Origin: a virus
Lineage: Duplodnaviria > Heunggongvirae > Uroviricota > Caudoviricetes
Length of the DNA: 64,000 bases
Virus record (IMG/VR): IMGVR_UViG_3300031998_000043
Strand: one strand, 5' to 3'
Part shown: positions 1 to 64,000 of the stretch, piece after piece
Numbering within the stretch: position 1 is the stretch's first letter
How the letters are laid out: each line of letters starts with the position of its first letter
Notes under the pieces: generated by a model
Told to the model about the DNA's origin: nothing
Seen by the model: only the letters and a program-made list of their open reading frames with translations
Databases searched by the model: none
Program-made: the position numbers and the translations under genes

Positions 1-102
1 AGGATGACTGGAGAATTTCAAAATGTCCATAATGTTAATGAAGACGACTTAAAAGAGATGAAAATTAGTTTTGAAAGCTTCGACGGGGAAATTATTAAAT
101 GA
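1..102 (+). CDS. 3' end of an upstream gene truncated by the window edge; its stop TGA overlaps the next start (ATGA)
   Basis: open frame from position 1 to TGA at 100-102. Confidence 0.35.
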   Translation, partial: RMTGEFQNVHNVNEDDLKEMKISFESFDGEIIK

Positions 103-542
103 CTATGCTGGAATTTCTTGTGCATAAGAAGCTCGACGAGCTTATGAGAGCATTTGGACAAAACGACCGTGATCTTGATGCATATGTGCCTAACGATATG
201 TTTCCATTTATAAGTAGAAACTGGTCTTCAATGTTCTATAATGTTAAGCAACTTACAACCAAAGTTTGCGAAGTCTTGATAAATATTAGAACAGAGATGA
301 GCTACTTCGGTGGTGAACATATTTACTTAACAAAAGGAAGCACTCAAGTTTATAACATTGAGCATGTGACAGGTCTCAACCTACAACCGACTATTAAATC
401 TATGATGGGTCTATTAGAGAAGTGTATGATGATAAGAAACCTTCCTGACGTTATTGCAGGTAACAACGATCTTACTAATACAACTTTACCTGATGACGAC
501 TTCTGGTCTGATATTGGTGTTGAGTATCGAGTAGATGGATGA
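99..542 (+). CDS. hypothetical protein
   Basis: 147-aa ORF; start overlaps the upstream stop. Confidence 0.55.
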   Translation: MTMLEFLVHKKLDELMRAFGQNDRDLDAYVPNDMFPFISRNWSSMFYNVKQLTTKVCEVLINIRTEMSYFGGEHIYLTKGSTQVYNIEHVTGLNLQPTIKSMMGLLEKCMMIRNLPDVIAGNNDLTNTTLPDDDFWSDIGVEYRVDG

Positions 543-1011
543 TATGAGAATGATATATCCTACTAATAGTACATCTTTGACCCACTTTATCCAATCTGCC
601 TTTTATGGAGAGACCTCTGATGATGCATTCAATATGGCAAAGGCATTTGGAATGCACATGACCAGAGCAAATAATGGGACATCCGAATTAATACTTAACT
701 TCAGAGTATCATTATGCGAAGACCTTTATCCATCTCCAGTATCACCTTTAGTGATAGATTCATACAGACAGTTTTCTAAAGATGCTTCGGTTGTTCCAGT
801 AGTACTCTTTAAGAAATGTACAGAATTTAGGACTTTTAGGTATGATGGAATGCTTAAGATAGATCCTATTATCTCTAATATCAGACAAGATGCGCTTATA
901 GATCCACAAGTAGGTGATCTTACAAAACATCTTATTGGTCTATTAGAATGTACAATAGATGCACTGAACAAAGCTTTTCCAGATGAATGGAAGAAAGAAT
1001 GTCTGAGGTAA
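535..1011 (+). CDS. hypothetical protein
   Basis: 158-aa ORF overlapping the previous gene by 8 nt. Confidence 0.55.
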   Translation: MDDMRMIYPTNSTSLTHFIQSAFYGETSDDAFNMAKAFGMHMTRANNGTSELILNFRVSLCEDLYPSPVSPLVIDSYRQFSKDASVVPVVLFKKCTEFRTFRYDGMLKIDPIISNIRQDALIDPQVGDLTKHLIGLLECTIDALNKAFPDEWKKECLR

Positions 1012-1015
1012 ATTA

Positions 1016-1306
1016 ATGGATAAATATCCCGGTCTTGATTTTGTTATAGCTATTACAATTATAGCTATGATACTCGTTTCTATTGGCCCTATTGCAATAG
1101 CCACTTATCAGAAGGTTTATTACAGCCTACTGCGTATGAAGTTCAAACCTGACAGGTATCAGTCTGTTGCTAGGTACAAGAGAAAAAGAATTCTTGTGTA
1201 TGATGACTATATGCACACGTTTGCAGTCTATCAGTACTATAATAAAACATGGAACAAGATAGCATCTGCATTCCATGAGAAGAGTCTTGAGAATTATTTT
1301 AGGTGA
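1016..1306 (+). CDS. small membrane protein
   Basis: 96 aa; N-terminal hydrophobic helix FVIAITIIAMILVSIGPIAIATY; start 5 nt after the previous stop. Confidence 0.5.
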   Translation: MDKYPGLDFVIAITIIAMILVSIGPIAIATYQKVYYSLLRMKFKPDRYQSVARYKRKRILVYDDYMHTFAVYQYYNKTWNKIASAFHEKSLENYFR

Positions 1307-1342
1307 TGAACTTAATAGTGATCCTAACCAAAGGAGAACTAT

Positions 1343-1561
1343 ATGTTTCATGTGATCATAACTTTCAAGCCTGATTCTCATGGTTTAAAAGCCAAGAATC
1401 GCAAGTTTGATCTGGATTTCGATCCGAAGCTCAATGAGAATTTTGACAAACTTTGCACCGTCCTTAAGGAATCTTATTGGGAAGGTGTACCGGAACCAGT
1501 CAGGAACTCATTCGGAGAGAATCTCCAGATGAACATTCTTAATCTAATAACACTCTCGTAG
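1343..1561 (+). CDS. hypothetical protein
   Basis: 72 aa; RBS AAAGGAGAACTAT before the ATG. Confidence 0.5.
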   Translation: MFHVIITFKPDSHGLKAKNRKFDLDFDPKLNENFDKLCTVLKESYWEGVPEPVRNSFGENLQMNILNLITLS

Positions 1562-1573
1562 TGTTATTTTTTT
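1548..1573 (+). terminator. rho-independent terminator (weak)
   Basis: TAACAC-tctcgta-GTGTTA hairpin followed by TTTTTTT. Confidence 0.4.
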
Positions 1574-1600
1574 CTATAACTAGAAATTGAAGGAGGCGTT

Positions 1601-1747
1601 ATGCAACCCGAACAACTTGATCTCTTCGGTTACACTGCTTCTAATGAGGCTATCACCGCCGCTACTAACATAGAAGCGAAGGAACCTGAAAAGAAAAAGA
1701 AAGAAGAAGATTTCACTCCCTGTAAAGGGCAGACTTCTTTTTTGTAA
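1601..1747 (+). CDS. 48-aa mini-protein with an N-terminal QLDLF beta-clamp-binding-like motif
   Basis: strong RBS GAAGGAGGCGTT-ATG; sequence MQPEQLDLFGY; lysine-rich and acidic tail; too short to appear in the supplied ORF track. Confidence 0.4.
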   Translation: MQPEQLDLFGYTASNEAITAATNIEAKEPEKKKKEEDFTPCKGQTSFL

Positions 1748-1756
1748 TTTTCTATG

Positions 1757-1786
1757 CTCCTATGGACTCCATAGGAGTAATTTTTA
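1757..1786 (+). terminator. rho-independent terminator
   Basis: CTCCTATGGA-C-TCCATAGGAG inverted repeat followed by TAATTTTTA. Confidence 0.5.
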
Positions 1787-1798
1787 CCAGAGGAAAAA

Positions 1799-3607
1799 AT
1801 GGAACAATCTCAGTGGACAAATTCCCAACCTATTGATCTAGTTATCCCTTACGTTGATTCTGCTGACCCATTGTGGAAGTCCGATTTCCGCAGAATGCTT
1901 ACAAAACAGATTGGCGGAAATAGCCCTCAACGCTATAGAGGAAACGGTCTTTTCAAGTATTTCTTCAGAGGTGTGTGTCAAAACATGCCTTGGATCCGTA
2001 CTATTCATGTGGTATTAGCAAGGCCATCACAATTACCTAAATGGCTAAATACTAATAATCCTAAGATCCATGTTGTTTATCACAAGGATTATATTCCTGC
2101 TACAGAACTTCCGACATTTAATAGTAATGTAATCGAGATGTTCTATCATAAAATTCCTGGCCTGTCAGAGAATTTTATTATTGCTAATGATGATTTCTAT
2201 GTACTCCATCCGGCAAGCGAATATGATTTCTTCCGTAACGATAAGCCAGTGGATACAGCTATTCTTGCAGCAGATGATTATAAGAAGAAGGGTCTTGTTT
2301 ATAACTTCAGATGTACTCTCTGGCATAACAACACGCTTCTGTGTAAACTTCTGAAAGTACCGAAAGTTCCTTCTTATAAGATCTTCCATGCATTTACTCC
2401 TATGAAGAAATCCACATATGAGTATGTTTGGCAAAAATGCGGAAAAGATCTAATGGAAGGTATTCATAGATCGGCATTTAGACTATCCAGAAACTTTACT
2501 TGGCATCTGTTCAGAGCATATAGACTGTATAAGAAAGACTATATTGAAGATGGCAGCGTTGTACATGATTACAAATATACCGAAATCAAAGTCTTTAAGG
2601 ATATTGAAAAAGTAACATTTGATTCTACTTATCTTTGTCTTAATGACAAAGCCGGTATGCAAGCTGAAAGAACTTTTGGTGCAATTAGACAAAAGTTTAA
2701 TAGGTTTTTCCCGACTGATTGTCAGTACGAAAAAACAGTGATTGACACAAGTGCAAGAAAAATCATAGGAAGCCCAAAGAGAATGGAAGATTCCTATAAT
2801 GAATTCATGTGTCTTTCTAAAGAAGAACTTGCGGAAAAGTACAAGAATCCTGAAAAATTTGATTATGTAGTTTCTTTTACTTCATTTGGAAGAAGACTAA
2901 AATATGTCCCTATTATGGTATTCTCGTATGTTGTTCTAAAACGAAAGAATATGCGTCTATGTCTTACCATTTATAAGGATGACTACAAAAATATTCCTCC
3001 TGATTTGATGAGGCTTATTGATGCCGGTATTGTTGAGCTTCTTATTTCTGATGTAGACTATGGGCCGCATTTGAAATATGTTGTAGCTATGGACTGCTAT
3101 TATGATAAGCCCATTATCACGATTGATGATGATAGATACTGTTCTAATACTACATTTGATGGCTTGATCAGGGTCTATGAACGCACAAAATTCAAGACCG
3201 TTATCTCCAACTGTTCTATCAAGATGCAGAAAGAGGGTGCTGGTCTTGCTCCACTTAAGAAGTGGCAAGCTTCTAGACAGGATCCCAATACTACATCATT
3301 CATCGGTATGGCTGAAGGTTTTGCTGGTGTATTGTACCCTCCTAAATGCTTTGAAGACTTTGAAAATCATAAGAAAGAAATCATCGAATGCAAATATGAC
3401 GATGATCTATTCCTTAAGGTTAGAGAAATCGAAGCAGGTATTCCTGTGACGACAACCAGTATGGTTGATGTCCATGAAGGAAGTACACAGATCCGTGCAA
3501 TGCTACCTTGGAATCTTCATAAGAATGTGAATAGCAATGCCTCCGATAATCGAAACAAGATGATTAGGAAGTTTGCTAAACGTCTGTTAAAAGGATTTCA
3601 GTTATAG
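1799..3607 (+). CDS. Stealth-family (CR1-CR4) hexose-1-phosphoryl transferase with a C-terminal extra domain carrying a DDD motif
   Basis: CR1 IDLVIPYVDSADPLW; CR2 IRTIHVVLARPSQLPKWL; CR3 VYHKDYIPATELPTFNSNVIEMFYHKIPGLSENFIIANDDFYV. Confidence 0.85.
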   Translation: MEQSQWTNSQPIDLVIPYVDSADPLWKSDFRRMLTKQIGGNSPQRYRGNGLFKYFFRGVCQNMPWIRTIHVVLARPSQLPKWLNTNNPKIHVVYHKDYIPATELPTFNSNVIEMFYHKIPGLSENFIIANDDFYVLHPASEYDFFRNDKPVDTAILAADDYKKKGLVYNFRCTLWHNNTLLCKLLKVPKVPSYKIFHAFTPMKKSTYEYVWQKCGKDLMEGIHRSAFRLSRNFTWHLFRAYRLYKKDYIEDGSVVHDYKYTEIKVFKDIEKVTFDSTYLCLNDKAGMQAERTFGAIRQKFNRFFPTDCQYEKTVIDTSARKIIGSPKRMEDSYNEFMCLSKEELAEKYKNPEKFDYVVSFTSFGRRLKYVPIMVFSYVVLKRKNMRLCLTIYKDDYKNIPPDLMRLIDAGIVELLISDVDYGPHLKYVVAMDCYYDKPIITIDDDRYCSNTTFDGLIRVYERTKFKTVISNCSIKMQKEGAGLAPLKKWQASRQDPNTTSFIGMAEGFAGVLYPPKCFEDFENHKKEIIECKYDDDLFLKVREIEAGIPVTTTSMVDVHEGSTQIRAMLPWNLHKNVNSNASDNRNKMIRKFAKRLLKGFQL

Positions 3608-3615
3608 GAGATCTT

Positions 3616-4224
3616 ATGATTATCTTGTCTAACTCATGCTTAGGTGGAAATCTTTATAAGCACTTTCTTAAGTCAGAATATAAATCCGTTTTCGTATGGA
3701 ACGCAATACGTTATATAGACTTTTTTGAAATAGCGTCTAAATTTCCTAATATCGACCTTAGTATTAAGAACTTAGGCATACAAGATGACTCCTTTGCATT
3801 TGTAAGACTTAAGAATGATATGAAGATCTTGTTCACTCATTATCATATCTCAGAAAATTCAGATATAGTACAAGATGGTGAAGATGTATTTAGTAAGGAT
3901 ATTCTGCTTTATACCAAAGCAAAGTACCTATCGAGATACAAGAGAATGGAGGACGCTATCAAACGAAAAGAGGATAAAATCCTCGCATTTCAAGACACTA
4001 TGTTCGAATTTGAACCAAAGAAATATGGGCCAATTTCAGAAAATCTTGTTTTGAAATTATTAGGACTAGAGGGATACAAGAAAAAGATTATTATGACTAG
4101 ATATAAAGCCCTCGAAAAATTAAGCAATGATAATGTTATGATAAAAGGAATAGATGCGCATATTCCGCCTATGACATTTCTTAATGAACATAAAACAGAA
4201 ATAAAAGAATTTTTAAATTGTTAA
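3616..4224 (+). CDS. hypothetical protein
   Basis: 202 aa; starts 9 nt after the Stealth gene stop. Confidence 0.55.
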   Translation: MIILSNSCLGGNLYKHFLKSEYKSVFVWNAIRYIDFFEIASKFPNIDLSIKNLGIQDDSFAFVRLKNDMKILFTHYHISENSDIVQDGEDVFSKDILLYTKAKYLSRYKRMEDAIKRKEDKILAFQDTMFEFEPKKYGPISENLVLKLLGLEGYKKKIIMTRYKALEKLSNDNVMIKGIDAHIPPMTFLNEHKTEIKEFLNC

Positions 4225-4227
4225 AAT

Positions 4228-4260
4228 ATATCTCTAGGATTATCCTAGAGATATTTTTAT
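4228..4260. terminator. bidirectional terminator between convergent genes
   Basis: perfect palindrome ATATCTCTAGGAT-T-ATCCTAGAGATAT followed by TTTTTAT. Confidence 0.6.
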
Positions 4261-6350
4261 TATCTAACAGGGCCAGCCGAGAATAACGACCAAGCTTTTC
4301 TGGAGTAGATACTTTCTGTAGCACCTTTAGCAGCAGATGGCATCAATTTAGCAAACTGTGTTGCAGCCTTCAATTTATGAGCCATACTACCGCCAGAATA
4401 GATTTCCTGATAGCCTACGCCACATAGAGAATCAAGCCAAGCAGCCATATTAATATCGGCAGCAAATCCAGCAGGGCCAGTTGGCACCGAAAGATATGGA
4501 TCTATATCAGTAATTGACATATTAACTTCAATCGCAGAAGCTAGACCATTGGCTGTATAGGTATTTTGATCAGGAGCTCTTCTAAAGTCGATGGTAGAAA
4601 CATATCCTTCACTGATTGTAAACATACCCGGACAGTCACATCTAATAACAAATGGAGTAGTGGCTCCATAAAAAGAAGTCTGTATAGGTAGAGAACAAGC
4701 AAGCAATGCCAAGAAGGGTTTATACACATATTCTACTAAAGACTGATAATTTCCATATGGAGATTCAAGTCTGAACGAAAGTGTATAAGATCTTGACATG
4801 TCAGAGCTTTGCCAGAACTTAGGCCAGTGCATGGTACTATTACCAATAACGGCAGAAATCGGATTCTTGGCTCCAGCCATCTTTTCTAGTCGGCCTATAG
4901 CTTTTCCAGAAAATGCCGTTCCGAAATATGAGGAAATAGTCTTTCTAAAGTTATTTACTTGATCCTTCAATCCGTCGATTGTTGACTCAAGCTGTCCACC
5001 TTCAAAACTGTTACTAGCATTCTCAGTAATAGTACAGTTTGGCCCAAGGGCTATGGCTATATGTCCCCAGCCGTTCATATTTAAACCGCCAAGCGGATCC
5101 TTTACATCATCAATAGACATAGACATAGCTGGCTTATTAGAAATTCTAGCCAGAACTTTGGCCATTAGAGCAGAATACACACGCTGAAATTTCATAGGCG
5201 TAGGTTCAAACCAACCCATACGCTTATTTTTATCAGCAGAGTATCTAACCATTTTATAGATGGCTGAATCCGTGTCAAATACAAATTCACCAGTTTCGCC
5301 TTTCTCAAAATCCTCCAATTCTTTTTCTAGCTGATAGGAGGATGTTCTAGCTTCTCTGGCTGTAAAGCCACCATACCAAAGATTTCCGGGAATGATATTC
5401 AGAACATGTGTTGTAGCCATTACATGATTATTATAATTTCTGTGCATAGGGTCTATAATCATGCTAGCAGTTGGAGGCGTGTTCATCACATAAGTTCTAT
5501 ATAAAGCAGAAGGAGTTCCTTTCATTACATCTTCTGCCTTAATATCGTAGACACGTCTGAATAAGCTAATAGCCTTTGTGAAAACCGAACCAGTAAGCTC
5601 AATAAGCTTATCTATTGCTGCAGATCCAAGAGCTTTAAGTGAGAAACCTTCTTGTACAGATAATGCAAAAGCTTCGGCTGCTGTTACCTTATCGTCAAAC
5701 CATGTTGAGAGTCTATCTGTAATAAAATCTTTCGCATTTGTAAAATCTTTAAATACAGAATCAAGGAATTTATCTTTTAATCCTCCAAGATCTACGCCTT
5801 TAAGATTTTCCATACCACCAGCAAGGCTTTGATAAACCTTGTCCACGGTCGTTCCTTCAAGAGCAGATGCGAGAGCTTTAACTTCATCAGCATTACCACC
5901 GCCTACGCCGGACTTACCAAGAAAAATGCTAAGAGCATATCCTAGACCAGTCTTAGTTCCATAGCGGTCATCTTTAAGCTTTAGATTATCCATTGCATCG
6001 GCAAAAACCTGATGATTAGCAATCTGACCATATCCAGCATTAACCATAGCGTAAAAAGCCCAGCTATCTGCAGCTCTAATGTTGGAGGTAATGTCAGCGA
6101 TACCTTGGTTTGTCTCAGACATCCATTGCAAACGCATCTGGTAATTCATCTTATTAACTGCTTTTTTACGATCTGCCCCAATATTCTCTCTACCAGTCAT
6201 ATACTCAGCCATGCTTCTATACGGGCTATTTCCGAACCCATAAGGTTCGGCCTTTGCATCTTTGGCTTTGTATTCAACATCCCAAGTTTGATTTTCCTTG
6301 ACACCATCAGCGTAAGCAATTTGTGCCCAAGTATTTGCTGTGTCTGCCAT
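4260..6350 (-). CDS. large, probably highly expressed virion structural protein (696 aa; function unknown)
   Basis: single long reverse-strand ORF with RBS AAAGAGGTATAT; GC-enriched codon usage compared with its neighbours. Confidence 0.6.
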   Translation of the reverse strand: MADTANTWAQIAYADGVKENQTWDVEYKAKDAKAEPYGFGNSPYRSMAEYMTGRENIGADRKKAVNKMNYQMRLQWMSETNQGIADITSNIRAADSWAFYAMVNAGYGQIANHQVFADAMDNLKLKDDRYGTKTGLGYALSIFLGKSGVGGGNADEVKALASALEGTTVDKVYQSLAGGMENLKGVDLGGLKDKFLDSVFKDFTNAKDFITDRLSTWFDDKVTAAEAFALSVQEGFSLKALGSAAIDKLIELTGSVFTKAISLFRRVYDIKAEDVMKGTPSALYRTYVMNTPPTASMIIDPMHRNYNNHVMATTHVLNIIPGNLWYGGFTAREARTSSYQLEKELEDFEKGETGEFVFDTDSAIYKMVRYSADKNKRMGWFEPTPMKFQRVYSALMAKVLARISNKPAMSMSIDDVKDPLGGLNMNGWGHIAIALGPNCTITENASNSFEGGQLESTIDGLKDQVNNFRKTISSYFGTAFSGKAIGRLEKMAGAKNPISAVIGNSTMHWPKFWQSSDMSRSYTLSFRLESPYGNYQSLVEYVYKPFLALLACSLPIQTSFYGATTPFVIRCDCPGMFTISEGYVSTIDFRRAPDQNTYTANGLASAIEVNMSITDIDPYLSVPTGPAGFAADINMAAWLDSLCGVGYQEIYSGGSMAHKLKAATQFAKLMPSAAKGATESIYSRKAWSLFSAGPVR

Positions 6351-6426
6351 ATATACCTCTTTTATTCATTCAAAAGTTTCCATAAGCTAAAATACCATAT
6401 TAAACCATACCTTTATAGGAGATAAT

Positions 6427-6621
6427 ATGACTGAACAAAACAGACAATTCCTCGACACTGTTGTCGAAAAACTGAACGCCGAGTGCAATGCAGAAATTAA
6501 GATTTCTTCGCAATATGGGAGCGTCGGAATCGAAACCGCCACCGGCTGGTATAATATTGACGGTTACAATACTCTCGGTATGCTTAGGATTATTGCTAAA
6601 GCTACCGATTACATCCAATAA
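6427..6621 (+). CDS. hypothetical small protein
   Basis: 64 aa; RBS TAGGAGATAAT-ATG. Confidence 0.5.
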   Translation: MTEQNRQFLDTVVEKLNAECNAEIKISSQYGSVGIETATGWYNIDGYNTLGMLRIIAKATDYIQ

Positions 6622-6631
6622 GGAGCAAATT

Positions 6632-6811
6632 ATGGGTATATTCTCTAATTTTAGAAAGACACCAGCAGAAGATACTACTAAGACTACTGCTAAGACAACT
6701 TCTGACAAAAATGGATTCTTTGGAAAGTTCAGGATTGCCGAGGACACTGCTAAGGATGACAAAAAGCCTAAAGTTGGGTTTTTCGGTAATATTCTTTCTG
6801 ATGCCAAATAG
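6632..6811 (+). CDS. hypothetical small lysine- and threonine-rich protein
   Basis: 59 aa; RBS AGGAGCAAATT-ATG; this internal start is preferred over the ATG at 6488. Confidence 0.5.
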   Translation: MGIFSNFRKTPAEDTTKTTAKTTSDKNGFFGKFRIAEDTAKDDKKPKVGFFGNILSDAK

Positions 6812-6819
6812 AGGAAATT

Positions 6820-7266
6820 ATGGACTATACAAAGATTGGCTATGAGGCTCTTGGACAGCTGATTGGCGAAAGACAGTTTTGGGATGCATGGAAAAATGTG
6901 CCTGAAACTATGCCAAGAGACTTCTCTATTGAAGCCTTTAAGGACTACAAAGAGAATGCTAAGAATCAGATCTTTGCCTATGCAGACAATGCTGATGGCG
7001 AAAAAGCACCCGGAATCTTCAGGATCGTTGTTATGCCTTTGCATGATGATGGTATTCACCTGCTTGATTTCGAGTACACTGGTATTAGCGAAAACATTAT
7101 CCATATTGGTTTCACTGATTATGCCGAAGCTCATGTGATGCCTGTATCCTTTGACAATGATGACCTGACATGCCAAAAGTATGCCAAGTCTATCTTCACC
7201 ATCTTTAGGGATTGCTTCTCTGAAGCTGATAGGACAAAGTTGATGAAGGACTTCGCAAGCATCTAA
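6820..7266 (+). CDS. hypothetical protein
   Basis: 148 aa; RBS AGAGGAAATT-ATG. Confidence 0.55.
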   Translation: MDYTKIGYEALGQLIGERQFWDAWKNVPETMPRDFSIEAFKDYKENAKNQIFAYADNADGEKAPGIFRIVVMPLHDDGIHLLDFEYTGISENIIHIGFTDYAEAHVMPVSFDNDDLTCQKYAKSIFTIFRDCFSEADRTKLMKDFASI

Positions 7267-7312
7267 AGAACTTCTAAACTCGTCATCGAATAAGTGCAAC
7301 AAGGGAGTTTGT

Positions 7313-7813
7313 ATGATTTTCGATTTGAGAGAGTTTAGAGATCTTGGGAAATGTTCCACTGGTTCCATGCTGGACTATTGGGATACCGATAAATGCACTA
7401 TCCATACGGATGGAGACAAGGTTGAGATCCAAAAGGTTCAAGACCTCTTTCCGTTCTTATGGAGAAGTGCAGGTATCTCTTCTGGTTCAGCTGATGGAAC
7501 TAGGAACTTTTTCTTTTTTGGAAAGTCCGGCTACTGGTGGGATAGATACGAAAATGATAGACAAGATCGTGTTATAAAACAAGCTAGACGATGGATCAGA
7601 CAGAAAGGTAAGGATGATATTGAAGGATTCCTTAATAGTCTGTTTACTAATGATGAAAAATCTATTGGGAAGATTATCTTTGATACTATAGCTGCCAAGC
7701 CGTATTCTAGAAAGAAATTAGAGATTCCAGAAGATTGTAAGTCCGATAGCTACAAGCAATACATGATTAGGATGAAAGAGATTCAACGAAAGCTAATCGA
7801 AGCAAATAAGTAA
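7313..7813 (+). CDS. hypothetical protein
   Basis: 166 aa; RBS CAAGGGAG before the ATG. Confidence 0.55.
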   Translation: MIFDLREFRDLGKCSTGSMLDYWDTDKCTIHTDGDKVEIQKVQDLFPFLWRSAGISSGSADGTRNFFFFGKSGYWWDRYENDRQDRVIKQARRWIRQKGKDDIEGFLNSLFTNDEKSIGKIIFDTIAAKPYSRKKLEIPEDCKSDSYKQYMIRMKEIQRKLIEANK

Positions 7814-7818
7814 AATAT

Positions 7819-7849
7819 ATCCGTAGGTTAAGCCTACGGATTATTTTTG
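7819..7849 (+). terminator. rho-independent terminator
   Basis: ATCCGTAGG-TTAAG-CCTACGGAT followed by TATTTTTG. Confidence 0.65.
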
Positions 7850-7851
7850 TC

Positions 7852-7862
7852 TTGTATATAAT
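7852..7862 (+). promoter_or_regulatory. promoter-like TTGTATATAAT element in front of the paralog array
   Basis: variant of the reiterated GTATATTAA motif; 33 nt upstream of the ATG at 7886. Confidence 0.4.
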
Positions 7863-7885
7863 TTTTTGTATACTTTAGGAGAGTT

Positions 7886-8248
7886 ATGTTTAACAATATA
7901 ATGCGATCTTGTGGCTTTAGGATTGACGCATCACAATCACACATGATAAAATACTTCCTTGAACTTCGTGGGATAACTGGTGTTTTGCATCAATGGCCAT
8001 CATTTGACTATGACATTAATACTGCTATAGCAGTTATTTATAAGCACAGAAGAGATGCTTATCTGGCTGGATTAGGTACAGAATTAAAACTTTTTACAAT
8101 ACCAGAATACGAAATTATGAGATACATTATCGGCTCAATAGAGAAGTCGATTGAAAAAGAAATCAGGCTGACCAAACGGAAGGCAAATAATTTTGAAATA
8201 AGGATACAGGATAATGGATACGGAGATTATGTTTACGCGCATGGCTAA
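7886..8248 (+). CDS. array paralog P1 (shared C-terminal helix family)
   Basis: N-terminal MRSCGF; C-terminal EIMRYIIGSIEKSIEKEI; RBS AGGAG. Confidence 0.65.
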   Translation: MFNNIMRSCGFRIDASQSHMIKYFLELRGITGVLHQWPSFDYDINTAIAVIYKHRRDAYLAGLGTELKLFTIPEYEIMRYIIGSIEKSIEKEIRLTKRKANNFEIRIQDNGYGDYVYAHG

Positions 8249-8516
8249 AGCTAACGGGTTTATGGTCGATCGACCGTACTTTGTATTACGTATAGCTAGA
8301 CAGAATAGAAGACGTATAGACCATTTGTTTTCTGATTTTGAATTTATTGATTACTGCACACGAGTTTCTCTGAAGAGGCATAAGACGAAGGCTGCCGCTG
8401 CAAGACTTGATGAAAATTTTGCAATTATAGGAGGAGACAGGAATCTCATGATGAGATATATTATGGGAGATCTTGAAGCCTCTATTGAACGTGATTTACA
8501 TCCACATGGAGCATAG
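8214..8516 (+). CDS. array paralog P2
   Basis: MAKANGF ... LMMRYIMGDLEASIERDL; overlaps P1 by 35 nt. Confidence 0.6.
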   Translation: MDTEIMFTRMAKANGFMVDRPYFVLRIARQNRRRIDHLFSDFEFIDYCTRVSLKRHKTKAAAARLDENFAIIGGDRNLMMRYIMGDLEASIERDLHPHGA

Positions 8517-8519
8517 AAA

Positions 8520-8840
8520 ATGCCTACTTGGGACTTTTTAACAATGATTATGGCTTGTGGCTATAGACATGACAGTGGGAATAGATTTATTCTTACACTC
8601 GGATATGAGGAGGCATCTAGCAATGCTCTTCCAGACTTTATTCTGAGCAATGATGGAACATTTATACAACAAAGATTTCTTTCTGTCATTGCGAAGGCCG
8701 ATCTTAGCCCTACTCAGCCTTACAAGGGATTGCCAAATTCATTTATGTTACGTTATCTTATAGGACTACTAGAAGAGCATGTAGAGTTCAATAGAATGTT
8801 CTGGGATGTGCCGGAGGATGCATGGTCACTGGCGTACTAG
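8520..8840 (+). CDS. array paralog P3
   Basis: MIMACGY ... FMLRYLIGLLEEHVEF. Confidence 0.65.
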   Translation: MPTWDFLTMIMACGYRHDSGNRFILTLGYEEASSNALPDFILSNDGTFIQQRFLSVIAKADLSPTQPYKGLPNSFMLRYLIGLLEEHVEFNRMFWDVPEDAWSLAY

Positions 8841-9196
8841 ATCGTTTTCACGATGATTATCATCTCTTCAAGTTCTTGCAAGTTATGATGCACAAAGATA
8901 ATGACTTGACATTAGACAATGAATCGCAAACTTCGATAGGGTTCACACTTGAAATATATGATCATACTCCACGATTCAGGGGAGTTCATCTTATAGCAAA
9001 GTATACCTACATCGGCTTATTCATAACGGCAGACAGTTATGGTTATCATCCACCGTTTAACAAACACTTTCTCCTTGAAATAGATCCATATGACATAGCT
9101 GGATATATGATAGGAACACTTGAAAAATGTATTGAGGCAACAAATCATGATCCTTCATCTATCGATACCACTTTTACACGAAATATTGATCTCTAA
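8822..9196 (+). CDS. array paralog P4
   Basis: IDPYDIAGYMIGTLEKCIEATN; overlaps P3 by 19 nt. Confidence 0.6.
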   Translation: MVTGVLDRFHDDYHLFKFLQVMMHKDNDLTLDNESQTSIGFTLEIYDHTPRFRGVHLIAKYTYIGLFITADSYGYHPPFNKHFLLEIDPYDIAGYMIGTLEKCIEATNHDPSSIDTTFTRNIDL

Positions 9197-10052
9197 CAAT
9201 TTCGTGGAAAATGGAGGAAACGGAACTGGAGCTTACATTATTCGTAATAGGAGTTTCACAGACTGGTTTCCGGCATTTAATTGCCATACTGACTCATTTA
9301 ATCTTTCGTATAGAATATCACAGACTAGATTTCATGACATTAATCCTAAACCGATCCTCGAAAAGCGCATAGATGAATTCACTAGCGAAGAATTTATGAG
9401 AGCTATCATTGGGGTATTGGAAGATGCTAATTCAGAGCATATAAACGGAGCAGAACCTCCGGTTGCTGATGTTGATCCTTGGCATGGTGCAGAAATGTCT
9501 ATAGAGCAATCCAATAGATTCCTGAGAGATATAGCTAACGCAGCTAATGTTCCTCCAAGTTTCTTAGGTGTGACTCCTGATGATGTTTCTGAAATACAAG
9601 CAGTACCACTAGCAGATGCTGGTGACGCTACTGCACAGACAATCTTTACTTCTACACCTAATAGAAATGGTAGAATATTCCATGGTGATACAATTAGGCT
9701 AGAAACACCGATCTCCGGTAATGAAAGATTGACACTTAGCGTTCCAGATAGTGATGGTACAATAAGAGCCATTGATGCAACTACTCTAATACGGAATTCT
9801 CTAACATTACGCAATGATACTTTGAGTGAAATCCATGTACGACAGATGCTTCAGCACATTAGAAATTCTATAGAGGAGTCGATTGAAAACAGAATCGGAA
9901 CTGTTGTGAATGATGACACTAGAGAAGAGATTGCTGCTGACGTAAGTCAACAACTTTCGCACTATCTTGAAACAATAGGAATATCATTAGATGGATACGA
10001 GCACTTTTCTGAAAACAATGAAAGCTCTAGGAATCAAAGAAGAGAGAGCTGA
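9120..10052 (+). CDS. array paralog P5, a fused or extended member with two copies of the family helix and a GC-rich Ala/Pro linker
   Basis: EFMRAIIGVLEDANSEH at about aa 95 and MLQHIRNSIEESIENRI at about aa 245; the true start is uncertain (an in-frame GTG at 9204 is possible). Confidence 0.5.
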   Translation: MKNVLRQQIMILHLSIPLLHEILISNNFVENGGNGTGAYIIRNRSFTDWFPAFNCHTDSFNLSYRISQTRFHDINPKPILEKRIDEFTSEEFMRAIIGVLEDANSEHINGAEPPVADVDPWHGAEMSIEQSNRFLRDIANAANVPPSFLGVTPDDVSEIQAVPLADAGDATAQTIFTSTPNRNGRIFHGDTIRLETPISGNERLTLSVPDSDGTIRAIDATTLIRNSLTLRNDTLSEIHVRQMLQHIRNSIEESIENRIGTVVNDDTREEIAADVSQQLSHYLETIGISLDGYEHFSENNESSRNQRRES

Positions 10053-10335
10053 GTTAGGCTTCTACTATCATCTCCAGCACAAGTATGGAGAGATTAGAGT
10101 AGCACCTATAGCCTTTAGACCTTATAGAGCATTCATGGTCTCTACGTTTACCACGGTTCCTGAAGTTCCGCATAGAATCAAGTATGGAACCAGACGACTT
10201 GGAGAAGAAGAGTGCATGGATCTTATAGATACAGACGTAACGAAAATACGATCTGAGTGGCTAATCAGAAGAATGATTGGAGCTACGGAGTGGCACTTGC
10301 AATGGACTGATGCAGGAATAAGGAGTCTGCCATGA
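9991..10335 (+). CDS. array paralog P6
   Basis: MKALGIKEE ... WLIRRMIGATEWHLQW. Confidence 0.55.
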   Translation: MDTSTFLKTMKALGIKEERAELGFYYHLQHKYGEIRVAPIAFRPYRAFMVSTFTTVPEVPHRIKYGTRRLGEEECMDLIDTDVTKIRSEWLIRRMIGATEWHLQWTDAGIRSLP

Positions 10336-10676
10336 GATTTATAACATCACATAGAGATCGTGTCTTAGCTGTATTTGAAGCTTTTGCTACTGTTCGTAAC
10401 AGAGGATTTATTAGTCACTATTTCAATATAGACACTAAATATGGCAGTGCAAATTGCCCAATAGCGGAAATTGAGAATTTTAATAGTGACCATGCAACTC
10501 TGACGACTTATACGCATCCGATTTCAACTAAGCTTCTTATGTACGGCGTTTCGCACAATGACTTTTCGGCTGATCCAATAGAATTCATTAATATCTCAAG
10601 ACTGGTAAGACGGCTAATTGGCTGTTCTGAAGCTAGTCTTGCGATTATTCTTAATAGGGATTGCATTAATGACTAA
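10332..10676 (+). CDS. array paralog P7
   Basis: RBS AGGAGTCTGCC-ATG; RLVRRLIGCSEASLAII; ATGA overlap with P6. Confidence 0.65.
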   Translation: MRFITSHRDRVLAVFEAFATVRNRGFISHYFNIDTKYGSANCPIAEIENFNSDHATLTTYTHPISTKLLMYGVSHNDFSADPIEFINISRLVRRLIGCSEASLAIILNRDCIND

Positions 10677-10986
10677 AGAAAACTTCTTTTTACTACTTGG
10701 AGCAATGATGACCGAAAATCGTTTCCACGGAGCTAATGTAGTTTATCTAGATGGGCCAATAGGAAACCATCGGTCATCTTTTCTACTTATAGAGACGGAT
10801 TATGTGTGGTCATTTTCACATATTACTTGTAGCGAAGATATATTTAAAAAGAATGAACAAGACTATCATGGATGCCATATGTCGCATATTGATCCTTATG
10901 CTCTTCTAAAAAGAGTCATAGGCATTATGGAAAGATCTATTGAGCTCTATGAAGCTGGTCTCTATCACTTCGGGAGAGAATTATGA
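10669..10986 (+). CDS. array paralog P8
   Basis: start ATG overlaps the P7 stop; IDPYALLKRVIGIMERSIELYEAG. Confidence 0.6.
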   Translation: MTKENFFLLLGAMMTENRFHGANVVYLDGPIGNHRSSFLLIETDYVWSFSHITCSEDIFKKNEQDYHGCHMSHIDPYALLKRVIGIMERSIELYEAGLYHFGREL

Positions 10987-11393
10987 CTGACGGAGAATTA
11001 AAAGGCATAGCAATCGCTACTGGACATGTTGACCTTTCGGCTACGCCTGAATCATCATACAAGACATTTGCACTAGATGAGAAATATGGAAATAGCTCTG
11101 ATTATGACCTAATTGCAGACGGTAGAAGCGGATGTTTTTATACATATACAAGAATAGCCGATAATCGTTTATTTGTAGATCCTCAGGATTTCAAAGGAGC
11201 TTTTCCGTTATCCCATATCCATCCAAAAGCCTTGCTTAACAGACTAATTGGCTTCTTTGAAAAATCTCTTGAGTGCTATTTGAACGATCACTACCGAGGT
11301 ATAAACTTGCGTGATGATAGATTCTTTTACCAGCCTGAAGGATCCGAAGAAGATGAGGAGGATGAAGAAGAAGACGATGACTACGATTACTAA
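10983..11393 (+). CDS. array paralog P9 with an acidic tail
   Basis: IHPKALLNRLIGFFEKSLECYL; C-terminal EEDEEDEEEDDDYDY; ATGA overlap. Confidence 0.65.
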   Translation: MTDGELKGIAIATGHVDLSATPESSYKTFALDEKYGNSSDYDLIADGRSGCFYTYTRIADNRLFVDPQDFKGAFPLSHIHPKALLNRLIGFFEKSLECYLNDHYRGINLRDDRFFYQPEGSEEDEEDEEEDDDYDY

Positions 11394-11736
11394 TTTGGAA
11401 TTTGTCCATCTTTTGTTGAAAACAAATGGTTTTGACTGCCACAATAGACTGAGTTGTTTACAACAGTTTTGGGTAAACATACCGAGAGGAAACATGTTTC
11501 CATTTCAAGCTTTCTCTATCTTCTTCAGCGAAAAAGGTATAGATCTTACTTCTTATTCAGACATTAATTTCGAGGAAGGAACATGCCGCTATCAAGAAGG
11601 AGATTGGAAGAAAGCCAATCCTTTGAACGAGCCTATAGAAGAATACCTTAGACGTTCTGTTGGCTTCCTAGAAAAATTTATAGTAGAAGTCAATAAATTT
11701 GAGGAGAAACATAATGGAATTCTTCACCTTAGATAA
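11377..11736 (+). CDS. array paralog P10
   Basis: the ATG at 11377 overlaps the end of P9 and restores the N-terminal LLKTNGFDCH motif; EEYLRRSVGFLEKFIVEV; the supplied ORF track starts this frame at 11311. Confidence 0.5.
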   Translation: MTTITNLEFVHLLLKTNGFDCHNRLSCLQQFWVNIPRGNMFPFQAFSIFFSEKGIDLTSYSDINFEEGTCRYQEGDWKKANPLNEPIEEYLRRSVGFLEKFIVEVNKFEEKHNGILHLR

Positions 11737-12028
11737 ATTTATGCACAGTTTGGGTTTCAGAGACGAGCCAACATCTAATGGCGAATTCATTATTTACTAT
11801 ATGAATGCCGGAAGATGTAATAACAGTGACTATGGAAACCTCTGTATAGACCATGCTGGCAAAGCCTTTCAGACTTATACGAATATTGTTTCATTTTCGC
11901 ACAAAATATTTACGGGAGAACATGATACTTTTGAAGAGCTAAAAGGCGCTAAGGTAAAAAGTATATTTCCCAGAATGGTTGGTGCGATAGAGGACTATCT
12001 TTATTATGTTAACAACGGAGTACTGTAA
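11714..12028 (+). CDS. array paralog P11
   Basis: RBS GAGGAGAAACATA-ATG; MHSLGFRDE ... IFPRMVGAIEDYLYYV. Confidence 0.6.
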   Translation: MEFFTLDKFMHSLGFRDEPTSNGEFIIYYMNAGRCNNSDYGNLCIDHAGKAFQTYTNIVSFSHKIFTGEHDTFEELKGAKVKSIFPRMVGAIEDYLYYVNNGVL

Positions 12029-12030
12029 TC

Positions 12031-12396
12031 ATGCACTCTATTCTAATCGGAAAGATTGCTGAAGCCTTTGGTTGTGTTATTCATGGTGCTATAGGAACTT
12101 TTTCTGTAAACGTTCCGGCAGTGATTGGTGGTACAAATGCACCATTTCTTTATGTTGGCGTTGGAAAAAACGAAGACACAATAGAATTTTACTCAAAGGT
12201 TGAAGCTAACCATGTAGCCTATGATGACTATTACATATCTACATTTGCAGATGATAAGATTATCGAATCGACACAGAAGTTATATGATATGACTACTCCT
12301 TATGTGACAAAGTACATTGTTGGAATGATGGAGAATATATTTCAAGTATACACAGAAATAGGGAGACCTAATCCTTATGAATCTAACGGAAATTAA
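12031..12396 (+). CDS. array paralog P12
   Basis: IAEAFGCVIHGA ... YVTKYIVGMMENIFQVY. Confidence 0.65.
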   Translation: MHSILIGKIAEAFGCVIHGAIGTFSVNVPAVIGGTNAPFLYVGVGKNEDTIEFYSKVEANHVAYDDYYISTFADDKIIESTQKLYDMTTPYVTKYIVGMMENIFQVYTEIGRPNPYESNGN

Positions 12397-12748
12397 TTTG
12401 ATAGCCATTTCAAATGCCTTTACAGCTTCGCATGGATGGGCTTACCAAGACATTCCAATGTTAGGTAATCCATACCATCAAGGAATGCATCTATCTATTG
12501 ATGAGATTCAAACAAGGTTCACTGAAGGTACAAACTTTTATGGCAAACCTGCTTTCGCCAGACTGAACGATCCAAGGACTGTTTCAGACTGGATAGCACC
12601 CTGTCAAGAAATTAAATGTACCAGTGAACAACTACAGATGACTGACTATTTGAGAATGATTATAGGCGGTGTTGAATCGTCGCTCAAACTTTTTGTAAAC
12701 GGAGATTACTGGGATGTCCCTATCGACTTTAAGAATAGACGCTGGTAG
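12377..12748 (+). CDS. array paralog P13
   Basis: ISNAFTASHGWAY ... YLRMIIGGVESSLKLFV. Confidence 0.6.
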   Translation: MNLTEINLIAISNAFTASHGWAYQDIPMLGNPYHQGMHLSIDEIQTRFTEGTNFYGKPAFARLNDPRTVSDWIAPCQEIKCTSEQLQMTDYLRMIIGGVESSLKLFVNGDYWDVPIDFKNRRW

Positions 12749-13370
12749 AGAAGAAGTCGAAATACCTCCCGTAATTCCGGAAGGTATAAGATCTAACTTC
12801 GAATACTATGACTTTATAGTGAATATTGGAGACAATGCTATCCCAAATGAAGCTGTCAATTTTCCTATGTATGGAAGAAGTGACTATAGGGATTACTTCA
12901 GAGGAGCTATTTGGGGAGCATTAGAATTTAATCCAAGAATGAAGCCTTACAGAAATATTATCTCTATTCTTTATACGCATGGATGGAGAATTTATCGAAT
13001 AGACAAATGGAATGAAATGATTAACATTGGTTCTGCAATTTATGGAAGAATTATTGTATTCAGATTTCCAGATAGTAGAGCAAGTTCTGAGATTAAGATT
13101 TACGAAGCTCTTAGTGGCATGTATACAAGAGATCTTAAGTTCATAGCCTTACTTATCGAATTCGATAATGACTTTTACCGCAAGGTTTTAAGCCCGCATA
13201 GTCCTATTCTTTCTGAGCATATTACCGAGATTCCAAAGCATACTGTCAAGTACGAGATTGTTACTGAAGCTCCCTATGAACAGATCTTGCAAACTATCGC
13301 AGGAGAGTATGAACAAGTGACGTCACTTAGGGCTTACGGTAGACGTAGATATGTGCGATATGATATCTAG
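12714..13370 (+). CDS. array paralog P14 (divergent, longer)
   Basis: 218 aa; degenerate C-terminal helix YEQILQTIAGEYEQVTS. Confidence 0.5.
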   Translation: MSLSTLRIDAGREEVEIPPVIPEGIRSNFEYYDFIVNIGDNAIPNEAVNFPMYGRSDYRDYFRGAIWGALEFNPRMKPYRNIISILYTHGWRIYRIDKWNEMINIGSAIYGRIIVFRFPDSRASSEIKIYEALSGMYTRDLKFIALLIEFDNDFYRKVLSPHSPILSEHITEIPKHTVKYEIVTEAPYEQILQTIAGEYEQVTSLRAYGRRRYVRYDI

Positions 13371-13409
13371 ATGATAATTGCATATAAAAATGTGAAGAAT
13401 GAGGTTTAA

Positions 13410-13877
13410 ATGTACCAACATGATGTCGAGAAAGTCTTAATAGCAAACCTTATGGAAATCTGCTATGATGACGATGACGAAAATGAACAAGACTATGCCT
13501 TTTCTTATGACATATCTCCGGACTTCGACTCGGATTTTTGTGTAAAATTTGCTGACGAATATAATGACGAAGATGAAGAGACTCATAGAATTGTAAAATT
13601 CTTTACAAGAGTTGATCCCGGAGTATTTCCTAAAGAAACTGAAATAGGATTTAATTTTGCTTATGACGGAGATATGTTTGGTCTATGCTATCTTGAGAAT
13701 CTCACAAGAGCATATCTTATGAAAAAGATAGTTGCTCTAATGGAGAATACTATCGAAGCCTTTGACAGTGGTGTTGGCGATTACAATGGCTGTGTCAATG
13801 GCTTCTTTAGGACTATTCCAAAGAGAGAATGGATGCATATCTTCGAACTTACAGATGGGAGTGGTCATGGGCGGTAG
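13410..13877 (+). CDS. array paralog P15
   Basis: acidic N-terminus; YLMKKIVALMENTIEAF. Confidence 0.6.
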   Translation: MYQHDVEKVLIANLMEICYDDDDENEQDYAFSYDISPDFDSDFCVKFADEYNDEDEETHRIVKFFTRVDPGVFPKETEIGFNFAYDGDMFGLCYLENLTRAYLMKKIVALMENTIEAFDSGVGDYNGCVNGFFRTIPKREWMHIFELTDGSGHGR

Positions 13878-14346
13878 ATGGTCTAATGAAGCTGAAAGAG
13901 TAGATTTCTTTGATGCTGATCAGATGACGATGATATTTTCAGCTTGTGGCATGAAGATATGGTATTACTCTCTGGATATGAATGGGGAACTTGAACCCGG
14001 AACTTTCAGAGCGTATATAGAAGATGCTGTCAACAATGAAGGTTATGATGAACATGATTACATCTTTAGTGTTGAGGATGGTGACTCAGTCGTGTTCTAT
14101 CTAGAGCTGACAGATGCAAATGATGGCACTTTAATGCATACCGATCGAAACTGGCTCAATCCTGAGTATGACCCTTGCTATATTGAGCGTCTGTCAAAGA
14201 CAAAGCTTTTGTCTATTGTCATTGGCGCTCTTGAGCAATATCTAGACCAGCGTGATAACAACCCAAGATTTTGTTGTCCTGACACACAAAACATTCACTT
14301 TACTCCAAGGCGAGAAGGTGAACGAAATGGTAAGGACTTCTTATAG
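13867..14346 (+). CDS. array paralog P16
   Basis: the ATG at 13867 overlaps the P15 stop; MIFSACGMKIWYYS ... LLSIVIGALEQYLDQ. Confidence 0.55.
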   Translation: MGGRWSNEAERVDFFDADQMTMIFSACGMKIWYYSLDMNGELEPGTFRAYIEDAVNNEGYDEHDYIFSVEDGDSVVFYLELTDANDGTLMHTDRNWLNPEYDPCYIERLSKTKLLSIVIGALEQYLDQRDNNPRFCCPDTQNIHFTPRREGERNGKDFL

Positions 14347-14348
14347 AT

Positions 14349-14376
14349 AAGAGGTTATGACTTAGAACCTCTTTTC
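14349..14376 (+). terminator. rho-independent terminator closing the paralog array
   Basis: AAGAGGTT-atgacttag-AACCTCTT followed by TTC. Confidence 0.6.
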
Positions 14377-14452
14377 ACCATAAAGCTCAGTCATGGTAAT
14401 TTTCAATGACATCAAGATTACTAGACGTGAGAAATGTAACAGGGAGTACATT

Positions 14453-14623
14453 ATGGCTACTAATAACCCTATCAAATTCCCCACTAGAATTAGACTTAAT
14501 TCAACCGTAAAGTGGGAAAAATCTTTCGCAAAACCTATCAAGGCTCAAGAAGAAAAAGCTGAGACTGAAGTGACCGAAAGTGAACCTGAAGAGAGTGCTG
14601 TCTCCGAAGATTCAGATGAGTAA
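14453..14623 (+). CDS. small protein with an acidic tail
   Basis: RBS GGGAG 7 nt upstream of the ATG; sequence MATNNPIKF ... SEPEESAVSEDSDE. Confidence 0.45.
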   Translation: MATNNPIKFPTRIRLNSTVKWEKSFAKPIKAQEEKAETEVTESEPEESAVSEDSDE

Positions 14624-14641
14624 CACTTACCGGGAGATGCA

Positions 14642-15040
14642 ATGATCACAACTCCGAAAGAACTTTACGAAGCACTGAAGCGCAGACCTCCACAATCCCG
14701 AATCATAGTCTGCCCAGTTGTTGTTGATAAGAAGGGAGAATACATCTGCACTTCCATACACACATGCAATTTCGAAGTCGTCGTATCTATCGATGTGAAC
14801 GAGAATAATTGCTACATTAGAGAGACTGCCGACTCTCTTGTTGCAGCATTAGACAGGTGTCGCATTGGTGGAAGCTATGACGAGAAGTATTGGGATAAAG
14901 GACGTATTCTACTTGCCTACTGTGCTGTAAATGGGGCAGTGAAACACGTTCATGTCAATGCTACCTTGAATCGTGGAAGACTAAAGCTAGTGAAAGCAAA
15001 AGAAGTAATTTCAGAAGATTCAGAAGAAGCAGAGGCCTAA
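14642..15040 (+). CDS. hypothetical protein
   Basis: 132 aa; RBS CGGGAGATGCA-ATG. Confidence 0.55.
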   Translation: MITTPKELYEALKRRPPQSRIIVCPVVVDKKGEYICTSIHTCNFEVVVSIDVNENNCYIRETADSLVAALDRCRIGGSYDEKYWDKGRILLAYCAVNGAVKHVHVNATLNRGRLKLVKAKEVISEDSEEAEA

Positions 15041-15043
15041 TAC

Positions 15044-15145
15044 ATGTTCGATGCAAACATTTCCCAAGCCGTTATAGCTTTCGCTATAGCCGCAGTCATA
15101 ATCGCTGTGTTGATTACTGATATTCGTAATCATAAGGATGACTAA
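15044..15145 (+). CDS. 33-aa hydrophobic mini-protein
   Basis: MFDANISQAVIAFAIAAVIIAVLITDIRNHKDD; a terminator follows immediately. Confidence 0.3.
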   Translation: MFDANISQAVIAFAIAAVIIAVLITDIRNHKDD

Positions 15146-15150
15146 TTAAC

Positions 15151-15180
15151 GGGGTGCTGAAGCACCCCATTTTTTTTTTA
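15151..15180 (+). terminator. rho-independent terminator
   Basis: GGGGTGCTGAAGCACCCC hairpin followed by nine T residues. Confidence 0.7.
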
Positions 15181-15201
15181 GCTTTGCTTATGGCAAAGCT
15201 A

Positions 15202-15209
15202 TATATAAT
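15202..15209 (+). promoter_or_regulatory. TATATAAT promoter-like element after the hairpin AGCTTTGC-ttatg-GCAAAGCT
   Basis: related to the reiterated GTATATTAA motif. Confidence 0.35.
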
Positions 15210-15250
15210 TTCACGATGATATTCTCACATTACTTGCCAAGGAGTAATAC

Positions 15251-15427
15251 ATGACTACTGTTTTGATTGTGTGGTTAATTTTGGCCACTGCCATTTCTTG
15301 CGTATCGTTTACACTCACTGACTGGCGAACGGCAGGAGTGTCAACTGTCGTCAGACGTGTTCTGATGATTTACTTCTTCTTTCCGATCGCCATCTTCTAC
15401 GTGCTTATAACCCTCTCCAAACGCTAG
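15251..15427 (+). CDS. 58-aa membrane mini-protein with two transmembrane helices
   Basis: RBS AAGGAGTAATAC-ATG; hydrophobic throughout. Confidence 0.4.
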   Translation: MTTVLIVWLILATAISCVSFTLTDWRTAGVSTVVRRVLMIYFFFPIAIFYVLITLSKR

Positions 15428-15464
15428 GCTGTGATTCAACCTTAGCATTGATAAGGATACAAAA

Positions 15465-15743
15465 ATGAGTGAAAAAACCTATGATACTCTACAGGTGACA
15501 AGAGTCAGTATTAATCCACGTTCTAGTGGAAAGTATATACTTGCTACAGCAAATGTAGTATTAAATGACCAGATTATTCTGCGGGGCATCAAAGTTAGAG
15601 AAGGACAGAATGGGTTTTATGTATCCATGCCTGTTGATAGACTCTCTACGGACGAAAGAGTTTTCTTTGATCCGATTACCAAAGACCTTAGAGACAATAT
15701 TGAGAATTCTGTTCTTGAAGCTTATACAAAAGGTATCACATGA
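15465..15743 (+). CDS. spoVG: SpoVG-family protein
   Basis: aligns along its full length with B. subtilis SpoVG (VTxV...AxAxVxL...IxVxxGxNGxxVxMP...DPIxxxxRxxIxxxVLxxY). Confidence 0.85.
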   Translation: MSEKTYDTLQVTRVSINPRSSGKYILATANVVLNDQIILRGIKVREGQNGFYVSMPVDRLSTDERVFFDPITKDLRDNIENSVLEAYTKGIT

Positions 15744-16498
15744 AAGCCATAGCTAACTATGAATCGGCGGCTAAAGAGATCGTGAACTGGACAAGAGAAA
15801 CGGTCGAATCCAATGGCACAAAGGATGCTGTTATCATTCTAAATGGTGATAGAGATTCCGCCATAGTCGCTAACATTCTCGTAAAAGCCTTAGGTGAAGA
15901 TCATGTACTTGGTCTAATCATGCCCTTTGAACCTTCGATGGACTGTTCGAAGACTTACATGATTGCCAGACAGGTTGGCATGAAGAAACTTAAAGAGGTT
16001 GACATTACTCTTACTACACAAGCTGCCGAGTGTACTACAAAGATAGCTTGTGATAATGAAGACATCCTCTGGGTAACTTCTGCCGACATTATTCCAAGAA
16101 CAAGAACCTTGTTAGCTCAGACGATTGCTTCCCAAATCAATGCCGTGGTTATTTCTACTTTAAACCTATCGGATTACACTATTGGGAACTTTACGCTCTG
16201 GAGTAATGTAGGTATGCTTGCTCCACTTGGAAAACTTACAAGTACAGAAGTTGCTGAACTTGGAAAGGCTTTAGGACTTCCTGATGAAATTGTTGAAATG
16301 CAGCAGTATGAAGATGCCTATGGACAAACTTCAGAATCAAAGATCGGATTCAAATACGCAGATCTTGACATGTGGATCAGAGGGGGTGATGACATTCCCG
16401 AAGGTGTCAAGAAGGTTATTGAAGACCGATTCTCGAAGTGTAGTCATAAGTGCAAGCTGATTAATATGCCAGCTTTCCATCCTGCAATTATCCAATAA
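15740..16498 (+). CDS. NH3-dependent NAD+ synthetase (NadE)-like PP-loop protein with a degenerate SGGxDS motif
   Basis: the PP-loop position reads NGDRDS; the C-terminal region DMWIRGGDDIPEGVKKVIEDRFSKCSHKCKLINMPAF parallels the E. coli NadE tail; ATGA overlap with spoVG. Confidence 0.65.
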   Translation: MKAIANYESAAKEIVNWTRETVESNGTKDAVIILNGDRDSAIVANILVKALGEDHVLGLIMPFEPSMDCSKTYMIARQVGMKKLKEVDITLTTQAAECTTKIACDNEDILWVTSADIIPRTRTLLAQTIASQINAVVISTLNLSDYTIGNFTLWSNVGMLAPLGKLTSTEVAELGKALGLPDEIVEMQQYEDAYGQTSESKIGFKYADLDMWIRGGDDIPEGVKKVIEDRFSKCSHKCKLINMPAFHPAIIQ

Positions 16499-16511
16499 AG
16501 TTGGGGGTAGG

Positions 16512-16547
16512 GTACGGTGTGTCACAGATACACCGTACTTCTTTTTT
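16512..16547 (+). terminator. rho-independent terminator
   Basis: GTACGGTGT-gtcacagat-ACACCGTAC followed by TTCTTTTTTG. Confidence 0.65.
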
Positions 16548-16552
16548 GCATA

Positions 16553-16561
16553 GTATATTAA
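16553..16561 (+). promoter_or_regulatory. GTATATTAA promoter-like motif
   Basis: 31 nt upstream of the GTG start at 16584. Confidence 0.5.
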
Positions 16562-16583
16562 GATGTGTCTATAAGGAGATGAA

Positions 16584-16832
16584 GTGAGCAGATATCTTGT
16601 TTCATTTGTTGCCCAATATAACGAAGACATCCCTAACAATCCAGTAGCAGTCATCCAACGAAAAGAAGAATTAGACTTGGAACTGAAGTGGAATGGCTGG
16701 GATGTACCAGAATTAAAGGATACGCTTAGAAAGTACGCTAAAGATCTTCTTAAGGTTGGCGAATACACAGAGATGGCGATCGTAATTAAATCAATCTTCG
16801 AACTAAAAAGGAAACCATATGAAGACTTCTAG
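16584..16832 (+). CDS. hypothetical protein; paralog of 18036..18263
   Basis: GTG start with RBS AAGGAGATGAA; shares YLVxF...WNGxxVxxLK with the 18036 gene. Confidence 0.5.
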   Translation: MSRYLVSFVAQYNEDIPNNPVAVIQRKEELDLELKWNGWDVPELKDTLRKYAKDLLKVGEYTEMAIVIKSIFELKRKPYEDF

Positions 16833-17223
16833 AATTAATCCATATCAAGACATGAGATGGAAGACTATTGACAAACTCTGTCGAAAAAAGTTAGGACTTC
16901 CCAGATATGTCTGTAAGGGAATGGTTGGAGATGGCCCATTAGTCAAGAGGAGACTCATTGGCTGGGAACTTAACATTCCACAGTTCAATGCTGGAGAATT
17001 TTACCATATCTTTGGGGTTCCGGGAATTTATTTCTCTGGATTCCTTCCCACTGAGGAATGGGCTTCCAAAAGTGCTCCGGCTGGAGAAATTCCGTCCGAA
17101 GACGTTTCCAACTTCGAATTTGAAGTAAAGAATATGGAAATGTTTTATGATATCCTGCGAGATATAAAGCGTCTTGTTTGGGATAACAAGGAGTTGGAAT
17201 TACATGTCAGAAGTGAAACCTAA
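16819..17223 (+). CDS. hypothetical protein
   Basis: 134 aa; overlaps the previous stop. Confidence 0.5.
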   Translation: MKTSRINPYQDMRWKTIDKLCRKKLGLPRYVCKGMVGDGPLVKRRLIGWELNIPQFNAGEFYHIFGVPGIYFSGFLPTEEWASKSAPAGEIPSEDVSNFEFEVKNMEMFYDILRDIKRLVWDNKELELHVRSET

Positions 17224-17398
17224 ACCGCAAATGAAGTTCACGGATGAACAGTTTGAAGCATTCATGACAATGATGAAGACTGCTCCGGGATATGTCAAGG
17301 AAAACGTCATGTGTTATTATTACTATAACAATGGCGTTTGTTCTAAATGTCCGATCTGTGATACTTGTCCGAGTTCCGAAAGGAAACTGAAAAGATAG
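17204..17398 (+). CDS. small Cys-rich mini-protein
   Basis: RBS AAGGAG; CSKCPICDTCPSS. Confidence 0.45.
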   Translation: MSEVKPKPQMKFTDEQFEAFMTMMKTAPGYVKENVMCYYYYNNGVCSKCPICDTCPSSERKLKR

Positions 17399-17409
17399 CA
17401 GTGCTAAGG

Positions 17410-17443
17410 GCGTGGTACGAAAGTACCACGCTCTTTTTATTTT
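17410..17443 (+). terminator. rho-independent terminator
   Basis: GCGTGGTAC-GAAA-GTACCACGC followed by TCTTTTTATTTT. Confidence 0.7.
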
Positions 17444-17449
17444 GAGGTA

Positions 17450-17641
17450 ATGATGGTAAAGTGCAATCGTTGTAGATGTCAGGTTGAACCTGATCAAGCC
17501 TATATTTTAGGAATTTATCCTTTGAATACGGAAAAGCCTAATGAATCTAGAAAATTCCAGTTGTGCGAGAAATGCAGATGTGGAATTCTTCAGTATATTC
17601 TTCAGGGCGATCCAATCCAACAGAAATGTGATGCAGGTTAA
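17450..17641 (+). CDS. zinc-ribbon mini-protein
   Basis: RBS GAGGTAATG; CNRCRC...CEKCRC. Confidence 0.5.
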   Translation: MMVKCNRCRCQVEPDQAYILGIYPLNTEKPNESRKFQLCEKCRCGILQYILQGDPIQQKCDAG

Positions 17642-17642
17642 T

Positions 17643-17900
17643 ATGCCGAACAGATACAAAACAGTTAGATTTAGACTAGGAGCTGAAGTAGATCTTTCTG
17701 ATGAAGAAATAGAATCACTTATCAGTGGCAAGACTTATCCTCTTCAGCTTGCCTTGGAAGAGGGAAGAGTTAAGATCGGAAATGGCATTGATTCCTACAT
17801 TCCGCAAATCTGGTTAGACGACATTGGAATAAAAGTTAAAGATGATGTCTCGCTGGTCGTGCTTGACACATTTGTAACCAAAGAGAAGGAAGGACAATGA
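17643..17900 (+). CDS. hypothetical protein
   Basis: TAATATG junction with the previous gene; 85 aa. Confidence 0.5.
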   Translation: MPNRYKTVRFRLGAEVDLSDEEIESLISGKTYPLQLALEEGRVKIGNGIDSYIPQIWLDDIGIKVKDDVSLVVLDTFVTKEKEGQ

Positions 17901-18043
17901 CTCTGAAATGCTTGAACCCAAAGTGCAAGAATGAAGTAGGAAGCTATGATTCCACATGTAATAAGTGTGGAATGGATCTTTACTACAAATACCACTATGG
18001 CATAGACATGTTTAACAAGAAACCAGAGAAAAGAGATGAGTGA
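17897..18043 (+). CDS. 48-aa zinc-ribbon mini-protein
   Basis: ATGA overlap; CLNPKC...CNKCG. Confidence 0.4.
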   Translation: MTLKCLNPKCKNEVGSYDSTCNKCGMDLYYKYHYGIDMFNKKPEKRDE

Positions 18044-18263
18044 AAGAGTTAAATTCCGTGGAGAGACTCATAAATATTTGGTTTGTTTTGAGGCTACGTA
18101 TGGCTTTAGCACAACGAAATTTGATGAGGTAGTCGATTGGAATGGTAGAAGCGTAGATGGACTCAAGGAAGAATTGAGAGAAATTATTCGAGAAAAATAC
18201 TGCAATGGTAGGGACACATCCATTGGCATTACTTTAACAGGAATCTTCAAGCTGGAGACTTAA
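18036..18263 (+). CDS. hypothetical protein; paralog of 16584..16832
   Basis: ATGAGTGA overlap; YLVCFEATYGF...VDWNGRSVDGLKEEL. Confidence 0.5.
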   Translation: MSERVKFRGETHKYLVCFEATYGFSTTKFDEVVDWNGRSVDGLKEELREIIREKYCNGRDTSIGITLTGIFKLET

Positions 18264-18264
18264 C

Positions 18265-18765
18265 ATGACAGAAGAAGTATTACATGTTGGCGTGAATAAA
18301 GACTTATACATGTTCGGTGTGAATATGGCAAAGGCTGACAGTGGCTCTGAAGTTTATGCCGATATACAGAAGGCAATTCAATCCGGTATAATTCTCAAGA
18401 AAGAGAATATCCGAATTGTCTGTACTGCTATATCTGAACCAAGGATAGCTACTGGGCCTTGGTCTATCCATTCTGCCGAAGAAGTTGTTAGTGGAGACCA
18501 TTCAAATGATCAGATTACTGGAGTAGTCTTCAATACAGGCCATTACGATCTTTCTACCGTAAATACAGAAGAACGAATGTCCTTCATGAAGGGCGCAATG
18601 GAGAAATTCGGAAAGTTAGCTTTGTATGAACCTTATCACTTGGTTCCCGAAGTGATATGCAAGCCGAACTACTACTACATTGTCGCAGATCTGAACTACA
18701 AGTTCAGGTTAAAATTTGACTTTGAAAAGGAATCACCTAATGAAAATAAAGAAGATCATTCTTAA
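18265..18765 (+). CDS. hypothetical protein, the partner encoded upstream of the ABC ATPase
   Basis: 166 aa; overlaps the downstream ATPase start. Confidence 0.5.
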   Translation: MTEEVLHVGVNKDLYMFGVNMAKADSGSEVYADIQKAIQSGIILKKENIRIVCTAISEPRIATGPWSIHSAEEVVSGDHSNDQITGVVFNTGHYDLSTVNTEERMSFMKGAMEKFGKLALYEPYHLVPEVICKPNYYYIVADLNYKFRLKFDFEKESPNENKEDHS

Positions 18766-19585
18766 GAATGGTTTTATGGACTGGTACTATAACATAGATG
18801 TTTATTACAACCTATGTCTGACTGGCCCTAACGGATCCGGAAAGTCCATAATCATGTTTATGGCTAATGCCCTTATGGAATTGATCGTGACTAAATCTCC
18901 AGATGCTATTGTAAATCTTCTCTGGGATGGCGATGAGCAGAAATGGAGGAATATTGTAGACGAATTTAGAATCGAAACTGATGATGGACAGTACGCCTAT
19001 ATTAGATCTGCTGTAGTCAAGTTTGAACCTACATTCTTCTATAACATCAACGATGCTGGAGAACAAGAGCTTCCTAAGAAGACTTTTGAAAATTTCTCTG
19101 GCATTGTACCATTTCTTCCAGAAGATCGTGACTCATATTCGGGGGAATTGTTTGCGGAACTGCTAGGATACAATGACAATAGAATTCCAAAGGATATAGT
19201 TGAACGACTCTGTAAAAGCATTCTGGATAAAGAAGCCTATCCAAAGTATTTTACTCCAATGCCTATGGAGCTTTCTTTCGAGAATAGAGAGCCATGGTTG
19301 AAAGCCTTGAATAAATGGCTTAATGATGAATTCTCTCATGGCGAAAGAGAGATCGTTAGATTTGCTATGGCTATGAGCATGGCTAAAGAGACATGTGGAA
19401 TTCTGTTTATTGATAGTATTGAATGCGGATTGCACTTATTATCACAAAGACAGATCATTAATGTCTTCTTGCCATGGCTTAATGAGAATGGCATTCAACT
19501 TATCTATACCACACATTCTCCAGAATGTCTGATAAGCCAAGAAGAATGCTATAATTTGGATGAACATAGAAATACAGGAGTCTAA
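18740..19585 (+). CDS. small ABC-type (AAA_15/21-like) ATPase
   Basis: MKIKKIILKNGF N-terminus; Walker A GPNGSGKS; signature-like FSHGER; Walker B ILFIDSIECGLH; H-loop IYTTHSPE; RBS AAGGAA. Confidence 0.65.
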   Translation: MKIKKIILKNGFMDWYYNIDVYYNLCLTGPNGSGKSIIMFMANALMELIVTKSPDAIVNLLWDGDEQKWRNIVDEFRIETDDGQYAYIRSAVVKFEPTFFYNINDAGEQELPKKTFENFSGIVPFLPEDRDSYSGELFAELLGYNDNRIPKDIVERLCKSILDKEAYPKYFTPMPMELSFENREPWLKALNKWLNDEFSHGEREIVRFAMAMSMAKETCGILFIDSIECGLHLLSQRQIINVFLPWLNENGIQLIYTTHSPECLISQEECYNLDEHRNTGV

Positions 19586-19586
19586 T

Positions 19587-19787
19587 GTGAAAGATACGAT
19601 TATTCTTGTCATACAGATAATTTTTGCTCTCTCTAGCCCGTATGTTATCTATTGTGCTTTTAAGGTTGCCCAAGAAGAATCTGCAAAAGCAAACTTCGAT
19701 GAGGATACAGGAGCAGGATGCATGTTTGTACTTATATGTATGTTATGCCTTGTTAACCTTGTAAGCCTATCTAATAAATTTTTATAG
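19587..19787 (+). CDS. small membrane protein
   Basis: GTG start with RBS AGGAG 6 nt upstream; hydrophobic. Confidence 0.4.
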   Translation: MKDTIILVIQIIFALSSPYVIYCAFKVAQEESAKANFDEDTGAGCMFVLICMLCLVNLVSLSNKFL

Positions 19788-19795
19788 GAGGTACT

Positions 19796-20026
19796 ATGCC
19801 AAATACCAAATTAAAAGCTTATACACAGGATGAAATACTCGATTCTTCAATAGGAGATGACGTTTATCTTCAGCCAGATGCCGATAAGGTTATTAATGAG
19901 CTTGAACGCAAGGACGGTATTCTTTGCTCAATCATAAAGTGTATTCTGTACAGAGATCTTATGAAGGATTGTCCTGAAAAGGAATCTTTGAAGAAACTCG
20001 CAGCAGAAACAGGATGGTTCAATTAA
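19796..20026 (+). CDS. hypothetical protein
   Basis: RBS TAGGAGGTACT-ATG. Confidence 0.5.
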   Translation: MPNTKLKAYTQDEILDSSIGDDVYLQPDADKVINELERKDGILCSIIKCILYRDLMKDCPEKESLKKLAAETGWFN

Positions 20027-20027
20027 T

Positions 20028-20516
20028 ATGCTCATAAAAGACAAACTCAAATTCATTGCCGGATGGCTTGAAAATACGACTAATTCTGAAGAAGGCAAAA
20101 AGGTTCTCTCTAAAAAGAAGACTCCGTATGGAGAGGATCTCTATGACTTTTATGAAGACAAGGATGATTTTCTGTACGAAGCCGGGGCTGGAGACAATAG
20201 CCCTTTCAAGGAAATCCTCGAATCTATCTGTGGAAAAGACTACCTGAAAAAGAGTCCACTTAGGTTCAATAGTGATGATGAACTGATTACTGAAAGCTTA
20301 GACGATTATCATATAGCTCATGGAAAGCAGTATCTGAATCAGTTTGATATCCTTGCCTTCTCCGAATGTACTACTGATACTGGCACTTGTTCCACCAATG
20401 AAATCTTTGTTGTAGACTATACTCATCGGAAGATCTATCCTTTTGTCTATGAACAGGAAGACGAAGGTGACGAACAATGGCTAGAATATGACAGTGACGA
20501 AGTAGTGGAATTCTAA
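20028..20516 (+). CDS. hypothetical acidic protein
   Basis: 162 aa; TAATATG junction. Confidence 0.5.
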   Translation: MLIKDKLKFIAGWLENTTNSEEGKKVLSKKKTPYGEDLYDFYEDKDDFLYEAGAGDNSPFKEILESICGKDYLKKSPLRFNSDDELITESLDDYHIAHGKQYLNQFDILAFSECTTDTGTCSTNEIFVVDYTHRKIYPFVYEQEDEGDEQWLEYDSDEVVEF

Positions 20517-20539
20517 CTGTCAGTAAGCGTTAAAATTAT

Positions 20540-20570
20540 AAGGTCTACCTTCAGGTAGGCCTTTCTTTTT
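20540..20570 (+). terminator. rho-independent terminator (copy 1 of the repeated hairpin family)
   Basis: AGGTCTACC-TTCA-GGTAGGCCT followed by TTCTTTTTTG. Confidence 0.7.
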
Positions 20571-20579
20571 TGTATATTA
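20571..20579 (+). promoter_or_regulatory. GTATATTAT promoter-like motif
   Basis: follows immediately after the terminator T-run; 37 nt upstream of the ATG. Confidence 0.55.
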
Positions 20580-20607
20580 TAAGAGGTACTGTTTAACTAG
20601 GAGACCT

Positions 20608-21405
20608 ATGCCTAAACCAATCTATTCGATGGCACATGCCGACATAATCGTTACTCATAAGTGCAATATGAAAGGAAATTGTCTGCCAACTTGTGCAGAC
20701 AAATTTGTGAATACCTCCGATAAAGAGATAGAGGTATCCACTGTAGAAAAATTTTTAGATTTATTTAGTAAGCATATTGCTAAACGGAAGACTGAGAATG
20801 TGATATTTTATGAACAGCCGCAGATTCTAGTTCTAGGCGGTGAGCCTACTTTGGTCGGATCTGAAAAGCTTATAGCCATAGCCGAAATAGCCAAGAAATA
20901 TGGCTTTGAGAGGATAATCTCATCTAATGGTTTAAACTTCAGGGTTCTTAAAGAGATTCTTCCATATTATGATTCTTTACAAATTACTCTGCAAACTTAT
21001 GGATCTAAAGCGGAGCTTCGCAGACTGCTGGATCTTGGATCAAAAAAGATTAATGTAAAGCTACGTTGCGATGTCAACCTTACTTTTGACGATCTAGTTA
21101 ATTTTATTGCAAGTACTAAAAGTTTTAAGCGCAGAAGTGTAGTTAGATATTGGGATTATAAGAATCATTGTTTTACAAATAAGGATCCGGCTATAGAAGA
21201 ATTTATGAATGCATTAGAATGGAAGCCATTTACAGACAGCATCAGTACTAGTATGTATGCAATGTTTGATGGAGTAAGATTCAAAAAAGAAACGGAAGAA
21301 ATCTTATCTGCCGAAATGCCAGACATTCCTAAACTGTATCCGAGTGGTGTGTACAACTGTACATGGAAAAATGAAGATTCTAATCCTTACTTTGGAGAAT
21401 TGTAA
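20608..21405 (+). CDS. putative radical-SAM-like protein with a non-canonical Cys cluster
   Basis: HKCNMKGNCLPTC (Cx5Cx3C) and a GGEPTL motif; RBS CTAGGAGACCT-ATG. Confidence 0.45.
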   Translation: MPKPIYSMAHADIIVTHKCNMKGNCLPTCADKFVNTSDKEIEVSTVEKFLDLFSKHIAKRKTENVIFYEQPQILVLGGEPTLVGSEKLIAIAEIAKKYGFERIISSNGLNFRVLKEILPYYDSLQITLQTYGSKAELRRLLDLGSKKINVKLRCDVNLTFDDLVNFIASTKSFKRRSVVRYWDYKNHCFTNKDPAIEEFMNALEWKPFTDSISTSMYAMFDGVRFKKETEEILSAEMPDIPKLYPSGVYNCTWKNEDSNPYFGEL

Positions 21406-21411
21406 ACTCTT

Positions 21412-21444
21412 AGGTCTACCTGAAGGTAGGCCTTTTATTTTTCG
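21412..21444 (+). terminator. rho-independent terminator (copy 2 of the repeated hairpin)
   Basis: AGGTCTACC-TGAA-GGTAGGCCT followed by TTTATTTTT. Confidence 0.7.
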
Positions 21445-21464
21445 TACTATGGGATAGCTTGGTT

Positions 21465-21473
21465 GTATATTAA
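21465..21473 (+). promoter_or_regulatory. GTATATTAA promoter-like motif
   Basis: 38 nt upstream of the ATG. Confidence 0.55.
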
Positions 21474-21502
21474 TTTATGCTTAACTAAATCAAGGAGGTA
21501 TC

Positions 21503-22207
21503 ATGGCAAGGCCATTTAAACCACTACCAAATTGGTATCGCGCTGATCTGACAATCGCGGAAATGTCAGAGATAAGCGGACACCAAAAAGGTGGTATTAG
21601 AAAATTTCTACAAAGAAGAAACCTTCCGTATATTAAAAAGAGAATTGATACGGAAGGAGAATTAGAGTGGTATGATCCTTCGTTGACTGTTGATGAAATG
21701 GCAGCGAAGTCGAAATATACTACTACACGCATTTCTTGGATTCTAAATAAAAGGAATCTTCCCTTCAAAGAAAAACCAAAGGAAATTCCAGAATGGTATA
21801 ACCCTAACTCTACTGCTAAAGAAATGGCTATCAGAGCTGGTATTGGGTTAAAGGCGGTATATATCATTCTCAATGCAAAAGGATTGGAATACAAAAAGAT
21901 TACCAAGAAACCCGGAGGCCCAAGACCACGCAAATTTACTATAGATGACTTCATGAAGTTTTATAATAAAAACCTGACTGTACAGGAAATGCATAAGATT
22001 TCTAAAATCCCTACTAGCAATATACGTGGATTTATATCAGTATACAAGCTTCCTTTTAAAAGGCTAGCAAGGAAGCTAATAATCGGAGATTGGTATAGGG
22101 AAGATCGAACAATCTCTGAAATGGCCTATTTAAGTGGGCTTGAACCCGGAACGGTCTCGACTCTACTATATCGGCGGAATTTGCCGCATAGCAGAAAGAA
22201 ATATTAG
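21503..22207 (+). CDS. protein built of five tandem HTH-like repeats of about 40 aa; putative DNA-binding protein
   Basis: five repeats of [ED]WYxxxLTxxEMAxxSG...RRNLP...KK; RBS AAGGAGGTATC-ATG. Confidence 0.55.
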   Translation: MARPFKPLPNWYRADLTIAEMSEISGHQKGGIRKFLQRRNLPYIKKRIDTEGELEWYDPSLTVDEMAAKSKYTTTRISWILNKRNLPFKEKPKEIPEWYNPNSTAKEMAIRAGIGLKAVYIILNAKGLEYKKITKKPGGPRPRKFTIDDFMKFYNKNLTVQEMHKISKIPTSNIRGFISVYKLPFKRLARKLIIGDWYREDRTISEMAYLSGLEPGTVSTLLYRRNLPHSRKKY

Positions 22208-22209
22208 AA

Positions 22210-22241
22210 AGGTCTACCTTCGGGTAGGCCTTTCTTTTTTT
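22210..22241 (+). terminator. rho-independent terminator (copy 3 of the repeated hairpin)
   Basis: AGGTCTACC-TTCG-GGTAGGCCT followed by TTCTTTTTTT. Confidence 0.7.
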
Positions 22242-22264
22242 CGTAAATTTTCTATGATCGCTGA

Positions 22265-22272
22265 TATATTAA
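22265..22272 (+). promoter_or_regulatory. TATATTAA promoter-like motif
   Basis: GATATATTAAAT; 56 nt upstream of the ATG. Confidence 0.45.
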
Positions 22273-22320
22273 ATACTGCGTAGTCTCATAATAACATTAA
22301 CATTCTCAAGGAGGTTCATT

Positions 22321-22599
22321 ATGAAACTTAAGAAAGCAATAGAATTTGGAAAACACTTTGATCAGATTCGTTCTTTCCTCTTTGAACACCATTTCTGGGA
22401 AATTACTGAACTGATTGCGATTGAAGGAGAATTTGACAAGAAAATCTCATTTAGAAGTAATAATGGCTGGTTTGTGCTAAATTGTAAATTAGACGGTAAT
22501 ACTGAAATTTACAAAATAGGGAGAATTTGCGAAACTGGCTATTTCGTAAAGTGTGGACTTGATACGATTTTCAGTGAACTAGGAAAATTGGAGAAATAA
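22321..22599 (+). CDS. hypothetical protein
   Basis: RBS AAGGAGG. Confidence 0.5.
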   Translation: MKLKKAIEFGKHFDQIRSFLFEHHFWEITELIAIEGEFDKKISFRSNNGWFVLNCKLDGNTEIYKIGRICETGYFVKCGLDTIFSELGKLEK

Positions 22600-22659
22600 A
22601 CCATGCATATTGATGACATTAAATGTGGAAAGGTAAAAGTGATCAAGCACTAAGTAATT

Positions 22660-22690
22660 GGCTCACCTTCGAGTGGGCCTTTCTTTTTTG
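22660..22690 (+). terminator. rho-independent terminator (divergent copy of the repeated hairpin)
   Basis: GGCTCAC-cttcga-GTGGGCC followed by TTTCTTTTTTG. Confidence 0.55.
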
Positions 22691-22696
22691 TTTTAT

Positions 22697-22703
22697 ATAT
22701 TAT
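22697..22703 (+). promoter_or_regulatory. TATATTA promoter-like motif
   Basis: TTTTATATATTATAG; 38 nt upstream of the ATG. Confidence 0.5.
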
Positions 22704-22734
22704 AGTAAGTACAATTTAATTCAAAGGAGTAATT

Positions 22735-23604
22735 ATGTCTCTTAAGGACACAGTAAAGTACAAGAAAGTTATCAAGGAGCTTAGAAGCCGTCATGATGCA
22801 AGTCATCCGATTATGTTCATGTGCGTCTGTGGATTTGGCGATGGCTGGCACTACGATCACATGACTGCCAAGGAGCGTCAGGAAGGAATCTCTAAAGAAA
22901 TGAAAGAGAATTTTTCCATTCCTGAAATCAAAGAATTTCTTGAAGATGAAGAAGATGCAAGACTGTTCTTCGGTTTAAATTGCAGTGCCAGCTATGAGCT
23001 TGATGGTATTAACCATTATCGTCATTGGTTTGGACAAAGTAACGAGCGTTGGAAGAGGTGGCTCGAAGTAGAAAAAATTATCGATGATGCTTGCCAGAAA
23101 ATCTATGGAGTACCGTGGGGAAAGCAAGAACAGAAAGTTCCTAATCTCATGGCTCCTATCGGAAAGTACAAGAAGATTCCTTCTACATTGCTTAACAAGA
23201 GGGAACATCTCGACATCCAAGAGCTGAAGACTGAGGAGATCATTCCGTATCTGATAAACCGTCCAGTCTACTGGGAAGATGAATTTGTCGGAACTGTGAT
23301 GAAAGTCGAAAACTTCTCTAAGTATCTATTTACTAGGAGAGTCAAAGATCCGACAGCAGAATGGGACGAGCCTGATGAATACGACAAGGACTTTTACGCA
23401 GACTGTATCACTAGCTTGTATCTTCATGAATATTATTCTGACGTAACAGACAAAAGTATTCTTGAATTCAAAGATTGGATCGGTCTGGTTATTCCTATGA
23501 TGAATTTCTCTGACATCATCGTTACAGATGATCGAATCATTCTGAAAGAAAATACAAGTATTAAGGTCAAGCAAATTGGTGCTGGATCCAACTGGATGTT
23601 CTAA
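22735..23604 (+). CDS. hypothetical protein
   Basis: 289 aa; RBS AAAGGAGTAATT-ATG. Confidence 0.55.
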   Translation: MSLKDTVKYKKVIKELRSRHDASHPIMFMCVCGFGDGWHYDHMTAKERQEGISKEMKENFSIPEIKEFLEDEEDARLFFGLNCSASYELDGINHYRHWFGQSNERWKRWLEVEKIIDDACQKIYGVPWGKQEQKVPNLMAPIGKYKKIPSTLLNKREHLDIQELKTEEIIPYLINRPVYWEDEFVGTVMKVENFSKYLFTRRVKDPTAEWDEPDEYDKDFYADCITSLYLHEYYSDVTDKSILEFKDWIGLVIPMMNFSDIIVTDDRIILKENTSIKVKQIGAGSNWMF

Positions 23605-23680
23605 GGAGCCATAATGAAACAGAAAACACACTCAGAATATATTGCAGAACTGAAAGAAGAACTCCGGAAGAGGAGAAATA

Positions 23681-23905
23681 ATGCGAGAATTGAAAAATGA
23701 AATTGGTGAAGAAATAAAGGAACTCTGTATATTTAATCCTCCTAGACTAATGTATTGCTGGAATGGACTAGAGACACCAGTAGAAAGAGATGTCACTGCG
23801 GTAGCTCTCTGTTATACTGGACTTGTGGCTATCACCTTTGAAAGAGAAATGTTTAATCATTGTGCCGCAATAGGAGAACCCATACAATTAAAGCAGGTAG
23901 AGTGA
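23681..23905 (+). CDS. hypothetical small protein
   Basis: 74 aa; a possible 28-aa upstream ORF at 23613..23699 overlaps its start. Confidence 0.45.
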   Translation: MRELKNEIGEEIKELCIFNPPRLMYCWNGLETPVERDVTAVALCYTGLVAITFEREMFNHCAAIGEPIQLKQVE

Positions 23906-23930
23906 CGGAATGTGCAAATATTACAAGATA

Positions 23931-23961
23931 AGGATTATGCATCCTTATCTTTTTTGTAAAA
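23931..23961 (+). terminator. rho-independent terminator
   Basis: AGATAAGGAT-tatgc-ATCCTTATCT followed by TTTTTTG. Confidence 0.6.
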
Positions 23962-23988
23962 CTGCTCATTGAATAACTGAGAGGATTT

Positions 23989-24753
23989 ATGAGAACATTG
24001 TATGTGGGCGACGTTCATGGCTGTAGTGTTGAGCTATTGATGTTGCTAAAGAAATTCAAGTTTAAGAAGGGCGAAGACAAGCTATACTTTACAGGTGATC
24101 TTATTGACAAGGGTTACAACAATATCCGTGTAATGGAGCTATTTAAGGAGTACGATGGTAAGTCTGTAATGGGCAACCATGAGCAGTACTTTATGGAAAT
24201 GTACGAAAAGCACAATACTAAGAAGTTTGCCGGATCTGTAGCCTCTAACGCTAGAAGAATGGACGGATCTCCTTCTGATGTGTTCCTGAATAAATTTCAT
24301 CTGAATGACTTTAATCAAGCTAGATCTATCTACGATGTTGTAAAGAAGTTTCCATTATACATGAAGACTCCTGATGGAATTCTTGTTCATGCTGGTATCG
24401 ATCCTAGAGAAAAGGACTACAAAAATACTGATAAGAGATTCTTTACAAAGATCAAGAGAATGCTTGACGGCAAGCCTTGGTTTGAAAACTATGAAGGTAA
24501 AACCAGAATCATCTTTGGACACTGGTCTGCCCAAAATTACATTCATAAGGATAATCTCATTTGCCTTGATACTGCTTGTGTGTATGGTTATCATCTGACT
24601 GGATGGTGTCCTGAAGAAGACAAGTTTTATCAAGTCAAGTCTACCATTAAGGAGAAATGGCATAGAAGCGAAGATAGACATGCCAAGAAGGTAGATAAAG
24701 ATGAGTATGACGCAAAGAATATCAAAGAAGATTTGATTGCATCGATGCTTTAA
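23989..24753 (+). CDS. PPP-family metallophosphoesterase (lambda-phosphatase / ApaH-like Ser/Thr phosphatase)
   Basis: GDVHG, GDLIDKG, GNHE and a later HAG/GHW motif, all in the canonical order. Confidence 0.8.
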   Translation: MRTLYVGDVHGCSVELLMLLKKFKFKKGEDKLYFTGDLIDKGYNNIRVMELFKEYDGKSVMGNHEQYFMEMYEKHNTKKFAGSVASNARRMDGSPSDVFLNKFHLNDFNQARSIYDVVKKFPLYMKTPDGILVHAGIDPREKDYKNTDKRFFTKIKRMLDGKPWFENYEGKTRIIFGHWSAQNYIHKDNLICLDTACVYGYHLTGWCPEEDKFYQVKSTIKEKWHRSEDRHAKKVDKDEYDAKNIKEDLIASML

Positions 24754-24761
24754 TCTAATAA

Positions 24762-24796
24762 AAGATAAGGACTTAGTTCTTATCTTTTATTTTTGT
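24762..24796 (+). terminator. rho-independent terminator
   Basis: AAGATAAGGAC-tta-GTTCTTATCTT followed by TTATTTTTG. Confidence 0.55.
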
Positions 24797-24803
24797 ATAT
24801 TAA
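24795..24803 (+). promoter_or_regulatory. GTATATTAA promoter-like motif
   Basis: 46 nt upstream of the ATG at 24841. Confidence 0.55.
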
Positions 24804-24840
24804 ACCATGTCTAACATTACAAATTGTAAAGGTGACTAAA

Positions 24841-25713
24841 ATGAAACCAGCAGAAAACCATTTAATAAATTTAATGGAGAAAGTTAATTATAAGAGCTTT
24901 AAGCTCATCAATGATTTGAAACGCATAGTTAGATTTAACAAAAAATTCAAGATTCCAGAAATAGAAACATTCCTGTCCGATCTTAATACGGCAATGTTTG
25001 ATTATATGTATCCGAATTATCTCAATCCACTATTTACGGCATTTCCGAAATTCTCCAGATACTGCATGGCTATTTACGTCATGTACCTTAAGGAGAGATA
25101 TTTTGAGAATTCCCTAGAAATATGTAGCGAAGTTATAGAATACAATTACAAGTATAACTCAATCCTTGTTGGTGGAGCTTGTACAGTTGAACAAATAAAA
25201 TCAAGTATGCAATTATTTGATGAAGGAAAATTAATTTTAGGAAGGCTTAGGAACTCCATTGATGACCTGTGTAGATTCTTGAGAGAGACTAAAAATGGAC
25301 GTTTTGATCATTTTGACTTGTTCAACCAAAAGGTCATAGACAGTTTTACTGAAGCTAGGCGAGATAAACTGGGAAATCCTAGAGAGGGATCATCTTGGAA
25401 TCAGCTGGTATTGTTCCTGTTTAAAGCCAAGACTGTACAAAATGCGAATCTGATTAATTCAATAAGGATGGCTTTTCAGGCTGGCAACCTATCCTTTTTA
25501 GAAGATCTTACTGTCTCAAAAATGGTGGACGTAGCTGTAGCAGAGATTCAGCGCAATCCTATGTTTTATCTCAATTATTATAAGAAGCAAGCTGCGGAAG
25601 ATGAAAGCCACATGGGTGAACCGGGTGACTGGTATCTTTGGCCTCATCCAACGATCTGGATTAGAGATAAGATTCTATCCGAGTTTGCTGACCTTGAAGA
25701 TGAAAATTATTAA
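24841..25713 (+). CDS. hypothetical protein
   Basis: RBS AAGGTGACTAAA-ATG; the TTG at 24793 in the ORF track lies within the promoter. Confidence 0.55.
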   Translation: MKPAENHLINLMEKVNYKSFKLINDLKRIVRFNKKFKIPEIETFLSDLNTAMFDYMYPNYLNPLFTAFPKFSRYCMAIYVMYLKERYFENSLEICSEVIEYNYKYNSILVGGACTVEQIKSSMQLFDEGKLILGRLRNSIDDLCRFLRETKNGRFDHFDLFNQKVIDSFTEARRDKLGNPREGSSWNQLVLFLFKAKTVQNANLINSIRMAFQAGNLSFLEDLTVSKMVDVAVAEIQRNPMFYLNYYKKQAAEDESHMGEPGDWYLWPHPTIWIRDKILSEFADLEDENY

Positions 25714-25721
25714 TTGTAGAT

Positions 25722-25755
25722 AAAGGAAAGAGTAATCTTTCCTTTTATTTTTTGT
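25722..25755 (+). terminator. rho-independent terminator
   Basis: AAAGGAAAGA-gtaa-TCTTTCCTTT followed by TATTTTTTG. Confidence 0.6.
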
Positions 25756-25774
25756 AGATTTCTGTATTCAAGAA

Positions 25775-25783
25775 GTATATTAA
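25775..25783 (+). promoter_or_regulatory. GTATATTAA promoter-like motif
   Basis: 43 nt upstream of the ATG. Confidence 0.55.
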
Positions 25784-25817
25784 TAGATAGTCATAAACAC
25801 AACAACAGGAGGTTAAT

Positions 25818-26312
25818 ATGGCTGATGAACCACACGAACGTAAGTTTCTTCTCTCCGAACTTGCGTTTAACGAAATTGTTCGTGATATGGAAGTGGAATT
25901 CCTTATTGCAATAGAGCAATTTCAGGAGAGATGCATGAAATTCAGAAAGGGATACTACCTTCTTCCGGAGAACATGAAATATGTGGAATTCTACCATGAA
26001 TATATCAGGATTGGTAAGTTTTTCCATATGACTGAGCTTACCGAAGGGGAGTGGGAGGCGGCTAAGGAGCTTGTAAAGCAACCTGAAACTGTCATCCTGC
26101 GAAAACGAAGGTATGTAGGACATAAGGATGGCTATGATTTGGACGTAGATCAGTTCTTTCATCCTACAAAATTGTTCATGCTGGAAGTTTCCAGTAAGGA
26201 CAAGCCCTTGAAGGATTTCATTCCATCATGGTCAGTGATCAAAGAAGTCACCGACGATCCTGCATACAAGAATGTGAATATTGCTGCGGGATCTCTTAAG
26301 GAAAGCCAGTGA
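25818..26312 (+). CDS. hypothetical protein
   Basis: RBS ACAGGAGGTTAAT-ATG. Confidence 0.55.
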   Translation: MADEPHERKFLLSELAFNEIVRDMEVEFLIAIEQFQERCMKFRKGYYLLPENMKYVEFYHEYIRIGKFFHMTELTEGEWEAAKELVKQPETVILRKRRYVGHKDGYDLDVDQFFHPTKLFMLEVSSKDKPLKDFIPSWSVIKEVTDDPAYKNVNIAAGSLKESQ

Positions 26313-26329
26313 CAGTGGCTTTTCTTTTC
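26302..26329 (+). terminator. weak terminator overlapping the stop codon
   Basis: AAAGCCA-gtgacag-TGGCTTT followed by TCTTTTC. Confidence 0.4.
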
Positions 26330-26330
26330 A

Positions 26331-26338
26331 CATATTAA
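26331..26338 (+). promoter_or_regulatory. CATATTAA promoter-like variant
   Basis: 37 nt upstream of the ATG at 26368. Confidence 0.4.
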
Positions 26339-26367
26339 TTCACAATAACTACAACAAAGGAGTTCTT

Positions 26368-26466
26368 ATGTACAAAATTCTCAACGCAGTTGCCATTAAT
26401 TTGGCTGTCATCATCACTTTGGACACCATAGAAAAAATCTGGCTGAAGTGGAGGAGACATGAATAA
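26368..26466 (+). CDS. 32-aa hydrophobic mini-protein
   Basis: RBS AAAGGAGTTCTT-ATG; MYKILNAVAINLAVIITLD. Confidence 0.35.
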   Translation: MYKILNAVAINLAVIITLDTIEKIWLKWRRHE

Positions 26467-26830
26467 TGAGATAAAGAGAGTCGTACTCTCTGATCACGCA
26501 AAAGATCGATGTATTGAAAGATGCATCGATACTTATATGTGTGATTATGCACGTAAGTACGGCAAAAGGATTAGAAGAGATTGTTATGTTCTCCACATGA
26601 AGGACATTCCGGATGAAGTGTTGTCAAAGATGACCCCAGAGTACAAAAAGAAGCTCGATAAGACGCTTCCGATATGCTCGATCTGGGCGATCAATGACGA
26701 CATGTACGTCTGCTTGACTGCATGGCGGATATTCGCTAATGCGACTAAGAAAAGGTTGAATTGGCGAAAAGGACAACCGGGTAAAAAGATTCATAGCTAC
26801 AAGGAATTAAGAAGGAAGAACGCTACATAG
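26459..26830 (+). CDS. hypothetical basic protein
   Basis: 123 aa; ATGA overlap. Confidence 0.5.
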   Translation: MNNEIKRVVLSDHAKDRCIERCIDTYMCDYARKYGKRIRRDCYVLHMKDIPDEVLSKMTPEYKKKLDKTLPICSIWAINDDMYVCLTAWRIFANATKKRLNWRKGQPGKKIHSYKELRRKNAT

Positions 26831-26847
26831 CGTTCTTTCTTTTTTAT
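26818..26847 (+). terminator. rho-independent terminator
   Basis: GAACGCTA-ca-TAGCGTTC followed by TTTCTTTTTT. Confidence 0.6.
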
Positions 26848-26852
26848 ATTAA
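26845..26852 (+). promoter_or_regulatory. TATATTAA promoter-like motif
   Basis: 42 nt upstream of the ATG. Confidence 0.5.
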
Positions 26853-26886
26853 GACTAGATTAACTCTTCACTGAAAGCGAGGTTTT

Positions 26887-27195
26887 ATGAAAGTAAAGAT
26901 CAAGGATATGGAGATTGAATGCACTGTTGATGAATTCGAGGAGCTTTATACTCGTGGAATTCTCGACAATAAAATGTCTCCCGCCGAAGCCCTAAAAGAA
27001 TTCATTATAGACAATCCTCCAAAGGATAAGTCTATCACACCCATAAAGTCTTTTCCGGGTGTAGTTGCTGTATATGGTTGTCAGATGCCTGAAGCCGTAG
27101 CTTTGTATGGATGCCAAGTGAGCGATCCTAACATATTCCGTACAGAGATCACTTCTACATCTGGTATTAAGACAGAGAAAGACGATTATCAATAA
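26887..27195 (+). CDS. hypothetical protein
   Basis: 102 aa; RBS GCGAGG. Confidence 0.5.
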   Translation: MKVKIKDMEIECTVDEFEELYTRGILDNKMSPAEALKEFIIDNPPKDKSITPIKSFPGVVAVYGCQMPEAVALYGCQVSDPNIFRTEITSTSGIKTEKDDYQ

Positions 27196-27226
27196 TAGAA
27201 AGAGCTTTTGCTCTTTCTATTTTTTG
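27196..27226 (+). terminator. rho-independent terminator
   Basis: TAGAAAGAGC-TTTT-GCTCTTTCTA followed by TTTTTTG. Confidence 0.6.
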
Positions 27227-27247
27227 TAATTTTTATGAGTCTGTAGA

Positions 27248-27255
27248 TATATTAA
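27248..27255 (+). promoter_or_regulatory. TATATTAA promoter-like motif
   Basis: GATATATTAAAT; 43 nt upstream of the ATG. Confidence 0.5.
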
Positions 27256-27290
27256 ATAGTAGCTTAACCTTATAACAACGGAGGTCTAAT

Positions 27291-27494
27291 ATGGTAGGCG
27301 ACGTCAGATATATCCGATTCACGGACACAGAAGGAGAAATTCATATCGTTAAGTTTGATGCGATCAAACAGGCTATCAAGTGGTCAAAAATTGACGAATA
27401 CGAATTTGATATCGGTGACAGTGAAGATGGAAAAATCAAGATTACTGAGGATACGTTCAACTATTTCCAGAAGCTCGCTGGCTTCGATAACTAA
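27291..27494 (+). CDS. hypothetical small protein
   Basis: RBS ACGGAGGTCTAAT-ATG. Confidence 0.5.
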   Translation: MVGDVRYIRFTDTEGEIHIVKFDAIKQAIKWSKIDEYEFDIGDSEDGKIKITEDTFNYFQKLAGFDN

Positions 27495-27496
27495 AG

Positions 27497-27524
27497 GAAA
27501 GCCCAATAGGGCTTTCTTTTTTTA
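27497..27524 (+). terminator. rho-independent terminator
   Basis: GAAAGCCC-AATA-GGGCTTTC followed by TTTTTTT. Confidence 0.6.
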
Positions 27525-27529
27525 TAAGA

Positions 27530-27538
27530 GTATATTAA
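27530..27538 (+). promoter_or_regulatory. GTATATTAA promoter-like motif
   Basis: 34-43 nt upstream of the start. Confidence 0.55.
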
Positions 27539-27563
27539 GAAAAGCCTTTGAATTTTAACATGG

Positions 27564-28001
27564 ATGGTTACTATGAAAACTACTGACGGAAAAGAATTAG
27601 AAGAAGCCGTAGTTGGCGAAGGTTCAATGCCCAATAATGAGACATTGGAAAAGCTCATGGAACAAGGTAAAGCTGTATATACCGGAATCTATGAGTTCTT
27701 TTGCGATTATGTCTACAAACAGGAAAAAGACATTTCTAGAATGACAAAAGAGGAATTCAATCAAGTTGTATTTACATTCATGACGGAACTTCCACATACA
27801 CTGAACAAGCACTACATCGAGATTTACAAAGCATTCTTGGAACCATATCTTAAGAGCGATGAAGACCTTAATATGATCTACACATATATAGGGAATCTTT
27901 ATCTTCAGCCTTTAGTTATCAAGGTAGCTACCGAGTTTATTGAAAAGAGACAGATTGATTTTCGAAAACCTAATAATGGTTTCAGAGAAGTTCTGAACTA
28001 A
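27564..28001 (+). CDS. hypothetical protein
   Basis: 145 aa; the start could be 27564 or 27573. Confidence 0.5.
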   Translation: MVTMKTTDGKELEEAVVGEGSMPNNETLEKLMEQGKAVYTGIYEFFCDYVYKQEKDISRMTKEEFNQVVFTFMTELPHTLNKHYIEIYKAFLEPYLKSDEDLNMIYTYIGNLYLQPLVIKVATEFIEKRQIDFRKPNNGFREVLN

Positions 28002-28019
28002 ACTAAGGTAGAGGGCAAG

Positions 28020-28214
28020 ATGATACAGAATAAAGTGCATGTTATTGTTGACGAATTCCTAGATCCTCTAGGAGAAAATCCAACATACGAATTCCATATT
28101 GGATATACGCAGCTTGATAAAGCCAAGGAAGAGCTGCCGAAGCACGCCAGCATTGCCAAGAAAAAGGCTGGATACAGTACTTCATTTATCCAAGAAGTCA
28201 CGATCTTTGAATAG
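28020..28214 (+). CDS. hypothetical small protein
   Basis: 64 aa; RBS GGTAGAGGGCAAG-ATG. Confidence 0.45.
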   Translation: MIQNKVHVIVDEFLDPLGENPTYEFHIGYTQLDKAKEELPKHASIAKKKAGYSTSFIQEVTIFE

Positions 28215-28236
28215 ACCTAGACTAATCATCAAAGTG

Positions 28237-28265
28237 GGGAAGACGCAAGTCTTCCTCATTTTTTA
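28237..28265 (+). terminator. rho-independent terminator
   Basis: GGGAAGAC-GCAA-GTCTTCCT followed by CATTTTTTAT. Confidence 0.5.
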
Positions 28266-28267
28266 TT

Positions 28268-28276
28268 GTATATTAT
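28268..28276 (+). promoter_or_regulatory. GTATATTAT promoter-like motif
   Basis: 33 nt upstream of the ATG at 28301. Confidence 0.55.
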
Positions 28277-28300
28277 AAAGTGTCTTTTAATGGAGTTATC

Positions 28301-28711
28301 ATGAACCATATAAACCTTACTGACAATCCAAGATATGAAGCCTTGAAAGAACAAGAGAAAAATACTATGCTCCGGGATATGCCTTTAGACTGTTTGCATA
28401 TCAAGGACATGTGGGAGAGAGACGGACAATGGCCAGCTCCTAAGCTTCCTGCAGCATTCTCTTATTATGTTTCGAATCTGAAGTTTGATAATGAATATAT
28501 AGGTGTTCATTACTACTTCTGTGTCTCTGGTATACTGTGTGACTTTGAACAGTGGTACAATGATGAAGATGCAGAAGTTGATAAGTTCGTAAATCTCTAC
28601 AATGCTTTGATCCATAAGGATCCACCAGAGATCATCGAAAGTGATATCGAAAACATCTATAACTGGGCTGAACGACTTCAGCATAAAGTTTGCCTGATGG
28701 CTGCGGATTGA
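28301..28711 (+). CDS. hypothetical protein
   Basis: RBS GGAG 7 nt upstream; the ATG at 28280 in the ORF track lies inside the RBS. Confidence 0.5.
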   Translation: MNHINLTDNPRYEALKEQEKNTMLRDMPLDCLHIKDMWERDGQWPAPKLPAAFSYYVSNLKFDNEYIGVHYYFCVSGILCDFEQWYNDEDAEVDKFVNLYNALIHKDPPEIIESDIENIYNWAERLQHKVCLMAAD

Positions 28712-28926
28712 TGATGGACGATACTTGCTATAAATGTGGTAAACCGGCAGTATGCAAGAATCTCATAGCACGAGTTGGACATATGACTACAGTTTCGAAT
28801 AGTGATCATAGCGATATAAAGCATGAGATCATTCAGACTTGGGTTGATACTCCAATGTGCGAATCTTGTCAAAATGCTCTTGTAGAATACCTTAATGGAG
28901 AACAAAATGAAATACGCGGTTATTGA
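28711..28926 (+). CDS. zinc-ribbon mini-protein
   Basis: TGATG overlap; CYKCGK...CESCQ. Confidence 0.45.
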   Translation: MMDDTCYKCGKPAVCKNLIARVGHMTTVSNSDHSDIKHEIIQTWVDTPMCESCQNALVEYLNGEQNEIRGY

Positions 28927-28996
28927 ATTTCTCAAGAATTTCTTTCTCATCGGAGTAGGATTCTTTCTTGGGAAAGTGACAACATTCGGAGGATAA

Positions 28997-29248
28997 ATGA
29001 AAGCCTTCATATATAAACTCATTCCAGCTATAATCGTAGGGCTGGTTGCCATGAACACAATCTTTATTATCATAGCCCTTAGTGGATGCAACGGTGCAGA
29101 TGCCGCTGAAAGTCGCCATTATCAACTTTGGATCGACGATAAGCTTATCTGCACTGGTATGTACTACTATGTGTCTAGTGGAATATACAGATTCAACTGT
29201 GATGATGGTAGTATAGTTGTGGGATTGCACAATGCGATCATAAAATAA
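28997..29248 (+). CDS. small secreted or membrane protein
   Basis: RBS GGAGGATAA-ATG; N-terminal hydrophobic segment with a possible lipobox-like ALSGCNG. Confidence 0.45.
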   Translation: MKAFIYKLIPAIIVGLVAMNTIFIIIALSGCNGADAAESRHYQLWIDDKLICTGMYYYVSSGIYRFNCDDGSIVVGLHNAIIK

Positions 29249-29258
29249 AGGAAAACAC

Positions 29259-30185
29259 ATGCAGAAAACATCAACAAAACAATTCCAGCAGAGTGACATA
29301 CGCAGTTGCTTTAGGCTGGACTTTTCTGGCCCGTCTTTCAGACTGTTCTACAAAGACAATAGTGGAACATATCACGAAATTGAAAACAAGGCAGATCTTA
29401 TTCATGAGATCTGCTTCTCTAGGGATCCCAATACCGAAGGTCATCCCTTGTATATCTACCACAGGTTCTCCCATCCCAAATACGGGATCATTATCGACAA
29501 GACTAAGGATAATGATATCTATGTGGAATTCCAGAAGCACTTCTTCCGTCTTGAAAAGGGTTTGATGGAATGCTTTTCTCTCAATGCTGGCTGTTCTATC
29601 ACGATCCGAGAAAAGTTTGGCAAATCGGATAACTACGAGACATACCGAGTTCTGAACAATTACACTATGAGCAAGTTTGTTTATAGAGTGATTGATGGCG
29701 AATGTAAGTTGTCCGACAAACTTGTTGAAGATAAATGGTACAAGTACAAGATTGGAGTCTTCGAATCTGAAGAACATCGCCCTGAGTACAGTGACTACCG
29801 TTCAGCTGTGTTCTACGAGAAGGCCAAGATCGAAGGTGAAGACTGCACTCCTATGGCCAATTATGTTTGTCTTACCAGTGCACAGAGGGCACAGATCGAC
29901 GAACTCGTTAAGAATTTCAAGGAAAAGCTTGACGAGATTGGCGCAAAGGTCTATCTTGACGTTGAGTATGACAAACTTGCATTTATCTCCAGCGATGCAA
30001 AGCTTCCTGAAAACACGACATATATGATTCGTGATTACAGTGATCCGGATGCAGAGAATGAAGTGTCTATTCCCGTGAGTGCCTTCTACGTACCTGATGA
30101 CAGGTTTATGACATATTTGAATGACTGTACTGATATTAGGGCAGTCTATCAGAAACCTCCTCAGGCTGTCACTGAAGAAAAGTAA
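29259..30185 (+). CDS. hypothetical protein
   Basis: 308 aa; RBS AAAGGAAAACAC-ATG. Confidence 0.55.
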   Translation: MQKTSTKQFQQSDIRSCFRLDFSGPSFRLFYKDNSGTYHEIENKADLIHEICFSRDPNTEGHPLYIYHRFSHPKYGIIIDKTKDNDIYVEFQKHFFRLEKGLMECFSLNAGCSITIREKFGKSDNYETYRVLNNYTMSKFVYRVIDGECKLSDKLVEDKWYKYKIGVFESEEHRPEYSDYRSAVFYEKAKIEGEDCTPMANYVCLTSAQRAQIDELVKNFKEKLDEIGAKVYLDVEYDKLAFISSDAKLPENTTYMIRDYSDPDAENEVSIPVSAFYVPDDRFMTYLNDCTDIRAVYQKPPQAVTEEK

Positions 30186-30202
30186 TCCCTAAACATCAAA
30201 CA

Positions 30203-30235
30203 GAAACCGTTACGAATGTAGCGGTTTCTTTTTTA
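30203..30235 (+). terminator. rho-independent terminator
   Basis: GAAACCGTTAC-GAAT-GTAGCGGTTTC followed by TTTTTT. Confidence 0.65.
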
Positions 30236-30241
30236 TATTAA
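30234..30241 (+). promoter_or_regulatory. TATATTAA promoter-like motif
   Basis: 33 nt upstream of the ATG. Confidence 0.5.
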
Positions 30242-30266
30242 TCAATGACTTCTATACGAGGTAATA

Positions 30267-30656
30267 ATGGAAACATCTGAAGAACTGGAAGAGCCGAAAG
30301 AAGATTTCGTAGCTCCGCACTTAGATACTGATATAGACAGGATCGAAGAGTCATTCAAGTATACAGATGCGCAAGGAAAAGAAGTGGAAGTGACAGTAGA
30401 GTTTCTTCCAAACGATTGCGAGAAAGCCTCAAATAACCTAGCTACTCTTGTACAGCCGATTACTGGAATCAGAGTCGGAGACAGAGAGAAGGTCAGATCC
30501 ATGATTAACACAATCCTAGGTGATTACAAGTGCTGCTTCTCAATAAGGATTCTGCCTAGAGAAGTGGAACTAAAGTTCACAGATTGTGAGGAAGTCATTG
30601 GAAAAATGATCACGGAGTTTGTACAGGTTCTCAATGAAAATCCTAGTAAAAACTAA
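30267..30656 (+). CDS. hypothetical protein
   Basis: RBS ACGAGGTAATA-ATG. Confidence 0.5.
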   Translation: METSEELEEPKEDFVAPHLDTDIDRIEESFKYTDAQGKEVEVTVEFLPNDCEKASNNLATLVQPITGIRVGDREKVRSMINTILGDYKCCFSIRILPREVELKFTDCEEVIGKMITEFVQVLNENPSKN

Positions 30657-30900
30657 AGGTGGAAAGGCTATCACTGGAGAAATGACATTAGTATGTCTGA
30701 ATCCAGATGGTGGTGGCATGATTTGCCTATCTTACCATAAAAACTTTGACATTAGTTTTGAAAATATTGAAGAGATCTATATTATACAGAATAATAGGCT
30801 CAAAGCCCTTAATCTTGAAAATATGGATTGCAAAGATATCTTTGACCAATTATCTTTGTATTATTTCCGAGATAGAGGCGAATACAACTTCACCATTTAA
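30634..30900 (+). CDS. hypothetical protein
   Basis: internal ATG (MKILVKTKGG) overlapping the previous stop. Confidence 0.45.
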   Translation: MKILVKTKGGKAITGEMTLVCLNPDGGGMICLSYHKNFDISFENIEEIYIIQNNRLKALNLENMDCKDIFDQLSLYYFRDRGEYNFTI

Positions 30901-30912
30901 CAAAGGAAAGAA

Positions 30913-31191
30913 ATGGAAGCAGGAACGTTCGGTTGGGCTCTCGAACAGCTTAAGGCTGGTAAGAAAGTCCAGAGAAAAGAATGGAACGGAAAGGGTATGT
31001 TTTTGACTCTTCAACCCGGATCCATCGTCAAAGGTGAAATGATGCGTAATGAACCCGCTAGAGAGTTCTATACTGGAAAAGATTGTGTGATCCAGCCACA
31101 CATTGATATGAAGGCAGCTGATGATAGTTATACTGTCGGCTGGACGGCTAGCCAAGTTGATATGCTTGCTAGCGATTGGCAGCTTGCCTAA
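30913..31191 (+). CDS. DUF2829/Tad2-like mini-protein (candidate Thoeris anti-defence sponge)
   Basis: WALEQLKAGKKVQRKEWNGKGMFL ... GWTASQVDMLASDW matches my recollection of the DUF2829 pattern; RBS AAAGGAAAGAA-ATG. Confidence 0.5.
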   Translation: MEAGTFGWALEQLKAGKKVQRKEWNGKGMFLTLQPGSIVKGEMMRNEPAREFYTGKDCVIQPHIDMKAADDSYTVGWTASQVDMLASDWQLA

Positions 31192-31211
31192 TAACAAAAA
31201 GGAAACAAACA

Positions 31212-32831
31212 ATGGAACAAATCATAAATGCCCAAAACATCGGCATCGCCGCTGGCGTTGCTATCGTCATCATTCTGGCCATCGTATTTATCCTTGGCTA
31301 TGTTAAGGCACCTCCTGACAAGGTGTTTATCATTTCTGGTTTCCGTAAGGAGCCGAAATTCGTTACCGGAACTTCTGCGATCCGTATTCCGTTCCTTCAG
31401 CAGAAAGATGAACTGACACTCGCTCTTATTAAAGTTAACGTTGTGACTGATGAAGACATTCCGACTTCGGAATATATTAACATCAGGGTGGATTCTAATG
31501 TTAACGTGAAGATTGATAAGACAAAGCTTGCAATTGCAGCCCAGCACTTCTTAAACGCAAATGAAGGTCAAATATCTAAATTCGTGTGTGATGTTCTTCA
31601 GGGCAACCTTCGTGAAATTGTTGGTCAGATGAAACTCGAAGACATGATTAAAGACCGCACTGAGTTTAACAAGCGAGTCACTGAAAACGTCAAACCCGAC
31701 CTTGCCGCTATGGGTCTTGAACTTGTATCTTTCAATGTTCAGAACTTCTCCGACAAGAATAGTGTGATTGTGAACATGGGTATTGACAACGTAGAAACCA
31801 TTAGAAAGACTGCCGAAATTGCAAAGGCCAATGCCCAGCGTGATATTGCTGTTGCTAAGGCCAAGGCAGACCTCGAAGAAAATGATGCCCGTGTTAAGGC
31901 TGATACCACGATCGCTGAACGCAACAATGCTCTCGAAATTAAGCAGCATGAACTCAAGCAAGCAGAACAGACAAAGAAAGCCGTTGCTGACTCTGCATAT
32001 AAGATTGAGCTTGCGAACCAGCAGAAGGACATCAATGTGGCTAATGCTAAGGCTGAAACGGCAAGACAAGAACAGCTTATTCTCGTGCGTGAGAAGGAAG
32101 TTGAAGTTAAGGAAAAAGAACTTAACGCCAATGTCATCAAGCCCGCAGAAGCCGAAAAGACTGCTGTCATTCTTCAAGCTGAAGCTGCCCGTGAAGCTGA
32201 AATCATCAATGCTGATGCTAACCTTAAGAAGACCGAGAAGAATGCTGAAGCTAATCTCATCAAGGAAACTAAAGATGCAGAAGCCCAGCTTATCAAGGAA
32301 ACCAAAGACGCAGAAGCCGAACTTATCAAGAATCAGAAGGCTTCTGAAGCCAAGCGTTACAATGATGAACAGACCGCTATCGGTACTGAAGCTCTAGCCA
32401 AGGCAAATCTTGTCAAGGCTAAGAACGAAGCTGAAGGTATCGAGGCTAACGGTAAGGCTACTGCATCTGCCATTGAAGCTAAGGGTAAGGCTGAAGCTGA
32501 AGCTCTTGACAAGAAGGCAGATGCTATGAAGAAGTATGGCGATGCTGCTATCATGGATATGCAGCTTCAGGTATCCAAAGCTCTTGTTGAAAAGATGCCT
32601 GAGATCGCTGCTGCCGTTGCTGCTCCGTTTGCTAAGGTCGGTAAGATCGAAATGTATGGCTCTGGTAATACCAAGATGCTTGCAGAAGATATTACCAGCA
32701 TTATCAATCAGGTAAGCGGTGGCTTGTCTTCTACCCTTGGGATTGATGGCAAGATGTTCTTGAGCTCTGCTCTTGCAAATATTGCTACTAAGGGCGCAAC
32801 CTCTACAGCATCTGCACCTGCAAAGAAATAA
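31212..32831 (+). CDS. flotillin / SPFH (band-7) family membrane protein
   Basis: N-terminal transmembrane segment IGIAAGVAIVIILAIVFILGY; SPFH core; long Glu/Ala/Lys coiled-coil (EAxxEAE repeats); GC-enriched codon usage. Confidence 0.8.
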   Translation: MEQIINAQNIGIAAGVAIVIILAIVFILGYVKAPPDKVFIISGFRKEPKFVTGTSAIRIPFLQQKDELTLALIKVNVVTDEDIPTSEYINIRVDSNVNVKIDKTKLAIAAQHFLNANEGQISKFVCDVLQGNLREIVGQMKLEDMIKDRTEFNKRVTENVKPDLAAMGLELVSFNVQNFSDKNSVIVNMGIDNVETIRKTAEIAKANAQRDIAVAKAKADLEENDARVKADTTIAERNNALEIKQHELKQAEQTKKAVADSAYKIELANQQKDINVANAKAETARQEQLILVREKEVEVKEKELNANVIKPAEAEKTAVILQAEAAREAEIINADANLKKTEKNAEANLIKETKDAEAQLIKETKDAEAELIKNQKASEAKRYNDEQTAIGTEALAKANLVKAKNEAEGIEANGKATASAIEAKGKAEAEALDKKADAMKKYGDAAIMDMQLQVSKALVEKMPEIAAAVAAPFAKVGKIEMYGSGNTKMLAEDITSIINQVSGGLSSTLGIDGKMFLSSALANIATKGATSTASAPAKK

Positions 32832-32870
32832 AAGAATCTCCTTTGTCGCTAATAACGACGGTTAAAGTAA

Positions 32871-32913
32871 AGAGAGGGGCCGATGCCTTTTGTGCCCCTC
32901 TCTTTTTTTTTTC
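32871..32913 (+). terminator. rho-independent terminator
   Basis: AGAGAGGGGC-13 nt loop-GCCCCTCTCT followed by ten T residues. Confidence 0.65.
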
Positions 32914-32935
32914 GTAGGTTTCTGTGATCCGAGTA

Positions 32936-32943
32936 TATATTAA
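32936..32943 (+). promoter_or_regulatory. TATATTAA promoter-like motif
   Basis: GAGTATATATTAAATA; 41 nt upstream of the ATG. Confidence 0.5.
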
Positions 32944-32976
32944 ATAAAGCGTATATCATATCAACAAGGAGGCATC

Positions 32977-33579
32977 ATGATTTACGAGTACAAAATGACG
33001 GAAGAAAATGCCGATAAAATTATCAAGCTAATCGAAAATCATAAAATCCATCGGATAGAATATACCGAAGGATCTGCTATGCCATACTGTTCAGTTCGTC
33101 TGGGCAGACATGGCGAAATCTACTTGACGGGAAATTTGTGGACAGGGATTCCTTCTCTTATGAATGCTATAGGAGATCTTCTTGACAGATTCCACGTATT
33201 TAAGGTTGAAAGAATTAACTATATTGATTTCTTCGACTTTGAATCTGGTGGAAACAAGATATTCCTTAGGGAAGACGAGAAATTTCTGCCAAAGAATAAA
33301 ATAGAGACCAAAAGGCTCTATTATAGGACGTATGGCGAAATTGTAATGATGTATAGGGCATCGAGAATAGACCTCTCACAGAAGAAGTCTAGATATAAAG
33401 GGTACCCTAAACACGACCTTGTCGGTAAGTTCGAAGCACGTATCGAAATGCTTAAAGCAGAGATAAAGTGCAGAGAGCTTAAGGACGAGTACGAAAAAAG
33501 AAAAAGCGGAGATATGGCTGAATATAGAAAAAAGATGGCCAAGATCCGTCGTACAAGAAATAAAAGGGTGGCAGCTTAA
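32977..33579 (+). CDS. hypothetical protein with a basic C-terminus
   Basis: RBS AAGGAGGCATC-ATG. Confidence 0.55.
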   Translation: MIYEYKMTEENADKIIKLIENHKIHRIEYTEGSAMPYCSVRLGRHGEIYLTGNLWTGIPSLMNAIGDLLDRFHVFKVERINYIDFFDFESGGNKIFLREDEKFLPKNKIETKRLYYRTYGEIVMMYRASRIDLSQKKSRYKGYPKHDLVGKFEARIEMLKAEIKCRELKDEYEKRKSGDMAEYRKKMAKIRRTRNKRVAA

Positions 33580-33597
33580 GCTGCTTCCCTTTTTTCT
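33564..33597 (+). terminator. rho-independent terminator overlapping the stop codon
   Basis: palindrome GCAGCTTAAGCTGC flanked by AAGGG/CCCTT, then TTTTTTC. Confidence 0.6.
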
Positions 33598-33610
33598 ATT
33601 TTTAGAAAAA

Positions 33611-33618
33611 TATATTAA
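33611..33618 (+). promoter_or_regulatory. TATATTAA promoter-like motif
   Basis: 44 nt upstream of the ATG. Confidence 0.5.
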
Positions 33619-33654
33619 ATTTAGCCTAACTTAACCAATACAGGAGATTAAAAA

Positions 33655-34059
33655 ATGAAAATGTTTACTCGTAAAGAATTTGACGAGCATTGTGACTTTT
33701 ATTTGCGATACCTCAAGCATGTCTGGTATCGCGATAATAACGAGAATGGGAATAATATCTCATTCATCAATATCACCGGTGGTAGCTTTAATAAGGAGCA
33801 TGATACTTTTACTCCGAAGTGTACCATTATCACTGTCAAGACCAATGGGAATACCTTTGAAGGTATTGACATCAAGCGCAATGTTGATATTTCGGCAGCT
33901 GCTACTGTCAATGTTGAAATCGACGAACGTAAATATGCCGAACCTAAGGAATTTGCCAAGATGATTTCTGAAGATTGGCATCGTGACATCTATGACAGAA
34001 TAACAGAAAAAGATGTGCGTGACTTTATCAAGGAAACGATTCGCACTCACAACTTTTAG
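33655..34059 (+). CDS. hypothetical protein
   Basis: RBS CAGGAGATTAAAAA-ATG. Confidence 0.55.
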   Translation: MKMFTRKEFDEHCDFYLRYLKHVWYRDNNENGNNISFINITGGSFNKEHDTFTPKCTIITVKTNGNTFEGIDIKRNVDISAAATVNVEIDERKYAEPKEFAKMISEDWHRDIYDRITEKDVRDFIKETIRTHNF

Positions 34060-34070
34060 AGGCCAATCAA

Positions 34071-34292
34071 ATGAATGCTATCAAGCAGATAATTAAGGAT
34101 GGATTATTCTATCTTGCATCAATGCTAATGGTTATTGCTATTGCATGTATTCTTGGAGTTCCTATCTTTATTGGCCTTATAATCGATTCTATTCCATTGA
34201 TTCTATTTGGTATTTTGTTCTTTGGTGCATTTGGAGGAGCAATAGCCAAGTATGGAATTGATAGATACGAAAAAAGCCAACGGAAAAAATAA
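34071..34292 (+). CDS. small membrane protein with two transmembrane helices
   Basis: hydrophobic segments LFYLASMLMVIAIACILGVPIFIGLII and ILFGILFFGAFGGAIA. Confidence 0.5.
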   Translation: MNAIKQIIKDGLFYLASMLMVIAIACILGVPIFIGLIIDSIPLILFGILFFGAFGGAIAKYGIDRYEKSQRKK

Positions 34293-34293
34293 A

Positions 34294-34327
34294 AAGAGCA
34301 GCTCAAGCAGCTGCCCTTTCTTTTTTC
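34294..34327. terminator. bidirectional terminator between convergent genes
   Basis: AAAGAGCAGCT-CAAGC-AGCTGCCCTTT followed by TCTTTTTT; contains the stop codon of the minus-strand gene. Confidence 0.55.
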
Positions 34328-34593
34328 TTTGCTTTGGATCTTCTGCAAGCTTCTAGATACTTTGCATACCTTACAGGATCCTTCTTCATCGCTTCACGCT
34401 TTTTAGCATTCCTAATCCTTTCTTTTTCTCTAAACAGTGGATCAGTAGCTTTACGATGGTCATATGATTTCTTTGATCTAACGGCATCAGGAGTTCTACC
34501 TTTGCTCTTTCGCTTCTTCTTTACAGGAGCCATAATATATGAGTAAATAAGAGCCATAGAAGATTTTGTAAGCTTATCTTTTAATTCGCTCAA
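34303..34593 (-). CDS. highly basic small protein (possible DNA- or RNA-binding protein, or a virion internal protein)
   Basis: TTG start with RBS AGGAGGATACAACC; 96 aa and strongly Lys/Arg-rich. Confidence 0.5.
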   Translation of the reverse strand: MSELKDKLTKSSMALIYSYIMAPVKKKRKSKGRTPDAVRSKKSYDHRKATDPLFREKERIRNAKKREAMKKDPVRYAKYLEACRRSKAKKKERAAA

Positions 34594-34858
34594 GGTTGTA
34601 TCCTCCTGTATTTCCAGTAGCCAGAGTTAGTATAAGAGAAATGAAATCCTAGACAGATTAGATTAAAATCAAAACAGTTGTCTCTGCCTTTGATTGCTCC
34701 ATTAGTCGAACAAGAGAAATTAAAGAATAAATTTGAATTCCAGCTTAGAGAGATAAATTTATCTGGATAAATGTCCCACTGTATTCTAAATAGTTCCATA
34801 TAAATCCTTTAATTGGTTACATTCTCAAGTTTATATATTTTTCTTTTTTAATAAACAG

Positions 34859-34899
34859 AAAAAAAAAATAAATGGTCTAGACCGAAGTCTAGACCATTT
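34859..34899 (-). terminator. rho-independent terminator of the minus-strand structural gene
   Basis: AAATGGTCTAGAC-CGAA-GTCTAGACCATTT preceded on the plus strand by ten A residues. Confidence 0.6.
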
Positions 34900-34915
34900 A
34901 AAGTCTTCACAACAA

Positions 34916-36757
34916 TTAGTGGATGAACGTTTCCGTCGGGAGGTACGGAGAAGTACCAGCGAAGGAGTAGAAGTTCGCACTGTTGTTGGTGATCGTAACA
35001 CGACCAGCACCCGGAAGCACGTCAACGTAAGCGTAACGGCGAGAGGTGAGGATCGTCGGAACATAGGTATTTCTGGGGCTGTTGTAGCCAGAGCCAGCCT
35101 GTTCCAGCATGAAGCTGTAGGTGTACAGCTTGTAGGTCATCTGATCCTGAACAGTCGGAATGAAGAGCACACGGATGGCACCCTGAGGAATGTTCGGGGA
35201 GGACACAACCTTCCAGCTGTTGATACCCTGATACTGACCGAAGGCAATGTTAGCATTCACGCCAGCATATTCAGCCTGACCGTTGCCCTGGAACACCCAG
35301 TTGATTTCCGGCACGAGGGCGGCATCAAGCGGGTTGCAAGCAGCAACGAAGTAACCCTGTTCGTAATGGTACATGTTGATGATGCTCATGGAGAGGTGGT
35401 CGAGCACCTTGCCAAGCATCTTGGGCCATTCGGCAGGATTGAGCTGGTAGTTACCAACCGGCTTAGCAGAGAATGCACGCACGAAGTCGCCATTCGGAGC
35501 CTGTTCAATAGCGTCGTCGATAACTTCATCCATGAAGTTCACACCGTCCAAGTCCATCTTCTGAGCGAGGAAGCTAGAGAGGATTTCGACGAGCTTGGAG
35601 ACACCGTTCAGAGTGAACATACGGAGCAAGTCCGTGATGTATTCATTCGGAACCGGAGCTTCAAGGTGTTCGCCAGTACCGATGTGGATTTCCTTATCGC
35701 GGATATCGAAACCGACCTGAAGAGTGCTGTTGTTCATGACGGAGGACACGAAGGCCTTGATCATGACCCAATTCAGCTTGTCACCCTGACACATGAGGGT
35801 AAGACGACCGGACTTCACGTCAACGTCACCATACACGGAGTCCGTGAGGGTAACAATGACAGTACCAGCTTCGCCACCAACGCAAGCAGCGTCAACTTCA
35901 ACATCAACAGAGATCACACCCTTGATGCCACCACGACGAGTACCGCATTCGATCTTGCAGTTCTTGACGAGGTCATTAGCAGTGAGGGCTTCACCATTGA
36001 GGGTGAGTTCGGTAGCAAGTTCAGTAGCAACGCCATTGTAGAACACGGTGTCGCCAGCGGCAGGAGCCTTGAACTGAGCGCAAACAATAGAAACGTTCAC
36101 GTCAACTTCATCGTTGTCCTTAACCATAGCAAGAGCATCCACATACTTCTGCGTGACAGAATCAGTGTAGGTAGTCGTGGTCTTGTCATTACCGTATTCG
36201 TCCACGTCCTTACCAGTGAGGAGGTTCATGGAGAAGCAACGGTTCGTGAACTTGAACTTCACATCTTCAGCAAGGCGAACCTTAGAGACAGCGGTATCGA
36301 TGTCCATGAGGTTTTCAGGCACATAGTGCTTGTTGCCCTGAAGATCCTTCAACCACGGATGGAGGTAGTTGATGGTGAATTTCGGCTTTTCGACAGCTTC
36401 GGTCGGGAGAGCCTTGTTCATGGCAGTACGAGCCCAGCTCTTACGGAGCATCGGGGTCTGGAGGAAAGACATCGGAGCCACCGTACCGAGAGCAGCTTCT
36501 TCAAGAGCTTCGAGACGAGAGGATTCAGCGATGGTCTTGAACTGCTCGGCTTCTTCGTCATTAAGACCCTGAGCGAGCATTTCGGTGTAACGACCAAAGA
36601 GGGAGTTGTCAGACATCACATCTTTAAAGTCATCAGCATTGAACACGTTGATGTTGCTAGCGGAGAATTCTTCAGCCACTTCACGAAGAGTAGAGGTAAA
36701 GGAATCACTGCAAGCAGACACCTTCGAGGAGGGTTGCATGTAAGAAATGTTAGACAT
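34916..36757 (-). CDS. highly expressed virion structural protein (major capsid protein candidate)
   Basis: 613 aa; markedly higher GC and biased codon usage than its neighbours; RBS AAGGAAAAAGAAA-ATG; a dedicated terminator; the antisense 649-aa ORF is an artefact. Confidence 0.65.
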   Translation of the reverse strand: MSNISYMQPSSKVSACSDSFTSTLREVAEEFSASNINVFNADDFKDVMSDNSLFGRYTEMLAQGLNDEEAEQFKTIAESSRLEALEEAALGTVAPMSFLQTPMLRKSWARTAMNKALPTEAVEKPKFTINYLHPWLKDLQGNKHYVPENLMDIDTAVSKVRLAEDVKFKFTNRCFSMNLLTGKDVDEYGNDKTTTTYTDSVTQKYVDALAMVKDNDEVDVNVSIVCAQFKAPAAGDTVFYNGVATELATELTLNGEALTANDLVKNCKIECGTRRGGIKGVISVDVEVDAACVGGEAGTVIVTLTDSVYGDVDVKSGRLTLMCQGDKLNWVMIKAFVSSVMNNSTLQVGFDIRDKEIHIGTGEHLEAPVPNEYITDLLRMFTLNGVSKLVEILSSFLAQKMDLDGVNFMDEVIDDAIEQAPNGDFVRAFSAKPVGNYQLNPAEWPKMLGKVLDHLSMSIINMYHYEQGYFVAACNPLDAALVPEINWVFQGNGQAEYAGVNANIAFGQYQGINSWKVVSSPNIPQGAIRVLFIPTVQDQMTYKLYTYSFMLEQAGSGYNSPRNTYVPTILTSRRYAYVDVLPGAGRVTITNNSANFYSFAGTSPYLPTETFIH

Positions 36758-36989
36758 TTTCTTTTTCCTTATATTTTAGGTGAATTTCAGAACCAAAACA
36801 TAATGTTATCTTGGCTCTTAGACAAAATACCTATTTGTGCTAGGATCCTAGGCATTTTCAATGAATAGTTAGATGGGGGTAGAATTTTGCGAGCAAAAAT
36901 TGTAAGTTTTTTGCGTATCTAGATGTGCAACGAAAAGTATTGATTTATCGAATGAACTTTTAATAAATACGATAACCAAGGAGCCCATC

Positions 36990-37556
36990 ATGGCAGAATC
37001 CGTAGATAAAGCCGAAGTCAAGCTAAGTAAGAAAGAACTTCGTGAGCAAAAAGAATATGAACGCCTTATTGAAGAAGAAAAGAAAAAGGTCACTAGGACT
37101 TTACATATTACTATACTAGGAGAACCTAAAGCTTGGCAAAGACATAGGGCTAGACTTGGAAAAGGCGGTAAGTTTGTTTCCATGTACGATCCCAATTCGT
37201 CTGTCAAGAAGATCCTTCAGGATTATATAATCGAAGAAATGCAAGAACAAGGTGTTTCTATGATTAAGGATTCTCCGATTATGCTTACTGTAGAAAGCTA
37301 CAAGAAGATTCCGAAGTCCGTCAGTCCAGTGAAGGCTAGATTGTATGAAGAAAAGTGGTTACTTCCGACTTCTAAGCCAGACGTAGACAACTATTCGAAG
37401 CTTTTTATGGATGCCGCAAACAACGTTTTATGGGATGATGACAAACAGATCGCCCACTTGGATACATGGAAATATCTTTCCTTTAATCCAAGACTAGAGA
37501 TTACTGTTGAATTCAAGGAGACAAAAAATGAATCTATCAATAACGGGGATCAATAA
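36990..37556 (+). CDS. rusA: RusA-family Holliday-junction resolvase
   Basis: ITILGEPKAWQRHRARLGKGG ... KPDVDNYSKLFMDAANNVLWDDDKQIAHLDTWKY. Confidence 0.8.
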   Translation: MAESVDKAEVKLSKKELREQKEYERLIEEEKKKVTRTLHITILGEPKAWQRHRARLGKGGKFVSMYDPNSSVKKILQDYIIEEMQEQGVSMIKDSPIMLTVESYKKIPKSVSPVKARLYEEKWLLPTSKPDVDNYSKLFMDAANNVLWDDDKQIAHLDTWKYLSFNPRLEITVEFKETKNESINNGDQ

Positions 37557-38724
37557 CTACCGTTCTAAGGTCAGCGATGAACTTGGGGCTGCAGAATTTA
37601 TGAATGCCCTAAGTAGTGTTCATTTGGCCACCAAAAAGAATATTAACGAGGCTGTAACAAGACTTAATGCAGCTCTATACTTCTGGATCAGCCGTTGCAA
37701 TGGAGAATTTGATAGCAAGTGGATTCTCAAGGTTAATAGTATGATTGAGAATGCAAGACTTGCCGTTATGAGTAAAGGAAAGCAAGGCATCAGAGCCAGA
37801 AAAGACCTGTTCAAGCATTTTATTAAAATCTGTTTCTACGCAGATAATGCTGTAAGATTCTTAGTTTGTTCAGATGAGGATAACTTCTCAAAGACTATGA
37901 CATTCTTCTCTTCCAGAGCTTTCTATAACAAGAATGGTATAGAAAAAGTCGTTGCTATGGATGATAAGTTCCAGATTGTAGATCGAGAAATTGATCCTGA
38001 CTGTTCAGGTACTACCATGATTCTAAATATCCTGACAAGAAATAGGGTTTCTGAGTTGGATGAAATGGATATCATGGGATGGGCTAATGAACTACAGTAC
38101 TACACTGATGACAAAGAACCTGAAGAGATAGCTAACGAGGTTAAGGATGACGATAATAGCACCTCTGCTATAATTATTAAGGTTCCGTCCGGTGGTTATG
38201 TTGTAGATACAATGAGAGAAATCGAGGCTATGGAGGATCCATACTTTTCAAGTAAGGACGCTCTATATGGTACTATTACTCTTCTATCCGATTTCTTTGG
38301 AACAGAAAAAGGAAAACAGGAAGATAGCTCTTTTCTCGATAATCTTAAAGAATTCTGGATGTATCTGGATGGAAAACACATGGGCGATTCTAAGATTGCA
38401 GAAGAATATTTGGCGAACTGTTCTAAGTACGCTGATGATTTGACTGCCGCCTATGATATTCTTTCCAAGTATAATCTTCCCAGAGTTGTAATGGCATGGC
38501 CTATTGACGAATATTACAATGAAGTCAAGCTTGTCGTTGGTCTACTAATGACAGGCGAAAATGAGACGTTCTTTAGGCTTATCAAACCGGAAACAAGAGA
38601 CGATATGTATATCGAGTGTTCCGATTATGATGCCTACACTAGCCTTGTGGAAGGAATTGGTCGTTCTTATGAGCGAACAAAAACTGCCATTAGCAAGGCT
38701 ATGGGAAATAAAAATAAAGCATAG
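37528..38724 (+). CDS. hypothetical protein
   Basis: RBS AAGGAGACAAAAA-ATG; 398 aa. Confidence 0.55.
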   Translation: MNLSITGINNYRSKVSDELGAAEFMNALSSVHLATKKNINEAVTRLNAALYFWISRCNGEFDSKWILKVNSMIENARLAVMSKGKQGIRARKDLFKHFIKICFYADNAVRFLVCSDEDNFSKTMTFFSSRAFYNKNGIEKVVAMDDKFQIVDREIDPDCSGTTMILNILTRNRVSELDEMDIMGWANELQYYTDDKEPEEIANEVKDDDNSTSAIIIKVPSGGYVVDTMREIEAMEDPYFSSKDALYGTITLLSDFFGTEKGKQEDSSFLDNLKEFWMYLDGKHMGDSKIAEEYLANCSKYADDLTAAYDILSKYNLPRVVMAWPIDEYYNEVKLVVGLLMTGENETFFRLIKPETRDDMYIECSDYDAYTSLVEGIGRSYERTKTAISKAMGNKNKA

Positions 38725-38748
38725 GAGCTTCCTATGCTTTTATTTTTT
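38717..38748. terminator. bidirectional terminator
   Basis: AAAGCATAGG-agctt-CCTATGCTTT followed by TATTTTTT; contains the stop codons of both convergent genes. Confidence 0.6.
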
Positions 38749-39283
38749 CATACATTAAGGCATTATTCAACAATAACTTTGATGCCATATACAAGTCAAA
38801 CTTCAGACAAATCTCAACTAACGATGCAAAGCTTCCGTATGGAACAAATGTTGAAATGTCATCTGTAAAATATATGGATACTCCCGGTTCAGATGTATGA
38901 GTTTCTTCATTATTATCCACGAATGGAATAAATAATAAAGACCTTCCATTACAGAGATCCTCGATCTTGAAACCGCCACGATATTCTTTCTTCACATAAT
39001 AAGAATTATCTCGACAGTCAAAAGCCTTCTCCATAAATTCTCGACACTCTTTCATACCTGCTTTAAATATATCCATACATAAGTATGAGACAGTTACCGA
39101 TGCGAATACTCCTGTATCTCTTACAGACAAAGATAAATAATCGCTTGTCAGCATTTTTAAGTGTCTGGTTCCGTCATTATGCGTAACCTCTTTAAATGTC
39201 TTGTCATCGTTTCTGATTAGGAGAGACAATCGTAGTCCTGTGTTTGGAACAATTAGAATAGTCTCTTCAATCGTATCGTACAT
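38732..39283 (-). CDS. hypothetical protein
   Basis: 183 aa on the reverse strand. Confidence 0.5.
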   Translation of the reverse strand: MYDTIEETILIVPNTGLRLSLLIRNDDKTFKEVTHNDGTRHLKMLTSDYLSLSVRDTGVFASVTVSYLCMDIFKAGMKECREFMEKAFDCRDNSYYVKKEYRGGFKIEDLCNGRSLLFIPFVDNNEETHTSEPGVSIYFTDDISTFVPYGSFASLVEICLKFDLYMASKLLLNNALMYEKIKA

Positions 39284-39324
39284 AAAAATACTCCTTGTTG
39301 GTCTTCAACAAGGAGTTAAGAGGA

Positions 39325-39762
39325 TTACTGAATTGGTCTGTTTCTTAGTTGGCTAATCTTATGCTTATTGATTTCTATCACTGCGTGCTGAATTACATTG
39401 AATTCGCCAGTTACATAAGAAACAAGGTTTTCCATTGTACCTAAATAAATAAGAAGGATTTGTCTGTAAGTGTCAGAAACCTCGGAAATAGTCTCTGTTA
39501 CCAACTTAGCAATATCCATCATGCTCTTTGCAGAGCTTACAATATCAGTTTGGTCACTATTTTTTGCAATAGCAGAAGTAATGGCTACATAGTGCTTTAC
39601 CTTCTTATTAATGATCTCGGACATGAGAGCAAAATCACGCTCCTTGTTCAGACCATACTTCAATAGGTAACTGTTCCTCAGTTTCGCTGCTGCTATTGCT
39701 TGTTTCTTCGCTCTGCGTTTCGCAAAGAAATTCTTTATCCACTTGAACATTGGTTTCTCCAT
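39325..39762 (-). CDS. hypothetical protein
   Basis: 145 aa; overlaps the 3' end of the next gene by 128 nt. Confidence 0.45.
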   Translation of the reverse strand: MEKPMFKWIKNFFAKRRAKKQAIAAAKLRNSYLLKYGLNKERDFALMSEIINKKVKHYVAITSAIAKNSDQTDIVSSAKSMMDIAKLVTETISEVSDTYRQILLIYLGTMENLVSYVTGEFNVIQHAVIEINKHKISQLRNRPIQ

Positions 39763-40438
39763 TTTGGTTAGTTATCTGAGTAATTCGTTCAACATGCCTA
39801 GGCATAATTCTAAGTTTCCTGATATTAGAATTATTTAGGCTTTCAGAAGCTGATGCTTTGACCAAAAAAGAAAGACGCTCTAAGTCCTCTTTAGTCATTA
39901 CATAAGCAAATTTCTTAACAAAGGCTTGCCAGTCTCCAGTTACATTTTTTAGTGAAAGAGTAATAGAACCACTATGAGCCAGTTCATGAGCAGTCAATGA
40001 TAGAGGAATTAAACCAACATGGCCTAGGAAGTGTTCCAATACTACTCTAGATACAATAGCAAAACTAGATACATCTTCATTATTTTCTAGAGCATCATCA
40101 AGAATAATTCTCGTAATGTCAAATAAAGAAAACGGGAAATGATGAATCTCTATTCTACAATCCTCTCTGGAAACTCCAGCGAAGATTGCACAATTATTCA
40201 TTTCTGCATTTTCTTTAAGGAAAGACAAATAGTCACGCAGTTCTAGAGAACCTCTTACAAGTCTTTCAAGATACTTAACATATTTAGCTTTTGCTTTATA
40301 GTCTTCTTTCAGATATGCCAATGTTTCAAACTTGGCATATCCGTCGAATTTATCAGTATCCTTAAAAGTAACCTTAGACGACAACTCGTTAGAAGTCGTG
40401 GTTTGGGTAGGTTGCTCTAAGTCCTTGGGTAATTGCAT
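39635..40438 (-). CDS. hypothetical protein; paralog A of the His-motif pair
   Basis: IEIHHFPFSLFDI ... LSLTAHELAHSG; homologous to 40591..41319. Confidence 0.5.
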   Translation of the reverse strand: MQLPKDLEQPTQTTTSNELSSKVTFKDTDKFDGYAKFETLAYLKEDYKAKAKYVKYLERLVRGSLELRDYLSFLKENAEMNNCAIFAGVSREDCRIEIHHFPFSLFDITRIILDDALENNEDVSSFAIVSRVVLEHFLGHVGLIPLSLTAHELAHSGSITLSLKNVTGDWQAFVKKFAYVMTKEDLERLSFLVKASASESLNNSNIRKLRIMPRHVERITQITNQNGETNVQVDKEFLCETQSEETSNSSSETEEQLPIEVWSEQGA

Positions 40439-40619
40439 ATTTTTCCTGTTTCGTTGGGTTAATGATTGAGATACTACGGGTCTCTGGATTTACCTCAAAA
40501 CCAAATCGTCTGGCGTCTTCTATCATTTTTGGCGTGATTTGTTCTCCAATGAGGCTATAAAGAACTTGTACACGATCCATTAATATTGGATTAATCAGTT
40601 GGAACGGATCCCTCAGCAC
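40389..40619 (-). CDS. hypothetical small protein
   Basis: 76-aa ORF bridging the two paralogs. Confidence 0.3.
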   Translation of the reverse strand: MLRDPFQLINPILMDRVQVLYSLIGEQITPKMIEDARRFGFEVNPETRSISIINPTKQEKYAITQGLRATYPNHDF

Positions 40620-41319
40620 TATTATATCCTACCTTTGGAATCTCTGACGGAGCATAGATATCCTGATGTTTGACTGTTAGAAAAGATTGATCTCTATTCA
40701 TTTTATATCCTTTCTTAGTCATATCAATTAACTTCGAGAAACTTGTGAGAGTCTCCGGCTCAAGGTCTTCCTTATACTCCTTAAAGAACTCCATAAAATG
40801 ACCAGCAACATCAGATAGAGGAATAAATACTTTTCCGCTATGTCTGAGTTGATGAACAGTCTTTGATAGGACAGTAAATCCGATTTTGAGATCGAAATGT
40901 AGTTTCATTACTACTTCGGCTACCATAAATGTATTAAACGGAACATGCTCTCTAATAAATTTACTGGTAACAGCAGAACAGATTTCATACAAGGTAAATG
41001 GATAGTGGTCTACTTCAAGAGTAGCTTCTTCTCCAGTAACCATTCCAAGGATATTACAAGATTGAATTCCAGAACCGCCAAATTCATTATGCACTTTGTA
41101 AATAAAAGTCTTGTATTCATCAGACTGTCTAATCATTTTTTCACAAGACTTAATGAATGTATTATATTCTCTAGAATCTAGAATTTTCTCTCTTTTGAAT
41201 ACTTCTTTAAAATAATCACCAGATACGGCACCATCTTTATGGGTAACATTGATAGGATTTTCAACCTTAATGTTAGCCGAAACAATTTCTTCAATGGGAT
41301 CCATAATATCTCCTTTCAA
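40591..41319 (-). CDS. hypothetical protein; paralog B of the His-motif pair (possible His-Me finger fold)
   Basis: LEVDHYPFTLYEI ... LSKTVHQLRHSG. Confidence 0.55.
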   Translation of the reverse strand: MKGDIMDPIEEIVSANIKVENPINVTHKDGAVSGDYFKEVFKREKILDSREYNTFIKSCEKMIRQSDEYKTFIYKVHNEFGGSGIQSCNILGMVTGEEATLEVDHYPFTLYEICSAVTSKFIREHVPFNTFMVAEVVMKLHFDLKIGFTVLSKTVHQLRHSGKVFIPLSDVAGHFMEFFKEYKEDLEPETLTSFSKLIDMTKKGYKMNRDQSFLTVKHQDIYAPSEIPKVGYNSAEGSVPTD

Positions 41320-41327
41320 GATATAGT

Positions 41328-41357
41328 TCGAAAAAAGAAATGGCTCTATATAGAGCC
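41328..41357 (-). terminator. minus-strand terminator / 16-bp palindrome
   Basis: GGCTCTATATAGAGCC preceded on the plus strand by an A-rich run. Confidence 0.45.
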
Positions 41358-41773
41358 ACTCCTAATATAAGATTGTTATACTGGAACCGATATAGTCTCA
41401 CTATTGCCAATTCTTTCACCGTCAAGTTCTAGACTTATGGTGTATTCTGTGTAAGACTTATCGCTGCCGTATCCAGTAAAGTCATTTGTTGTTATCTTTA
41501 AAGAAAGATGTTCTTTCAGAAATGAGATTAGTTCTTCTCTACTCAAAATTCAAGTCCTCGTTTACCAATAGGCGGGTTAGGTAATGATATCGGAGGACAG
41601 AAAATTCTGGTACGTTGTAATCTTTCTAGCATTGTTTCTTTCTTCATAGTTTATTCCTTTTGTTGTTGTCCTATAATATTATAGGCACTTATTTATATAT
41701 AGCTGGACTGTTCTAAACTACATTCTTCAATATTCTGAACTAGAGAATGAACTCAAACCAACAGGAGTACAAC

Positions 41774-42511
41774 ATGTCTGAAGAAACTCAGAAAGTCCAA
41801 GAAGTCATTCCGGAAGCAGTTGATATGGCTGCTGAAAACGAACAGCGCAAGGTGAATGCCGAGCAAGAGCGTGAATATGCTATTAAGCATATGATCGAAA
41901 TCTACAAGGGCGAAACCTTGAAACATATCGAAGTCACAAAGGGATACTATAAGACTTTGTTCTTTGAATTGCAGAAGCGTATGACGGAGTCTGGAAAGGG
42001 TATTCCCAACTTTGATAAGTCTGCTATGGAATATTTTGAAAACGTCACTTCTCACCATGATGAAGACAAACTCAACAATCCTGAGACTACCAAGTATCTT
42101 GCTCTTCGTCACTTTAATCATACTACAAATGGTGAATTCCGTTTGTCTGAAGAAGAACAGGAAAAGGGTGAAGAACTCATCCGTCAACATCGTATCTCCA
42201 ATACACACCATGTTGAATGCGGTATGTTCCATCTTGCCAGATGCACCACTTTTGGCGAGAACAAGACTCCGTTTAAGTATAACTACTTTGCACTGATGGA
42301 AATGGCAGCTGACTGGTGTTCTGTTGCTGAAGAACTTGGTGTGGATGTCATTCGCTGGTTTAGAACCCAGTTGAAGCGTGGAGTTTACGTTCTTCCGGAT
42401 GAAGTCATCGACACTCTTGAAGAATTCGCAAGGATTCTTAAGCCATTTCTTGATGAGAACAGGAAGCTTTGCAGGTTTGGTTTGCATCAGCCTGACCACT
42501 GCATCAAGTAA
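41774..42511 (+). CDS. hypothetical protein
   Basis: RBS ACAGGAGTACAAC-ATG; 245 aa. Confidence 0.55.
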   Translation: MSEETQKVQEVIPEAVDMAAENEQRKVNAEQEREYAIKHMIEIYKGETLKHIEVTKGYYKTLFFELQKRMTESGKGIPNFDKSAMEYFENVTSHHDEDKLNNPETTKYLALRHFNHTTNGEFRLSEEEQEKGEELIRQHRISNTHHVECGMFHLARCTTFGENKTPFKYNYFALMEMAADWCSVAEELGVDVIRWFRTQLKRGVYVLPDEVIDTLEEFARILKPFLDENRKLCRFGLHQPDHCIK

Positions 42512-42566
42512 ATAACTTATAGCTGAAGAGAAATCTTCAGCTATTATTTTATAATGTGAGGATTTT

Positions 42567-42782
42567 ATGGATCAAGGTCTTATAGCATTCTGTCTAATAT
42601 TTGGAATTATCATTATATTTATTATCCTACAGATGATTGGTAAGAAATTATGCAAGCATGAATGGGATATTGTTGATTCTGAGTATGTAGTAGACAATCT
42701 TACATTTTCTACAAGAAAATATATAAGGTATCATCTCAGATGCAAGAAGTGCGGAAAGATGAGATGCAAGAATATGAGGTAG
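42567..42782 (+). CDS. membrane-anchored zinc-ribbon mini-protein
   Basis: RBS GTGAGGATTTT-ATG; transmembrane helix; CKHEWD...CKKCGKMRC. Confidence 0.45.
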   Translation: MDQGLIAFCLIFGIIIIFIILQMIGKKLCKHEWDIVDSEYVVDNLTFSTRKYIRYHLRCKKCGKMRCKNMR

Positions 42783-42784
42783 TT

Positions 42785-43198
42785 ATGGAAGAGGTTAATA
42801 TCGATCTTGTTGAAATTTCTCTTGAGGATTTCCTTAATAAGTATGAATCCATTGTCAAACAATTTGTTGTCAAGGTTCCGGCTGGAAATAAGGAGATGTT
42901 CTCTAACATTGTTTTGAAGATATTATCAGATAAGAATATTAAGCTTCTATCTGTAGTCGGAACCAGACTTAAAAGAGAAATTGGATTTCAACAGGAATTA
43001 AAGATACTATTATGGTTTATAGCCGAGAAAATTACCTTAATAGGTAATAATCAGTGGAGTAGAATGTCTGGCGGTTTGTATGGATCATTCCCTGATACCA
43101 TCAAGAAAGAAATTCTTAGTCGAAAAGTTTATATCGCAAGTATAAATGAAGCTGATTTCAATGGTTTGACTGTAAAAGATATCGAGAATTCAATATAG
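42785..43198 (+). CDS. hypothetical protein
   Basis: RBS GAGGTAGTT-ATG. Confidence 0.5.
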   Translation: MEEVNIDLVEISLEDFLNKYESIVKQFVVKVPAGNKEMFSNIVLKILSDKNIKLLSVVGTRLKREIGFQQELKILLWFIAEKITLIGNNQWSRMSGGLYGSFPDTIKKEILSRKVYIASINEADFNGLTVKDIENSI

Positions 43199-43212
43199 GA
43201 ATGGGTCTTATG

Positions 43213-43295
43213 GTTAACTAACCATTGAAATACGGGTCGCGACCGAAGAAACCTGTAATTCTCTAAACGTTTAACTTACAAACAAGGATATATAT
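43213..43295 (+). promoter_or_regulatory. conserved leader or regulatory element (copy 1) with palindromes GGTCGCGACC and AAACGTTT
   Basis: about 85% identical to 44409..44492, located upstream of the duplicated gene. Confidence 0.5.
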
Positions 43296-44366
43296 ATGTA
43301 CTTTGACAAATTTATTGACGGCTCTTATGCCGCCTCTGAAAGCGTTTCGCACATCGATATTCTCACCTCTGCTTTGGAAGGTGCTGAATTCGCTGCTGAT
43401 GCTGAAATTGCTCTCATCGAAGAAGATGGTCGTCTCTGCATGACTGTTGGCGCTGAAGGTATTGGTGACGCTATGGCTGCTGTGGCTGACAAGGCCAAGG
43501 AAGTTGGTACCAAGATCTGGAAGTGGCTTGTCGAATTCGTTCGCAAGGTTCGTGCTTTCGTGTCTCAGGCTATTATCTCCCTTCGTAATGGTGCTATTGT
43601 TAACACCCTTAAGAAGATTATGGCTAAGTCCAAGGCTAAAGCCAAAAACGACGAATGGAAGGAAAATGCTCCGAAGCCGGAACGTGTGACCAAGTGGAAC
43701 GTTGATGTGCAGCGTGCTCTCAATGGTATTTGGTTCATTTCTGATGCTGCTATTGACAAGCTTAAGATGGCTAGTGAGGAGGCCGAGAAAAAGCTGGACA
43801 AAGCTGCCAGCAAGACTACTGCCTTTGGCTCTGATAGAGATTACAATGGTGGCCCAGATGATGATGGAACGTTTAGAGCCATCCTCGCAGAAATTCCCCA
43901 GATCACGGATGAGGAAGGTCACAGACCATACGACAGGCATTGGAACAAGGGCACTACCAAAACCACTAATACCAAGTGGCTAGAACGTGTTGGCAACGAT
44001 GTTGTTGCCCTTTTCAAGCTTGATTCTGAATCCAAAAATGACCAGATCATCGAAAAGGCTGTCAAGATTGCTAATGGTATTATCAATCGCATGAGAAGAG
44101 ATCCTATCATGGAAATTTATAATACCCTAAAGGTTCTTGATACTGAAGTTGATATTGTTAAGAAGCTTTGCTCTGATGCTGGTAAGGATGGTGCTAGAGA
44201 ACTTAAGAAGATCAAGAAGTTCCAGAAGATTATCTCTAAGGTCGGTACCACTTGCACGCTCTTCTGTCGTCGTCAGCTTGGTTCCTACAAGAAGCTCACT
44301 GCTCTTACGATGCGCCTGTTCTCTATGGCTGGTTCTATGGAGAAGGAAGACTATAACGAAGACTAA
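43296..44366 (+). CDS. duplicated Ala/Lys-rich helical protein, copy 1 (highly expressed; possibly a structural or scaffold protein)
   Basis: 356 aa; the N-terminal ~150 aa and C-terminal ~45 aa are near-identical to copy 2; GC-enriched codon usage. Confidence 0.7.
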   Translation: MYFDKFIDGSYAASESVSHIDILTSALEGAEFAADAEIALIEEDGRLCMTVGAEGIGDAMAAVADKAKEVGTKIWKWLVEFVRKVRAFVSQAIISLRNGAIVNTLKKIMAKSKAKAKNDEWKENAPKPERVTKWNVDVQRALNGIWFISDAAIDKLKMASEEAEKKLDKAASKTTAFGSDRDYNGGPDDDGTFRAILAEIPQITDEEGHRPYDRHWNKGTTKTTNTKWLERVGNDVVALFKLDSESKNDQIIEKAVKIANGIINRMRRDPIMEIYNTLKVLDTEVDIVKKLCSDAGKDGARELKKIKKFQKIISKVGTTCTLFCRRQLGSYKKLTALTMRLFSMAGSMEKEDYNED

Positions 44367-44408
44367 TGTCTTTTAATATCACTTTACACCTGTAAAGTGA
44401 TATTTTTT

Positions 44409-44492
44409 ACTAACTATCCATTGAAATACGGGTCGCGACCGAAGAAACCTGTAGATTTCAAAACGTTTAACTAACAAAACAAGGATACATAT
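44409..44492 (+). promoter_or_regulatory. conserved leader or regulatory element (copy 2)
   Basis: CCATTGAAATACGGGTCGCGACCGAAGAAACCTGTA...AAACGTTTAAC...ACAAGGATA. Confidence 0.5.
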
Positions 44493-45569
44493 ATGTACTT
44501 TGATAAATTCCTCGACGGCTCTTACGCCGCCTCTGAAAGCGTTTCGCATATCGACATTCTCACCTCCGCCCTTGAAGGTGCCGAATTTGCCGCTGATGCC
44601 GAAATTGCTTTGATTGAAGAAGATGGTCGTCTTTGCATGACGGTTGGTGCCGAAGGCATTGGTGATGCTATGGCTGCCGTGGCTGATAAAGCCAAGGAAG
44701 TTGGTACCAAGATCTGGAAGTGGCTTGTTGAATTCGTTCGCAAGGTTCGTGCTTTCGTCTCTCAGGCTATCGTTTCTCTTCGCAATGGTGCTATCATTAA
44801 CACCCTCAAGAAGATTATTGCCAAGGGTAAGACCAAGGCTAAGAATGACGAATGGAAGGAAAATGCTCCGAAGCCGGAACGTGTGACCAAGTGGAACGTT
44901 GATGTGCAGCGTGCTCTCAATGGTATTTGGTTCATTTCTCAGGCTGCTGTTGACAAGCTCATGGCTGCAAACTCCAAGCTTGCTAAGAAGGCTGATAAGG
45001 CTGAAGCTAAGACTGCTTCCTTCGGCGCTGACGGTAGAGGTGCCAATCCTGGTGCTACCGATGATGATGGAACGTTCGAAGCCATCCTTGAGGAAATTCC
45101 CAAGATCAAGGATGAAGAAGATCACAATCCCTACAGCAGACATAGCGGACTGGGCGATACCAAGACCACTAATACTAAGTGGCTTGAAAGACTTGGACCC
45201 GAGATGGCTAAGATGTTTAAGCTTGACTCGGAAGAACCCAATGAAAGGATCATCAACAAGGCTTTGAACTTGGCCAATACGACCATCAATAAGATGAAGA
45301 ATGATCCTATCCTTAAGATGTATGATGCACTCAAGGTTCTTGATACCGAAGTTGCTATTGTCAAGAAGCTTTGTGCAGATGCCGGTAAGGATGGCGCTAA
45401 GGAACTCAAGAGAATCAAGAAGTACCAGAAGGCTGTGTCCAAGGTTGGTACGACTTGCACGCTCTTCTGCCGTCGTCAGCTTGGTTCCTACAAGAAGCTC
45501 ACTGCCCTCATTATGCGTCTTTACTCTATGGCTGGTTCTATGGAGAAGGAAGACTATAACGAAGACTAA
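44493..45569 (+). CDS. duplicated Ala/Lys-rich helical protein, copy 2
   Basis: 358 aa; tandem paralog of 43296..44366. Confidence 0.7.
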   Translation: MYFDKFLDGSYAASESVSHIDILTSALEGAEFAADAEIALIEEDGRLCMTVGAEGIGDAMAAVADKAKEVGTKIWKWLVEFVRKVRAFVSQAIVSLRNGAIINTLKKIIAKGKTKAKNDEWKENAPKPERVTKWNVDVQRALNGIWFISQAAVDKLMAANSKLAKKADKAEAKTASFGADGRGANPGATDDDGTFEAILEEIPKIKDEEDHNPYSRHSGLGDTKTTNTKWLERLGPEMAKMFKLDSEEPNERIINKALNLANTTINKMKNDPILKMYDALKVLDTEVAIVKKLCADAGKDGAKELKRIKKYQKAVSKVGTTCTLFCRRQLGSYKKLTALIMRLYSMAGSMEKEDYNED

Positions 45570-45664
45570 GTTTGGCTTTGTTTTTATCGCTTCTGATAAA
45601 CCTATAAGGGTAAAACCTTATAGGTTTATTTTATTGAACTCATGATTGAAAGAAAGAGGTTTTT

Positions 45665-46057
45665 ATGGACTTGAAAGAATTTGAAAATCTCTCTGTAGAG
45701 GATAAAGAAATCCTAATGGAGATTCTTAATGATACTATGGATATTTTTAGAGAATATCCTGAAAATGAAGATGATGAAAAGCTTCCTGAAGCTAATGAAG
45801 GTGTGATGATTAAGCGTATGAACTGGACTACGCAGGGTGTTATTGATAAAAAGGTATCCAAAGTCTGTGTTCTTCTTGCTAAGTCTAATGGTGACCCGCT
45901 ATATGAAAGATTTAAGTTCTTCAAAACAAAATGGAGATTCTTCAGAGAGAAGATCCGTATGAAATATGGTGGAAGAGCCAGAGCTATTGTGCTTTCTAAT
46001 GGTGGTGTTAATGCTACCGATCTCGGTGAAGCTGTCAAGGCTGCCTTACACAAATAA
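45665..46057 (+). CDS. hypothetical protein
   Basis: RBS AAGAGGTTTTT-ATG. Confidence 0.5.
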   Translation: MDLKEFENLSVEDKEILMEILNDTMDIFREYPENEDDEKLPEANEGVMIKRMNWTTQGVIDKKVSKVCVLLAKSNGDPLYERFKFFKTKWRFFREKIRMKYGGRARAIVLSNGGVNATDLGEAVKAALHK

Positions 46058-46105
46058 TAATAGTGTCTCTTCGGAGACACTTAATTTTAATCAAAGGAAC
46101 CAAGT

Positions 46106-46864
46106 ATGGAAATTGAAGGATCTAATTTTGATGAAGAAATTAACATTCTTAAATCTGAAATGGGCGAACTAGACAAGCTCTATAAGGACTCTGAAGCGCT
46201 TCTAAAGAATGTTCAGAATTCCAGAAGCCGAGGAAGTTTAGCATTCTCTCATCTTCAGACTGGTAACTTGATTGCCATTAAGAATGCTAAAATCTCTGCC
46301 ATAAAAGGCATAATGACACTTAAGGAAAAGAAGTTCAAGCAGGAAATTCAGCAGAAGCTTATGAATGATGCTGCTAATTCCGGTGGATTCTCTGTCGGAG
46401 AACTTGTTGATATTCTTTCTGCGAATAATGTTTCATTTAATCCTAAGAACTTTACTGAGGCACAAATTGTAGAAAGTGAAGAAGACTTTGAGAAAAAGGT
46501 CAAAGAACAGATTGAGAAATCCAAAGATATTGCTAAGGCTTCTCAGGCTGAAAATGACTCTGCCGATTTTGTTCCAGATGAGTATCAACCTCCCGAACCA
46601 GAAAAAGATCTTTCAATGGTCGCTGTTGAGGATCTTATCGATATTCCTGCCAAGACTGAAGAATATGAGATCGTGGCAGAAGCCAAGACTGGTGTTCTTC
46701 ATGTCATAGACCTTTCTGCTAGCCATGACGATATTATTGTCGAAATGGACAAAGACCTTGTTGGTATTGATGCTGATGAAAAAGCTGAAATGGATTTTTC
46801 CGGTGTCATTCCTAAAGCAAAATTCCGTGGACAAGATATTGAAGTGGTCGAAATCGAGACTTAA
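46106..46864 (+). CDS. hypothetical acidic coiled-coil protein
   Basis: RBS AAAGGAACCAAGT-ATG. Confidence 0.55.
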   Translation: MEIEGSNFDEEINILKSEMGELDKLYKDSEALLKNVQNSRSRGSLAFSHLQTGNLIAIKNAKISAIKGIMTLKEKKFKQEIQQKLMNDAANSGGFSVGELVDILSANNVSFNPKNFTEAQIVESEEDFEKKVKEQIEKSKDIAKASQAENDSADFVPDEYQPPEPEKDLSMVAVEDLIDIPAKTEEYEIVAEAKTGVLHVIDLSASHDDIIVEMDKDLVGIDADEKAEMDFSGVIPKAKFRGQDIEVVEIET

Positions 46865-46938
46865 ATATAATGGTATACTCCGGTATACCATTTTTTAATA
46901 CTCCGAACTTCTAAATGCACGAAAATAGAGAGGAATAT

Positions 46939-48846
46939 ATGAGCCATAAGTACAAACTAGTCTCTGTCAAGAAATTGACAACAAAGACTGATGTTAAGAA
47001 GTATAACAATGGTATTCTAACAGTCTATTATGAAGACGGAGTCAGAAAGTTTGACTTCGATGCAGATCCAACAGTAAGATTTCATGTTTCTAAACCTGAA
47101 TTTGTTGCCAAACATGGTGACAATCCATATGTAGTACCTCTTGAAGAAACAGAAGAGATTGAATGTAAGTATAGAGAAATCTATGAAGCAATCATTGATT
47201 ATCAGGCCACATTTGACCCTGAAGCAGCAGTAAAAAATGTTGCGTTACTTGATAGCTTCAGAAAAAATAAAAAGAATCCTGAGAATTTCTTTTTGTGTCC
47301 TTTTGTTCATGGTGCTGATGTAGAGCTTACCGACCATTATATTCGTAGATTTAATGATGAGAAAGTTGCCCCGAATGGTGGAGAAGACAAAGATGTTCGC
47401 TTGAACAAGGTCTTCTGGGATATCGAATGCGATAACCGTCAGATCAGACGATTTGTGGAAGCTGAAGAAGCTCTGACTCCTATTAACGCTATTTCTTGCT
47501 TTGACAGTAGAACATCTACTCTAGTATTAAGATTTCTTGATGATACCGTTGAAGGACAGTATGTTGAGAAGAATCCACAAATTGATAAATTTAAGTCTCG
47601 TATAGAAGAGATTAGAAGCAAGTATGAAGAGGAATGGAATGCCATTCAGAAGAAAATCTTTAAAGACATAGAGAAACCTCACATTAATGTCGAGATTAAG
47701 TTCTATGGTGAAGAAATTGATTTGATTCAGGATCATTTTAATGACTTGAACTACAGGTTTGCTGCTGACGTTGTTATAGCATTTAACCATGGTTTTGACT
47801 GGGGCTATACAATCAATCGTCTTGATCGTCTTGGATTTGATGCAGGTGATATTATTGCACCTAAAGAATTTCCGAAAGACTATCGTAGAGCCTATTATAT
47901 TGCAGATAAATTTGCAAAGGATATTAAGAAGCGTCACGATGCATTCTATATTCCGGCATTCTATTCTATTATAGACATGCAGCAGAATTATTATGCAATT
48001 CGTAATATGAGTCCTGAAGACTATACTCTTGACTGGTTGGCTGAAAGTGTCATTGGTGTCCGTAAGGTTGAACACGATGATATTGAAATGGCTGACTTCC
48101 CGTATGAGGATTATGAATTGTTCTGTAAGTACTCTGGGCAAGATACTCTAGTCATGTATTGGATCGAACAGAAAGTCAACGATGTCGATACAATCATGCT
48201 GTTTAGAGGTCTGACTCATACTCGTGAGAATAAGGTACTTACCAAGACTACAATGCTTCGTAACTTTATCGAATGGTTCTTCATAAATAAATGTGACCTA
48301 GTTCTATCGAATAACCGTACTAGATTGTTCAATAAGATCTATGACAAGAAGAAAGCCAATGGTGGAAATCCGATTAAGTATCCTGAATTGGAACCTTATC
48401 GAAAAGATGCTATGGCTGCTGACTATACTGAAGTTGGTGAGGATGAAGATGAAGAACTGGTTACTGAGGATCTTGAGGAAGTTGTATCGCAAGTTTCTAA
48501 GATCCAAGAGGAAAAGAAGGTTAAGTTCAAAGGTGCATTTGTAGCTGACCCGAACCTGCTTATCGCTAATGGTATCCAGATTCTTGGCAAAGCCAGTACA
48601 CTGATTTATGACTTTGTTTGTGACTCTGACTTGTCGTCACTATATCCGTCCATTAAGATTGCATGGAACCTCTTTATCACTACTATGCTTGGAAAGATTC
48701 TTCCGAAGAGCAATACGAATGATATTGAGTATTCTGCAACACTTGCCAATTATATCATGACAAGAAATGATATTAAGATCGGTGAGCAGTATTTCGGACT
48801 TCCGTCTCATACTGAATGGACTAAGTTAATTCTCTCTCGTGCATAA
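46939..48846 (+). CDS. family B DNA polymerase, N-terminal part (3'-5' exonuclease domain plus palm motif A); the gene is truncated or split
   Basis: Exo I FWDIECD; Exo II FNHGFDWGY; Exo III YSGQD; pre-A GAFVADP; motif A DLSSLYPS; no motif B or C; ends 70 aa after motif A at a terminator. Confidence 0.75.
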   Translation: MSHKYKLVSVKKLTTKTDVKKYNNGILTVYYEDGVRKFDFDADPTVRFHVSKPEFVAKHGDNPYVVPLEETEEIECKYREIYEAIIDYQATFDPEAAVKNVALLDSFRKNKKNPENFFLCPFVHGADVELTDHYIRRFNDEKVAPNGGEDKDVRLNKVFWDIECDNRQIRRFVEAEEALTPINAISCFDSRTSTLVLRFLDDTVEGQYVEKNPQIDKFKSRIEEIRSKYEEEWNAIQKKIFKDIEKPHINVEIKFYGEEIDLIQDHFNDLNYRFAADVVIAFNHGFDWGYTINRLDRLGFDAGDIIAPKEFPKDYRRAYYIADKFAKDIKKRHDAFYIPAFYSIIDMQQNYYAIRNMSPEDYTLDWLAESVIGVRKVEHDDIEMADFPYEDYELFCKYSGQDTLVMYWIEQKVNDVDTIMLFRGLTHTRENKVLTKTTMLRNFIEWFFINKCDLVLSNNRTRLFNKIYDKKKANGGNPIKYPELEPYRKDAMAADYTEVGEDEDEELVTEDLEEVVSQVSKIQEEKKVKFKGAFVADPNLLIANGIQILGKASTLIYDFVCDSDLSSLYPSIKIAWNLFITTMLGKILPKSNTNDIEYSATLANYIMTRNDIKIGEQYFGLPSHTEWTKLILSRA

Positions 48847-48849
48847 AAG

Positions 48850-48885
48850 TTATCCACTAGGCTTTTGCTTAGTGGATAATTTTAT
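48850..48885 (+). terminator. rho-independent terminator
   Basis: TTATCCACTA-ggcttttgct-TAGTGGATAA followed by TTTTAT. Confidence 0.6.
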
Positions 48886-48918
48886 ATAAAAACTAGCCTT
48901 ATCCTAGGAGAATTTAAA

Positions 48919-49044
48919 ATGGCAACAAAAGAAGAAACCGAAGACGAAGAAGAAAGAAGCTTCAAAGACATCGAAGCTGAAGTTAAAGATAATTTCAAGA
49001 ACGTAATTGACGGAAAATTTGCGGAGGTACTATATGGAGAATAG
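48919..49044 (+). CDS. 41-aa acidic mini-protein
   Basis: RBS TAGGAGAATTTAAA-ATG; MATKEETEDEEERSF. Confidence 0.35.
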   Translation: MATKEETEDEEERSFKDIEAEVKDNFKNVIDGKFAEVLYGE

Positions 49045-49948
49045 CGGAATTGCAGAAGCCGTACATACAATGGAAAGCATCAATCCATCTCCTAATCCAA
49101 CACAGTTTGTTAAGTCTGCTAATCTGTTCAAGTATGTTCTTCGTATGAAGCATAAGATTGCAGAAGAACATATTGACTATGTGGAACTGTGTCTTAACTA
49201 CATTCTTGCAGATGAAAAGCCTGTGAACAACTGTGTGATGTTCACAGACGTTGAAAATGAAATCATGGATCAACCTTTGTGGTACTTTGGTCTCAATCAA
49301 GAAACGCTGATGCCTGAACCGATCGATGTTGATAATATTCCGGATTACCAAACATATGCGCTCATCGTAATCTCTGGTGGCGAGAATGTGTGTATTCCGG
49401 GAAATTGGAGAGACAGTATAGTTTATCCGAGAATCAACAAAAAGAAATTGTTTGCTGGTGTTAAGACTGCAAAGGGTTATAACCCCATCTTCGCAAATGT
49501 TAAGGCTCTCGAAGCTTCTAACTGTGGAAGGCTTACTTTGTTCTATACAAGAGAAGTTCCGTTGATGTTCAACATGGCAGAATGGAATCTTGCACATGGA
49601 ACTTACAAGGATGAAAATGGTGACTTGCACATTAGTCTTGCCAGAGGTCAAGGTCTTATTGTTAAATTTAAGGAATTGATCGATCATCCCGAAAAGTACG
49701 CCAGGTACCTTGTTGAAGGTGAAGACTCGCTTAGTGAACATGATAGGTTCTATATGTCTACTGAAGTGACTTCGAACTCGGAGTATGCCAAGTACAGAAG
49801 ACTTCCCGGTGTTGTCTTGCGTAAGACTTCCAAGGGAAAGCTTTTCCCAACAGTTGAATTGCAATCTATCTGTGAGGGAGAGCCTCTGCCGTATAAGGAA
49901 GAGTCCAGTGAAATGTCTGAATACTGTGTACTGTTAGAGACTGCGTAG
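49034..49948 (+). CDS. hypothetical protein
   Basis: RBS GAGGTACTAT-ATG; overlaps the mini-ORF by 11 nt. Confidence 0.55.
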   Translation: MENSGIAEAVHTMESINPSPNPTQFVKSANLFKYVLRMKHKIAEEHIDYVELCLNYILADEKPVNNCVMFTDVENEIMDQPLWYFGLNQETLMPEPIDVDNIPDYQTYALIVISGGENVCIPGNWRDSIVYPRINKKKLFAGVKTAKGYNPIFANVKALEASNCGRLTLFYTREVPLMFNMAEWNLAHGTYKDENGDLHISLARGQGLIVKFKELIDHPEKYARYLVEGEDSLSEHDRFYMSTEVTSNSEYAKYRRLPGVVLRKTSKGKLFPTVELQSICEGEPLPYKEESSEMSEYCVLLETA

Positions 49949-49966
49949 GGGCGAAATTAGCCCAAA

Positions 49967-50002
49967 GACAGGAGGGTCGTATCCTCTCCTCCTGTCTTTT
50001 TT
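49967..50002 (+). terminator. rho-independent terminator
   Basis: AGACAGGAGG-12 nt loop-CCTCCTGTCT followed by TTTTTTG. Confidence 0.65.
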
Positions 50003-50009
50003 GTATATG
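50001..50009 (+). promoter_or_regulatory. TTGTATATGG promoter-like variant
   Basis: follows the terminator T-run, as in the moron cassettes. Confidence 0.3.
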
Positions 50010-50044
50010 GAACTTTCTAATGAAAAAATTTACAAGAGGCTGAT

Positions 50045-52858
50045 ATGGCAACTGAAGTTGATCCGACTCTCAACACTATAAGTAATGACCAATATGGATT
50101 TATGCAAGCTTTTATGAAGCTTGCAGAAGAGTGTTTTCCGCAAGTTCCAGAGTCTGCCGAAGATACCGTAAAGACTGGTATGTTCGGTTATCTTACTGAA
50201 ATTGCTTCTCATTCTGCAAAGAGCTCTCAGTTCCATAGGGCTATGATGTATAATGAGTTCTTCCTTAATACTGCTATGATGCCGACAACGGTATATAACA
50301 TGGCTGAATCTGAAGGTGTTGAACTTAAGGCTTCAAGACCGGCTTCTTGTACTATTATTATGGAAATTGAAAAGACTAAGTTCCTTAGTCTTATTGATTC
50401 TAACGAAAATGGTTGGCTAGAAATTAACCGTGATTATTTTTTGATCAAACTAGATAATACAGAATTTAGACTTCCATTCTCTTTGATTTTTAGCAGAAAT
50501 GCAAATGGTATAAAAGGATTCTATCGTAGTGTTTCTATCTCTAATGGAGGTAGAACTCTTAGTGCTGAAACACCACTATTTGCTACTGTTTATGATTTTG
50601 CAAACGGATGCTCGATTCCTGTAAAGGAATACTATGATGAGGCTAAGAAAGCTACTATGGTATCTTTCTCCATTCTGGTATTCAATGTAATGTATAGCTA
50701 CTATGAGAATACCTATACAGATGCTTCTAATGCTAGTATTAGTAAATATATGATAGACTTTGAAAATAAGTATGTAGGAGCTACAGCATTTGAGAAATTT
50801 AATGAGAATGATGAATGGCAGCCACTTGAAGTTGTTACATCATCGCTAAAAACAGTAAACGAGTCCTCTCATAGCGTTTATCTGAAACGCCTTGATGCGG
50901 ATACCGTCCTCTTCTACTTTGGGCGTGATGATAGAACTTACATTCCTGTTAACGGAACTAACCTGAAGTTTATTGTTGCCACTACTAATGGCGAAAACGG
51001 TAATTTTACCTTTAAAGGTACTCCAGCTATTAGCATTGATAATGTTGACTATGCGTCTGAATTCTCTTCTTGGGTCTTCTCGTCTCCGGCAGGTGGATCT
51101 GACGAAGATTCTATTATGACGCATAAGAAGGACATCTACACCAATCGCACTAAAGCAAAGCTCCTCGGTTCTGAAAATGACTTGAATGAGTTCTTTGCTA
51201 GTACTTCTGTTGGTAATGAAAAGTCTAAAGTACTTGTATTTAAAAAGCGTGATGATCTCATTAACCGTGAGTTTAATTCTTTCGCTATGCTTTCTGACGA
51301 TACATGTACGTATGAAACCAATACCATACCTATGGTAAAAATTGATAATGCAATTACAGTTGGAGAAGAATGTAAAGCAAAAATTCTTCCATACATGCCT
51401 ATTAAATATACATTTGATGAATATGATGAAACAGATGAAACTGACAAATACTATCTATATGGAGAAGTCATTGATGTAAATGATCCCGTTAATGATGTTA
51501 AGAGTCTTCTTCTCGATCGAAATAAATTCATTTACTTTACTCCATACTCGTACTACATTTATGGAAGTAATACTTCCCTTTACAATGTATATGTCTACGA
51601 TGAGCATATCAGCGAAAACTATTCAGTTTTTATCAAGACCCTAACTTCTGAATCTATAGATACGCCTATTGTTAACTACGTTAAAGCAAATAGAAATCCC
51701 GCTTTGAGCAATCTTATTCATGTGTATACCTATATTACTGAATCTGAAATCAGTAAGAATAGATATTTTCTTATGATTAAAGATAGGGATGAAAATATCA
51801 TAGCTTTTGAGATGAATAAGAATGAATCTGAAGGCTGTTATGAAATTGCTTTATATACAGAAGAGATTAGAGAAGATACTGGTTATAATAGACATAAGAT
51901 GAAAATATCTAGCATTGGCTATGTCATGTACGATACATCTGCCTCCTCTGATGAAGTACCGGAATGGAAGCCAATGGAAGAAGGCGACTGGTTCTTGGAT
52001 ATTAGCGAGGCGTATGTATATTGTCTTGAGCCAATCGATGATAACAATCTTATTCCAGATAACAAAGACTCCTATGAAGTTCTTAGAGGAGCTACAGGTG
52101 TTCTATTTGACTATAGACTGAAATCTATTAGCACTATCACTGGTGGGTTTAAGTTCTTTGAGAATATGAATGACATTCTATCTATTGATCTTAAGCCTGT
52201 TAATAATGACCAAGAAGGTCACAATCTCTATCTAGAAATGATGCCTGTGGTTGGTGGTAGAATGCTATTCTCTAATTCTGTGTATGAAAGTTTCATGGCA
52301 TTGAATAAGAGTGTTATAGATTCTGTTCGTGCAGCAGCAAAGAGACTGCATAACAATACTAAACTGACTTTGAAGTACTTTAATACATATGGGAGAACTA
52401 ACTTCTGGAATGGCCAGATTTTGTCACTTGAAGGTGATGAAGCTTTACCGATCAATCTTAAAAAGCCTAATTTGTTCTATGAGATTATTGTCGATAGACA
52501 AAATGGGTATGATGAAGAGATTGAGAAGAGTATTTCTGCCATTGTTAGAGCATGGACTGAATCCTTATTTGATCTCGTATATAACAATGTTCTTATTACT
52601 GAAAGAATCTCTCTTAGTAACCTTCTCAAAGAACTTGAGACTAAGATTACTGACTGTGACTCTATAAATATTAAGGCTGTTAATGAGATCGAGCACTTAA
52701 AATACATTCTCCCTATCGAAAGATATAGAGAGCTGTTGAATGGTGAAAGCTCCAGTCCTTACTTTGTACCTTCATTCCCGTCAGTTAACCTTGGTGTGTT
52801 GAATGAAAGTCGTGCATTGAAGAAGGAAAACGACATCCTTATTCAGTTCGTTTCGTAA
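50045..52858 (+). CDS. large virion-associated protein (937 aa; portal or structural candidate, function unknown)
   Basis: RBS AAGAGGCTGAT-ATG; long uninterrupted ORF located near the terminase gene. Confidence 0.6.
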   Translation: MATEVDPTLNTISNDQYGFMQAFMKLAEECFPQVPESAEDTVKTGMFGYLTEIASHSAKSSQFHRAMMYNEFFLNTAMMPTTVYNMAESEGVELKASRPASCTIIMEIEKTKFLSLIDSNENGWLEINRDYFLIKLDNTEFRLPFSLIFSRNANGIKGFYRSVSISNGGRTLSAETPLFATVYDFANGCSIPVKEYYDEAKKATMVSFSILVFNVMYSYYENTYTDASNASISKYMIDFENKYVGATAFEKFNENDEWQPLEVVTSSLKTVNESSHSVYLKRLDADTVLFYFGRDDRTYIPVNGTNLKFIVATTNGENGNFTFKGTPAISIDNVDYASEFSSWVFSSPAGGSDEDSIMTHKKDIYTNRTKAKLLGSENDLNEFFASTSVGNEKSKVLVFKKRDDLINREFNSFAMLSDDTCTYETNTIPMVKIDNAITVGEECKAKILPYMPIKYTFDEYDETDETDKYYLYGEVIDVNDPVNDVKSLLLDRNKFIYFTPYSYYIYGSNTSLYNVYVYDEHISENYSVFIKTLTSESIDTPIVNYVKANRNPALSNLIHVYTYITESEISKNRYFLMIKDRDENIIAFEMNKNESEGCYEIALYTEEIREDTGYNRHKMKISSIGYVMYDTSASSDEVPEWKPMEEGDWFLDISEAYVYCLEPIDDNNLIPDNKDSYEVLRGATGVLFDYRLKSISTITGGFKFFENMNDILSIDLKPVNNDQEGHNLYLEMMPVVGGRMLFSNSVYESFMALNKSVIDSVRAAAKRLHNNTKLTLKYFNTYGRTNFWNGQILSLEGDEALPINLKKPNLFYEIIVDRQNGYDEEIEKSISAIVRAWTESLFDLVYNNVLITERISLSNLLKELETKITDCDSINIKAVNEIEHLKYILPIERYRELLNGESSSPYFVPSFPSVNLGVLNESRALKKENDILIQFVS

Positions 52859-52865
52859 AAAATTA

Positions 52866-52898
52866 AATTCAGAATACTTATGTATTCTGAATTTTTTA
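52866..52898. terminator. bidirectional terminator
   Basis: AATTCAGAATAC-TTAT-GTATTCTGAATT followed by TTTTAT; the minus-strand gene stops immediately after it. Confidence 0.65.
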
Positions 52899-53630
52899 TT
52901 AGTCAATATCTGGAACAAGAGATACAGGAAGAAGATCCGAATCAGTAATAGTGTCAGTCTTGACACCTGCGCCAATCATGTACGTATCAAAGGTATTTAA
53001 AGCAACCTTTTCGAATACAGAGGATCCCTCTTGAATATCTTTCAAGTTTACATAGCCATCGGCTTGAATCTTCTCATACATAATTCTCTTGGCACCCATA
53101 TTATCGCTTCGTGCGCCCATGAGTTCATTAAGAGTGGCTTCATTCTGCTGAAGGATAAGGGCATAAGATTCAACGTCAGAGTTTCTGGCAACCTTGGAAT
53201 CAGAAGTAACAGTACCGGTAAGCTGGTTTCTCTTATCAATATCAAGAGTCACACCAGACTTATGGGTCACAACCTGTTCAAGTCTCTTAATGGACAGATA
53301 GATTACAGGAACTCTAGTAGCTGTACGGACAAACTGTCCATCGCTATTCTTCTGGTCTCTGAAGTATACATATTCTTCCATAGGAATGTTAAGTATCTTC
53401 AAAGCTTTTTCGATCTGATTGAAATCAGGTTCATTCTTAAATGGAAGAACTTCAAGCCTAAAGTTAGCATCCTTATCAGCAAGAAACTTGTTCATCCAAG
53501 TATTGAACTGTGCATCGCTCATTTTGTTAAACATCGTGCGATACTTTTCAGTATTCTCACCAGTCTTGTCAAGAGTGCTCATCACACTATATACAAGATC
53601 TTCTACTTTCTTTCTTTTTCCGGTACTCAT
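52899..53630 (-). CDS. hypothetical protein, transcribed divergently from the terminase gene
   Basis: 243 aa; RBS on the minus strand AAAGGAGTCTTCTA-ATG. Confidence 0.55.
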   Translation of the reverse strand: MSTGKRKKVEDLVYSVMSTLDKTGENTEKYRTMFNKMSDAQFNTWMNKFLADKDANFRLEVLPFKNEPDFNQIEKALKILNIPMEEYVYFRDQKNSDGQFVRTATRVPVIYLSIKRLEQVVTHKSGVTLDIDKRNQLTGTVTSDSKVARNSDVESYALILQQNEATLNELMGARSDNMGAKRIMYEKIQADGYVNLKDIQEGSSVFEKVALNTFDTYMIGAGVKTDTITDSDLLPVSLVPDID

Positions 53631-53692
53631 TAGAAGACTCCTTTCTATTATTGAGTTCTGCCCTAACTAGTTATTGAACCAAAGAGGTAATT

Positions 53693-55663
53693 ATGACAAT
53701 GAAACTTTCAGACTTGGCAGCCCGTAAAGTTTCATATCAGTTAACTAAAAATACTAGCTTTCTAAGAATGCATACATTCTTGAAAGAGAAAGGAATCAAG
53801 AACAATAAGTTCTTTCTAGTATTGTACGATAAAGACCTTGAAAATGTTGATCCACGGGCTGACAATCTCTCTAAAGAGATAAAAGCCAAGATTATTACTG
53901 AATGTAGAGTAAACCCTTGGTACTTCATCAGAGAAGTAGTAAGAATCCCTGTTCCGGGTGGTGATATTCCATACGAACTTCATCGTGGTAATCTTGCATT
54001 GAATTTTCTATCACTGAACAATATCGATACTATCGTTCTCATGCCTAGACAGCATGGTAAAACGATCGGTGCCGTGGTATTGTTTGTCTGGCTTTTCTTT
54101 TTTGGCACTAAGAACACTACTGTAACCTTCATGAACAAGAAGTACAGCGATGCTCAGGTTAACCTTAAGAGATTCAAGAATATTGTTGAACTTATTCCGA
54201 AGTGGATGATTGAACCGAGAAGTCCTAGAGAAGATCAAGAGTCTTCTACAACCTTCTCTAGAATGAATAGACTTCATAATACAATTACGGCTATGCCAGC
54301 TGCTACTTCTCCTGAAGATGCTGATAAACTTGGTCGTGGTCTTACGATGCCTTGCTGGTACTTTGACGAAATTGCGTTTGCCAAATATAATGAGATCATC
54401 TATACGGCTGCTGCTCCTGCTGTCTCTCAAGCTGCTATCGAAGCTGAAAAGACTGGAGTGCCGCACTTCAAACTGTTTACAACTACGCCTAATTCTATTG
54501 ACGTAGATGAAGGTGGTTGGTGCAAGCATGAAGTGATTGAAGCTGCTTGTGAATTTGATGAAGAGATGTACGATGTACCTCCTGAACTACTCAAAAAATA
54601 TGTGTATGATAGATCTACCAATAACTTCGTCCATATTGAATTTACTTGGAAGGAACTTGGCAGAGATGAAAAATGGTATGAACAACAGTGTAGAGATCTC
54701 CAGTACAATAGACAAAGAATCAAGAGAGAAGTGGATCTTGAATGGACGCTTTCTGCTGATAAGTCTCCATTCTCTGAAGAAGAACTTGAAAAGGTTTCTA
54801 ACTTCATTATTCCTAAAGAAAGAGAATATACTCTTCGAATTGGCGATGAAGGAAATCATAAGTTCACAGTTCTTGAGCAGATGGACTTCCATGATCCTGT
54901 AATATTGGCAGTTGACGTTGGCGGTGGACAAGGATCAGACTTCTCCGTTGTTCACATGCTTGATATTGATGACTTCCACGAGAAAGGATATTTTGCTTCT
55001 AATCGAATAAATCCCATACCATTCGCTAGAATCATTATATCAATAGTACAAAACCTATTCTATAATTCCGTTTTGATAGTGGAACGAAACAGTTATGGTC
55101 TAGATGTCATTACTACACTACTTGAAAGTAATGTAACCAGAAACAAAGTCTTCTATAGAACAATCAATAATCCTATTCCTAATCAGGGAAATAAGATTCA
55201 GAGAGTTTATGGAATTGATACTACGTCTGGATCTAGAGAAATAATGATATCTAATTGCTTTATGTATGTGGCTGATGAGCCTCATCTATTTAGATGTAGG
55301 AATACATACAATGAACTAAAGACTATGGAAAGAAAATCTAACGGAAAAGTGGAACATGCTACAGGTGCTCACGATGACTTTGTAATGTCTTTCTTGATTG
55401 GTCGCTATGGAGCTACATTTGATAGCTTTAAGATGTTCAAGAGAAGAGTATGTGCATCATCGCTTAGAGAACGCCGTAATGTTGCCGTTCAAGAAGAGAA
55501 GGAAACTACCATTAAGGACTCTGTAAGAAGTGTGGAAGAGTTCTACACCAAAGAAGACTCTAAAATGAGAAAGATCTTCTCTCTTAACTTTGATAATCAG
55601 CCGAACTCTTTACTGAAAAACAATAATAAAGGATTTGAATCATGGGTAAATACAAAGAATTAG
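53693..55663 (+). CDS. terL: terminase large subunit
   Basis: ATPase Walker A MPRQHGKT and Walker B WYFDEIAF; C-terminal RNase-H-like nuclease motifs ILAVDVGGGQGSDFSVV and TGAHDDFVMS. Confidence 0.85.
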   Translation: MTMKLSDLAARKVSYQLTKNTSFLRMHTFLKEKGIKNNKFFLVLYDKDLENVDPRADNLSKEIKAKIITECRVNPWYFIREVVRIPVPGGDIPYELHRGNLALNFLSLNNIDTIVLMPRQHGKTIGAVVLFVWLFFFGTKNTTVTFMNKKYSDAQVNLKRFKNIVELIPKWMIEPRSPREDQESSTTFSRMNRLHNTITAMPAATSPEDADKLGRGLTMPCWYFDEIAFAKYNEIIYTAAAPAVSQAAIEAEKTGVPHFKLFTTTPNSIDVDEGGWCKHEVIEAACEFDEEMYDVPPELLKKYVYDRSTNNFVHIEFTWKELGRDEKWYEQQCRDLQYNRQRIKREVDLEWTLSADKSPFSEEELEKVSNFIIPKEREYTLRIGDEGNHKFTVLEQMDFHDPVILAVDVGGGQGSDFSVVHMLDIDDFHEKGYFASNRINPIPFARIIISIVQNLFYNSVLIVERNSYGLDVITTLLESNVTRNKVFYRTINNPIPNQGNKIQRVYGIDTTSGSREIMISNCFMYVADEPHLFRCRNTYNELKTMERKSNGKVEHATGAHDDFVMSFLIGRYGATFDSFKMFKRRVCASSLRERRNVAVQEEKETTIKDSVRSVEEFYTKEDSKMRKIFSLNFDNQPNSLLKNNNKGFESWVNTKN

Positions 55664-56460
55664 ATTCTGATGTAGAGGATCAGGAATTCGGTACATCGAA
55701 TTCTTCTTTTAGATTGGATGATCCTGTTCTAGCCCTTGAAGAGAGATTACTTCAACAAATGGAAAATCTAAAGGCTATTCCAACAGAATCCCAAGAGGAT
55801 GTCTTGACAGCCTTTACGAATTCCATTATGGCGCTTAGAGAAGCTGCTAGACAGAAAGGTGATACTGATAAGGCTAACTTCCTTACAGAATATATCTACG
55901 ACATCCGTACCAGAATGCTTACGAAGTTTAAAGAATTCATTGGGATTGAAACTAATGGGAATTCTTTTGGAAGCATCGAAGGCGGTGGAGCAGATTTTGC
56001 CGATCTTGTTCAGGCTTTCTATATGTTCCTTGTTATCTATCGTAAAGAAGGACTCACTAATTATATCGTGAAGTCCATTATGAAACATAAGAAGGAATTT
56101 CTCTCAACATATAAGAGCAAGTCCTCTAGAAAGAATATTGGCGCACAAAAGAAGTATGCTTCAATTAGTGATACCTCGATCCTTGTGATTTTGGATTGTC
56201 TTGAGGATATCATTAATGATGTACTTGAAGGAACCGTTGCTTCTGAAGACTTCTATAAAGAATTCGAAGTAATGTGTGCCGATAATGAAGAGGAATGGCA
56301 GAATGCTGTCTTGCTTGATGCACTGGAACTTCCTGTGCTTCCCAAGGCATTTGACTCTCTTATTAAGTCATTGAATGATCCAATCAATGCTGAAGCCAAA
56401 CATCTTATTACACTGAATGTGTATCAGCAACTTAGCGACACTGCTTTTAAAAACCAATAG
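55642..56460 (+). CDS. hypothetical protein
   Basis: 272 aa; overlaps the terL stop. Confidence 0.55.
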   Translation: MGKYKELDSDVEDQEFGTSNSSFRLDDPVLALEERLLQQMENLKAIPTESQEDVLTAFTNSIMALREAARQKGDTDKANFLTEYIYDIRTRMLTKFKEFIGIETNGNSFGSIEGGGADFADLVQAFYMFLVIYRKEGLTNYIVKSIMKHKKEFLSTYKSKSSRKNIGAQKKYASISDTSILVILDCLEDIINDVLEGTVASEDFYKEFEVMCADNEEEWQNAVLLDALELPVLPKAFDSLIKSLNDPINAEAKHLITLNVYQQLSDTAFKNQ

Positions 56461-56469
56461 GAGTAACCA

Positions 56470-57357
56470 ATGGAACCAAATAAAGAATTGCTGGACGAAT
56501 CTGAAAAGCAACTCAATGAAATTCTTAGCTCTACTGAAGCCAATCTTAAAGAGGCTGATGATAAATTTAAAGAGATTGCCAAAGATAATGAGGAGCTTCG
56601 TTCTCAGATGGAGGAGGACGAGCTCAAGGCTTTCGATAAGGCTAAAGAGATTCTTGAATCCGAAACAGACGAAAGTACTGAAGCACAGGCTAGAGTCATG
56701 CGTGAAGCAGCAGCTACTGCTCTCGTAAGAGATACTATTCGTCAATTCAATTTGATGCATAAGGTATCTAGATCTTTCCTTGAAATGTCTGAAGAACACG
56801 GCTTGGAGAATTTCATTCGTGAAAATCTTAAGGGTTGTAAAGGTGGTAAGGCTAAGGCTGCAAAGACTCGTAAGCTTACGATCGAGTACAATGTTCTTCG
56901 TAACGGACACAAACAGTTCCAAGAGGGCGTCACTCTTTCTAATGTGACTGAAATATTCTTCAAGGACTTTAAGCCTTGTCAGAATGATGCTGAATTCCAC
57001 AAAGCTACCGATACGACTATCGCAGAGCTTATTAAGATTTCCGGTCAACCCCAGATCAAGTCTTTACTCCTTAATCTTCGCTATTGTGTGAAGTTCCCTA
57101 TGAATTGCTTGTATGGCTATTTTGCTATGGCTATTAATAAGTATTGCCACAAGATTGGTGGGTTTGATTCTAGACAACTTGTAAAGAGTATCATCAAGAA
57201 TCTTTCCACGATTGCTGTTGTGGCTGTAGCATCCAAGGGTCTTGGAGAAAGCGAGATTAAGAAACTTGATCTATCCGTTATTGAAACCTTCGCTGCCGGA
57301 GTAGAGAATTTCGACAAGAAACTCTCTGAATATATCTCGGAAAAGAAAGAAGGATAA
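56470..57357 (+). CDS. hypothetical protein
   Basis: RBS ATAGGAGTAACCA-ATG. Confidence 0.55.
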   Translation: MEPNKELLDESEKQLNEILSSTEANLKEADDKFKEIAKDNEELRSQMEEDELKAFDKAKEILESETDESTEAQARVMREAAATALVRDTIRQFNLMHKVSRSFLEMSEEHGLENFIRENLKGCKGGKAKAAKTRKLTIEYNVLRNGHKQFQEGVTLSNVTEIFFKDFKPCQNDAEFHKATDTTIAELIKISGQPQIKSLLLNLRYCVKFPMNCLYGYFAMAINKYCHKIGGFDSRQLVKSIIKNLSTIAVVAVASKGLGESEIKKLDLSVIETFAAGVENFDKKLSEYISEKKEG

Positions 57358-57386
57358 AACTTCATTAATGAATAGAGAGGATTACT

Positions 57387-58118
57387 ATGGCTTTACCGTT
57401 CCTAAAGAAAGTAGAAAATGACTATATCCTTACAGCTCCCAAGGCTGTGGTATATGTTCCATTGTATTTTTTCGACAATGAAAAGATTGCCACTACTGAA
57501 GGCGACGTGCTAAAGACCATAGGATTTGTCTTTATTGAAGTGTATAAGACTCTCACTTCAAAACCTGACCTATATCAAATGGACTGTCCACTAAGGATTT
57601 CCATTCCTTTCTCTGAATCCAAAAAAGAAAAGAAAAACTTTAAAGGAAGCAGAGGAGAGGATGACTTCATGGCATTTACTGTAGAAGGTAATTCCGTGAT
57701 GATCCAAGAAGCTCTGAATGTTCAAAATGGCAAAAACAGTGAATTATTCATGAACTTCCTGCTTGGTGGAAAGCTTCCTGAGAACCTGAAGTACTCCGAT
57801 ATTGCCCTCTTCTTGAAGGAAGTCTCCATCATGAATGGCACGTCTCTAGGAGTGCCCATGTCGGTAGTCGAGGCAATGGTAGGCGAAATGTGCCGAAGTG
57901 CCAAAGATATTTATACTCCATACCGTAAGATAGCTGGGCGGACTGGTGACGAGAATGGATATATGAATATCAGAATTCAAGAACTGCCGAGAGTAACTTC
58001 TACTTTTTCCGGTATCGCATTCGAAGATGTCACTTCAGCCGTATCCGTTGGATGCGTAGCTGGTAAGAAGGGAATCAAGGGTGTTGAAACACCGTTTGAA
58101 AAAGTTATCCACTGTTAA
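57387..58118 (+). CDS. hypothetical protein
   Basis: RBS AGAGAGGATTACT-ATG. Confidence 0.55.
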   Translation: MALPFLKKVENDYILTAPKAVVYVPLYFFDNEKIATTEGDVLKTIGFVFIEVYKTLTSKPDLYQMDCPLRISIPFSESKKEKKNFKGSRGEDDFMAFTVEGNSVMIQEALNVQNGKNSELFMNFLLGGKLPENLKYSDIALFLKEVSIMNGTSLGVPMSVVEAMVGEMCRSAKDIYTPYRKIAGRTGDENGYMNIRIQELPRVTSTFSGIAFEDVTSAVSVGCVAGKKGIKGVETPFEKVIHC

Positions 58119-58158
58119 AAAAATAAGCGTGGCTCCGAAAGGATCCACGTCTTATTTT
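58117..58158. terminator. bidirectional terminator
   Basis: AAGCGTGGCTCC-gaaa-GGATCCACGTCTT flanked by an A-run and a T-run. Confidence 0.5.
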
Positions 58159-58363
58159 AACAGAAGAAGCTTGATGCCATCTGTGCAACCTCAGCAGTCT
58201 TTTCAACCACTTCAGGTATTGCCGGAGCAATAGCATCGTAGATCTTCCATAACAAAACCACTACAAATATGAGCCCGATGAGAATAGGCAGCATCATAGT
58301 GGCAATGGCACCCAAGAAGAGCACCGCCAAGAATGCGAGTCCGCCGATAATGCAATAGAACAT
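58157..58363 (-). CDS. small membrane protein with two transmembrane helices (holin-like candidate)
   Basis: 68 aa; hydrophobic; minus strand. Confidence 0.5.
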   Translation of the reverse strand: MFYCIIGGLAFLAVLFLGAIATMMLPILIGLIFVVVLLWKIYDAIAPAIPEVVEKTAEVAQMASSFFC

Positions 58364-58388
58364 AATAGCCTCCTGAGCTATGGTGGAG

Positions 58389-58511
58389 TTAAAAGATTAC
58401 CGCCAGAAGCATCCCCACCAAGAATGCTAAAAGCAGTTTCCTTCGAATTGTAATCATGCTGTAGATGAAGGAGACTACAACAAGTGGAATAAGAATGATT
58501 GCTATTATCAT
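58389..58511 (-). CDS. 40-aa membrane mini-protein
   Basis: RBS AATGAGGTAAGTT-ATG on the minus strand; MIIAIILIPLVVVSFIYSMI; too short for the ORF track. Confidence 0.35.
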   Translation of the reverse strand: MIIAIILIPLVVVSFIYSMITIRRKLLLAFLVGMLLAVIF

Positions 58512-58526
58512 AACTTACCTCATTAT

Positions 58527-58535
58527 TTAATATAC
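58527..58535 (-). promoter_or_regulatory. GTATATTAA promoter-like motif on the minus strand
   Basis: reads CCTAGTATATTAAATAATGAGG on the minus strand, upstream of the two membrane-protein genes. Confidence 0.45.
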
Positions 58536-58687
58536 TAGGATCTTAGAAAATTTTACGGAACATAGAAACCTCATTCTTCAAATCTAGAAACTTTAAAATT
58601 TAACAATCGTTACAGGAACTCTAAAATGAGCATCGATATTTCATAAATGTCTATGAATATTAACTTTAGCATACAAGGAGGCCAATA

Positions 58688-61600
58688 ATGGCTGCAGATT
58701 CTCTACCGAAATATATGCACCCGCATTCGAGTGCACGTATTATCGATAATGCCGTTCTGACTGTCTCGTCTAGCGGCTTGACTAATATGTTCATTGCCCT
58801 TGAAGCTGAAAAAGGTATGCCGAATGAAGCCACTTATATCACTACTCAGAGTGAGTGGATTTTCAACTTTGGTGAACCTAACTACAGCAAATATGGTCAA
58901 GGTGCTTTGAATGCACTGAATTACATCAACGCCGGTGGTGGTGCTTGGGTGATTCGTGTTGTTCCTGATGATGAAAGATTTGCTTCTCTGTCGCTTGGCA
59001 TTGGCTTCCGCAAAGATCAGGCCTTTACTAACGATCAGGAAAAGTATCGTCGTCTTGAAATGACTTCTGAACAGATCAAGATCTGGAACGCAGCCCAGAC
59101 TGATGAAAATCAGAAGATTGCTATTGATAAGAAGTCTGGTAACTTCGCTATCATGCCTCTCTTCTACATTGAAGAAAATGGTAGCATCAATACGGCTCTC
59201 AAGCTTCAGACGATGGATGAAATTGAGCTCTACAAGCTCAAAAATAAGGATGCTAGCAAGGTTATCAATGCTGTTGCCAAGAAGAACGTGGTGACGTATT
59301 CTAATCCTTACATTGAAGTGTCCGGTGTGTTTGATCTTGGTCTGGAAAATGCTATTCCGACTAAGAAGCATAAGGCTAATCCCGCACAGCCTGAATTCAC
59401 TGAAGATGAACCGATTGAAAACGTTGCCTTCTCCAATCCGACGAATGAAACTTGTGATGCATACATTCGCATTGACAAGTACTTCGTGACTAATGGTGCT
59501 GGTGAAGCCATTATTGAAAATGGTAGAATCGCTACTTTCGATTACTACGATATGGCTAAGACCAAGGCTGCTGCCTACATTGATGACAGCACGGATGAAG
59601 AAGAGGAAGAGGATAAGCCGGAAGATCACATCTTCGCTTACTCTGCCACGATTCGTATCTATGCTAATGCTGCATCTGCTGAAGGTGAATACGGTCAGAT
59701 TATCTTTGATGTCTTGAGTAATCTCTTTGGTGCTGTTGTTGGTGCTGAAGCTCAGACCTTTATCAAGGAGCTGAACGGCAAGGCCAGCTTTGCTGACGGT
59801 ATCTACAATGGCAATAAGCACACTACGAAGTGGTTGCAGGATAACCGTAACGAGTTCTCCAATGCCAGAACCGTTTTCAAGAAAGTGAGACCTGAATCCT
59901 TCTTCGGTGGTGTTGAAAGTGAAGGTCATGTTTCTAGAATCAATACCAAGATTCTTCTCAACATTGGTACTCCTGATTCCTCGACTTGGAGCTACTCCTT
60001 CGAAGTATATAAGGAAGGCCTTGAAGGTCAGTTTATTCCTGTTCAGGCTGCTCTGATTGACAATAATACTGCCTTTACTGAAGTTGAGCTTCTGGAATGG
60101 AATGCCCTCCACGATCTCGACTACAGACTTGGTGGAAAGGCTGATGAAGAATTCCCCGATGAATATGTCATTGGTGAAGGTCAGATCAACCTCGTTAATC
60201 GTGAAGCTACCACTGGTGCTACCAAGAATTCTGTGCTTTACTATGTGAAGTACATCACCAGCAATGAGCCGGTCTACTCGACCTCGATTACGATGGCTGA
60301 GGCTTACAGATTCAATCGTGTTAAGGCTAACTCTGAAGATGAAGTTTGTTCTCTCTCTTCTGAAGCTACCTTTGCACCTACTTCGATGAATACGAAGTAT
60401 GCTAGCCTCCTTAACACTAAGGCTGCTTTCAGTGCAGACGTTAGCACCGATATCCATTGGCAGATCGATCAGGGTAGCATTGAAGATGTCCTGACTCGTG
60501 TTGAAGCTATTGAGTACGTCAATTTCTTCTACAATACTCCGGGTCTGATTTCTCTTGAAGCTCATACCTCTGGTGGTGAAGAACTTGTTGATGTTACAAT
60601 CGATACTTCTGCTGTCATTACGGAAAGTGCATACAATTCCATCAAGGATACTTCCCTCGGTAATCTCTTTGAAAAAGTTAGTGCAGGTGTCGAAGATGAT
60701 GAAGGTGATGAACTGACTGATGAAAATAGCGAAGCCATCACTAACGAAGATTACGAAGAAGGCACTGTTACCTATACTCTTAGGAAGAACATCGAAGCTT
60801 CTGAACTTCCGTTCAGCTTTGTTTCCAAGGTGCTTGTTGGTGGTTGTCTCCAGCCTGTTACTATCAATAACATTCCCGTGACCAAGACTCTGTCTTTGCT
60901 CATCAAGGGAAGAGAGTCTGGTAAGGCTGAACTTGACACTGCCCGTCCTGATGGTAATGCTTATGGCGATCCGTACTACTTCGAATTTGCCAATGCTACA
61001 GTATTGCTCTCTGGTATTGATTCCTTGACTGGTTTCAATGGCACGTTTGCTCTGCACTTTGTTTCTGACTCTATCGAAAACCTTGCTCTCAAGGCTTACG
61101 ATATTGCTGTCATGGATGAAGCTACATCGATCACTGCTAGCCAGATTCCTGGTGAGAAAGTCGCATATGTCAGATTCTATGACAACTTTGATGGTTCTAT
61201 CTTTGAACCTAACTATGACTATATTGAACGCGTCTATGACACTGTTGGTCTTGTAACCACTACGTTCACTTCTTATGAACTTGAAGAGAAGGTCTATTCT
61301 CCCTACACCATCATTGATGGTATCAAGATTAAGAATACTGAAGTATGGAACAACATTGACGAAGCCAAGGAAGGCTATGTCATTGGTGCAGCTCGTGACG
61401 AGATCACCGATGTCGATATTCAGGAAATGAAGCTCGACAAGACCTGCGTCGCTGAGTTCTGTCGTTTCTTGCCTAAGGGTTCCGGTAAGTGGTACAACCG
61501 TCTTGGTGTGTCGCTCTCCTATGACGATAACTATGATGGAACGTATCCGGATTGGAGCATGTTCAAGCTCACTATCTTCGAAAGAAGCAATGGTGAAGAG

Positions 61601-62986
61601 ATCTCTCGCGAACAGTTTGCTGTCGCTTTGGATCCTGATGCTGTGTCTGCTACCAAGGAAAGCCTCTTCATTGAAGATGTCGTTAACACCTACTCGTCTT
61701 ACCTGACTTGTGTGGTGAACTACGATAACCTCCAGAACTTTGTTGAAACCAAGCTTGCCGTTAAGGATGATGCTGGTAAGGTTGTGGAAGATGAAGATGG
61801 TAATGAAATCTTGGTTAAGGTTGATACCGTTATCAAGTACATCTTCAACCGCATCGATCTCGATGACTTCAACAAGAGAACGTTTGGCGACGATTACCAG
61901 ACCAACGAGTACAGTAAGTATGCTTTCACTTCGCTCATGAGCGTGACTGGCGTTGATGAAGAGGGTTGTGCCTTTGATACTTCTCGCTACAATAGTGATA
62001 GCCTCTATGAATATACTGAACCGTTCAATTCCTTCTGGATCTTCAACACTGTCTCTGCTGCTGCTTCCCTCTACTTGGGTGGTGGTTCTTATGGCAATGG
62101 TTGGGAACATGCCTATGAAGATGAGGAAGGTAATCCTCAGTACACGAGCTCCTTGACTCAGGCTCTCGTAAGGGCTTACAGTGGCGTGACGGATCCGTTC
62201 ATCACGAACACGAACCTTTGCGAATTCGACCTTATGTTCGATGCTAACTACGATACCGATGTTCGCACGGCTATGACTAAGCTGGCCTCTGAAACTCGTC
62301 AGGACTGCATTGTCTTGCTCGATCAGGGTCTGTCTATTGCCAATGCTACTCAGGCTATTGACAAGAGAAAGAACGAAGAAAACTTCGATACCTTCTATGC
62401 TGCTCTCTTCACCCAGCATCTTGTGGTGAGCGATGTGTGGTCTGGTAAGGTCATTAAGGTTACTCCGACATTCTTCCTTGCTTCCAAGATTCCTTCGAAC
62501 GATACCGCTAACGGTAAGACGATGAACTTCGTTGGCCCCCGTCGTGGTACGATCGGTGGGTTCCGCAGCATTTCGTATATGCCTACGGCTTATGAAATGA
62601 GCGAACTCTACAAGAATCAGGTGAACTACATCGAACGTGATGCTCTCGGTGTGTTCTTCGCTACTGAGCTTACCACTCAGGTTAAGAATACTCCTCTCAC
62701 GTTGATCCATGCTGTTCGTGCTATCTTGTCTCTGAAGAGAGACTTCCTGAAGATTAGCCGTAACTACCGTAGTGAATATGCTACTGGTGCTGTTCAGGCT
62801 AACTTGATGGGCGAACTCAACGCATGTGCTGCTGAATACATCCTTCAGGGTGCGTTCAAGTACATCACGCCGAAGATTGCCTCTACGGACTACGATGTCC
62901 AGCAGAGAATCTGCCGCATTGATGTATCTGTGGCCTTCGTTGACATCATGGAACGCTTCGTGTTCTCCTTCGTTGTTGAACGCTAA
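58688..62986 (+). CDS. tail sheath protein (giant, 1432 aa)
   Basis: the N-terminus SEWIFNFGEPN...ALNYINAGGGAWVIRVV parallels T4 gp18 (VDLVNTFGQP...AMNFLQYGNDLRVVRAV); RBS CAAGGAGGCCAATA-ATG; GC-enriched. Confidence 0.75.
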   Translation: MAADSLPKYMHPHSSARIIDNAVLTVSSSGLTNMFIALEAEKGMPNEATYITTQSEWIFNFGEPNYSKYGQGALNALNYINAGGGAWVIRVVPDDERFASLSLGIGFRKDQAFTNDQEKYRRLEMTSEQIKIWNAAQTDENQKIAIDKKSGNFAIMPLFYIEENGSINTALKLQTMDEIELYKLKNKDASKVINAVAKKNVVTYSNPYIEVSGVFDLGLENAIPTKKHKANPAQPEFTEDEPIENVAFSNPTNETCDAYIRIDKYFVTNGAGEAIIENGRIATFDYYDMAKTKAAAYIDDSTDEEEEEDKPEDHIFAYSATIRIYANAASAEGEYGQIIFDVLSNLFGAVVGAEAQTFIKELNGKASFADGIYNGNKHTTKWLQDNRNEFSNARTVFKKVRPESFFGGVESEGHVSRINTKILLNIGTPDSSTWSYSFEVYKEGLEGQFIPVQAALIDNNTAFTEVELLEWNALHDLDYRLGGKADEEFPDEYVIGEGQINLVNREATTGATKNSVLYYVKYITSNEPVYSTSITMAEAYRFNRVKANSEDEVCSLSSEATFAPTSMNTKYASLLNTKAAFSADVSTDIHWQIDQGSIEDVLTRVEAIEYVNFFYNTPGLISLEAHTSGGEELVDVTIDTSAVITESAYNSIKDTSLGNLFEKVSAGVEDDEGDELTDENSEAITNEDYEEGTVTYTLRKNIEASELPFSFVSKVLVGGCLQPVTINNIPVTKTLSLLIKGRESGKAELDTARPDGNAYGDPYYFEFANATVLLSGIDSLTGFNGTFALHFVSDSIENLALKAYDIAVMDEATSITASQIPGEKVAYVRFYDNFDGSIFEPNYDYIERVYDTVGLVTTTFTSYELEEKVYSPYTIIDGIKIKNTEVWNNIDEAKEGYVIGAARDEITDVDIQEMKLDKTCVAEFCRFLPKGSGKWYNRLGVSLSYDDNYDGTYPDWSMFKLTIFERSNGEEISREQFAVALDPDAVSATKESLFIEDVVNTYSSYLTCVVNYDNLQNFVETKLAVKDDAGKVVEDEDGNEILVKVDTVIKYIFNRIDLDDFNKRTFGDDYQTNEYSKYAFTSLMSVTGVDEEGCAFDTSRYNSDSLYEYTEPFNSFWIFNTVSAAASLYLGGGSYGNGWEHAYEDEEGNPQYTSSLTQALVRAYSGVTDPFITNTNLCEFDLMFDANYDTDVRTAMTKLASETRQDCIVLLDQGLSIANATQAIDKRKNEENFDTFYAALFTQHLVVSDVWSGKVIKVTPTFFLASKIPSNDTANGKTMNFVGPRRGTIGGFRSISYMPTAYEMSELYKNQVNYIERDALGVFFATELTTQVKNTPLTLIHAVRAILSLKRDFLKISRNYRSEYATGAVQANLMGELNACAAEYILQGAFKYITPKIASTDYDVQQRICRIDVSVAFVDIMERFVFSFVVER

Positions 62987-62993
62987 AGTAATA

Positions 62994-63029
62994 GAATTCC
63001 TCTATCCAAAAGATAGAGGAATTTTATTT
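62994..63029 (+). terminator. rho-independent terminator
   Basis: AATTCCTCTATC-caaaa-GATAGAGGAATT followed by TTTATTTTC. Confidence 0.65.
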
Positions 63030-63058
63030 TCTGAACTTTGACATTGAAAGGAGTATAT

Positions 63059-63898
63059 ATGATTAGAGAAAAGCTTGTCAATCCTCTGGATCTAAGCGGA
63101 TTCTTTGAGGGTATTGTTGTAAAGAATGATGATCCTAAGAAACAAGGGAGAGTCGGTGTATCCATTAAGAAGCTAATGCCGTTTACTGGTACATACAAAA
63201 AAGAAAATACAAACCAAGAGACGGTTATTCCAAATCTTAATAAGGATTCTAATAACAATCTCGCCGGTACTAAGATGGTGTTGGAATCTGTTAACTATCT
63301 TTGGTGTAATAGAGCATCCAACAGATTTGAGTATGCAGATGAAACTACAAACAAGAAAGCCGAGACTGGAAGTTTTATTATTCCACCTATCGGTGCATAT
63401 GTCTTTGTAATCTTTTTGAATAACGATATCAGAACGCCGTACTATCTCCCATTCGGCCCTGCTGTAGAAGGAAATGAAAAGCTTATCAATGGTAGTGGCG
63501 ATGGTGATATCAATACTGATCTTATCCATCAGACTATCAATCAAGACATTGTAGGATTTGATAATGATAAACAAGAATTCTATGTGCAGATGAGTGATAA
63601 AAGTGGTTTACTAGTAAATGTTAAAGACAAACACATTCTTATCAATACTGAAAGCGAGTCTGCGAAGATTGATCTAAAGGATGACAAAATAACAGTTGTT
63701 GCCAATACTGTAAAAGTTCAGGCTTCAGATGTAACTGTCGAAGCTAGTTCTAGTATAACGTTTGATTCAAAAGGAACTATTACTATCAAGACACCCGATT
63801 CTACAACTTGGGCTCCAAATATCATTCAAATGTGTCCGATTGGTAATTTCATGCATGGTGGAACTCCAGCTGGAATCATTAACCTCAAAGGATCGTAA
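63059..63898 (+). CDS. baseplate spike / gpV (gp5 OB-fold)-like protein
   Basis: N-terminal GFFEGIVVKNDDPKKQGRVGVSI resembles the gpV/gp5 OB-fold motif; RBS GAAAGGAGTATAT-ATG; lies directly downstream of the sheath gene. Confidence 0.45.
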   Translation: MIREKLVNPLDLSGFFEGIVVKNDDPKKQGRVGVSIKKLMPFTGTYKKENTNQETVIPNLNKDSNNNLAGTKMVLESVNYLWCNRASNRFEYADETTNKKAETGSFIIPPIGAYVFVIFLNNDIRTPYYLPFGPAVEGNEKLINGSGDGDINTDLIHQTINQDIVGFDNDKQEFYVQMSDKSGLLVNVKDKHILINTESESAKIDLKDDKITVVANTVKVQASDVTVEASSSITFDSKGTITIKTPDSTTWAPNIIQMCPIGNFMHGGTPAGIINLKGS

Positions 63899-63972
63899 TT
63901 ATAACCTAGGTACTGCACAAGTACCTAGATTTTTTATCTGGAACTTCATAATGAATTCATAGGAGCTGAATA

Positions 63973-64000
63973 ATGTTTTTGAATGATAAAGAGAAGCGTG
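63973..64000 (+). CDS. 5' end of the next gene, truncated at the window edge
   Basis: RBS ATAGGAGCTGAATA-ATG; MFLNDKEKR... Confidence 0.35.

Follow-up and report, generated by a model that had tools for sequence, protein, structure and literature searches.

Does a phage-encoded homologue of NH3-dependent NAD+ synthetase (NadE) that adjoins a SpoVG-like gene still supply NAD+, or has it been kept for another purpose? NAD+ metabolism is a major ground of conflict between phages and bacterial immunity, and the NAD genes of phages are commonly taken to encode NAD+-replenishing enzymes. The locus lies in a 64,000-nucleotide stretch of DNA (hereafter, the window) whose source genome is an uncultivated AR9/PBS1-like jumbo phage; the host is probably a gut Firmicute. 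A preliminary description of the sequence had left the choice between a divergent NadE that still supplies NAD+ and a pseudoenzyme. The homologue is probably a repurposed pseudoenzyme rather than an NAD+ source.

The SpoVG-fold ORF (15465..15743, plus strand) encodes 92 amino acids and has the boundaries given in the preliminary description. It is followed by the NadE-fold ORF (15740..16498, plus strand) of 252 amino acids, a putative pseudoenzyme with a degenerate active site. The two genes share an ATGA start/stop overlap at 15740..15743 on the plus strand (junction sequence ...ATCACATGAAAGCC), exactly as had been described, in which the ATG of the NadE-like ORF overlaps the TGA of the SpoVG-like ORF in the geometry of translational coupling. 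A Shine-Dalgarno-like AAAGG is found about 10 nt upstream of this overlap. An intrinsic terminator-like hairpin of 14 pairs with a T-run (16510..16549, plus strand), located 12 nt past the NadE-like stop, closes the transcription unit; an identical copy is present in the close relative L002, and L001 has a different hairpin and T-run in the same place. Two terminator-like hairpins upstream (15151..15201, plus strand) set the 5' limit of the unit. Between them and the SpoVG-like ORF lies a hydrophobic 58-aa ORF (15251..15427, plus strand), which is possibly the first gene of the unit; its membership is uncertain, and L002 and L001 have no gene call in the corresponding place. A scan for sigma-70 promoters gave a chance-level result (7 found, 6.8 expected), but such scans are uninformative and inappropriate here because AR9-like phages rely on RNA polymerases of their own. 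The 14-mer downstream of the terminator showed no significant repetition within the window. The NadE-like gene is situated in a region of small, early-looking genes. Early expression of the unit is suggested solely by its position among small genes on the same strand.

The NadE-like ORF matched the Pfam model NAD_synthase (PF02540) over positions 3-238 of 242 (E = 1.1e-31; 110 bits against a cut-off of 21) and the TIGR00552 nadE model (E = 8.6e-35; 120 bits against 63.65), and it remained below the cut-offs of the full-length equivalog models PRK13980 (108 against 255) and PRK00768 (53 against 250). Solved NadE structures were also matched, among them PH0182 from P. horikoshii (PDB ID 2E18; E = 1.4e-22), with which the phage protein aligns over its full length at 28% identity. 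An AlphaFold2 model, computed from an input alignment of mostly canonical NadEs, had a pLDDT of 89.4 and a pTM of 0.88. A fold search with this model returned NAD synthetases as all of the top 50 PDB matches (TM 0.7-0.88), and the model shares with 2E18 and B. subtilis NadE (PDB IDs 1NSY and 1EE1) a single-domain size of about 250 aa (TM 0.83-0.88). The R-x-R and N-x-S motifs, G149, E199...G203..Y206 and the C-terminal H-K are common to NadE and the phage protein. Among other PP-loop families, QueC gave a marginal match (E = 0.04), the C-terminal domain of GMP synthase (guaA) matched at E = 4e-6, far under its cut-off, and tRNA thiolases and asparagine synthetase gave marginal matches at most. 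The NadE fold proposed in the preliminary description is thus borne out by PF02540, TIGR00552 and the solved NadEs, and no other PP-loop family fits better; the matches of both ORFs exceed chance expectation by a wide margin.

The degenerate PP-loop that had been noted is likewise seen in both structure and family alignments. In a survey of 150 family representatives drawn from 1.84 billion proteins, 147 have S-G-G-x-D-S; among these 147, the Ser and the first Gly are invariant (147/147 each) and the third-position Gly is present in 146. The phage sequence NGDRDS (residues 35-40; codons at 15842..15859, plus strand) aligns column for column with SGGxDS of these 147 representatives and of the solved NadEs (2E18, 3FIU, 3P52, 1XNG and 1EE1). 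The loop change is one part only of about nine substitutions among 26 near-invariant family columns (conservation of 93% or more). The median number of these columns kept is 26 in canonical NadEs, whereas the phage protein keeps 17, P0002 15, P0003 14 and P0006 11. In B. subtilis NadE numbering, the substitutions include S46 to N, G48 to D, E162 to D and D173 to N; the Asp and Pro of the flexible loop have changed too, and the conserved Asn116, Tyr150, Pro189, Gly192 and Asp198 of canonical NadE are replaced. From the B. subtilis structures, we take D50, E162 and D173 to be the Mg2+-binding and catalytic acidic residues. In the phage protein, the Asp of the loop is kept (D39), E162 corresponds to D145 (Glu in 97% of the family) and D173 to N156 (Asp in 93%). 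Loss of B. subtilis K186 was rejected as a catalytic loss, as this residue is absent from the whole "SGGKDS" subfamily, which probably uses the loop Lys in its place. The retention of D39, S40, R120, R122, T140, N142, S144, G149 and E199 leaves room for some remaining nucleotide binding or weak catalytic activity.

The first loop substitution has a counterpart in Salmonella typhimurium, where the nit11 allele of NadE (S48N) carries the same Ser-to-Asn change at the first residue of SGGxDST. This enzyme has a Km for NH3 raised about 70- to 100-fold and confers a growth phenotype, yet it is still active (PMC3376133). However, nit11 is a laboratory allele with one mutation only, and its enzyme is crippled without being inactive, whereas the phage protein adds many active-site substitutions and has been maintained over evolution.

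The NadE-like protein groups with a few phage homologues in a small clade of four lineages, which is monophyletic in 59 of 60 NJ bootstraps (35 of 60 without the conserved columns) and has its own invariant residues K2, I4, Y7, K82 (in a 1-aa insertion), L91, K205 and H247. The PP-loops of the four lineages read NGDRDS, NGDRDA, DGEKNS and NSNRAN, and the lineages are identical at only 6 of the 26 invariant columns (23%), compared with 14% at ordinary columns. These differing loops fit relaxed constraint and speak against a new catalytic motif. The equivalents of NaAD-site residues are degenerate across the four lineages as well (B. subtilis Y144 is Q/Q/S/N, F167 is N/N/Y/N and T169 is T/V/H/I). 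The ORF is intact in all four lineages, and the ratio of non-synonymous to synonymous change is low, with a dN/dS of 0.09 against the 98% identical relative L002 (15 synonymous and 5 non-synonymous differences) and 0.06 against a 65% relative; the selection and covariation statistics are thin because few contigs contain members of the clade. Considering the low dN/dS and the intact ORFs, the gene is not a pseudogene. A clear relationship to an enzyme family whose catalytic residues have been lost here is thus combined with purifying selection and intact ORFs in diverged lineages, which characterizes a pseudoenzyme, and enzymatic activity is presumably absent.

The closest canonical relatives, at 32-37% identity, come from gut phages, and one of them, P0004, has the local indel architecture of the clade. 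P0004 adjoins NMNAT-Nudix and isochorismatase genes, P0005 adjoins an NAPRTase gene, and the NadE of phage Phass-1 (OQ749652) is encoded beside nicotinamidase, PRPP synthase and NAMPT; all three have SGGxDS. The NadEs in the Preiss-Handler-type salvage clusters of Phass-1 and of the metagenomic P0004 contig carry SGGKDS or SGGTDS, keep all invariant columns, have NAD-gene neighbours and lack an adjacent SpoVG. In contrast, none of the 89 ORFs of the window matched any other NAD family, whether nicotinamidase, NAPRT/NAMPT, NMNAT, PRPP synthase or another. Because constraint has collapsed, canonical relatives lie in salvage clusters and the window has no other NAD gene, continued NAD+ supply is unlikely; the degenerate residues also differ between relatives. 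The pseudoenzyme alternative of the preliminary description is favoured instead, given the lost active-site columns and the strong purifying selection; the binding of NaAD, NAD or ATP which that description attached to it is a mere possibility, and several NaAD-site equivalents are altered as well. P0006 is annotated by JGI as "NAD+ synthase"; a second ORF of 258 aa at its locus was rejected as a NadE paralogue. The phage NAD+ reconstitution pathways NARP1, NARP2 and NARP3 are active and multi-enzyme, and none includes NadE (PMC13464706). They resemble the gene described here in being phage genes derived from NAD metabolism, and they matter in conflicts with NAD-depleting immunity. The phage protein differs from them in being a single NadE homologue whose active site has decayed.

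The upstream partner has a SpoVG fold. It matched PF04026 over model positions 2-81 of 82 (E = 4e-16; 59.4 bits against 29.6) and the SpoVG structures 2I9X, 2I9Z and 2IA9 (E about 1e-6), but it missed the cut-off of the NCBIfam SpoVG equivalog NF009749 (46.3 against 108 bits). With bacterial SpoVG of S. aureus, B. burgdorferi and L. monocytogenes it shares the fold across the entire 80-residue domain and the conserved P-I/T...R helix region; it differs in being phage-encoded, in lacking the yabJ/glmU-prs context and in a basic doublet. In S. aureus SpoVG, K50 and R51 are each required for DNA binding (PMC3688583). In the alignment to 2I9X, this doublet is D58-R59 in the phage protein, and its first position is Asp in 69 of 85 phage-type SpoVGs, in which the doublet is mostly D-Y/F. 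Therefore, the fold assignment in the preliminary description was right, but calling the protein an RNA/DNA-binding regulator of sporulation and septation over-reaches for a member of a phage-type subfamily that lacks K-R and scores 46 bits where 108 are required. In other mobile elements, the gene that directly follows phage-type SpoVG encodes an ArdC-like anti-restriction, pentapeptide-repeat or ComM-like protein, a context of the anti-defence or early-entry type.

Overlapping SpoVG and NadE-like ORFs occur in L002, L001 and L007/L008, which represent three lineages including the one studied here; the overlap is 4 nt in L002, 17 nt in L001 and 56 nt in L007. These lineages have diverged to 37% (NadE-like) and 44% (SpoVG) identity with saturated synonymous sites, and they have their flanking gene order in common. 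No SpoVG gene was found beside the NadE-like gene of the fourth lineage (P0006), where a 100-aa upstream ORF examined as a hidden SpoVG proved to be a membrane, Cys-rich protein without a SpoVG match. A NadE-like gene within 3 kb was absent at 79 of 80 other phage-type SpoVG loci. The coupling, which had been called unusual, is indeed rare, with a NadE-like neighbour at just one of these 80 loci, although this rarity may partly reflect the shared synteny of related phages. Since the NadE-like gene of the fourth lineage and the 79 other SpoVG loci have no such partner nearby, the pairing is lineage-specific, and since only related syntenic phages have it, it could be inherited gene order without functional coupling.

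The region had no megablast match among 50,697 phage records. In scans of IMG/VR, the NadE clade was found solely in the P0006 jumbo contig, and SpoVG at four distant loci. Searches of 185,579 reference genomes for the NadE clade and for the phage-type SpoVG returned nothing, and hence prophages gave no host assignment. PADLOC gave no match for either protein, and no published account of the pair emerged from literature searches on PP-loop pseudoenzymes, phage NadE and phage SpoVG.

How the two genes relate, and whether any chemistry survives, can be explained in several ways. An active divergent synthetase that amidates NaAD to NAD+, and so resists NAD-depleting defences (Thoeris, DSR or SIR2-type), would make sense of the full-length NadE fold, of the kept D39/S40, R-x-R arginines, T140 and E199, and of the NadE genes that other gut phages have inside NAD-salvage clusters, and the Salmonella S48N enzyme is active despite its raised Km (PMC3376133). 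It is nevertheless highly improbable: about nine of 26 invariant columns are altered, including an acidic Gly-to-Asp change in the pyrophosphate-binding loop and an Asp-to-Asn change in the catalytic site, the sister loops NSNRAN and DGEKNS are incompatible with a conserved catalytic mechanism, and the window offers no nicotinamidase, NAPRT/NAMPT, NMNAT or PRPP-synthase partner. To our knowledge, NadE by itself is unable to rebuild NAD+ from ADPR and nicotinamide, the leftovers of NADases. An enzyme with a remodelled site and another reaction or substrate, maybe a nucleic acid or nucleotide received from SpoVG, is very unlikely because the active-site region has no new motif common to the four lineages, and the former catalytic columns vary freely. 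PP-loop chemistry requires a Gly-rich loop to hold the ATP pyrophosphate, and that loop has Asp, Glu or Asn here. Such an enzyme would nonetheless be in keeping with the strong purifying selection, the basic clade-invariant residues (K2, K28, K82, K205, R214, R230 and H247) and the neighbour from a nucleic-acid-binding family; RNA and nucleotides are common substrates of PP-loop enzymes.

A specific sub-case of the pseudoenzyme reading is a counter-defence protein against NAD-centred immunity, which might sequester gcADPR, ADPR, NAD+ or NaAD, serve as a decoy for NADase effectors or inhibit them, or poison host NadE via mixed dimers. In NadE, the ancestral enzyme, an adenine dinucleotide occupies a pocket at the dimer interface, as established by structures such as 1NSY and 1EE1, and on the adenine/ribose side R122 and T140 largely persist where phosphate, Mg and catalytic residues are lost; the gene also lies among early-looking neighbours, and phage-type SpoVG precedes ArdC-like, pentapeptide-repeat and ComM-like genes elsewhere. 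However, the NaAD-site equivalents (Y144, F167 and T169) are degenerate too, neither PADLOC nor the literature offered a similar case, and mixed dimers with host NadE are doubtful because the dimer-interface helix has also changed. We therefore regard this sub-case as unlikely. Its fuller form, in which the dead NadE, co-made with the phage-type SpoVG, uses a retained dinucleotide pocket or dimer interface either to trap an immune signal or a substrate derived from NAD or to obstruct host NadE or an effector that targets NAD, appears quite unlikely. Finally, the two genes may be neighbours by inherited synteny only, with a dead NadE that has its own role and a SpoVG that is independent as in most phages. 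The 79 SpoVG loci without a NadE-like gene, the P0006 lineage without an adjacent SpoVG and the flanking gene order common to the three pair-bearing lineages agree with this explanation. The ORF overlap persists in every pair-bearing lineage despite 37% and 44% identity and saturated synonymous sites, and terminators bracket the pair, which makes mere synteny possible but somewhat doubtful.

We lean towards a NadE-derived pseudoenzyme that, with its SpoVG-like partner, forms a host-takeover or counter-defence module and does not replenish NAD+. Its ancestor would have been an NH3-dependent NAD+ synthetase of the "SGGKDS" subfamily, carried by a phage in an NAD-salvage cluster of the nicotinamidase/NMNAT type. 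In a lineage of AR9/PBS1-like jumbo phages that infect gut and rumen Firmicutes, the partner genes may have been lost, and constraint on the ATP-pyrophosphatase and adenylation residues would have been lost as well. The NadE fold was kept under strong purifying selection, which suggests a new, non-catalytic job. The protein would be made early in infection from the short terminator-bounded unit, translationally coupled to the phage-type SpoVG-fold protein, and the two proteins, produced in fixed proportion, might act jointly on the host or its defences, a partnership that could be physical or functional. The dead NadE would then serve as a binding or scaffold subunit rather than an enzyme, leaving NAD+ unreplenished.

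These observations indicate that a phage NadE annotation can mislead: a jumbo-phage clade without the catalytic signature or the salvage context has kept the protein for another purpose, and automated "NAD+ synthase" labels on proteins of this clade call for caution. If a function is found, the clade would provide a case of a core metabolic enzyme becoming a non-catalytic viral factor, as well as a handle on the widespread, unstudied phage-type SpoVG family. If the counter-defence reading is true, the NadE-like protein would belong to a novel class of anti-defence pseudoenzymes, and phage SpoVG would have its first assigned function.

The SpoVG-like ORF (15465..15743, + strand) encodes 92 aa and the NadE-like ORF (15740..16498, + strand) encodes 252 aa, exactly as in the preliminary description. 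At the junction (...ATCACATGAAAGCC), the ATG of the NadE-like ORF overlaps the TGA of the SpoVG-like ORF. Three lineages carry the pair, in each case with overlapping ORFs: by 4 nt in the window and in L002 (the locus of a 98% relative), by 17 nt in L001 (the locus of a 65% relative), and by 56 nt in the L007/L008 loci. Identity among the pair-bearing lineages falls to 37% for the NadE-like protein and 44% for SpoVG. The unit is preceded by two terminator-like hairpins, and a terminator with a 14-bp stem lies 3' of the stop codon of the NadE-like ORF. Two small hydrophobic ORFs of 33 and 58 aa (15046-15146 and 15251-15427) were observed immediately 5' of the SpoVG gene; the shorter of them is called in L001 and L002 too. 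Directly past the terminator, about 20 nt before the ribosome-binding site of the next gene, lies the 14-mer TAGTATATTAAGAT (16551-16564), which may be a phage promoter element because it is conserved in the 65% relative (L001, about 4395-4410). Its repetition within the window was not significant (3 matches at up to 2 mismatches, equalled in 16 of 100 shuffles).

The NadE-like protein matched the NAD_synthase profile PF02540 (E=1.1e-31) and TIGR00552 nadE (E=8.6e-35, which exceeds the curated cut-off). Alignments to five solved NadEs placed NGDRDS (aa 35-40) exactly on SGGxDS, and the top 50 PDB matches of the AlphaFold2 model (pLDDT 89.4) were all NAD synthetases, with TM values up to 0.88. 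The NadE-like fold and the degenerate loop, both first proposed in the preliminary description, are borne out by these results. That description had named a better match elsewhere among PP-loop families as the outcome that would count against it. None appeared, since the scores of such families were marginal (e.g., QueC, E=0.04) and the fold matches were uniform; membership in another family was therefore rejected.

When 1.84 billion representatives were searched exhaustively with HMMER, 3,338 relatives emerged, and S-G-G-x-D-S was present in 147 of the best 150. The exceptions nearest the window protein are its own relatives, namely P0001 (98% identity, loop NGDRDS), P0002 (65%, NGDRDA), P0003 (37%, DGEKNS) and P0006 (35%, NSNRAN). 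A further 52 homologues, every one canonical at about 25 key positions, came from a second search, run with a profile against 5.8 billion proteins. Decay was scored over 26 columns with at least 93% conservation in canonical sequences: the canonical median is 26/26, and 17 are retained in the window protein, 15 in P0002, 14 in P0003 and 11 in P0006. Only 6 of these 26 columns (23%) are identical across the four degenerate lineages, little above the 14% of ordinary columns. In B. subtilis NadE numbering, as read from the alignment, S46, G48, N133, Y144, E162, F167 and D173 are replaced by N35, D37, D116, Q127, D145, N150 and N156, respectively, and D50 and S51 (D39 and S40), R137, R139 and T157 are kept. 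In the flexible loop, Q189, D192 and S198 stand where Pro, Gly and Asp are otherwise conserved. The change of K186 to S168 was rejected as a catalytic loss, the Lys being absent from the entire SGGKDS subfamily. In Salmonella NadE, S48N alone is enough to raise the ammonia Km about 70-100-fold and to cause a nitrogen-assimilation phenotype (PMC3376133). The window protein shares this Ser-to-Asn change in the motif, and in addition has an acidic residue within the pyrophosphate-binding loop, with further changes at the metal-binding and catalytic acids. Because the residues at the decayed positions differ between the four lineages, loss of catalytic constraint is the simplest reading, a new catalytic motif being less likely.

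The gene itself is a working gene despite its decayed active site. It differs from the 98% relative by 15 synonymous and 5 non-synonymous changes (dN/dS 0.09), and against the 65% relative, where synonymous sites are saturated, dN/dS is about 0.06. The five clade sequences grouped together in 59/60 NJ bootstraps; without the conserved and catalytic columns they did so in 35/60, P0006 falling outside in the rest. They have in common a one-residue insertion with an invariant Lys (K82), and residues seldom or never present in canonical NadEs (K2, I4, Y7, L91, K205 and H247). P0004, a relative with a canonical loop, has the same local indel architecture and is likely the functional sister.

Alongside many small ORFs on the same strand, the window encodes a large terminase, a tail sheath and a DNA polymerase. 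Considering the identities of the large terminase (53693-55663) to the Bacillus jumbo phages AR9, PBS1 and Goe21 (41-42%) and to Staphylococcus jumbo phages (33%), a GC content of about 39%, and the lack of any nucleotide match in 50,697 phage records, the window most likely derives from an uncultivated AR9-like jumbo phage that infects a Firmicute. This phage possibly has dU-DNA and a multisubunit RNAP. The relatives were recovered from metagenomes of human-gut and rumen type. Other matches among the 89 ORFs are Stealth_CR2 (E=3e-33), RusA, an SPFH/Band 7 and flotillin protein, a calcineurin-like phosphoesterase, Phage_base_V and DUF5662. At 18716-19585 the phage encodes an ABC-type AAA_21/AAA_15 ATPase that is kept in L002 and resembles the defence-system ATPase components AriA, AbiLi, PtuA and GajA (best E=1.7e-14). 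Antisense ORFs of 1335 aa (58703-62710, - strand) and 613 aa (34916-36757, - strand) face a 1432-aa tail-sheath-like ORF (58688-62986, + strand) and a 649-aa ORF (34919-36868, + strand), respectively; frames of such length without a stop are unusual.

SpoVG lies upstream of the degenerate proteins, whereas NAD genes lie beside their canonical relatives. The P0004 gene follows an NMNAT-Nudix gene and an isochorismatase-type nicotinamidase; that of P0005, on a bacterial contig, follows NAPRTase; and the homologue in phage Phass-1 is downstream of nicotinamidase, PRPP synthase and NAMPT. All three have canonical loops. No other NAD-pathway family was matched among the window's 89 ORFs, and a NadE on its own would in any case be unable to regenerate NAD+ from what NADase effectors produce. 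Gut phages carry complete-looking Preiss-Handler-type clusters with a canonical NadE, as in Phass-1 (OQ749652, L003, 93037-101759; nicotinamidase, PRPP synthase, NAMPT, a hypothetical gene and NadE) and at L014/L015 (in L014, NMNAT-Nudix, isochorismatase and NadE). The known phage NAD+-reconstitution pathways NARP1-3 lack NadE (PMC13464706), and this cluster route is not among them. The canonical (SGGIDS) 'NAD synthetase' genes of cyanomyoviruses, exemplified by Prochlorococcus phage P-TIM68 (L006, 153685-162416) and alike in further cyanophage matches, lie amid epimerase, glycosyltransferase and methyltransferase genes, not NAD genes, which hints at sugar amidation instead of NAD+ synthesis.

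The 92-aa partner matched Pfam SpoVG (E=4e-16) over 80 of 82 model positions, in line with the full-length similarity first proposed, and also matched solved SpoVG structures. In S. aureus SpoVG, each residue of K50-R51 is needed for DNA binding (PMC3688583); the window protein has D58-R59 instead. Asp occupies the first position in 69 of 85 phage-type SpoVGs, the second being mostly Tyr or Phe, and the motif in these sequences and the window protein reads [YMF]P-x-D-[YF/R]-K against the bacterial MPS-K/R-K/R. The nucleic-acid-binding mode of phage-type SpoVGs, if any, may differ from the bacterial one. The protein falls under the NCBIfam SpoVG equivalog cut-off and the doublet is altered; the fold label is sound, but the proposed role as an RNA/DNA-binding regulator of sporulation is not established. 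A bioinformatic survey has already listed spoVG in gut phages, without a NadE partner (PMC10294663). Among 80 further phage-type SpoVG loci (38-47% identity), a NadE-like gene lay within 3 kb in one, which is the P0003 contig once more, and the P0006 jumbo phage has no SpoVG adjoining its NadE-like gene. The pairing is therefore lineage-specific, and the coupling was rightly called unusual. Elsewhere, on rumen and gut metagenomic contigs (L021-L100), the gene directly after SpoVG encodes a ComM/YifB-like Mg-chelatase AAA+ ATPase, an ArdC-like anti-restriction protein (ArdcN plus zincin) or a pentapeptide-repeat protein that also has DUF5758 (e.g., L043:3292-4821, L061:1064-2587, L034:4052-4909, L040:3411-4373 and L053:586-1509). 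Such genes appear to be typical of early-entry or anti-defence regions, and these neighbours suggest that SpoVG-fold proteins are a common component of such regions in mobile elements. In many cases the SpoVG is extended at its C terminus by about 66 aa, and another SpoVG paralogue lies some 1 kb upstream.

The preliminary description left open whether the NadE-like protein still supplies NAD+ or is a pseudoenzyme. Some motif residues are kept, but the decayed columns, the lineage-varying residues and the missing NAD-gene partners make a still-active NadE very improbable. A neo-functionalised enzyme would also suit a gene under strong purifying selection; with active-site residues changing from lineage to lineage, we consider it only slightly less improbable. 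The pseudoenzyme alternative is favoured by the loss of constraint at the conserved columns (17 of 26 kept) in a gene with such low dN/dS, and we consider it quite probable that the protein does not act as an NAD+ synthetase and, in evolutionary terms, is a pseudoenzyme. As a sub-case, it might be an NAD-centred counter-defence binder or decoy; this is unlikely, and the NaAD-site equivalents are degenerate too, which weakens simple continued binding of NaAD or NAD. The overlapping, terminator-bounded arrangement persists over large divergence, which argues tentatively for joint action with the SpoVG-like protein, at somewhat less than an even chance. Adjacency by synteny only is a less probable account of the same arrangement, under which pseudoenzyme status would still hold. 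The combined statement, a pseudoenzyme acting together with the SpoVG-like protein, is marginally favoured.

Neither a degenerate phage NadE nor the pair was found described in the searchable literature, neither protein matched a PADLOC family, and no member of the NadE-like clade turned up in 185,579 reference genomes. With four lineages on a handful of contigs, the clade is rare. The kinds involved, i.e., the NadE family, the SpoVG family and pseudoenzymes, are known, and the degenerate phage NadE variant is new. It is a reasonable experimental lead, although alone no surprising new system, and it calls for caution in annotating phage 'NAD+ synthases'.

Follow-up and report, generated by a model that had tools for sequence, protein, structure and literature searches.

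According to a review, every jumbo phage that encodes its own RNA polymerase (RNAP) has, near position -10 of its early genes, an AT-rich motif about 10 nt long. In phage AR9, the early promoter of the virion RNAP was mapped by dRNA-seq and primer extension as AAATATATATTAT-N6-G(+1); these promoters are active without protein synthesis, and AR9 infection proceeds in the presence of rifampin (PMC5312081). The beta-C subunit of the virion RNAP has also been described (PMC7598289). Staphylococcus jumbo phages are predicted to use TATATTAT, which in MarsHill is found upstream of 29 genes. The virion-RNAP early-promoter type is already described for this phage group, and what is new in the present work is the lineage that carries the signal.

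The stretch of DNA analysed here, 64 kb long and referred to as the window, comes from an uncultivated, RNA-polymerase-encoding jumbo phage of the AR9/PBS1 type. Its TerL is 41-42% identical to those of AR9, PBS1, Goe21 and BpSp, 33% to those of Staphylococcus jumbo phages and 28% to those of phiKZ-like phages. Synteny with AR9 includes a vRNAP subunit, TerL, a virion protein and the tail sheath, and AR9 homologs were also found for the major capsid protein, the DNA polymerase and gp211. A search for multisubunit RNA polymerase genes, covering 84 kb of the 134-kb contig, returned one subunit, a homolog of the virion RNAP beta C-terminal subunit at 52899-53630 on the minus strand; it matches phrog_3233 ("RNA polymerase beta subunit") over its full length (5e-41), and it shares 51% identity with the RNAP (beta-C) domain of AR9 gp077. 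None of the other four virion-RNAP subunits was seen within those 84 kb.

Three relatives were found in IMG/VR (contigs of 235, 242 and 179 kb); their TerL and capsid proteins are 78-88% and 83-98% identical, respectively, to those of this phage. The closest, IMGVR_UViG_3300031992_000008, encodes a protein of 630 aa that is homologous to the non-virion RNAP beta-C of AR9 (36% identity, E = 7e-114), and TATATTAATAGGAG is present 63 nt upstream of the gene. On the window's contig, the collinear position would fall about 3 kb past the 84 kb covered. At the same position before the non-virion RNAP gene, TATATTAT is found in six other AR9-like contigs. An uncultivated phage lineage of about 235-240 kb, apparently from anaerobic habitats and probably infecting an anaerobic Firmicute, is hereby assigned to the jumbo phages carrying their own RNA polymerases.

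Between 20.5 and 34.3 kb, 13 exact copies of TATATTA and one CATATTA variant were found, all of them intergenic and on the plus strand. The first T of the exact copies is at 20573, 21466, 22265, 22696, 24796, 25776, 26845, 27248, 27531, 28269, 30234, 32936 and 33611; the variant octamer, CATATTAA at 26331, is the only non-exact site in the island. The motif is present at each of the 14 island positions given in the original prediction, to within 1-3 nt; its figure of at least 15 occurrences was not reached, as we count 14 in the interval. Within 20517-34292, 13 of the 16 plus-strand matches to TATATTA lie in 1401 nt of intergenic DNA, and the minus strand has none. The density is 38.6-fold higher in intergenic than in coding DNA (Fisher p = 5e-11). 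A first-order Markov simulation of the island's intergenic regions (5000 runs) gave a mean of 0.54 sites and a maximum of 5.

The core is embedded in a regular architecture. TATATTAW is invariant in 15 of the 16 sites in the window, the eighth base being A in 13, and a purine stands exactly 13 nt past the first T (G in 13 sites and A in three; 1.45 bits), giving the extended motif TATATTAW-N5-G. A hairpin with a T-run precedes all 15 plus-strand sites (-9 to -36 kcal/mol, z-scores mostly -2 to -5.7), and 38 terminator-like sites are present in the 16-35 kb region where 11.2 were expected. The start codon follows 32-56 nt past the motif and is accompanied by an AGGAG-type ribosome-binding site. 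The repeated units of hairpin, T-run, TATATTAA and ribosome-binding site are real, and the cassettes are covered by repeat families D1-D3 and D5. The T-run is part of the terminator and not of the promoter. A role for it as an UP-like element had been suggested but is not supported: in six or seven sites it is 13-23 nt away from an unaltered motif, the minus-strand site at 58534 has no terminator, and AR9 promoters mostly have no upstream T-run.

All island cassettes are on the plus strand. In cassette 1 (20540-20586), the T-run of the hairpin at 20540-20563 (repeat family D1) abuts TATATTAT at 20573-20580; the putative +1 is the G at 20586, and the gene at 20608-21405 follows. Cassette 2 (21412-21479) has its hairpin at 21412-21433, a T-run with CGTA at 21443, TATATTAA 23 nt on at 21466-21473 and G at 21479, upstream of a gene with repeated HTH-like units (21503-22207). 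Cassette 3 (22206-22278; families D1 and D2) is built similarly, with a hairpin at 22206-22235, T-run and CGTA at 22242, TATATTAA at 22265-22272 and G at 22278, before genes at 22321-22599 and 22603-22653. In cassette 4 (22660-22709), a hairpin at 22660-22679 and a T-run precede TATATTAT at 22696-22703 and G at 22709, with genes at 22735-23604, 23614-23700 and 23681-23905 downstream. The next unit (23925-23977) is the only one in the island without the core motif; its terminator at 23925-23951 is followed by T-run-TGTAAAACTG at 23955, upstream of a NinI-like phosphatase gene (23989-24753).

Cassette 5 (24757-24809) has a hairpin at 24757-24791 whose T-run abuts TATATTAA at 24796-24803, with G at 24809 and then a gene at 24841-25713. 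Cassette 6 (25722-25790), which matches the relative L136 at the DNA level, consists of a hairpin at 25722-25745, a T-run with TGTA at 25753 and TATATTAA at 25776-25783, with A at 25789 and G at 25790, before the gene at 25818-26312. Cassette 7 (26300-26344) carries the variant octamer CATATTAA at 26331-26338 behind a hairpin at 26300-26324, with A at 26344 and genes at 26368-26466 and 26459-26830. In cassette 8 (26816-26858), the T-run of the hairpin at 26816-26837 abuts TATATTAA at 26845-26852; G is at 26858 and the gene at 26887-27195. Cassette 9 (27194-27262; family D2) again contains TGTA, at 27225 with the T-run behind a hairpin at 27194-27221, and TATATTAA at 27248-27255, A at 27261, G at 27262 and a gene at 27291-27494 follow.

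Cassette 10 (27497-27544) places a hairpin at 27497-27516 and a T-run before TATATTAA at 27531-27538 and G at 27544; its genes are at 27564-28001 and 28020-28214. Cassette 11 (28231-28282), with a hairpin at 28231-28262, TATATTAT at 28269-28276 and G at 28282, is followed by five genes (28301-28711, 28711-28926, 28907-28996, 28997-29248 and 29259-30185). In cassette 12 (30202-30247), the T-run of the hairpin at 30202-30229 abuts TATATTAA at 30234-30241, with G at 30247; its L136 orthologue shows a compensatory change within the stem. The genes downstream are at 30267-30656, 30619-30900 (with a possible internal ATG at 30682), 30913-31191 and 31212-32831, the last an SPFH/flotillin gene. Cassette 13 (32871-32949; family D2) comprises a hairpin at 32871-32903, T-run and CGTA at 32913, TATATTAA at 32936-32943 and G at 32949, before a gene at 32977-33579. 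Cassette 14 (33566-33624), with a hairpin at 33566-33586, T-runs, TATATTAA at 33611-33618 and G at 33624, precedes genes at 33655-34059 and 34071-34292, which end at a bidirectional terminator (34291-34321).

The variants previously reported outside the island fared unequally. Two are exact. One is a plus-strand cassette at 16510-16567 (hairpin 16510-16540, T-run, TATATTAA at 16554-16561, putative +1 G at 16567), upstream of a gene at 16584-16832. The other is a promoter without a terminator on the minus strand (58557-58521), with CGTA at 58557-58554, TATATTAA at 58534-58527 and G at 58521, before a 68-aa gene at 58363-58157; its GTAAAATT and TATATTAA blocks are kept in the relatives L132 and L133, whereas the intervening 15 nt have diverged without indels. 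The plus-strand sites at 7855-7868 and 15202-15215, upstream of genes at 7886-8248 and 15251-15427, are TATATAAT-N5-G variants behind terminators, and that at 50004 (TATATGGA) is a poor match. Two further variants, of the form TATATAAA-N5-G, are found behind the terminator of the DNA polymerase gene (48883-48896, plus strand) and behind that of the major capsid gene (34900-34869), where the variant at 34824-34837 on the minus strand lies upstream of small genes at 34799-34590 and 34593-34303. The former is kept in L132 and L133, whose hairpin stems show compensatory changes. More generally, the motif is kept at orthologous intergenic sites in the relatives (41-44% GC), where flanks have diverged and hairpins have changed by compensation.

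The motif had been thought to lack an upstream partner, which does not hold for a subset of sites: T-run-YGTA is found exactly 23 nt upstream of the octamer in 6 of the 16 window sites (p ~2e-8 after correction), and this fixed spacing is also maintained in relatives. Neither this element nor the purine at +13 was part of the original prediction. Among 41 AR9 early promoters, nine have CGTA at -24 (p ~1e-19), the AR9 counterpart of YGTA being a CCGTATTAAAAT element at 24 nt; the p-values overstate the independence of the sites, as some of the YGTA sites may be paralogous (repeat family D2). Among 79 loci of other jumbo phages, no CGTA peak was observed. The six sites carry the module T-run-YGTA-TTTCTRTG, which also occurs alone at 1743 and in a weaker form at 23955 and 50002. 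Located at about -36 from the start, YGTA might serve as an upstream recognition or strength element in a subset of promoters. If the promoters were bipartite, the YGTA/CCGTA element, fixed 23-24 nt ahead of TATATTA at about -36 to -38 from the start, would be the analogue of a -35 element, and it may be conserved between Bacillus phage AR9 and a distant uncultivated lineage. We found no description of it in the AR9 transcriptome paper (PMC5312081). According to reviews, promoter recognition by the sigma-less virion polymerase is still unexplained, and a fixed-spacing element common to this phage and AR9 would, if true, be a concrete and testable clue.

We consider it most likely, by analogy with AR9, that these units are early promoters of an AR9-like giant phage, each placed behind the terminator of the previous gene and read by a virion-packaged RNA polymerase. 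The motif combines a near-invariant AT-rich core, identical to the AR9/MarsHill TATATTAT, with a fixed start G. TATATTAW-N5-G would then represent an early-promoter class bound by a multisubunit RNA polymerase that is carried inside the virion and delivered to the cell along with the DNA. The octamer would then have its centre near -10 and the conserved G, 13 nt past the first T, would be the start site; the predicted leaders, 19-43 nt long, would include the ribosome-binding site. Directly observed are the placement and conservation of the motif, the terminators, the phage affiliation and the RNAP genes; which polymerase is used, where transcripts start and when they appear are assigned to this phage by analogy with AR9, which is only ~41% identical in TerL. 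A promoter class specific to the phage had been proposed originally, and this is borne out, with a phage-encoded RNAP as the most likely reader, to the extent that the core matches the mapped AR9 and predicted Staphylococcus jumbo phage early promoters. The idea of a phage-encoded polymerase gains from the virion-RNAP beta-C homolog in the window and from the motif before the non-virion RNAP subunit gene in the closest relative.

Each unit between 20.5 and 34.3 kb ends in an intrinsic terminator, with its T-run abutting the next promoter or 4-23 nt before it. Given this strict terminator-then-promoter layout, the region would therefore form a chain of about 14 separately started and stopped early units of 1-5 small genes each, which fits the earlier notion of insulated, separately transcribed genes. 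An early-promoter consensus for the lineage and a map of about 20 early transcription units should be of use in annotation and in picking candidate host-takeover genes.

The alternative that survives best, improbable as we judge it, is that these are "-10-only" promoters of host sigma-A, whose holoenzyme would use TATATT/TATAAT and start at the conserved G, perhaps aided by the AT-rich surroundings, so that the accessory genes would depend on a borrowed host polymerase. TATATT does differ from TATAAT at just one position of the six and retains the critical A-11 and T-7; the conserved G, 7 nt past the hexamer, is inside the normal discriminator range; the variants at 7855, 15202 and 48883 (TATATAAW) hold a perfect TATAAT; and the AR9 authors could not fully exclude some transcription by host RNAP (PMC5312081). 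However, the island sites have no conserved -35 and no TGn in register, only two of them pair with a weak (4-of-6) -35 (27224 and 26309), and sigma-70-type sites are not enriched (61 versus 55.5 expected). On the same evidence, the sigma-factor or extended -10 mechanism offered earlier is unlikely. The eight near-invariant positions are also tighter than a usual sigma-A -10, and TATAAT is used by none of the 14 island sites. Moreover, the octamer marks AR9 genes transcribed without new protein synthesis in a rifampin-tolerant infection, and it precedes the non-virion RNAP gene in relatives, as virion-RNAP promoters should.

A reading that we find less probable still is that the non-virion phage RNAP, or another post-infection phage factor, recognizes the motif, and that the island is middle or continuously expressed. 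Early timing is argued here by analogy with AR9, and T-run-YGTA-TTTCTRTG could be a promoter of a second type, giving dual control like that of the genes that AR9 expresses continuously. But the known promoters of such enzymes are unrelated (AACA-N6-TA/G in AR9, TATG in phiKZ), the octamer is the early consensus of AR9 and MarsHill, and in the closest relative it precedes a gene for a non-virion RNAP subunit, which has to be expressed before that enzyme exists. A function-less by-product of AT-rich spacers and terminator tails, suggested by the 31.5% GC of the island's intergenic DNA and by the lack of overall enrichment in the window (23 TATATTA versus 17.6 in shuffles), is effectively refuted by the Markov simulation (13 sites versus 0.54 in a composition-matched model) and the orthologous conservation in relatives with 41-44% GC and diverged flanks, and is further contradicted by the absolute strand bias (13 to 0) and the fixed distances to the conserved G and to start codons.

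The array that the virion-RNAP-type promoters would serve (20608-34292, plus strand) holds about 29 mostly small genes in some 14-15 transcription units. Most have no family match, the exceptions being the HTH repeats (21503-22207), the NinI-like phosphatase (23989-24753), phrog_6660 (25818-26312) and SPFH/flotillin (31212-32831). In L136, some island proteins have no counterpart and the others share 34-80% identity, whereas its capsid protein is 98% identical. Gene order differs between relatives, and the cassettes are among the few blastn matches to L136, divergence being too high for exact breakpoints. The region is a hypervariable array of insulated transcription units, of early genes if AR9 is a guide. 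The term "moron island" does not fit: in our reading, this hypervariable region holds the early genes of a lytic jumbo phage rather than prophage morons.

Compared with AR9, this phage has in common the TATATTA core, the conserved G fixed a few nt downstream, the lack of a -35 or sigma-type partner, a subset of promoters with CGTA 23-24 nt upstream, a position ahead of small, functionally uncharacterized early genes (in a relative, also ahead of a non-virion RNAP subunit gene), and an encoded virion-RNAP subunit homolog. It differs in that the eighth base is mostly A (13/16) and not T, the octamer-to-G spacing is 5 and not 6 nt, AR9's AAATA extension ahead of the core is missing, a purine occupies -1 and T occupies -3, and nearly every promoter is fused to a terminator, a fusion that is rare in AR9 (by eye, about 3 of 34). 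Like the -10 (TATAAT) of bacterial sigma-A/sigma-70 promoters, including those of the extended -10 type, the motif has a hexamer-like, AT-rich core that precedes a purine start by about 7-13 nt.

The PeSL cassettes of hyperplastic regions in T4-like phages (PMC2839356, PMC4122927) are likewise short, many-times-repeated composites of terminator and early promoter. As with PeSLs, each cassette is just upstream of a small ORFan-type gene, the cassettes are clustered in a hypervariable region (14 in 13.8 kb), and they are the sole DNA-level similarity remaining where the flanking genes of relatives differ and gene order is shuffled. PeSL promoters, however, are strong sigma-70 consensus promoters (-35 plus -10) for host RNAP, often with the stem-loop inside the promoter, whereas here a promoter of the jumbo-phage virion-RNAP type always follows the hairpin. 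Lacking a -35 element and any enrichment of sigma-70-type sites, the cassettes are an architectural analogue of PeSLs and not a member of that class. Because they are mutually similar while the intervening genes turn over among relatives, they may act as recombination points; for PeSLs, such recombination and mini-circles have been demonstrated. We tentatively raise the possibility that AR9-like virion-RNAP promoters are bipartite, with YGTA/CCGTA as an optional second element, and that the cassettes are PeSL-like recombination modules in jumbo phages. If true, such modules would drive the turnover of early host-takeover genes in jumbo phages, and the dense chaining of terminators and promoters in a hypervariable region would extend the PeSL idea, that regulatory cassettes are shuffling points, beyond the T4-like phages.

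Direct reading of 20.4-34.4 kb, together with a listing of every TATATTA, gave 13 exact copies on the plus strand (20573, 21466, 22265, 22696, 24796, 25776, 26845, 27248, 27531, 28269, 30234, 32936 and 33611) and a CATATTAA variant at 26331 on the same strand, so that a motif was present at each position of the original prediction. Across the whole window the heptamer shows no excess (23 copies versus 17.6 ± 4.1 expected), and the signal therefore lies in its placement. Using gene coordinates curated by hand for 20517-34292 to separate intergenic from coding sequence, we found 13 of the 16 plus-strand copies within the 1401 nt of intergenic sequence in this region, and none on the opposite strand there. 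This is a 38.6-fold intergenic excess over coding sequence (Fisher p = 5e-11), rather than the equal frequency that the original prediction had associated with an AT-rich artefact. A compositional origin is refuted by a first-order Markov model of the same AT-rich spacers, which gave a mean of 0.54 copies and a maximum of 5 in 5000 runs against the 13 observed, and by conservation in related phages.

A stable hairpin with a T-run precedes every plus-strand motif site, and start codons with AGGAG-type ribosome-binding sites follow 32-56 nt after the motif. Between 16 and 35 kb, terminator-like sites are 3.4-fold over-represented (38 versus 11.2 in shuffles); matches to sigma-70-type promoters are not enriched (61 versus 55.5). 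Four terminators share a nearly identical stem (family D1), and families D2, D3 and D5 are composite modules. When 16 sites were aligned, the eighth base was A in 13 and T in 3, and position +13 from the first T was always a purine (G in 13 of 16, 1.45 bits), with G one base further on in two of the three sites that have A there. These data define the motif as TATATTAW-N5-G. Neither Rfam nor tRNA scanning of the window yielded anything, and megablast of 20-34 kb against GenBank phages gave no match. The exact TTTTTTGTATATTAA pattern occurs at 120 IMG/VR loci, essentially the chance level, many of them in giant-virus bins and none tblastn-related to the window.

With TerL and the major capsid protein as queries, three relatives (235, 242 and 179 kb) were retrieved from IMG/VR, having TerL 78-88% and capsid protein 83-98% identical; IMG/VR searches for relatives with the SPFH protein and the phosphatase found none. 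Orthologous intergenic sites retain both the octamer and the G that follows it, and their flanks have diverged. At 48883, a terminator stem with compensatory changes lies beside an invariant GATAATTTTATATAAAGA. On the minus strand at 58534, GTAAAATT and TATATTAA-N3-ATG form two conserved blocks, and the 15 bases between them have diverged with no insertion or deletion. Sites that are new in the relatives again read TATATTAW-N5-G, with G in nine of ten.

The TerL gene (53693-55663) is 41-42% identical to those of the Bacillus jumbo phages Goe21, BpSp, PBS1 and AR9, compared with 33% for Staphylococcus jumbo phages and 28% for phiKZ-like phages. When the window ORFs were compared with AR9 (251 kb, of which the first 250 kb were used), homologs were found for DNA polymerase, gp211, a virion protein, the tail sheath and the major capsid protein. 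The last of these is encoded at 34916-36757 on the minus strand (phrog_20655). A 649-aa plus-strand ORF at 34919-36868 is the antisense of this gene and was discarded as spurious; its translation tblastn-matches the antisense of the AR9 capsid gene as well. The tail sheath (58688-62986) has 1432 aa versus 987 aa in AR9 and aligns with it only over the N-terminal ~100 aa, an internal stretch (929-1021) and the C-terminal ~290 aa, indicating a large inserted region. Adjacent paralogs at 39635-40438(-) and 40591-41319(-) each show ~36% identity to a pair of AR9 loci (~219.2 kb and ~207.3 kb); conservation of the duplicated family extends across these phages. Some 4 kb upstream of where the window starts (6000-8273 of the source-contig piece L008), the phage encodes an anaerobic ribonucleotide reductase (NrdD, with ATP-cone), pointing to a host that is anaerobic, and a Firmicute is suggested by the strong Shine-Dalgarno sites.

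A search for multisubunit RNA polymerase genes, which the original prediction had proposed, was productive. The protein encoded at 52899-53630(-), 243 aa long, shares 51% identity with the RNAP domain of AR9 gp077 and has a full-length match (5e-41) to phrog_3233, 'RNA polymerase beta subunit'; a PDB sequence search with this subunit gave no match. AR9 gp077 is the beta C-terminal subunit of the virion RNAP, fused to an HD domain in Bacillus phages (review, PMC7598289). This virion-RNAP beta-C homolog is the only RNAP subunit gene found in the 84 kb examined of the source contig (ENA ERZ27257204 k141_4853316, 134 kb). Non-virion RNAP beta-C sequences of AR9, S6, AgentSmith and Desertfox were combined into a profile, which detected a homolog with 36% identity (E = 7e-114) in the closest relative; the position of its gene is collinear with the window's contig, ~3 kb beyond the 84 kb examined. 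TATATTAATAGGAG lies 63 nt upstream of that gene, and TATATTAT occupies the equivalent position in six other AR9-like contigs. Since the first polymerase has to transcribe any gene required for making the second, this placement is the one expected of a virion-RNAP promoter. In AR9, dRNA-seq and primer extension placed 41 early start sites behind AAATATATATTAT-N6-G(+1); these transcripts build up in the absence of protein synthesis, rifampin does not stop the infection, and the authors assigned these transcripts to the injected virion RNAP (PMC5312081).

Host sigma-A promoters could also be considered, with TATATT read as the -10 element, since it agrees with TATAAT at five of six positions, including A-11 and T-7, and TATATAAW variants at 7855, 15202, 48883, 34837(-) and 41699(-) contain a perfect TATAAT. 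However, the motif has neither a -35 element nor TGn, all eight of its positions are near-invariant, TATAAT is entirely avoided in the island, and the same kind of motif is assigned to a virion RNAP in AR9, all of which makes host recognition improbable. We consider it less probable still, indeed very unlikely, that the non-virion RNAP reads the motif as a middle class of promoters: known promoters of that enzyme are unrelated in sequence, and the motif precedes a non-virion RNAP gene.

The original prediction held that the motif has no upstream partner and that the terminator T-run could act as an UP-like element. Neither point stood. In six sites (21466, 22265, 25776, 27248, 32936 and 58534(-)), a T-run-YGTA lies exactly 23 nt before the octamer; the sequence between drifts, even with internal shifts, and the total length is constant. 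The same 23-nt arrangement occurs at several of the relatives' new sites. Elsewhere, 0-7 nt separate the terminator T-run and the octamer. This distance varies and the minus-strand site at 58534 has no terminator, which argues for the T-run being part of the terminator and not of the promoter; it is also largely absent in AR9, and was rejected as an UP element.

In eight annotated early promoters of AR9 (39437, 39689, 56740, 85555, 94758(-), 139387, 201678 and 213831) and in one variant promoter (116661), the core TATATTAT is preceded by (C)CGTATTAAAAT at a distance of exactly 24 nt; this amounts to 9 of 41 by the published promoter table, and half of the genome-wide CGTAT[TC]A[AT]A matches sit at this position. 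The chance of such fixed placement is ~1e-19 in AR9 and ~2e-8 in the window, figures that are inflated by partial paralogy. As the AR9 element is not attached to a terminator, it is tied to the promoter. No mention of it was found in the AR9 transcriptome paper (PMC5312081). AR9 promoters with the CCGTA element had a median 5' signal of 702, versus 280 for those without (not significant, p = 0.19), and a CGTA upstream peak was absent among 79 loci of other jumbo phages. We read YGTA as an optional upstream recognition or strength element. Possibly, the module is instead a second promoter or an operator, as one copy stands by itself at 1743 and weaker ones do so at 23955 and 50002. These isolated T-run-YGTA modules (1743-1765, TGTAATTTTCTATGCTCC; 23955-23977, TGTAAAACTGCTC; 50002-50024, TGTATATGGAACTTTCTAATGAA) follow terminators, have no TATATTA 23 nt downstream, and may represent a second promoter type. 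They lie upstream of a Stealth_CR2 gene, a phosphatase gene and a 937-aa gp211-like gene, respectively; the module at 50002 is identical in the relative region L132, where the preceding hairpin differs.

Two other leaders were observed. The ~100 nt before the tail sheath gene (58598-58687, plus strand) are almost invariant between the window and its relatives (alignment A1, columns 81-190), whose TerL is only 78-88% identical, and the adjoining spacer diverges. The segment may be a late promoter or a leader with a regulatory role. 'TTTCTRTG' as a general late promoter was rejected, its matches being mostly within coding sequence. A ~75-nt leader with the layout CCATTGAAATACGGGTCGCGACCGAAGAAACCTGTA...AAACGTTTAAC...AAGGATA and a GGGTCGCGACC palindrome is duplicated at 43222-43295 and 44418-44492, before the paralogous genes 43296-44366 and 44493-45569; neither copy has an Rfam match.

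The region (20540-33620 in the original prediction) had been described as a moron island of insulated accessory genes. The idea of insulated units is supported, but a moron island it is not: it forms a chain of ~14 predicted early units of transcription, each with one to five small genes, most of which lack a family match. The matches obtained are an HTH-repeat protein, a NinI-like phosphatase, phrog_6660 and SPFH/flotillin; AR9 too has an SPFH gene within an early cluster. The HTH-repeat protein (21503-22207, 234 aa) consists of roughly five HTH-like repeats in tandem, each ~45 aa long, and matches HTH_17 and phrog_14131 weakly. The array is hypervariable: the capsid protein is 98% identical to that of the closest relative, compared with 51% for SPFH and 34-80% for other island proteins, some of which are missing, and the gene order differs. 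The terminator-promoter cassettes are among the few DNA-level matches still seen with this relative. In the relatives with 78% TerL identity, the SPFH gene has the reverse orientation with respect to that for the capsid protein. Where this SPFH-containing block is inverted, two TATATTAA promoters face apart with 6 nt between them (TTAATATATGACTGTATATTAA; 15487(-) and 15494(+) of the relative region L138).

The main point of the original prediction, a phage-polymerase promoter class, is supported by the match of the core to early promoters described in other jumbo phages, and the motif is most likely an early promoter read by the virion RNAP. MarsHill-type Staphylococcus jumbo phages carry TATATTAT upstream of 29 genes, and a review describes an AT-rich ~10-nt motif near -10 of early operons in every RNAP-encoding jumbo phage. 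The window motif shares the TATATTA core with AR9 and MarsHill and a fixed downstream G with AR9, but it differs from AR9 in that the eighth base is mostly A, the spacing is one nt shorter, and the AAATA extension is absent. This kind of promoter is already known, and would occur here in a new lineage. Two modestly new angles are the upstream element at fixed spacing, common to AR9, and the PeSL-like chaining. The array layout closely parallels the PeSL (promoter-early stem-loop) cassettes of T4-like phages, in which an early promoter and a terminator are combined; these cassettes lie in hyperplastic regions and mediate modular shuffling (PMC2839356, PMC4122927). However, PeSL promoters are of the sigma-70 consensus, unlike those of the window cassettes, which are therefore an analogue of the PeSL family and not a member of it.

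Follow-up and report, generated by a model that had tools for sequence, protein, structure and literature searches.

A Tad2-like gene and a flotillin gene of an uncultured phage lie within one four-gene unit that is bounded by two strong terminators and opens with an early-type promoter motif. With a probability of roughly 60%, we read this arrangement as a four-gene early unit in which the Tad2-family and flotillin products most likely act independently of each other and the adjacency of their genes is inherited. The whole stretch of DNA analyzed, 64,000 nt long, is referred to below as the window.

By its proteins, the source is an uncultured jumbo myovirus and a distant relative of AR9/PBS1; its host is probably a Firmicute of the gut or rumen. 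It shares with the AR9 group a homologous capsid protein and one more protein (937 aa), each of which matched the same 21 AR9/PBS1/S6/LPJP1/Yersinia jumbo phages, but at just 21–30% identity. The isolates of that group also differ from it in being without a flotillin. The INPHARED search returned no near-identical DNA.

Organization of the unit and its promoter

The unit starts from TATATTAA at 30234 and comprises four genes (Table 1). The hairpin of the upstream terminator (−16.8 kcal/mol) had a z value of −6.4, and that of the closing terminator (32869–32905; −26.3 kcal/mol) had a z value of −5.4, with none of 200 shuffles equally stable. The boundaries given in the first-pass annotation (30234 to 32913) were thus confirmed. 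Its proposal that the Tad2-like and flotillin genes are co-transcribed was supported, being the reading favored by the sequence; the unit, however, holds four genes and not two, with the 129-aa and 88-aa genes coming first. Both the 92-aa and the flotillin ORFs were present at the coordinates given. As had been described, the flotillin ATG (31212) follows the TAA of the Tad2-like gene (31189–31191) after a spacer of 20 nt, which is without structure, and the flotillin gene has its own ribosome-binding site; the flotillin is 539 aa long, not 540 aa.

Table 1 Features of the four-gene unit and of its flotillin (positions are those of the window)
Feature	Position	Strand	Basis or remark
Intrinsic terminator of the preceding unit	30202..30229	+	12-bp stem followed by a U-run; upstream boundary
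Early-type promoter motif TATATTAA of the four-gene unit (putative)	30234..30241	+	Recurrence and likeness to AR9
First gene, 129-aa lineage-specific protein	30267..30656	+	Same position in L013 and L020
Second gene, 88-aa protein	30634..30900	+	ORF; also gene-called on the source contig
92-aa Tad2-like (DUF2829) protein, predicted sponge	30913..31191	+	PF11195
539-aa FloT-type flotillin	31212..32831	+	Band_7, Flot
Flotillin, membrane anchor	31239..31304	+	Residues 10–31 (approximate)
Flotillin, Band_7	31311..31841	+	Residues 34–210
Flotillin, Flot	32433..32678	+	Residues 408–489
Intrinsic terminator closing the unit	32869..32912	+	GC-rich hairpin followed by U10

The motif TATATTAW occurred 20 times, compared with approximately 10 occurrences expected, and 0 of 100 shuffles reached 20. 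Fourteen copies were located just downstream of terminators between 20.5 and 33.6 kb. TATATTAA agrees with the core sequence of early promoters in AR9, for which the consensus AAATATATATTAT-(6N)-G has been described (PMC5312081), and short units with an AT-rich TATATTA(T/A) motif after a hairpin terminator are likewise found among the early units of AR9/PBS1. We therefore infer from this likeness that TATATTAA acts as an early promoter. Unlike in the AR9 group, Pfam and PHROGs recognized no RNA polymerase subunit in the window's large ORFs to which the motif could be assigned, so that motif similarity to AR9 is the sole basis of the early-promoter reading. A AACTAnnnATTGAA motif stood before late genes, among them those for the capsid and the terminase, and the four-gene unit was preceded instead by the early-type TATATTAA. 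Two internal copies of TATATTAW, at 30778 and 31473, are candidate internal promoters, but neither was preceded by a terminator, and chance alone would give about 10 copies.

The 129-aa protein had no match in Pfam, PHROGs, NCBIfam, or PADLOC. It had only four homologues among 5.8 billion proteins, and a profile search recovered two cluster representatives among 1.84 billion. Its identity to the homologues in the related phages L013 and L020 was 61–62%, and the comparison of its gene with that of the phage L012 showed 14 synonymous and 0 nonsynonymous differences (pN/pS = 0). The AF2 model was unusable (pLDDT 46). The 88-aa gene overlaps the end of the 129-aa gene by 23 nt, and the only match of its product was a subthreshold one to YxiG (Pfam, 17 bits). 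No gene of the unit or of its neighborhood matched a PADLOC defense model.

The Tad2-like protein and its predicted pocket

The 92-aa protein was correctly assigned to the DUF2829/Tad2 family in the first-pass annotation. It matched the Tad2-like profile PF11195 with 90.9 bits over profile positions 2–72 of 73 (cut-off 25, E = 7.5e-26) and also matched PHROG 1048 and 872. Its sequence matches among solved Tad2/AcrIIA7 chains in the PDB (E = 5.6e-17 to 5e-9) were AcrIIA7, HgmTad2, ModTad2, SptTad2, and SPO1 Tad2. The AF2 model of the monomer (pLDDT 94.4) had the Tad2 fold, with an N-terminal helix (alpha1), an antiparallel beta-sheet, and a C-terminal helix. All Foldseek matches from rank 1 to rank 24 were Tad2 structures, and the next match had an E value above 1; TM scores were 0.84 for SptTad2, 0.80–0.82 for HgmTad2 (the metagenomic AcrIIA7), 0.77 for ModTad2, and 0.73 for SPO1 Tad2. 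Like the known members, the protein is phage-encoded, and it falls in the size class of SPO1 Tad2 and ModTad2; it differs from the solved members in showing only 34–39% identity to them. The early timing implied by the promoter motif would fit an anti-defense protein. The gene is under purifying selection (pN/pS = 0.07, window compared with L012).

The residues of HgmTad2 that contact gcADPR are W21, N22, G23, M76, A78, T82, V84, W87, L88, S90, T92, and D93, and 9 of these 12 are identical in the 92-aa protein. The pocket keeps its W-N-G loop and S..D motif: W24-N25-G26, M66, A68, W77, S80, and D83 correspond to W21-N22-G23, M76, A78, W87, S90, and D93 of HgmTad2. Substitutions were found at T82 (Ser), V84 (Thr), L88 (Thr), and T92 (Val). 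The last of these may change the ligand, since T92 of HgmTad2 hydrogen-bonds the adenine and Val loses this side-chain bond. Val occupied the site in 15 of 57 close relatives (Val or Ile in 16), and members of the Tad2 family are reported to vary in ligand (PMC12393519). From the residues retained, specific binding of gcADPR by the 92-aa protein is plausible.

A second pocket, for cyclic dinucleotides, is not predicted because the beta2–beta5 insertion is short (27 residues, compared with 35–41 in dual sponges of the HgmTad2 type). The residues forming that pocket in dual sponges are R31, D34, L36, S47, F70, and N85; four of them are replaced here (R31 by Gln, D34 by Ser, F70 by Ile, and N85 by Val), and by this comparison the protein is not predicted to be a dual sponge of the HgmTad2 type.

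AcrIIA7 was the best PDB sequence match (9kzr, E = 5.6e-17), and the 92-aa protein could, instead of being a nucleotide sponge, be an anti-CRISPR of that type whose tetramer groove binds tracrRNA or some other structured RNA. It is without the inhibitory N-terminal head domain, and its residues K14, K22, and K27 align with K58, K66, and K71, the mutation of which abolishes RNA binding by AcrIIA7. These groove lysines are, however, conserved across the whole Tad2 family and so do not discriminate AcrIIA7 from a sponge. AcrIIA7 K93 falls in an alignment gap, R101 aligns with Glu51, the gcADPR pocket is largely intact, and HgmTad2/AcrIIA7 did not inhibit Cas9 in an independent study (PMC10680739). 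We consider an RNA-binding anti-CRISPR very unlikely.

In the reading that we favor, the 92-aa protein is a sponge. It would form a tetramer and sequester an ADPR-derived signal produced by a host TIR defense of the Thoeris type, and the defense effector would thus never be switched on.

The flotillin and its distribution in phages

Flotillins are classic membrane scaffolds of cells, and their function in bacteria is still debated. The phage protein has the four-part architecture of FloT (YuaG) of Bacillus subtilis, of FloT-type proteins of gut Clostridia, and of eukaryotic flotillin-1/2, namely, an N-terminal anchor, an SPFH/Band_7 domain, an EA-rich coiled coil, and a C-terminal flotillin domain. 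The first three elements had already been recognized at first pass, and the assignment to the flotillins made there was correct. The 19-residue Kyte-Doolittle window peaked at 3.2 over residues 10–28 (NIGIAAGVAIVIILAIVFILGYV). Band_7 (PF01145) matched with 71.8 bits (cut-off 23.6) and Flot (PF15975) with 33 bits (cut-off 27); the profile check that had been suggested, with PF11195 and PF01145, therefore gave scores above the cut-off for both proteins. The coiled coil spans approximately residues 211–440, with 22% Ala and 30% Glu+Lys, and the protein contains 29 EA/AE dipeptides. It could be aligned with human flotillin-1 across approximately 400 residues (residues 34–336 and 399–498; E = 7.5e-46, with E values of 1e-44 to 1e-46 for human flotillin-1/2). 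The match to the NCBIfam FloT model NF058507 reached 223 bits, compared with an equivalog cut-off of 700. By sequence, the phage protein is thus FloT-like, yet no equivalog of B. subtilis FloT. No NfeD partner gene, as in the bacterial yuaF-floT operon, was found in the phage loci; it is also missing beside the nearest bacterial homologues. The flotillin matched no PADLOC or anti-defense family.

The closest relatives were other phage flotillins (50–61% identity). All bacterial homologues were more distant, with 40–48% identity for those of gut and rumen Clostridia, Fibrobacter, and Treponema, and the phage proteins grouped together in a neighbor-joining tree, which carries no support values and is used qualitatively. 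Alleles are exchanged or mosaic between close phages: the window phage and L020 have capsids that are 97% identical and flotillins that are 50% identical, and the SPFH domain was 86% identical to that of L006, compared with 39–60% for the remainder of the protein.

Comparison of the flotillin gene with that of L012 showed 51 synonymous and 5 nonsynonymous differences (pN/pS = 0.03). The gene is under purifying selection and is therefore no dead host fragment. A recent capture of nonfunctional host DNA, the outcome that the first-pass annotation had named as fatal to its own proposal, is extremely improbable. The identity of 40–48% to bacterial flotillins makes an ultimately cellular origin likely, but the data already contradict the capture reading: the full-length gene has all of its domains, its nearest relatives are phage-encoded, it is kept in every sampled member of this phage's family, and its ribosome-binding site lies inside a promoter-to-terminator unit. 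In contrast to cellular flotillins, it is carried by a jumbo phage of lytic type under a phage promoter.

The gene had been described as codon-optimized, and this holds in rank more than in degree. Measured against the capsid gene, its codon adaptation (CAI) ranked fifth among 66 genes, behind the capsid gene itself, two late genes, and the tail sheath, but its GC3 was 0.43 compared with 0.61 for the capsid gene. Its GC content was 0.447, compared with 0.417 expected from composition and 0.390 for the window, so that about half of the excess is due to its Ala/Glu-rich composition. The codon signal falls well short of that of the structural genes, and the promoter is not of their class. The high expression that had been claimed is consistent with the CAI rank, and the flotillin is a functional and probably well-expressed phage gene.

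At least 283 IMG/VR contigs carried flotillin relatives. These were found in an alignment-based scan, which was required because a single-protein scan of IMG/VR found no flotillin. Clustered at an identity of at least 85%, the phage flotillins formed 29 groups and occurred in at least three unrelated types of phage: an AR9-like family, a T4-like phage with Portal_T4, and phages of approximately 145 kb with Thg1, PhoH, and gyrase. Judged by these sequences, large phages of the gut and rumen commonly carry flotillins. Among cultured phages, INPHARED contained none with a convincing flotillin; the trait is therefore presently visible in metagenomes only. A literature search returned no paper describing phage flotillins or any function for one.

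Human flotillins assemble into membrane-attached oligomeric domes or microdomains (PMC11260169, PMC13000311). The phage flotillin would insert into the host cytoplasmic membrane by its N-terminal hydrophobic segment, and its SPFH domain and EA-rich coiled coil would drive oligomers into dome-like or patch-like scaffolds, as in cellular flotillins. Such a scaffold may reorganize or stabilize the membrane while a large phage goes through its long infection cycle.

An alternative, which we regard as rather unlikely, places the flotillin in a membrane program of the phage itself and not in defense. Possible roles of that kind are the timing or confinement of holin and lysis, the caging of host FtsH in the manner of HflK/C, superinfection exclusion, and the anchoring of replication or assembly. 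Its surroundings offer candidate partners, including a 73-aa holin-like membrane protein 1.2 kb downstream (34071–34292) and a lipoprotein 2 kb upstream (28997–29248), both called by eye. In the group of 145-kb phages, an Amidase_2-SLH endolysin is encoded 2.3 kb downstream of the flotillin, and in two other groups LemA and a protein with two transmembrane segments are encoded directly upstream. Within this phage's family, the flotillin was always within approximately 3 kb of the capsid gene, and its capsid-like codon use suggests abundance. However, the holin and lipoprotein calls come from sequence inspection only, the promoter of the unit belongs to the early class and not to that of the structural genes, and the neighboring genes differ in every phage group, leaving no consistent lysis partner.

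Adjacency of the Tad2-like and flotillin genes

The two genes shared an operon only in the window and L012, in L013 and L014, and in L020. These represent one lineage and 3 of the 29 flotillin groups. In two of the three lineage representatives, an extra gene of 174 or 179 aa separates them; the shortened 364-aa gene of L013 is a flotillin (tblastn). No Tad2-like gene was present within 7 kb in 25 of the 29 groups. In one further group, 2 of 22 loci had a divergent Tad2-like gene (34 bits) at a distance of 5.7 kb from the flotillin. Conversely, none of 80 other Tad2-like loci had a flotillin within 5 kb. A single DUF2829 gene placed at random in a 200-kb genome would be no more than 7 kb from any chosen gene approximately 7% of the time, and the observed rate was no higher. 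The pairing of a sponge with a flotillin, put forward at first pass, is therefore not a general module: it did not recur in independent phage lineages, being absent from 26 of the 29 flotillin groups and from 80 of the 80 Tad2-like loci. From this distribution, the adjacency is most likely an inherited gene order of one phage lineage and not a dedicated two-component system.

Within the lineage, flotillins were 50–54% identical and the 129-aa gene 61–62%, yet the genes remained in one apparent operon. Such retention despite divergence is also what a functional link would give, and it counts against independence. So does a PspA-like gene 3 kb upstream in L013 and L020, which hints at a membrane-stress theme.

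TIR, CBASS, and Pycsar signaling systems often use membrane-disrupting effectors. A counter-defense pair could therefore be envisaged, in which the sponge lowers the immune signal and the flotillin, with the PspA-like protein in relatives, protects or repairs the membrane against such effectors; co-transcription would then reflect that the two genes address two steps of one host response. The 20-nt spacer within one early-type operon agrees with this, as does the preservation of the link in L013/L014 and L020 at approximately 50% flotillin identity. Genes of counter-defense type also accompany the flotillin in other phages: Gad2 was encoded within a few kilobases of it in L006, genes for NAD synthase, nicotinamidase, and NAPRTase were within a few kilobases in four to six groups, and the divergent Tad2-like gene found in the unrelated group is genuine. 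We nevertheless judge such a pair unlikely. The pairing represents one evolutionary event within one family, the sister phages L002-5 and L019 (83–86% capsid identity) retain the flotillin without Tad2, and neither the chance expectation nor the 80 Tad2-like loci indicate an association. The flotillin itself had no match among PADLOC or anti-defense families.

The proximity of SPFH and PspA-like proteins in L013 and L020 resembles the pspA-ydjGHI (samGHI) operon of B. subtilis and by analogy suggests a membrane-stress function. In B. subtilis, the SPFH protein YdjI connects PspA to the membrane, and bacterial SPFH proteins have been linked to PspA-mediated membrane protection (PMC8581546). The differences are that the PspA_IM30-like match was below the Pfam cut-off (23 bits compared with 33.9), that its gene lies 3 kb off in another unit and has no homologue in the window, and that YdjI is a cytosolic SPFH protein and not a FloT-type flotillin.

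It is quite unlikely that phage FloT-type flotillins constitute an undescribed, widespread class of early-expressed effectors by which large gut and rumen phages act on the host membrane, joined in this lineage by the co-transcribed Tad2-like sponge in a two-layer counter-defense. If this were true, the sponge would remove the TIR signal and the flotillin would shield or repair the membrane against pore-forming or membrane-disrupting effectors of signaling-based abortive-infection systems; an arms race would then account for the cassette-like swapping of flotillin alleles among near-identical phages.

With its Thr-to-Val change in the pocket, the Tad2-like gene enlarges a sponge family that is known for its size and for its varied ligands. 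The flotillin is the more useful lead: full-length copies under purifying selection are present in hundreds of uncultured phages of large size. A virus-borne flotillin is a natural gain-of-function experiment on the effects of such a scaffold in a bacterial membrane, and it may reveal a membrane-level layer of takeover or counter-defense.

Genome and unit

The window is part of a 134-kb metagenomic contig (ENA ERZ27257204 k141_4853316) and derives from a jumbo myovirus. Its gene products include a major capsid protein of 613 aa, a large terminase, a DNA polymerase, and a tail sheath of 1432 aa. For the capsid protein and for a 937-aa protein, matches were found in the same 21 cultured jumbo phages (AR9, PBS1, Staphylococcus S6-like, Listeria LPJP1, and Yersinia phages) at only 21–30% identity, and a DNA search of INPHARED with the window returned no near match. 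Sheath profiles matched the last ~285 residues only of the tail sheath, and its gene is spanned by a 1335-aa antisense ORF, probably a side effect of codon bias. One 602-aa protein carries a Stealth CR2 domain (114 bits), which is unusual for a phage; this family includes capsular polysaccharide phosphotransferases.

The first-pass annotation had placed a DUF2829/Tad2-like mini-protein gene and a flotillin (SPFH) gene in one unit, and this observation was confirmed: the spacer between the two genes has no structure, and both lie between strong terminators (see table). No family was detected for the two upstream genes of the unit (129 aa and 88 aa). In a comparison with L012, a variant of the same phage in another sample, we observed 51 synonymous and five nonsynonymous differences in the flotillin gene (pN/pS 0.03), 10 and three in the Tad2-like gene (pN/pS 0.07), and 14 and zero in the 129-aa gene (pN/pS 0). 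Thus, a dead captured fragment was ruled out. A 200-aa gene just past the flotillin terminator is absent from L012, which is otherwise 91–100% identical, and therefore represents a recent insertion or deletion.

Features of the window and of related loci (positions are those of the window unless a locus is named).
Feature	Position	Strand	Remark
Stealth CR2 protein	1799-3607	+	602 aa
NAD synthase	15740-16498	+	PF02540, 110 bits
AAA_21/AAA_15 ATPase, AbiEii/OLD-like	18740-19585	+	281 aa, 53.7 bits; among early-type genes
TATATTA(A/T), examples	20573, 21466, 22265, 22696, 24796, 25776, 26845, 27248, 27531, 28269, 30234, 32936, 33611	+	short units
Lipobox (LSGC) protein	28997-29248	+	83 aa; judged by eye
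Terminator, hairpin and U-run	30202-30229		strong; upstream edge of unit
Tad2-like ORF	30913-31191	+	92 aa, PF11195
Flotillin ORF	ATG 31212	+	539 aa; 20 nt past Tad2-like stop
Terminator, hairpin and U-run	32869-32912		strong; downstream edge of unit
200-aa gene	32977-33579	+	
Holin-like protein	34071-34292	+	73 aa; two or three hydrophobic helices, basic tail; judged by eye
AACTAnnnATTGAA	36857-36870	-	upstream motif
AACTAnnnATTGAA	43216-43229, 44412-44425, 53665-53678, 1578-1591	+	upstream motif
356/358-aa paralogues	43296-44366, 44493-45569	+	no family match
Tail sheath	58688-62986	+	1432 aa
PspA/IM30-like protein	L013 275-940; L020 2061-2726		221 aa
Tad2-like protein, extended	L020 5633-6199		
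LemA and two-TM proteins	L025 5142-6507		
Gad2 match	L006 1793-2602		19-kb JGI contig

The Tad2-like protein

The 92-aa protein matched PF11195 at 90.9 bits, and its sequence matched the solved chains of AcrIIA7/HgmTad2, ModTad2, SptTad2, and SPO1 Tad2. Its AlphaFold2 model (pLDDT 94.4, from 57 homologues) retrieved Tad2 structures as all of the best 24 Foldseek matches in the PDB (TM up to 0.84), the next match having an E value above 1. The family assignment made at first pass was thus borne out, and the gene adds an unremarkable new member to a large family.

The gcADPR contacts of HgmTad2 are W21, N22, G23, M76, A78, T82, V84, W87, L88, S90, T92, and D93 (PMC10680739); the aligned residues here are W24, N25, G26, M66, A68, S72, T74, W77, T78, S80, V82, and D83, nine of 12 being counted as identical. 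Thr92, which hydrogen-bonds adenine in HgmTad2 (PMC10680739), is replaced by Val (V82), a variant found in 15 of 57 relatives, and the 27-residue beta2-beta5 insertion lacks the cyclic-dinucleotide pocket residues of HgmTad2. Ligands of Tad2 homologues vary by member (3'cADPR, His-ADPR, N7-cADPR, cyclic dinucleotides, and cUMP/cCMP; PMC12393519). The safest prediction from the sequence is that the protein would form a tetramer and act as a sponge for some TIR signal of the ADPR type. TracrRNA binding of the AcrIIA7 type (PMC13133391) is a less likely alternative: the three key lysines occur here, although they are conserved in the whole Tad2 family and the anti-CRISPR activity is disputed (PMC10680739).

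Flotillin relatives and the pairing with Tad2

The 539-aa protein matched Band_7 (71.8 bits), Flot (33 bits), and human flotillin-1/2 (E ~1e-45), and has a hydrophobic N-terminal anchor and an EA-rich middle region, in agreement with the SPFH flotillin first proposed. The NCBIfam FloT model scored 223 bits, under its equivalog cut-off of 700. Its nearest relatives were phage copies (50–61% identity), which group with one another in an approximate NJ tree. Identity to chromosomal flotillins (from gut and rumen Clostridia, Fibrobacter, Treponema, and others) was 40–48%, and these lie in a housekeeping-gene neighborhood; the NfeD partner is absent beside the nearest of them. Flotillin alleles are mosaic. 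The IMG/VR relative L020 (a 235-kb contig) shares 97% of capsid residues with the window and only 50% of flotillin residues. For L006, another flotillin-bearing phage locus, the SPFH domain was 86% identical and the remainder of the protein 39–60%. Together with the very low short-range pN/pS, this mosaicism suggests that cassettes are exchanged, not that constraint is relaxed.

In an alignment-based scan of IMG/VR, flotillin relatives were found on at least 283 contigs, mostly of 80–424 kb. The 91 loci examined formed 29 groups at ≥85% identity, including a T4-like phage and ~145-kb phages with Thg1, PhoH, and gyrase. A Tad2-like gene was present in the flotillin operon in only three of these groups (the window with L012, L013/L014, and L020). 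In L013/L014, the order is a 129-like gene, an 80-aa gene, the Tad2-like gene (80% identity), a 174-aa gene, and the flotillin gene (54% identity), with spacers of 27–30 nt. This gene order is shared by L020, which has a 179-aa insert and a 188-aa Tad2-like protein; in the latter, a ~95-residue N-terminal extension without a family match is reminiscent of the activity-masking head domain of AcrIIA7. In sister phages (L002-5 and L019; capsid 83–86% identical), the flotillin gene lies near the capsid gene without Tad2, behind an unrelated 207-aa gene. In one unrelated flotillin group, two of 22 loci had a divergent Tad2-like gene (34 bits) at a distance of 5.7 kb, and in the reverse search none of 80 IMG/VR Tad2-like loci (mostly 20–65-kb contigs) had a flotillin gene within 5 kb. 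With all three groups belonging to one family, the adjacency traces to a single evolutionary event held by synteny among close relatives. The pairing, at first called novel, reduces to lineage-specific synteny, and the data show no recurrent two-gene system; the earlier interpretation was partly supported, its family assignments standing and its codon claim holding in part.

Expression and possible roles of the flotillin

Between 20573 and 33618 (+), serial short units consist of a hairpin terminator, a T-run, and TATATTA(A/T) ~25–35 nt before a start codon. The motif follows a terminator at 14 places (20.5–33.6 kb), including directly before the four-gene unit (30234-30241); in total, 20 matches were found, with ~10 expected. 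Its sequence agrees with the core of the early promoter of AR9, AAATATATATTAT-(6N)-G, which was defined by experiment (PMC5312081). A different motif, AACTAnnnATTGAA, stands before the capsid gene, the terminase gene, and two 356/358-aa genes with strong codon bias; it is probably a late promoter class, with modest statistics (nine matches at ≤1 mismatch, 3.4 expected). Because RNA polymerase subunits were not recognized in the window, we only infer, by analogy with AR9, that the four-gene unit is early.

The flotillin had been described as codon-optimized, which was partly right. Its GC3 was 0.43 (capsid gene, 0.61; median, ~0.37), and its GC content was 0.447, compared with 0.417 predicted by amino-acid composition alone and a window average of 0.390. 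With codon weights taken from the capsid gene, its adaptation index (0.495) ranked fifth of 66 genes, after the capsid gene, two late paralogues, and the tail sheath, but its promoter is not of the structural class. This codon usage suggests an abundant protein. The 356/358-aa paralogues, with near-identical upstream regions containing the palindrome GGGTCGCGACC, ranked second and third and are therefore probably abundant virion proteins.

Cellular flotillins form membrane-attached oligomeric domes that organize or stabilize membrane proteins (PMC11260169, PMC13000311, PMC11222466), and in bacteria an SPFH protein links PspA to the membrane (PMC8581546). By analogy, the phage flotillin would build similar scaffolds in the membrane of the host at an early stage of infection. 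It may stabilize that membrane, counter membrane-targeting defense effectors, control lysis proteins, or cage FtsH; context hints differ between groups, so none is decisive. In L013 and L020, a PspA-like gene (23 bits; Pfam cut-off, 33.9) precedes the Tad2-like gene by 3 kb; it is followed by genes for several membrane or secreted proteins and has no homologue in the window. Directly upstream of flotillin in L025 and the L041 group are genes for a LemA family protein (80 bits) and a two-TM protein of 263 aa. An endolysin gene lies 2.3 kb from flotillin in another phage group, and the holin-like gene of the window 1.2 kb from its flotillin. In L006, a Gad2 (anti-Gabija) Pfam match lies 3.4 kb away. 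NAD synthase, isochorismatase-type nicotinamidase, and NAPRTase genes occur within 7 kb of flotillin in four to six other groups (L002/L004, L007-9, L026, L039, L054-55, and L097) and, like the NAD synthase gene of the window, may serve NAD+ replenishment against NAD-depleting defense.

A literature search found no description of phage-encoded FloT-type flotillins. Among large uncultured phages of the gut and rumen, these proteins are common, and it is this commonness, so far undescribed in the literature searched, that is the point worth following.
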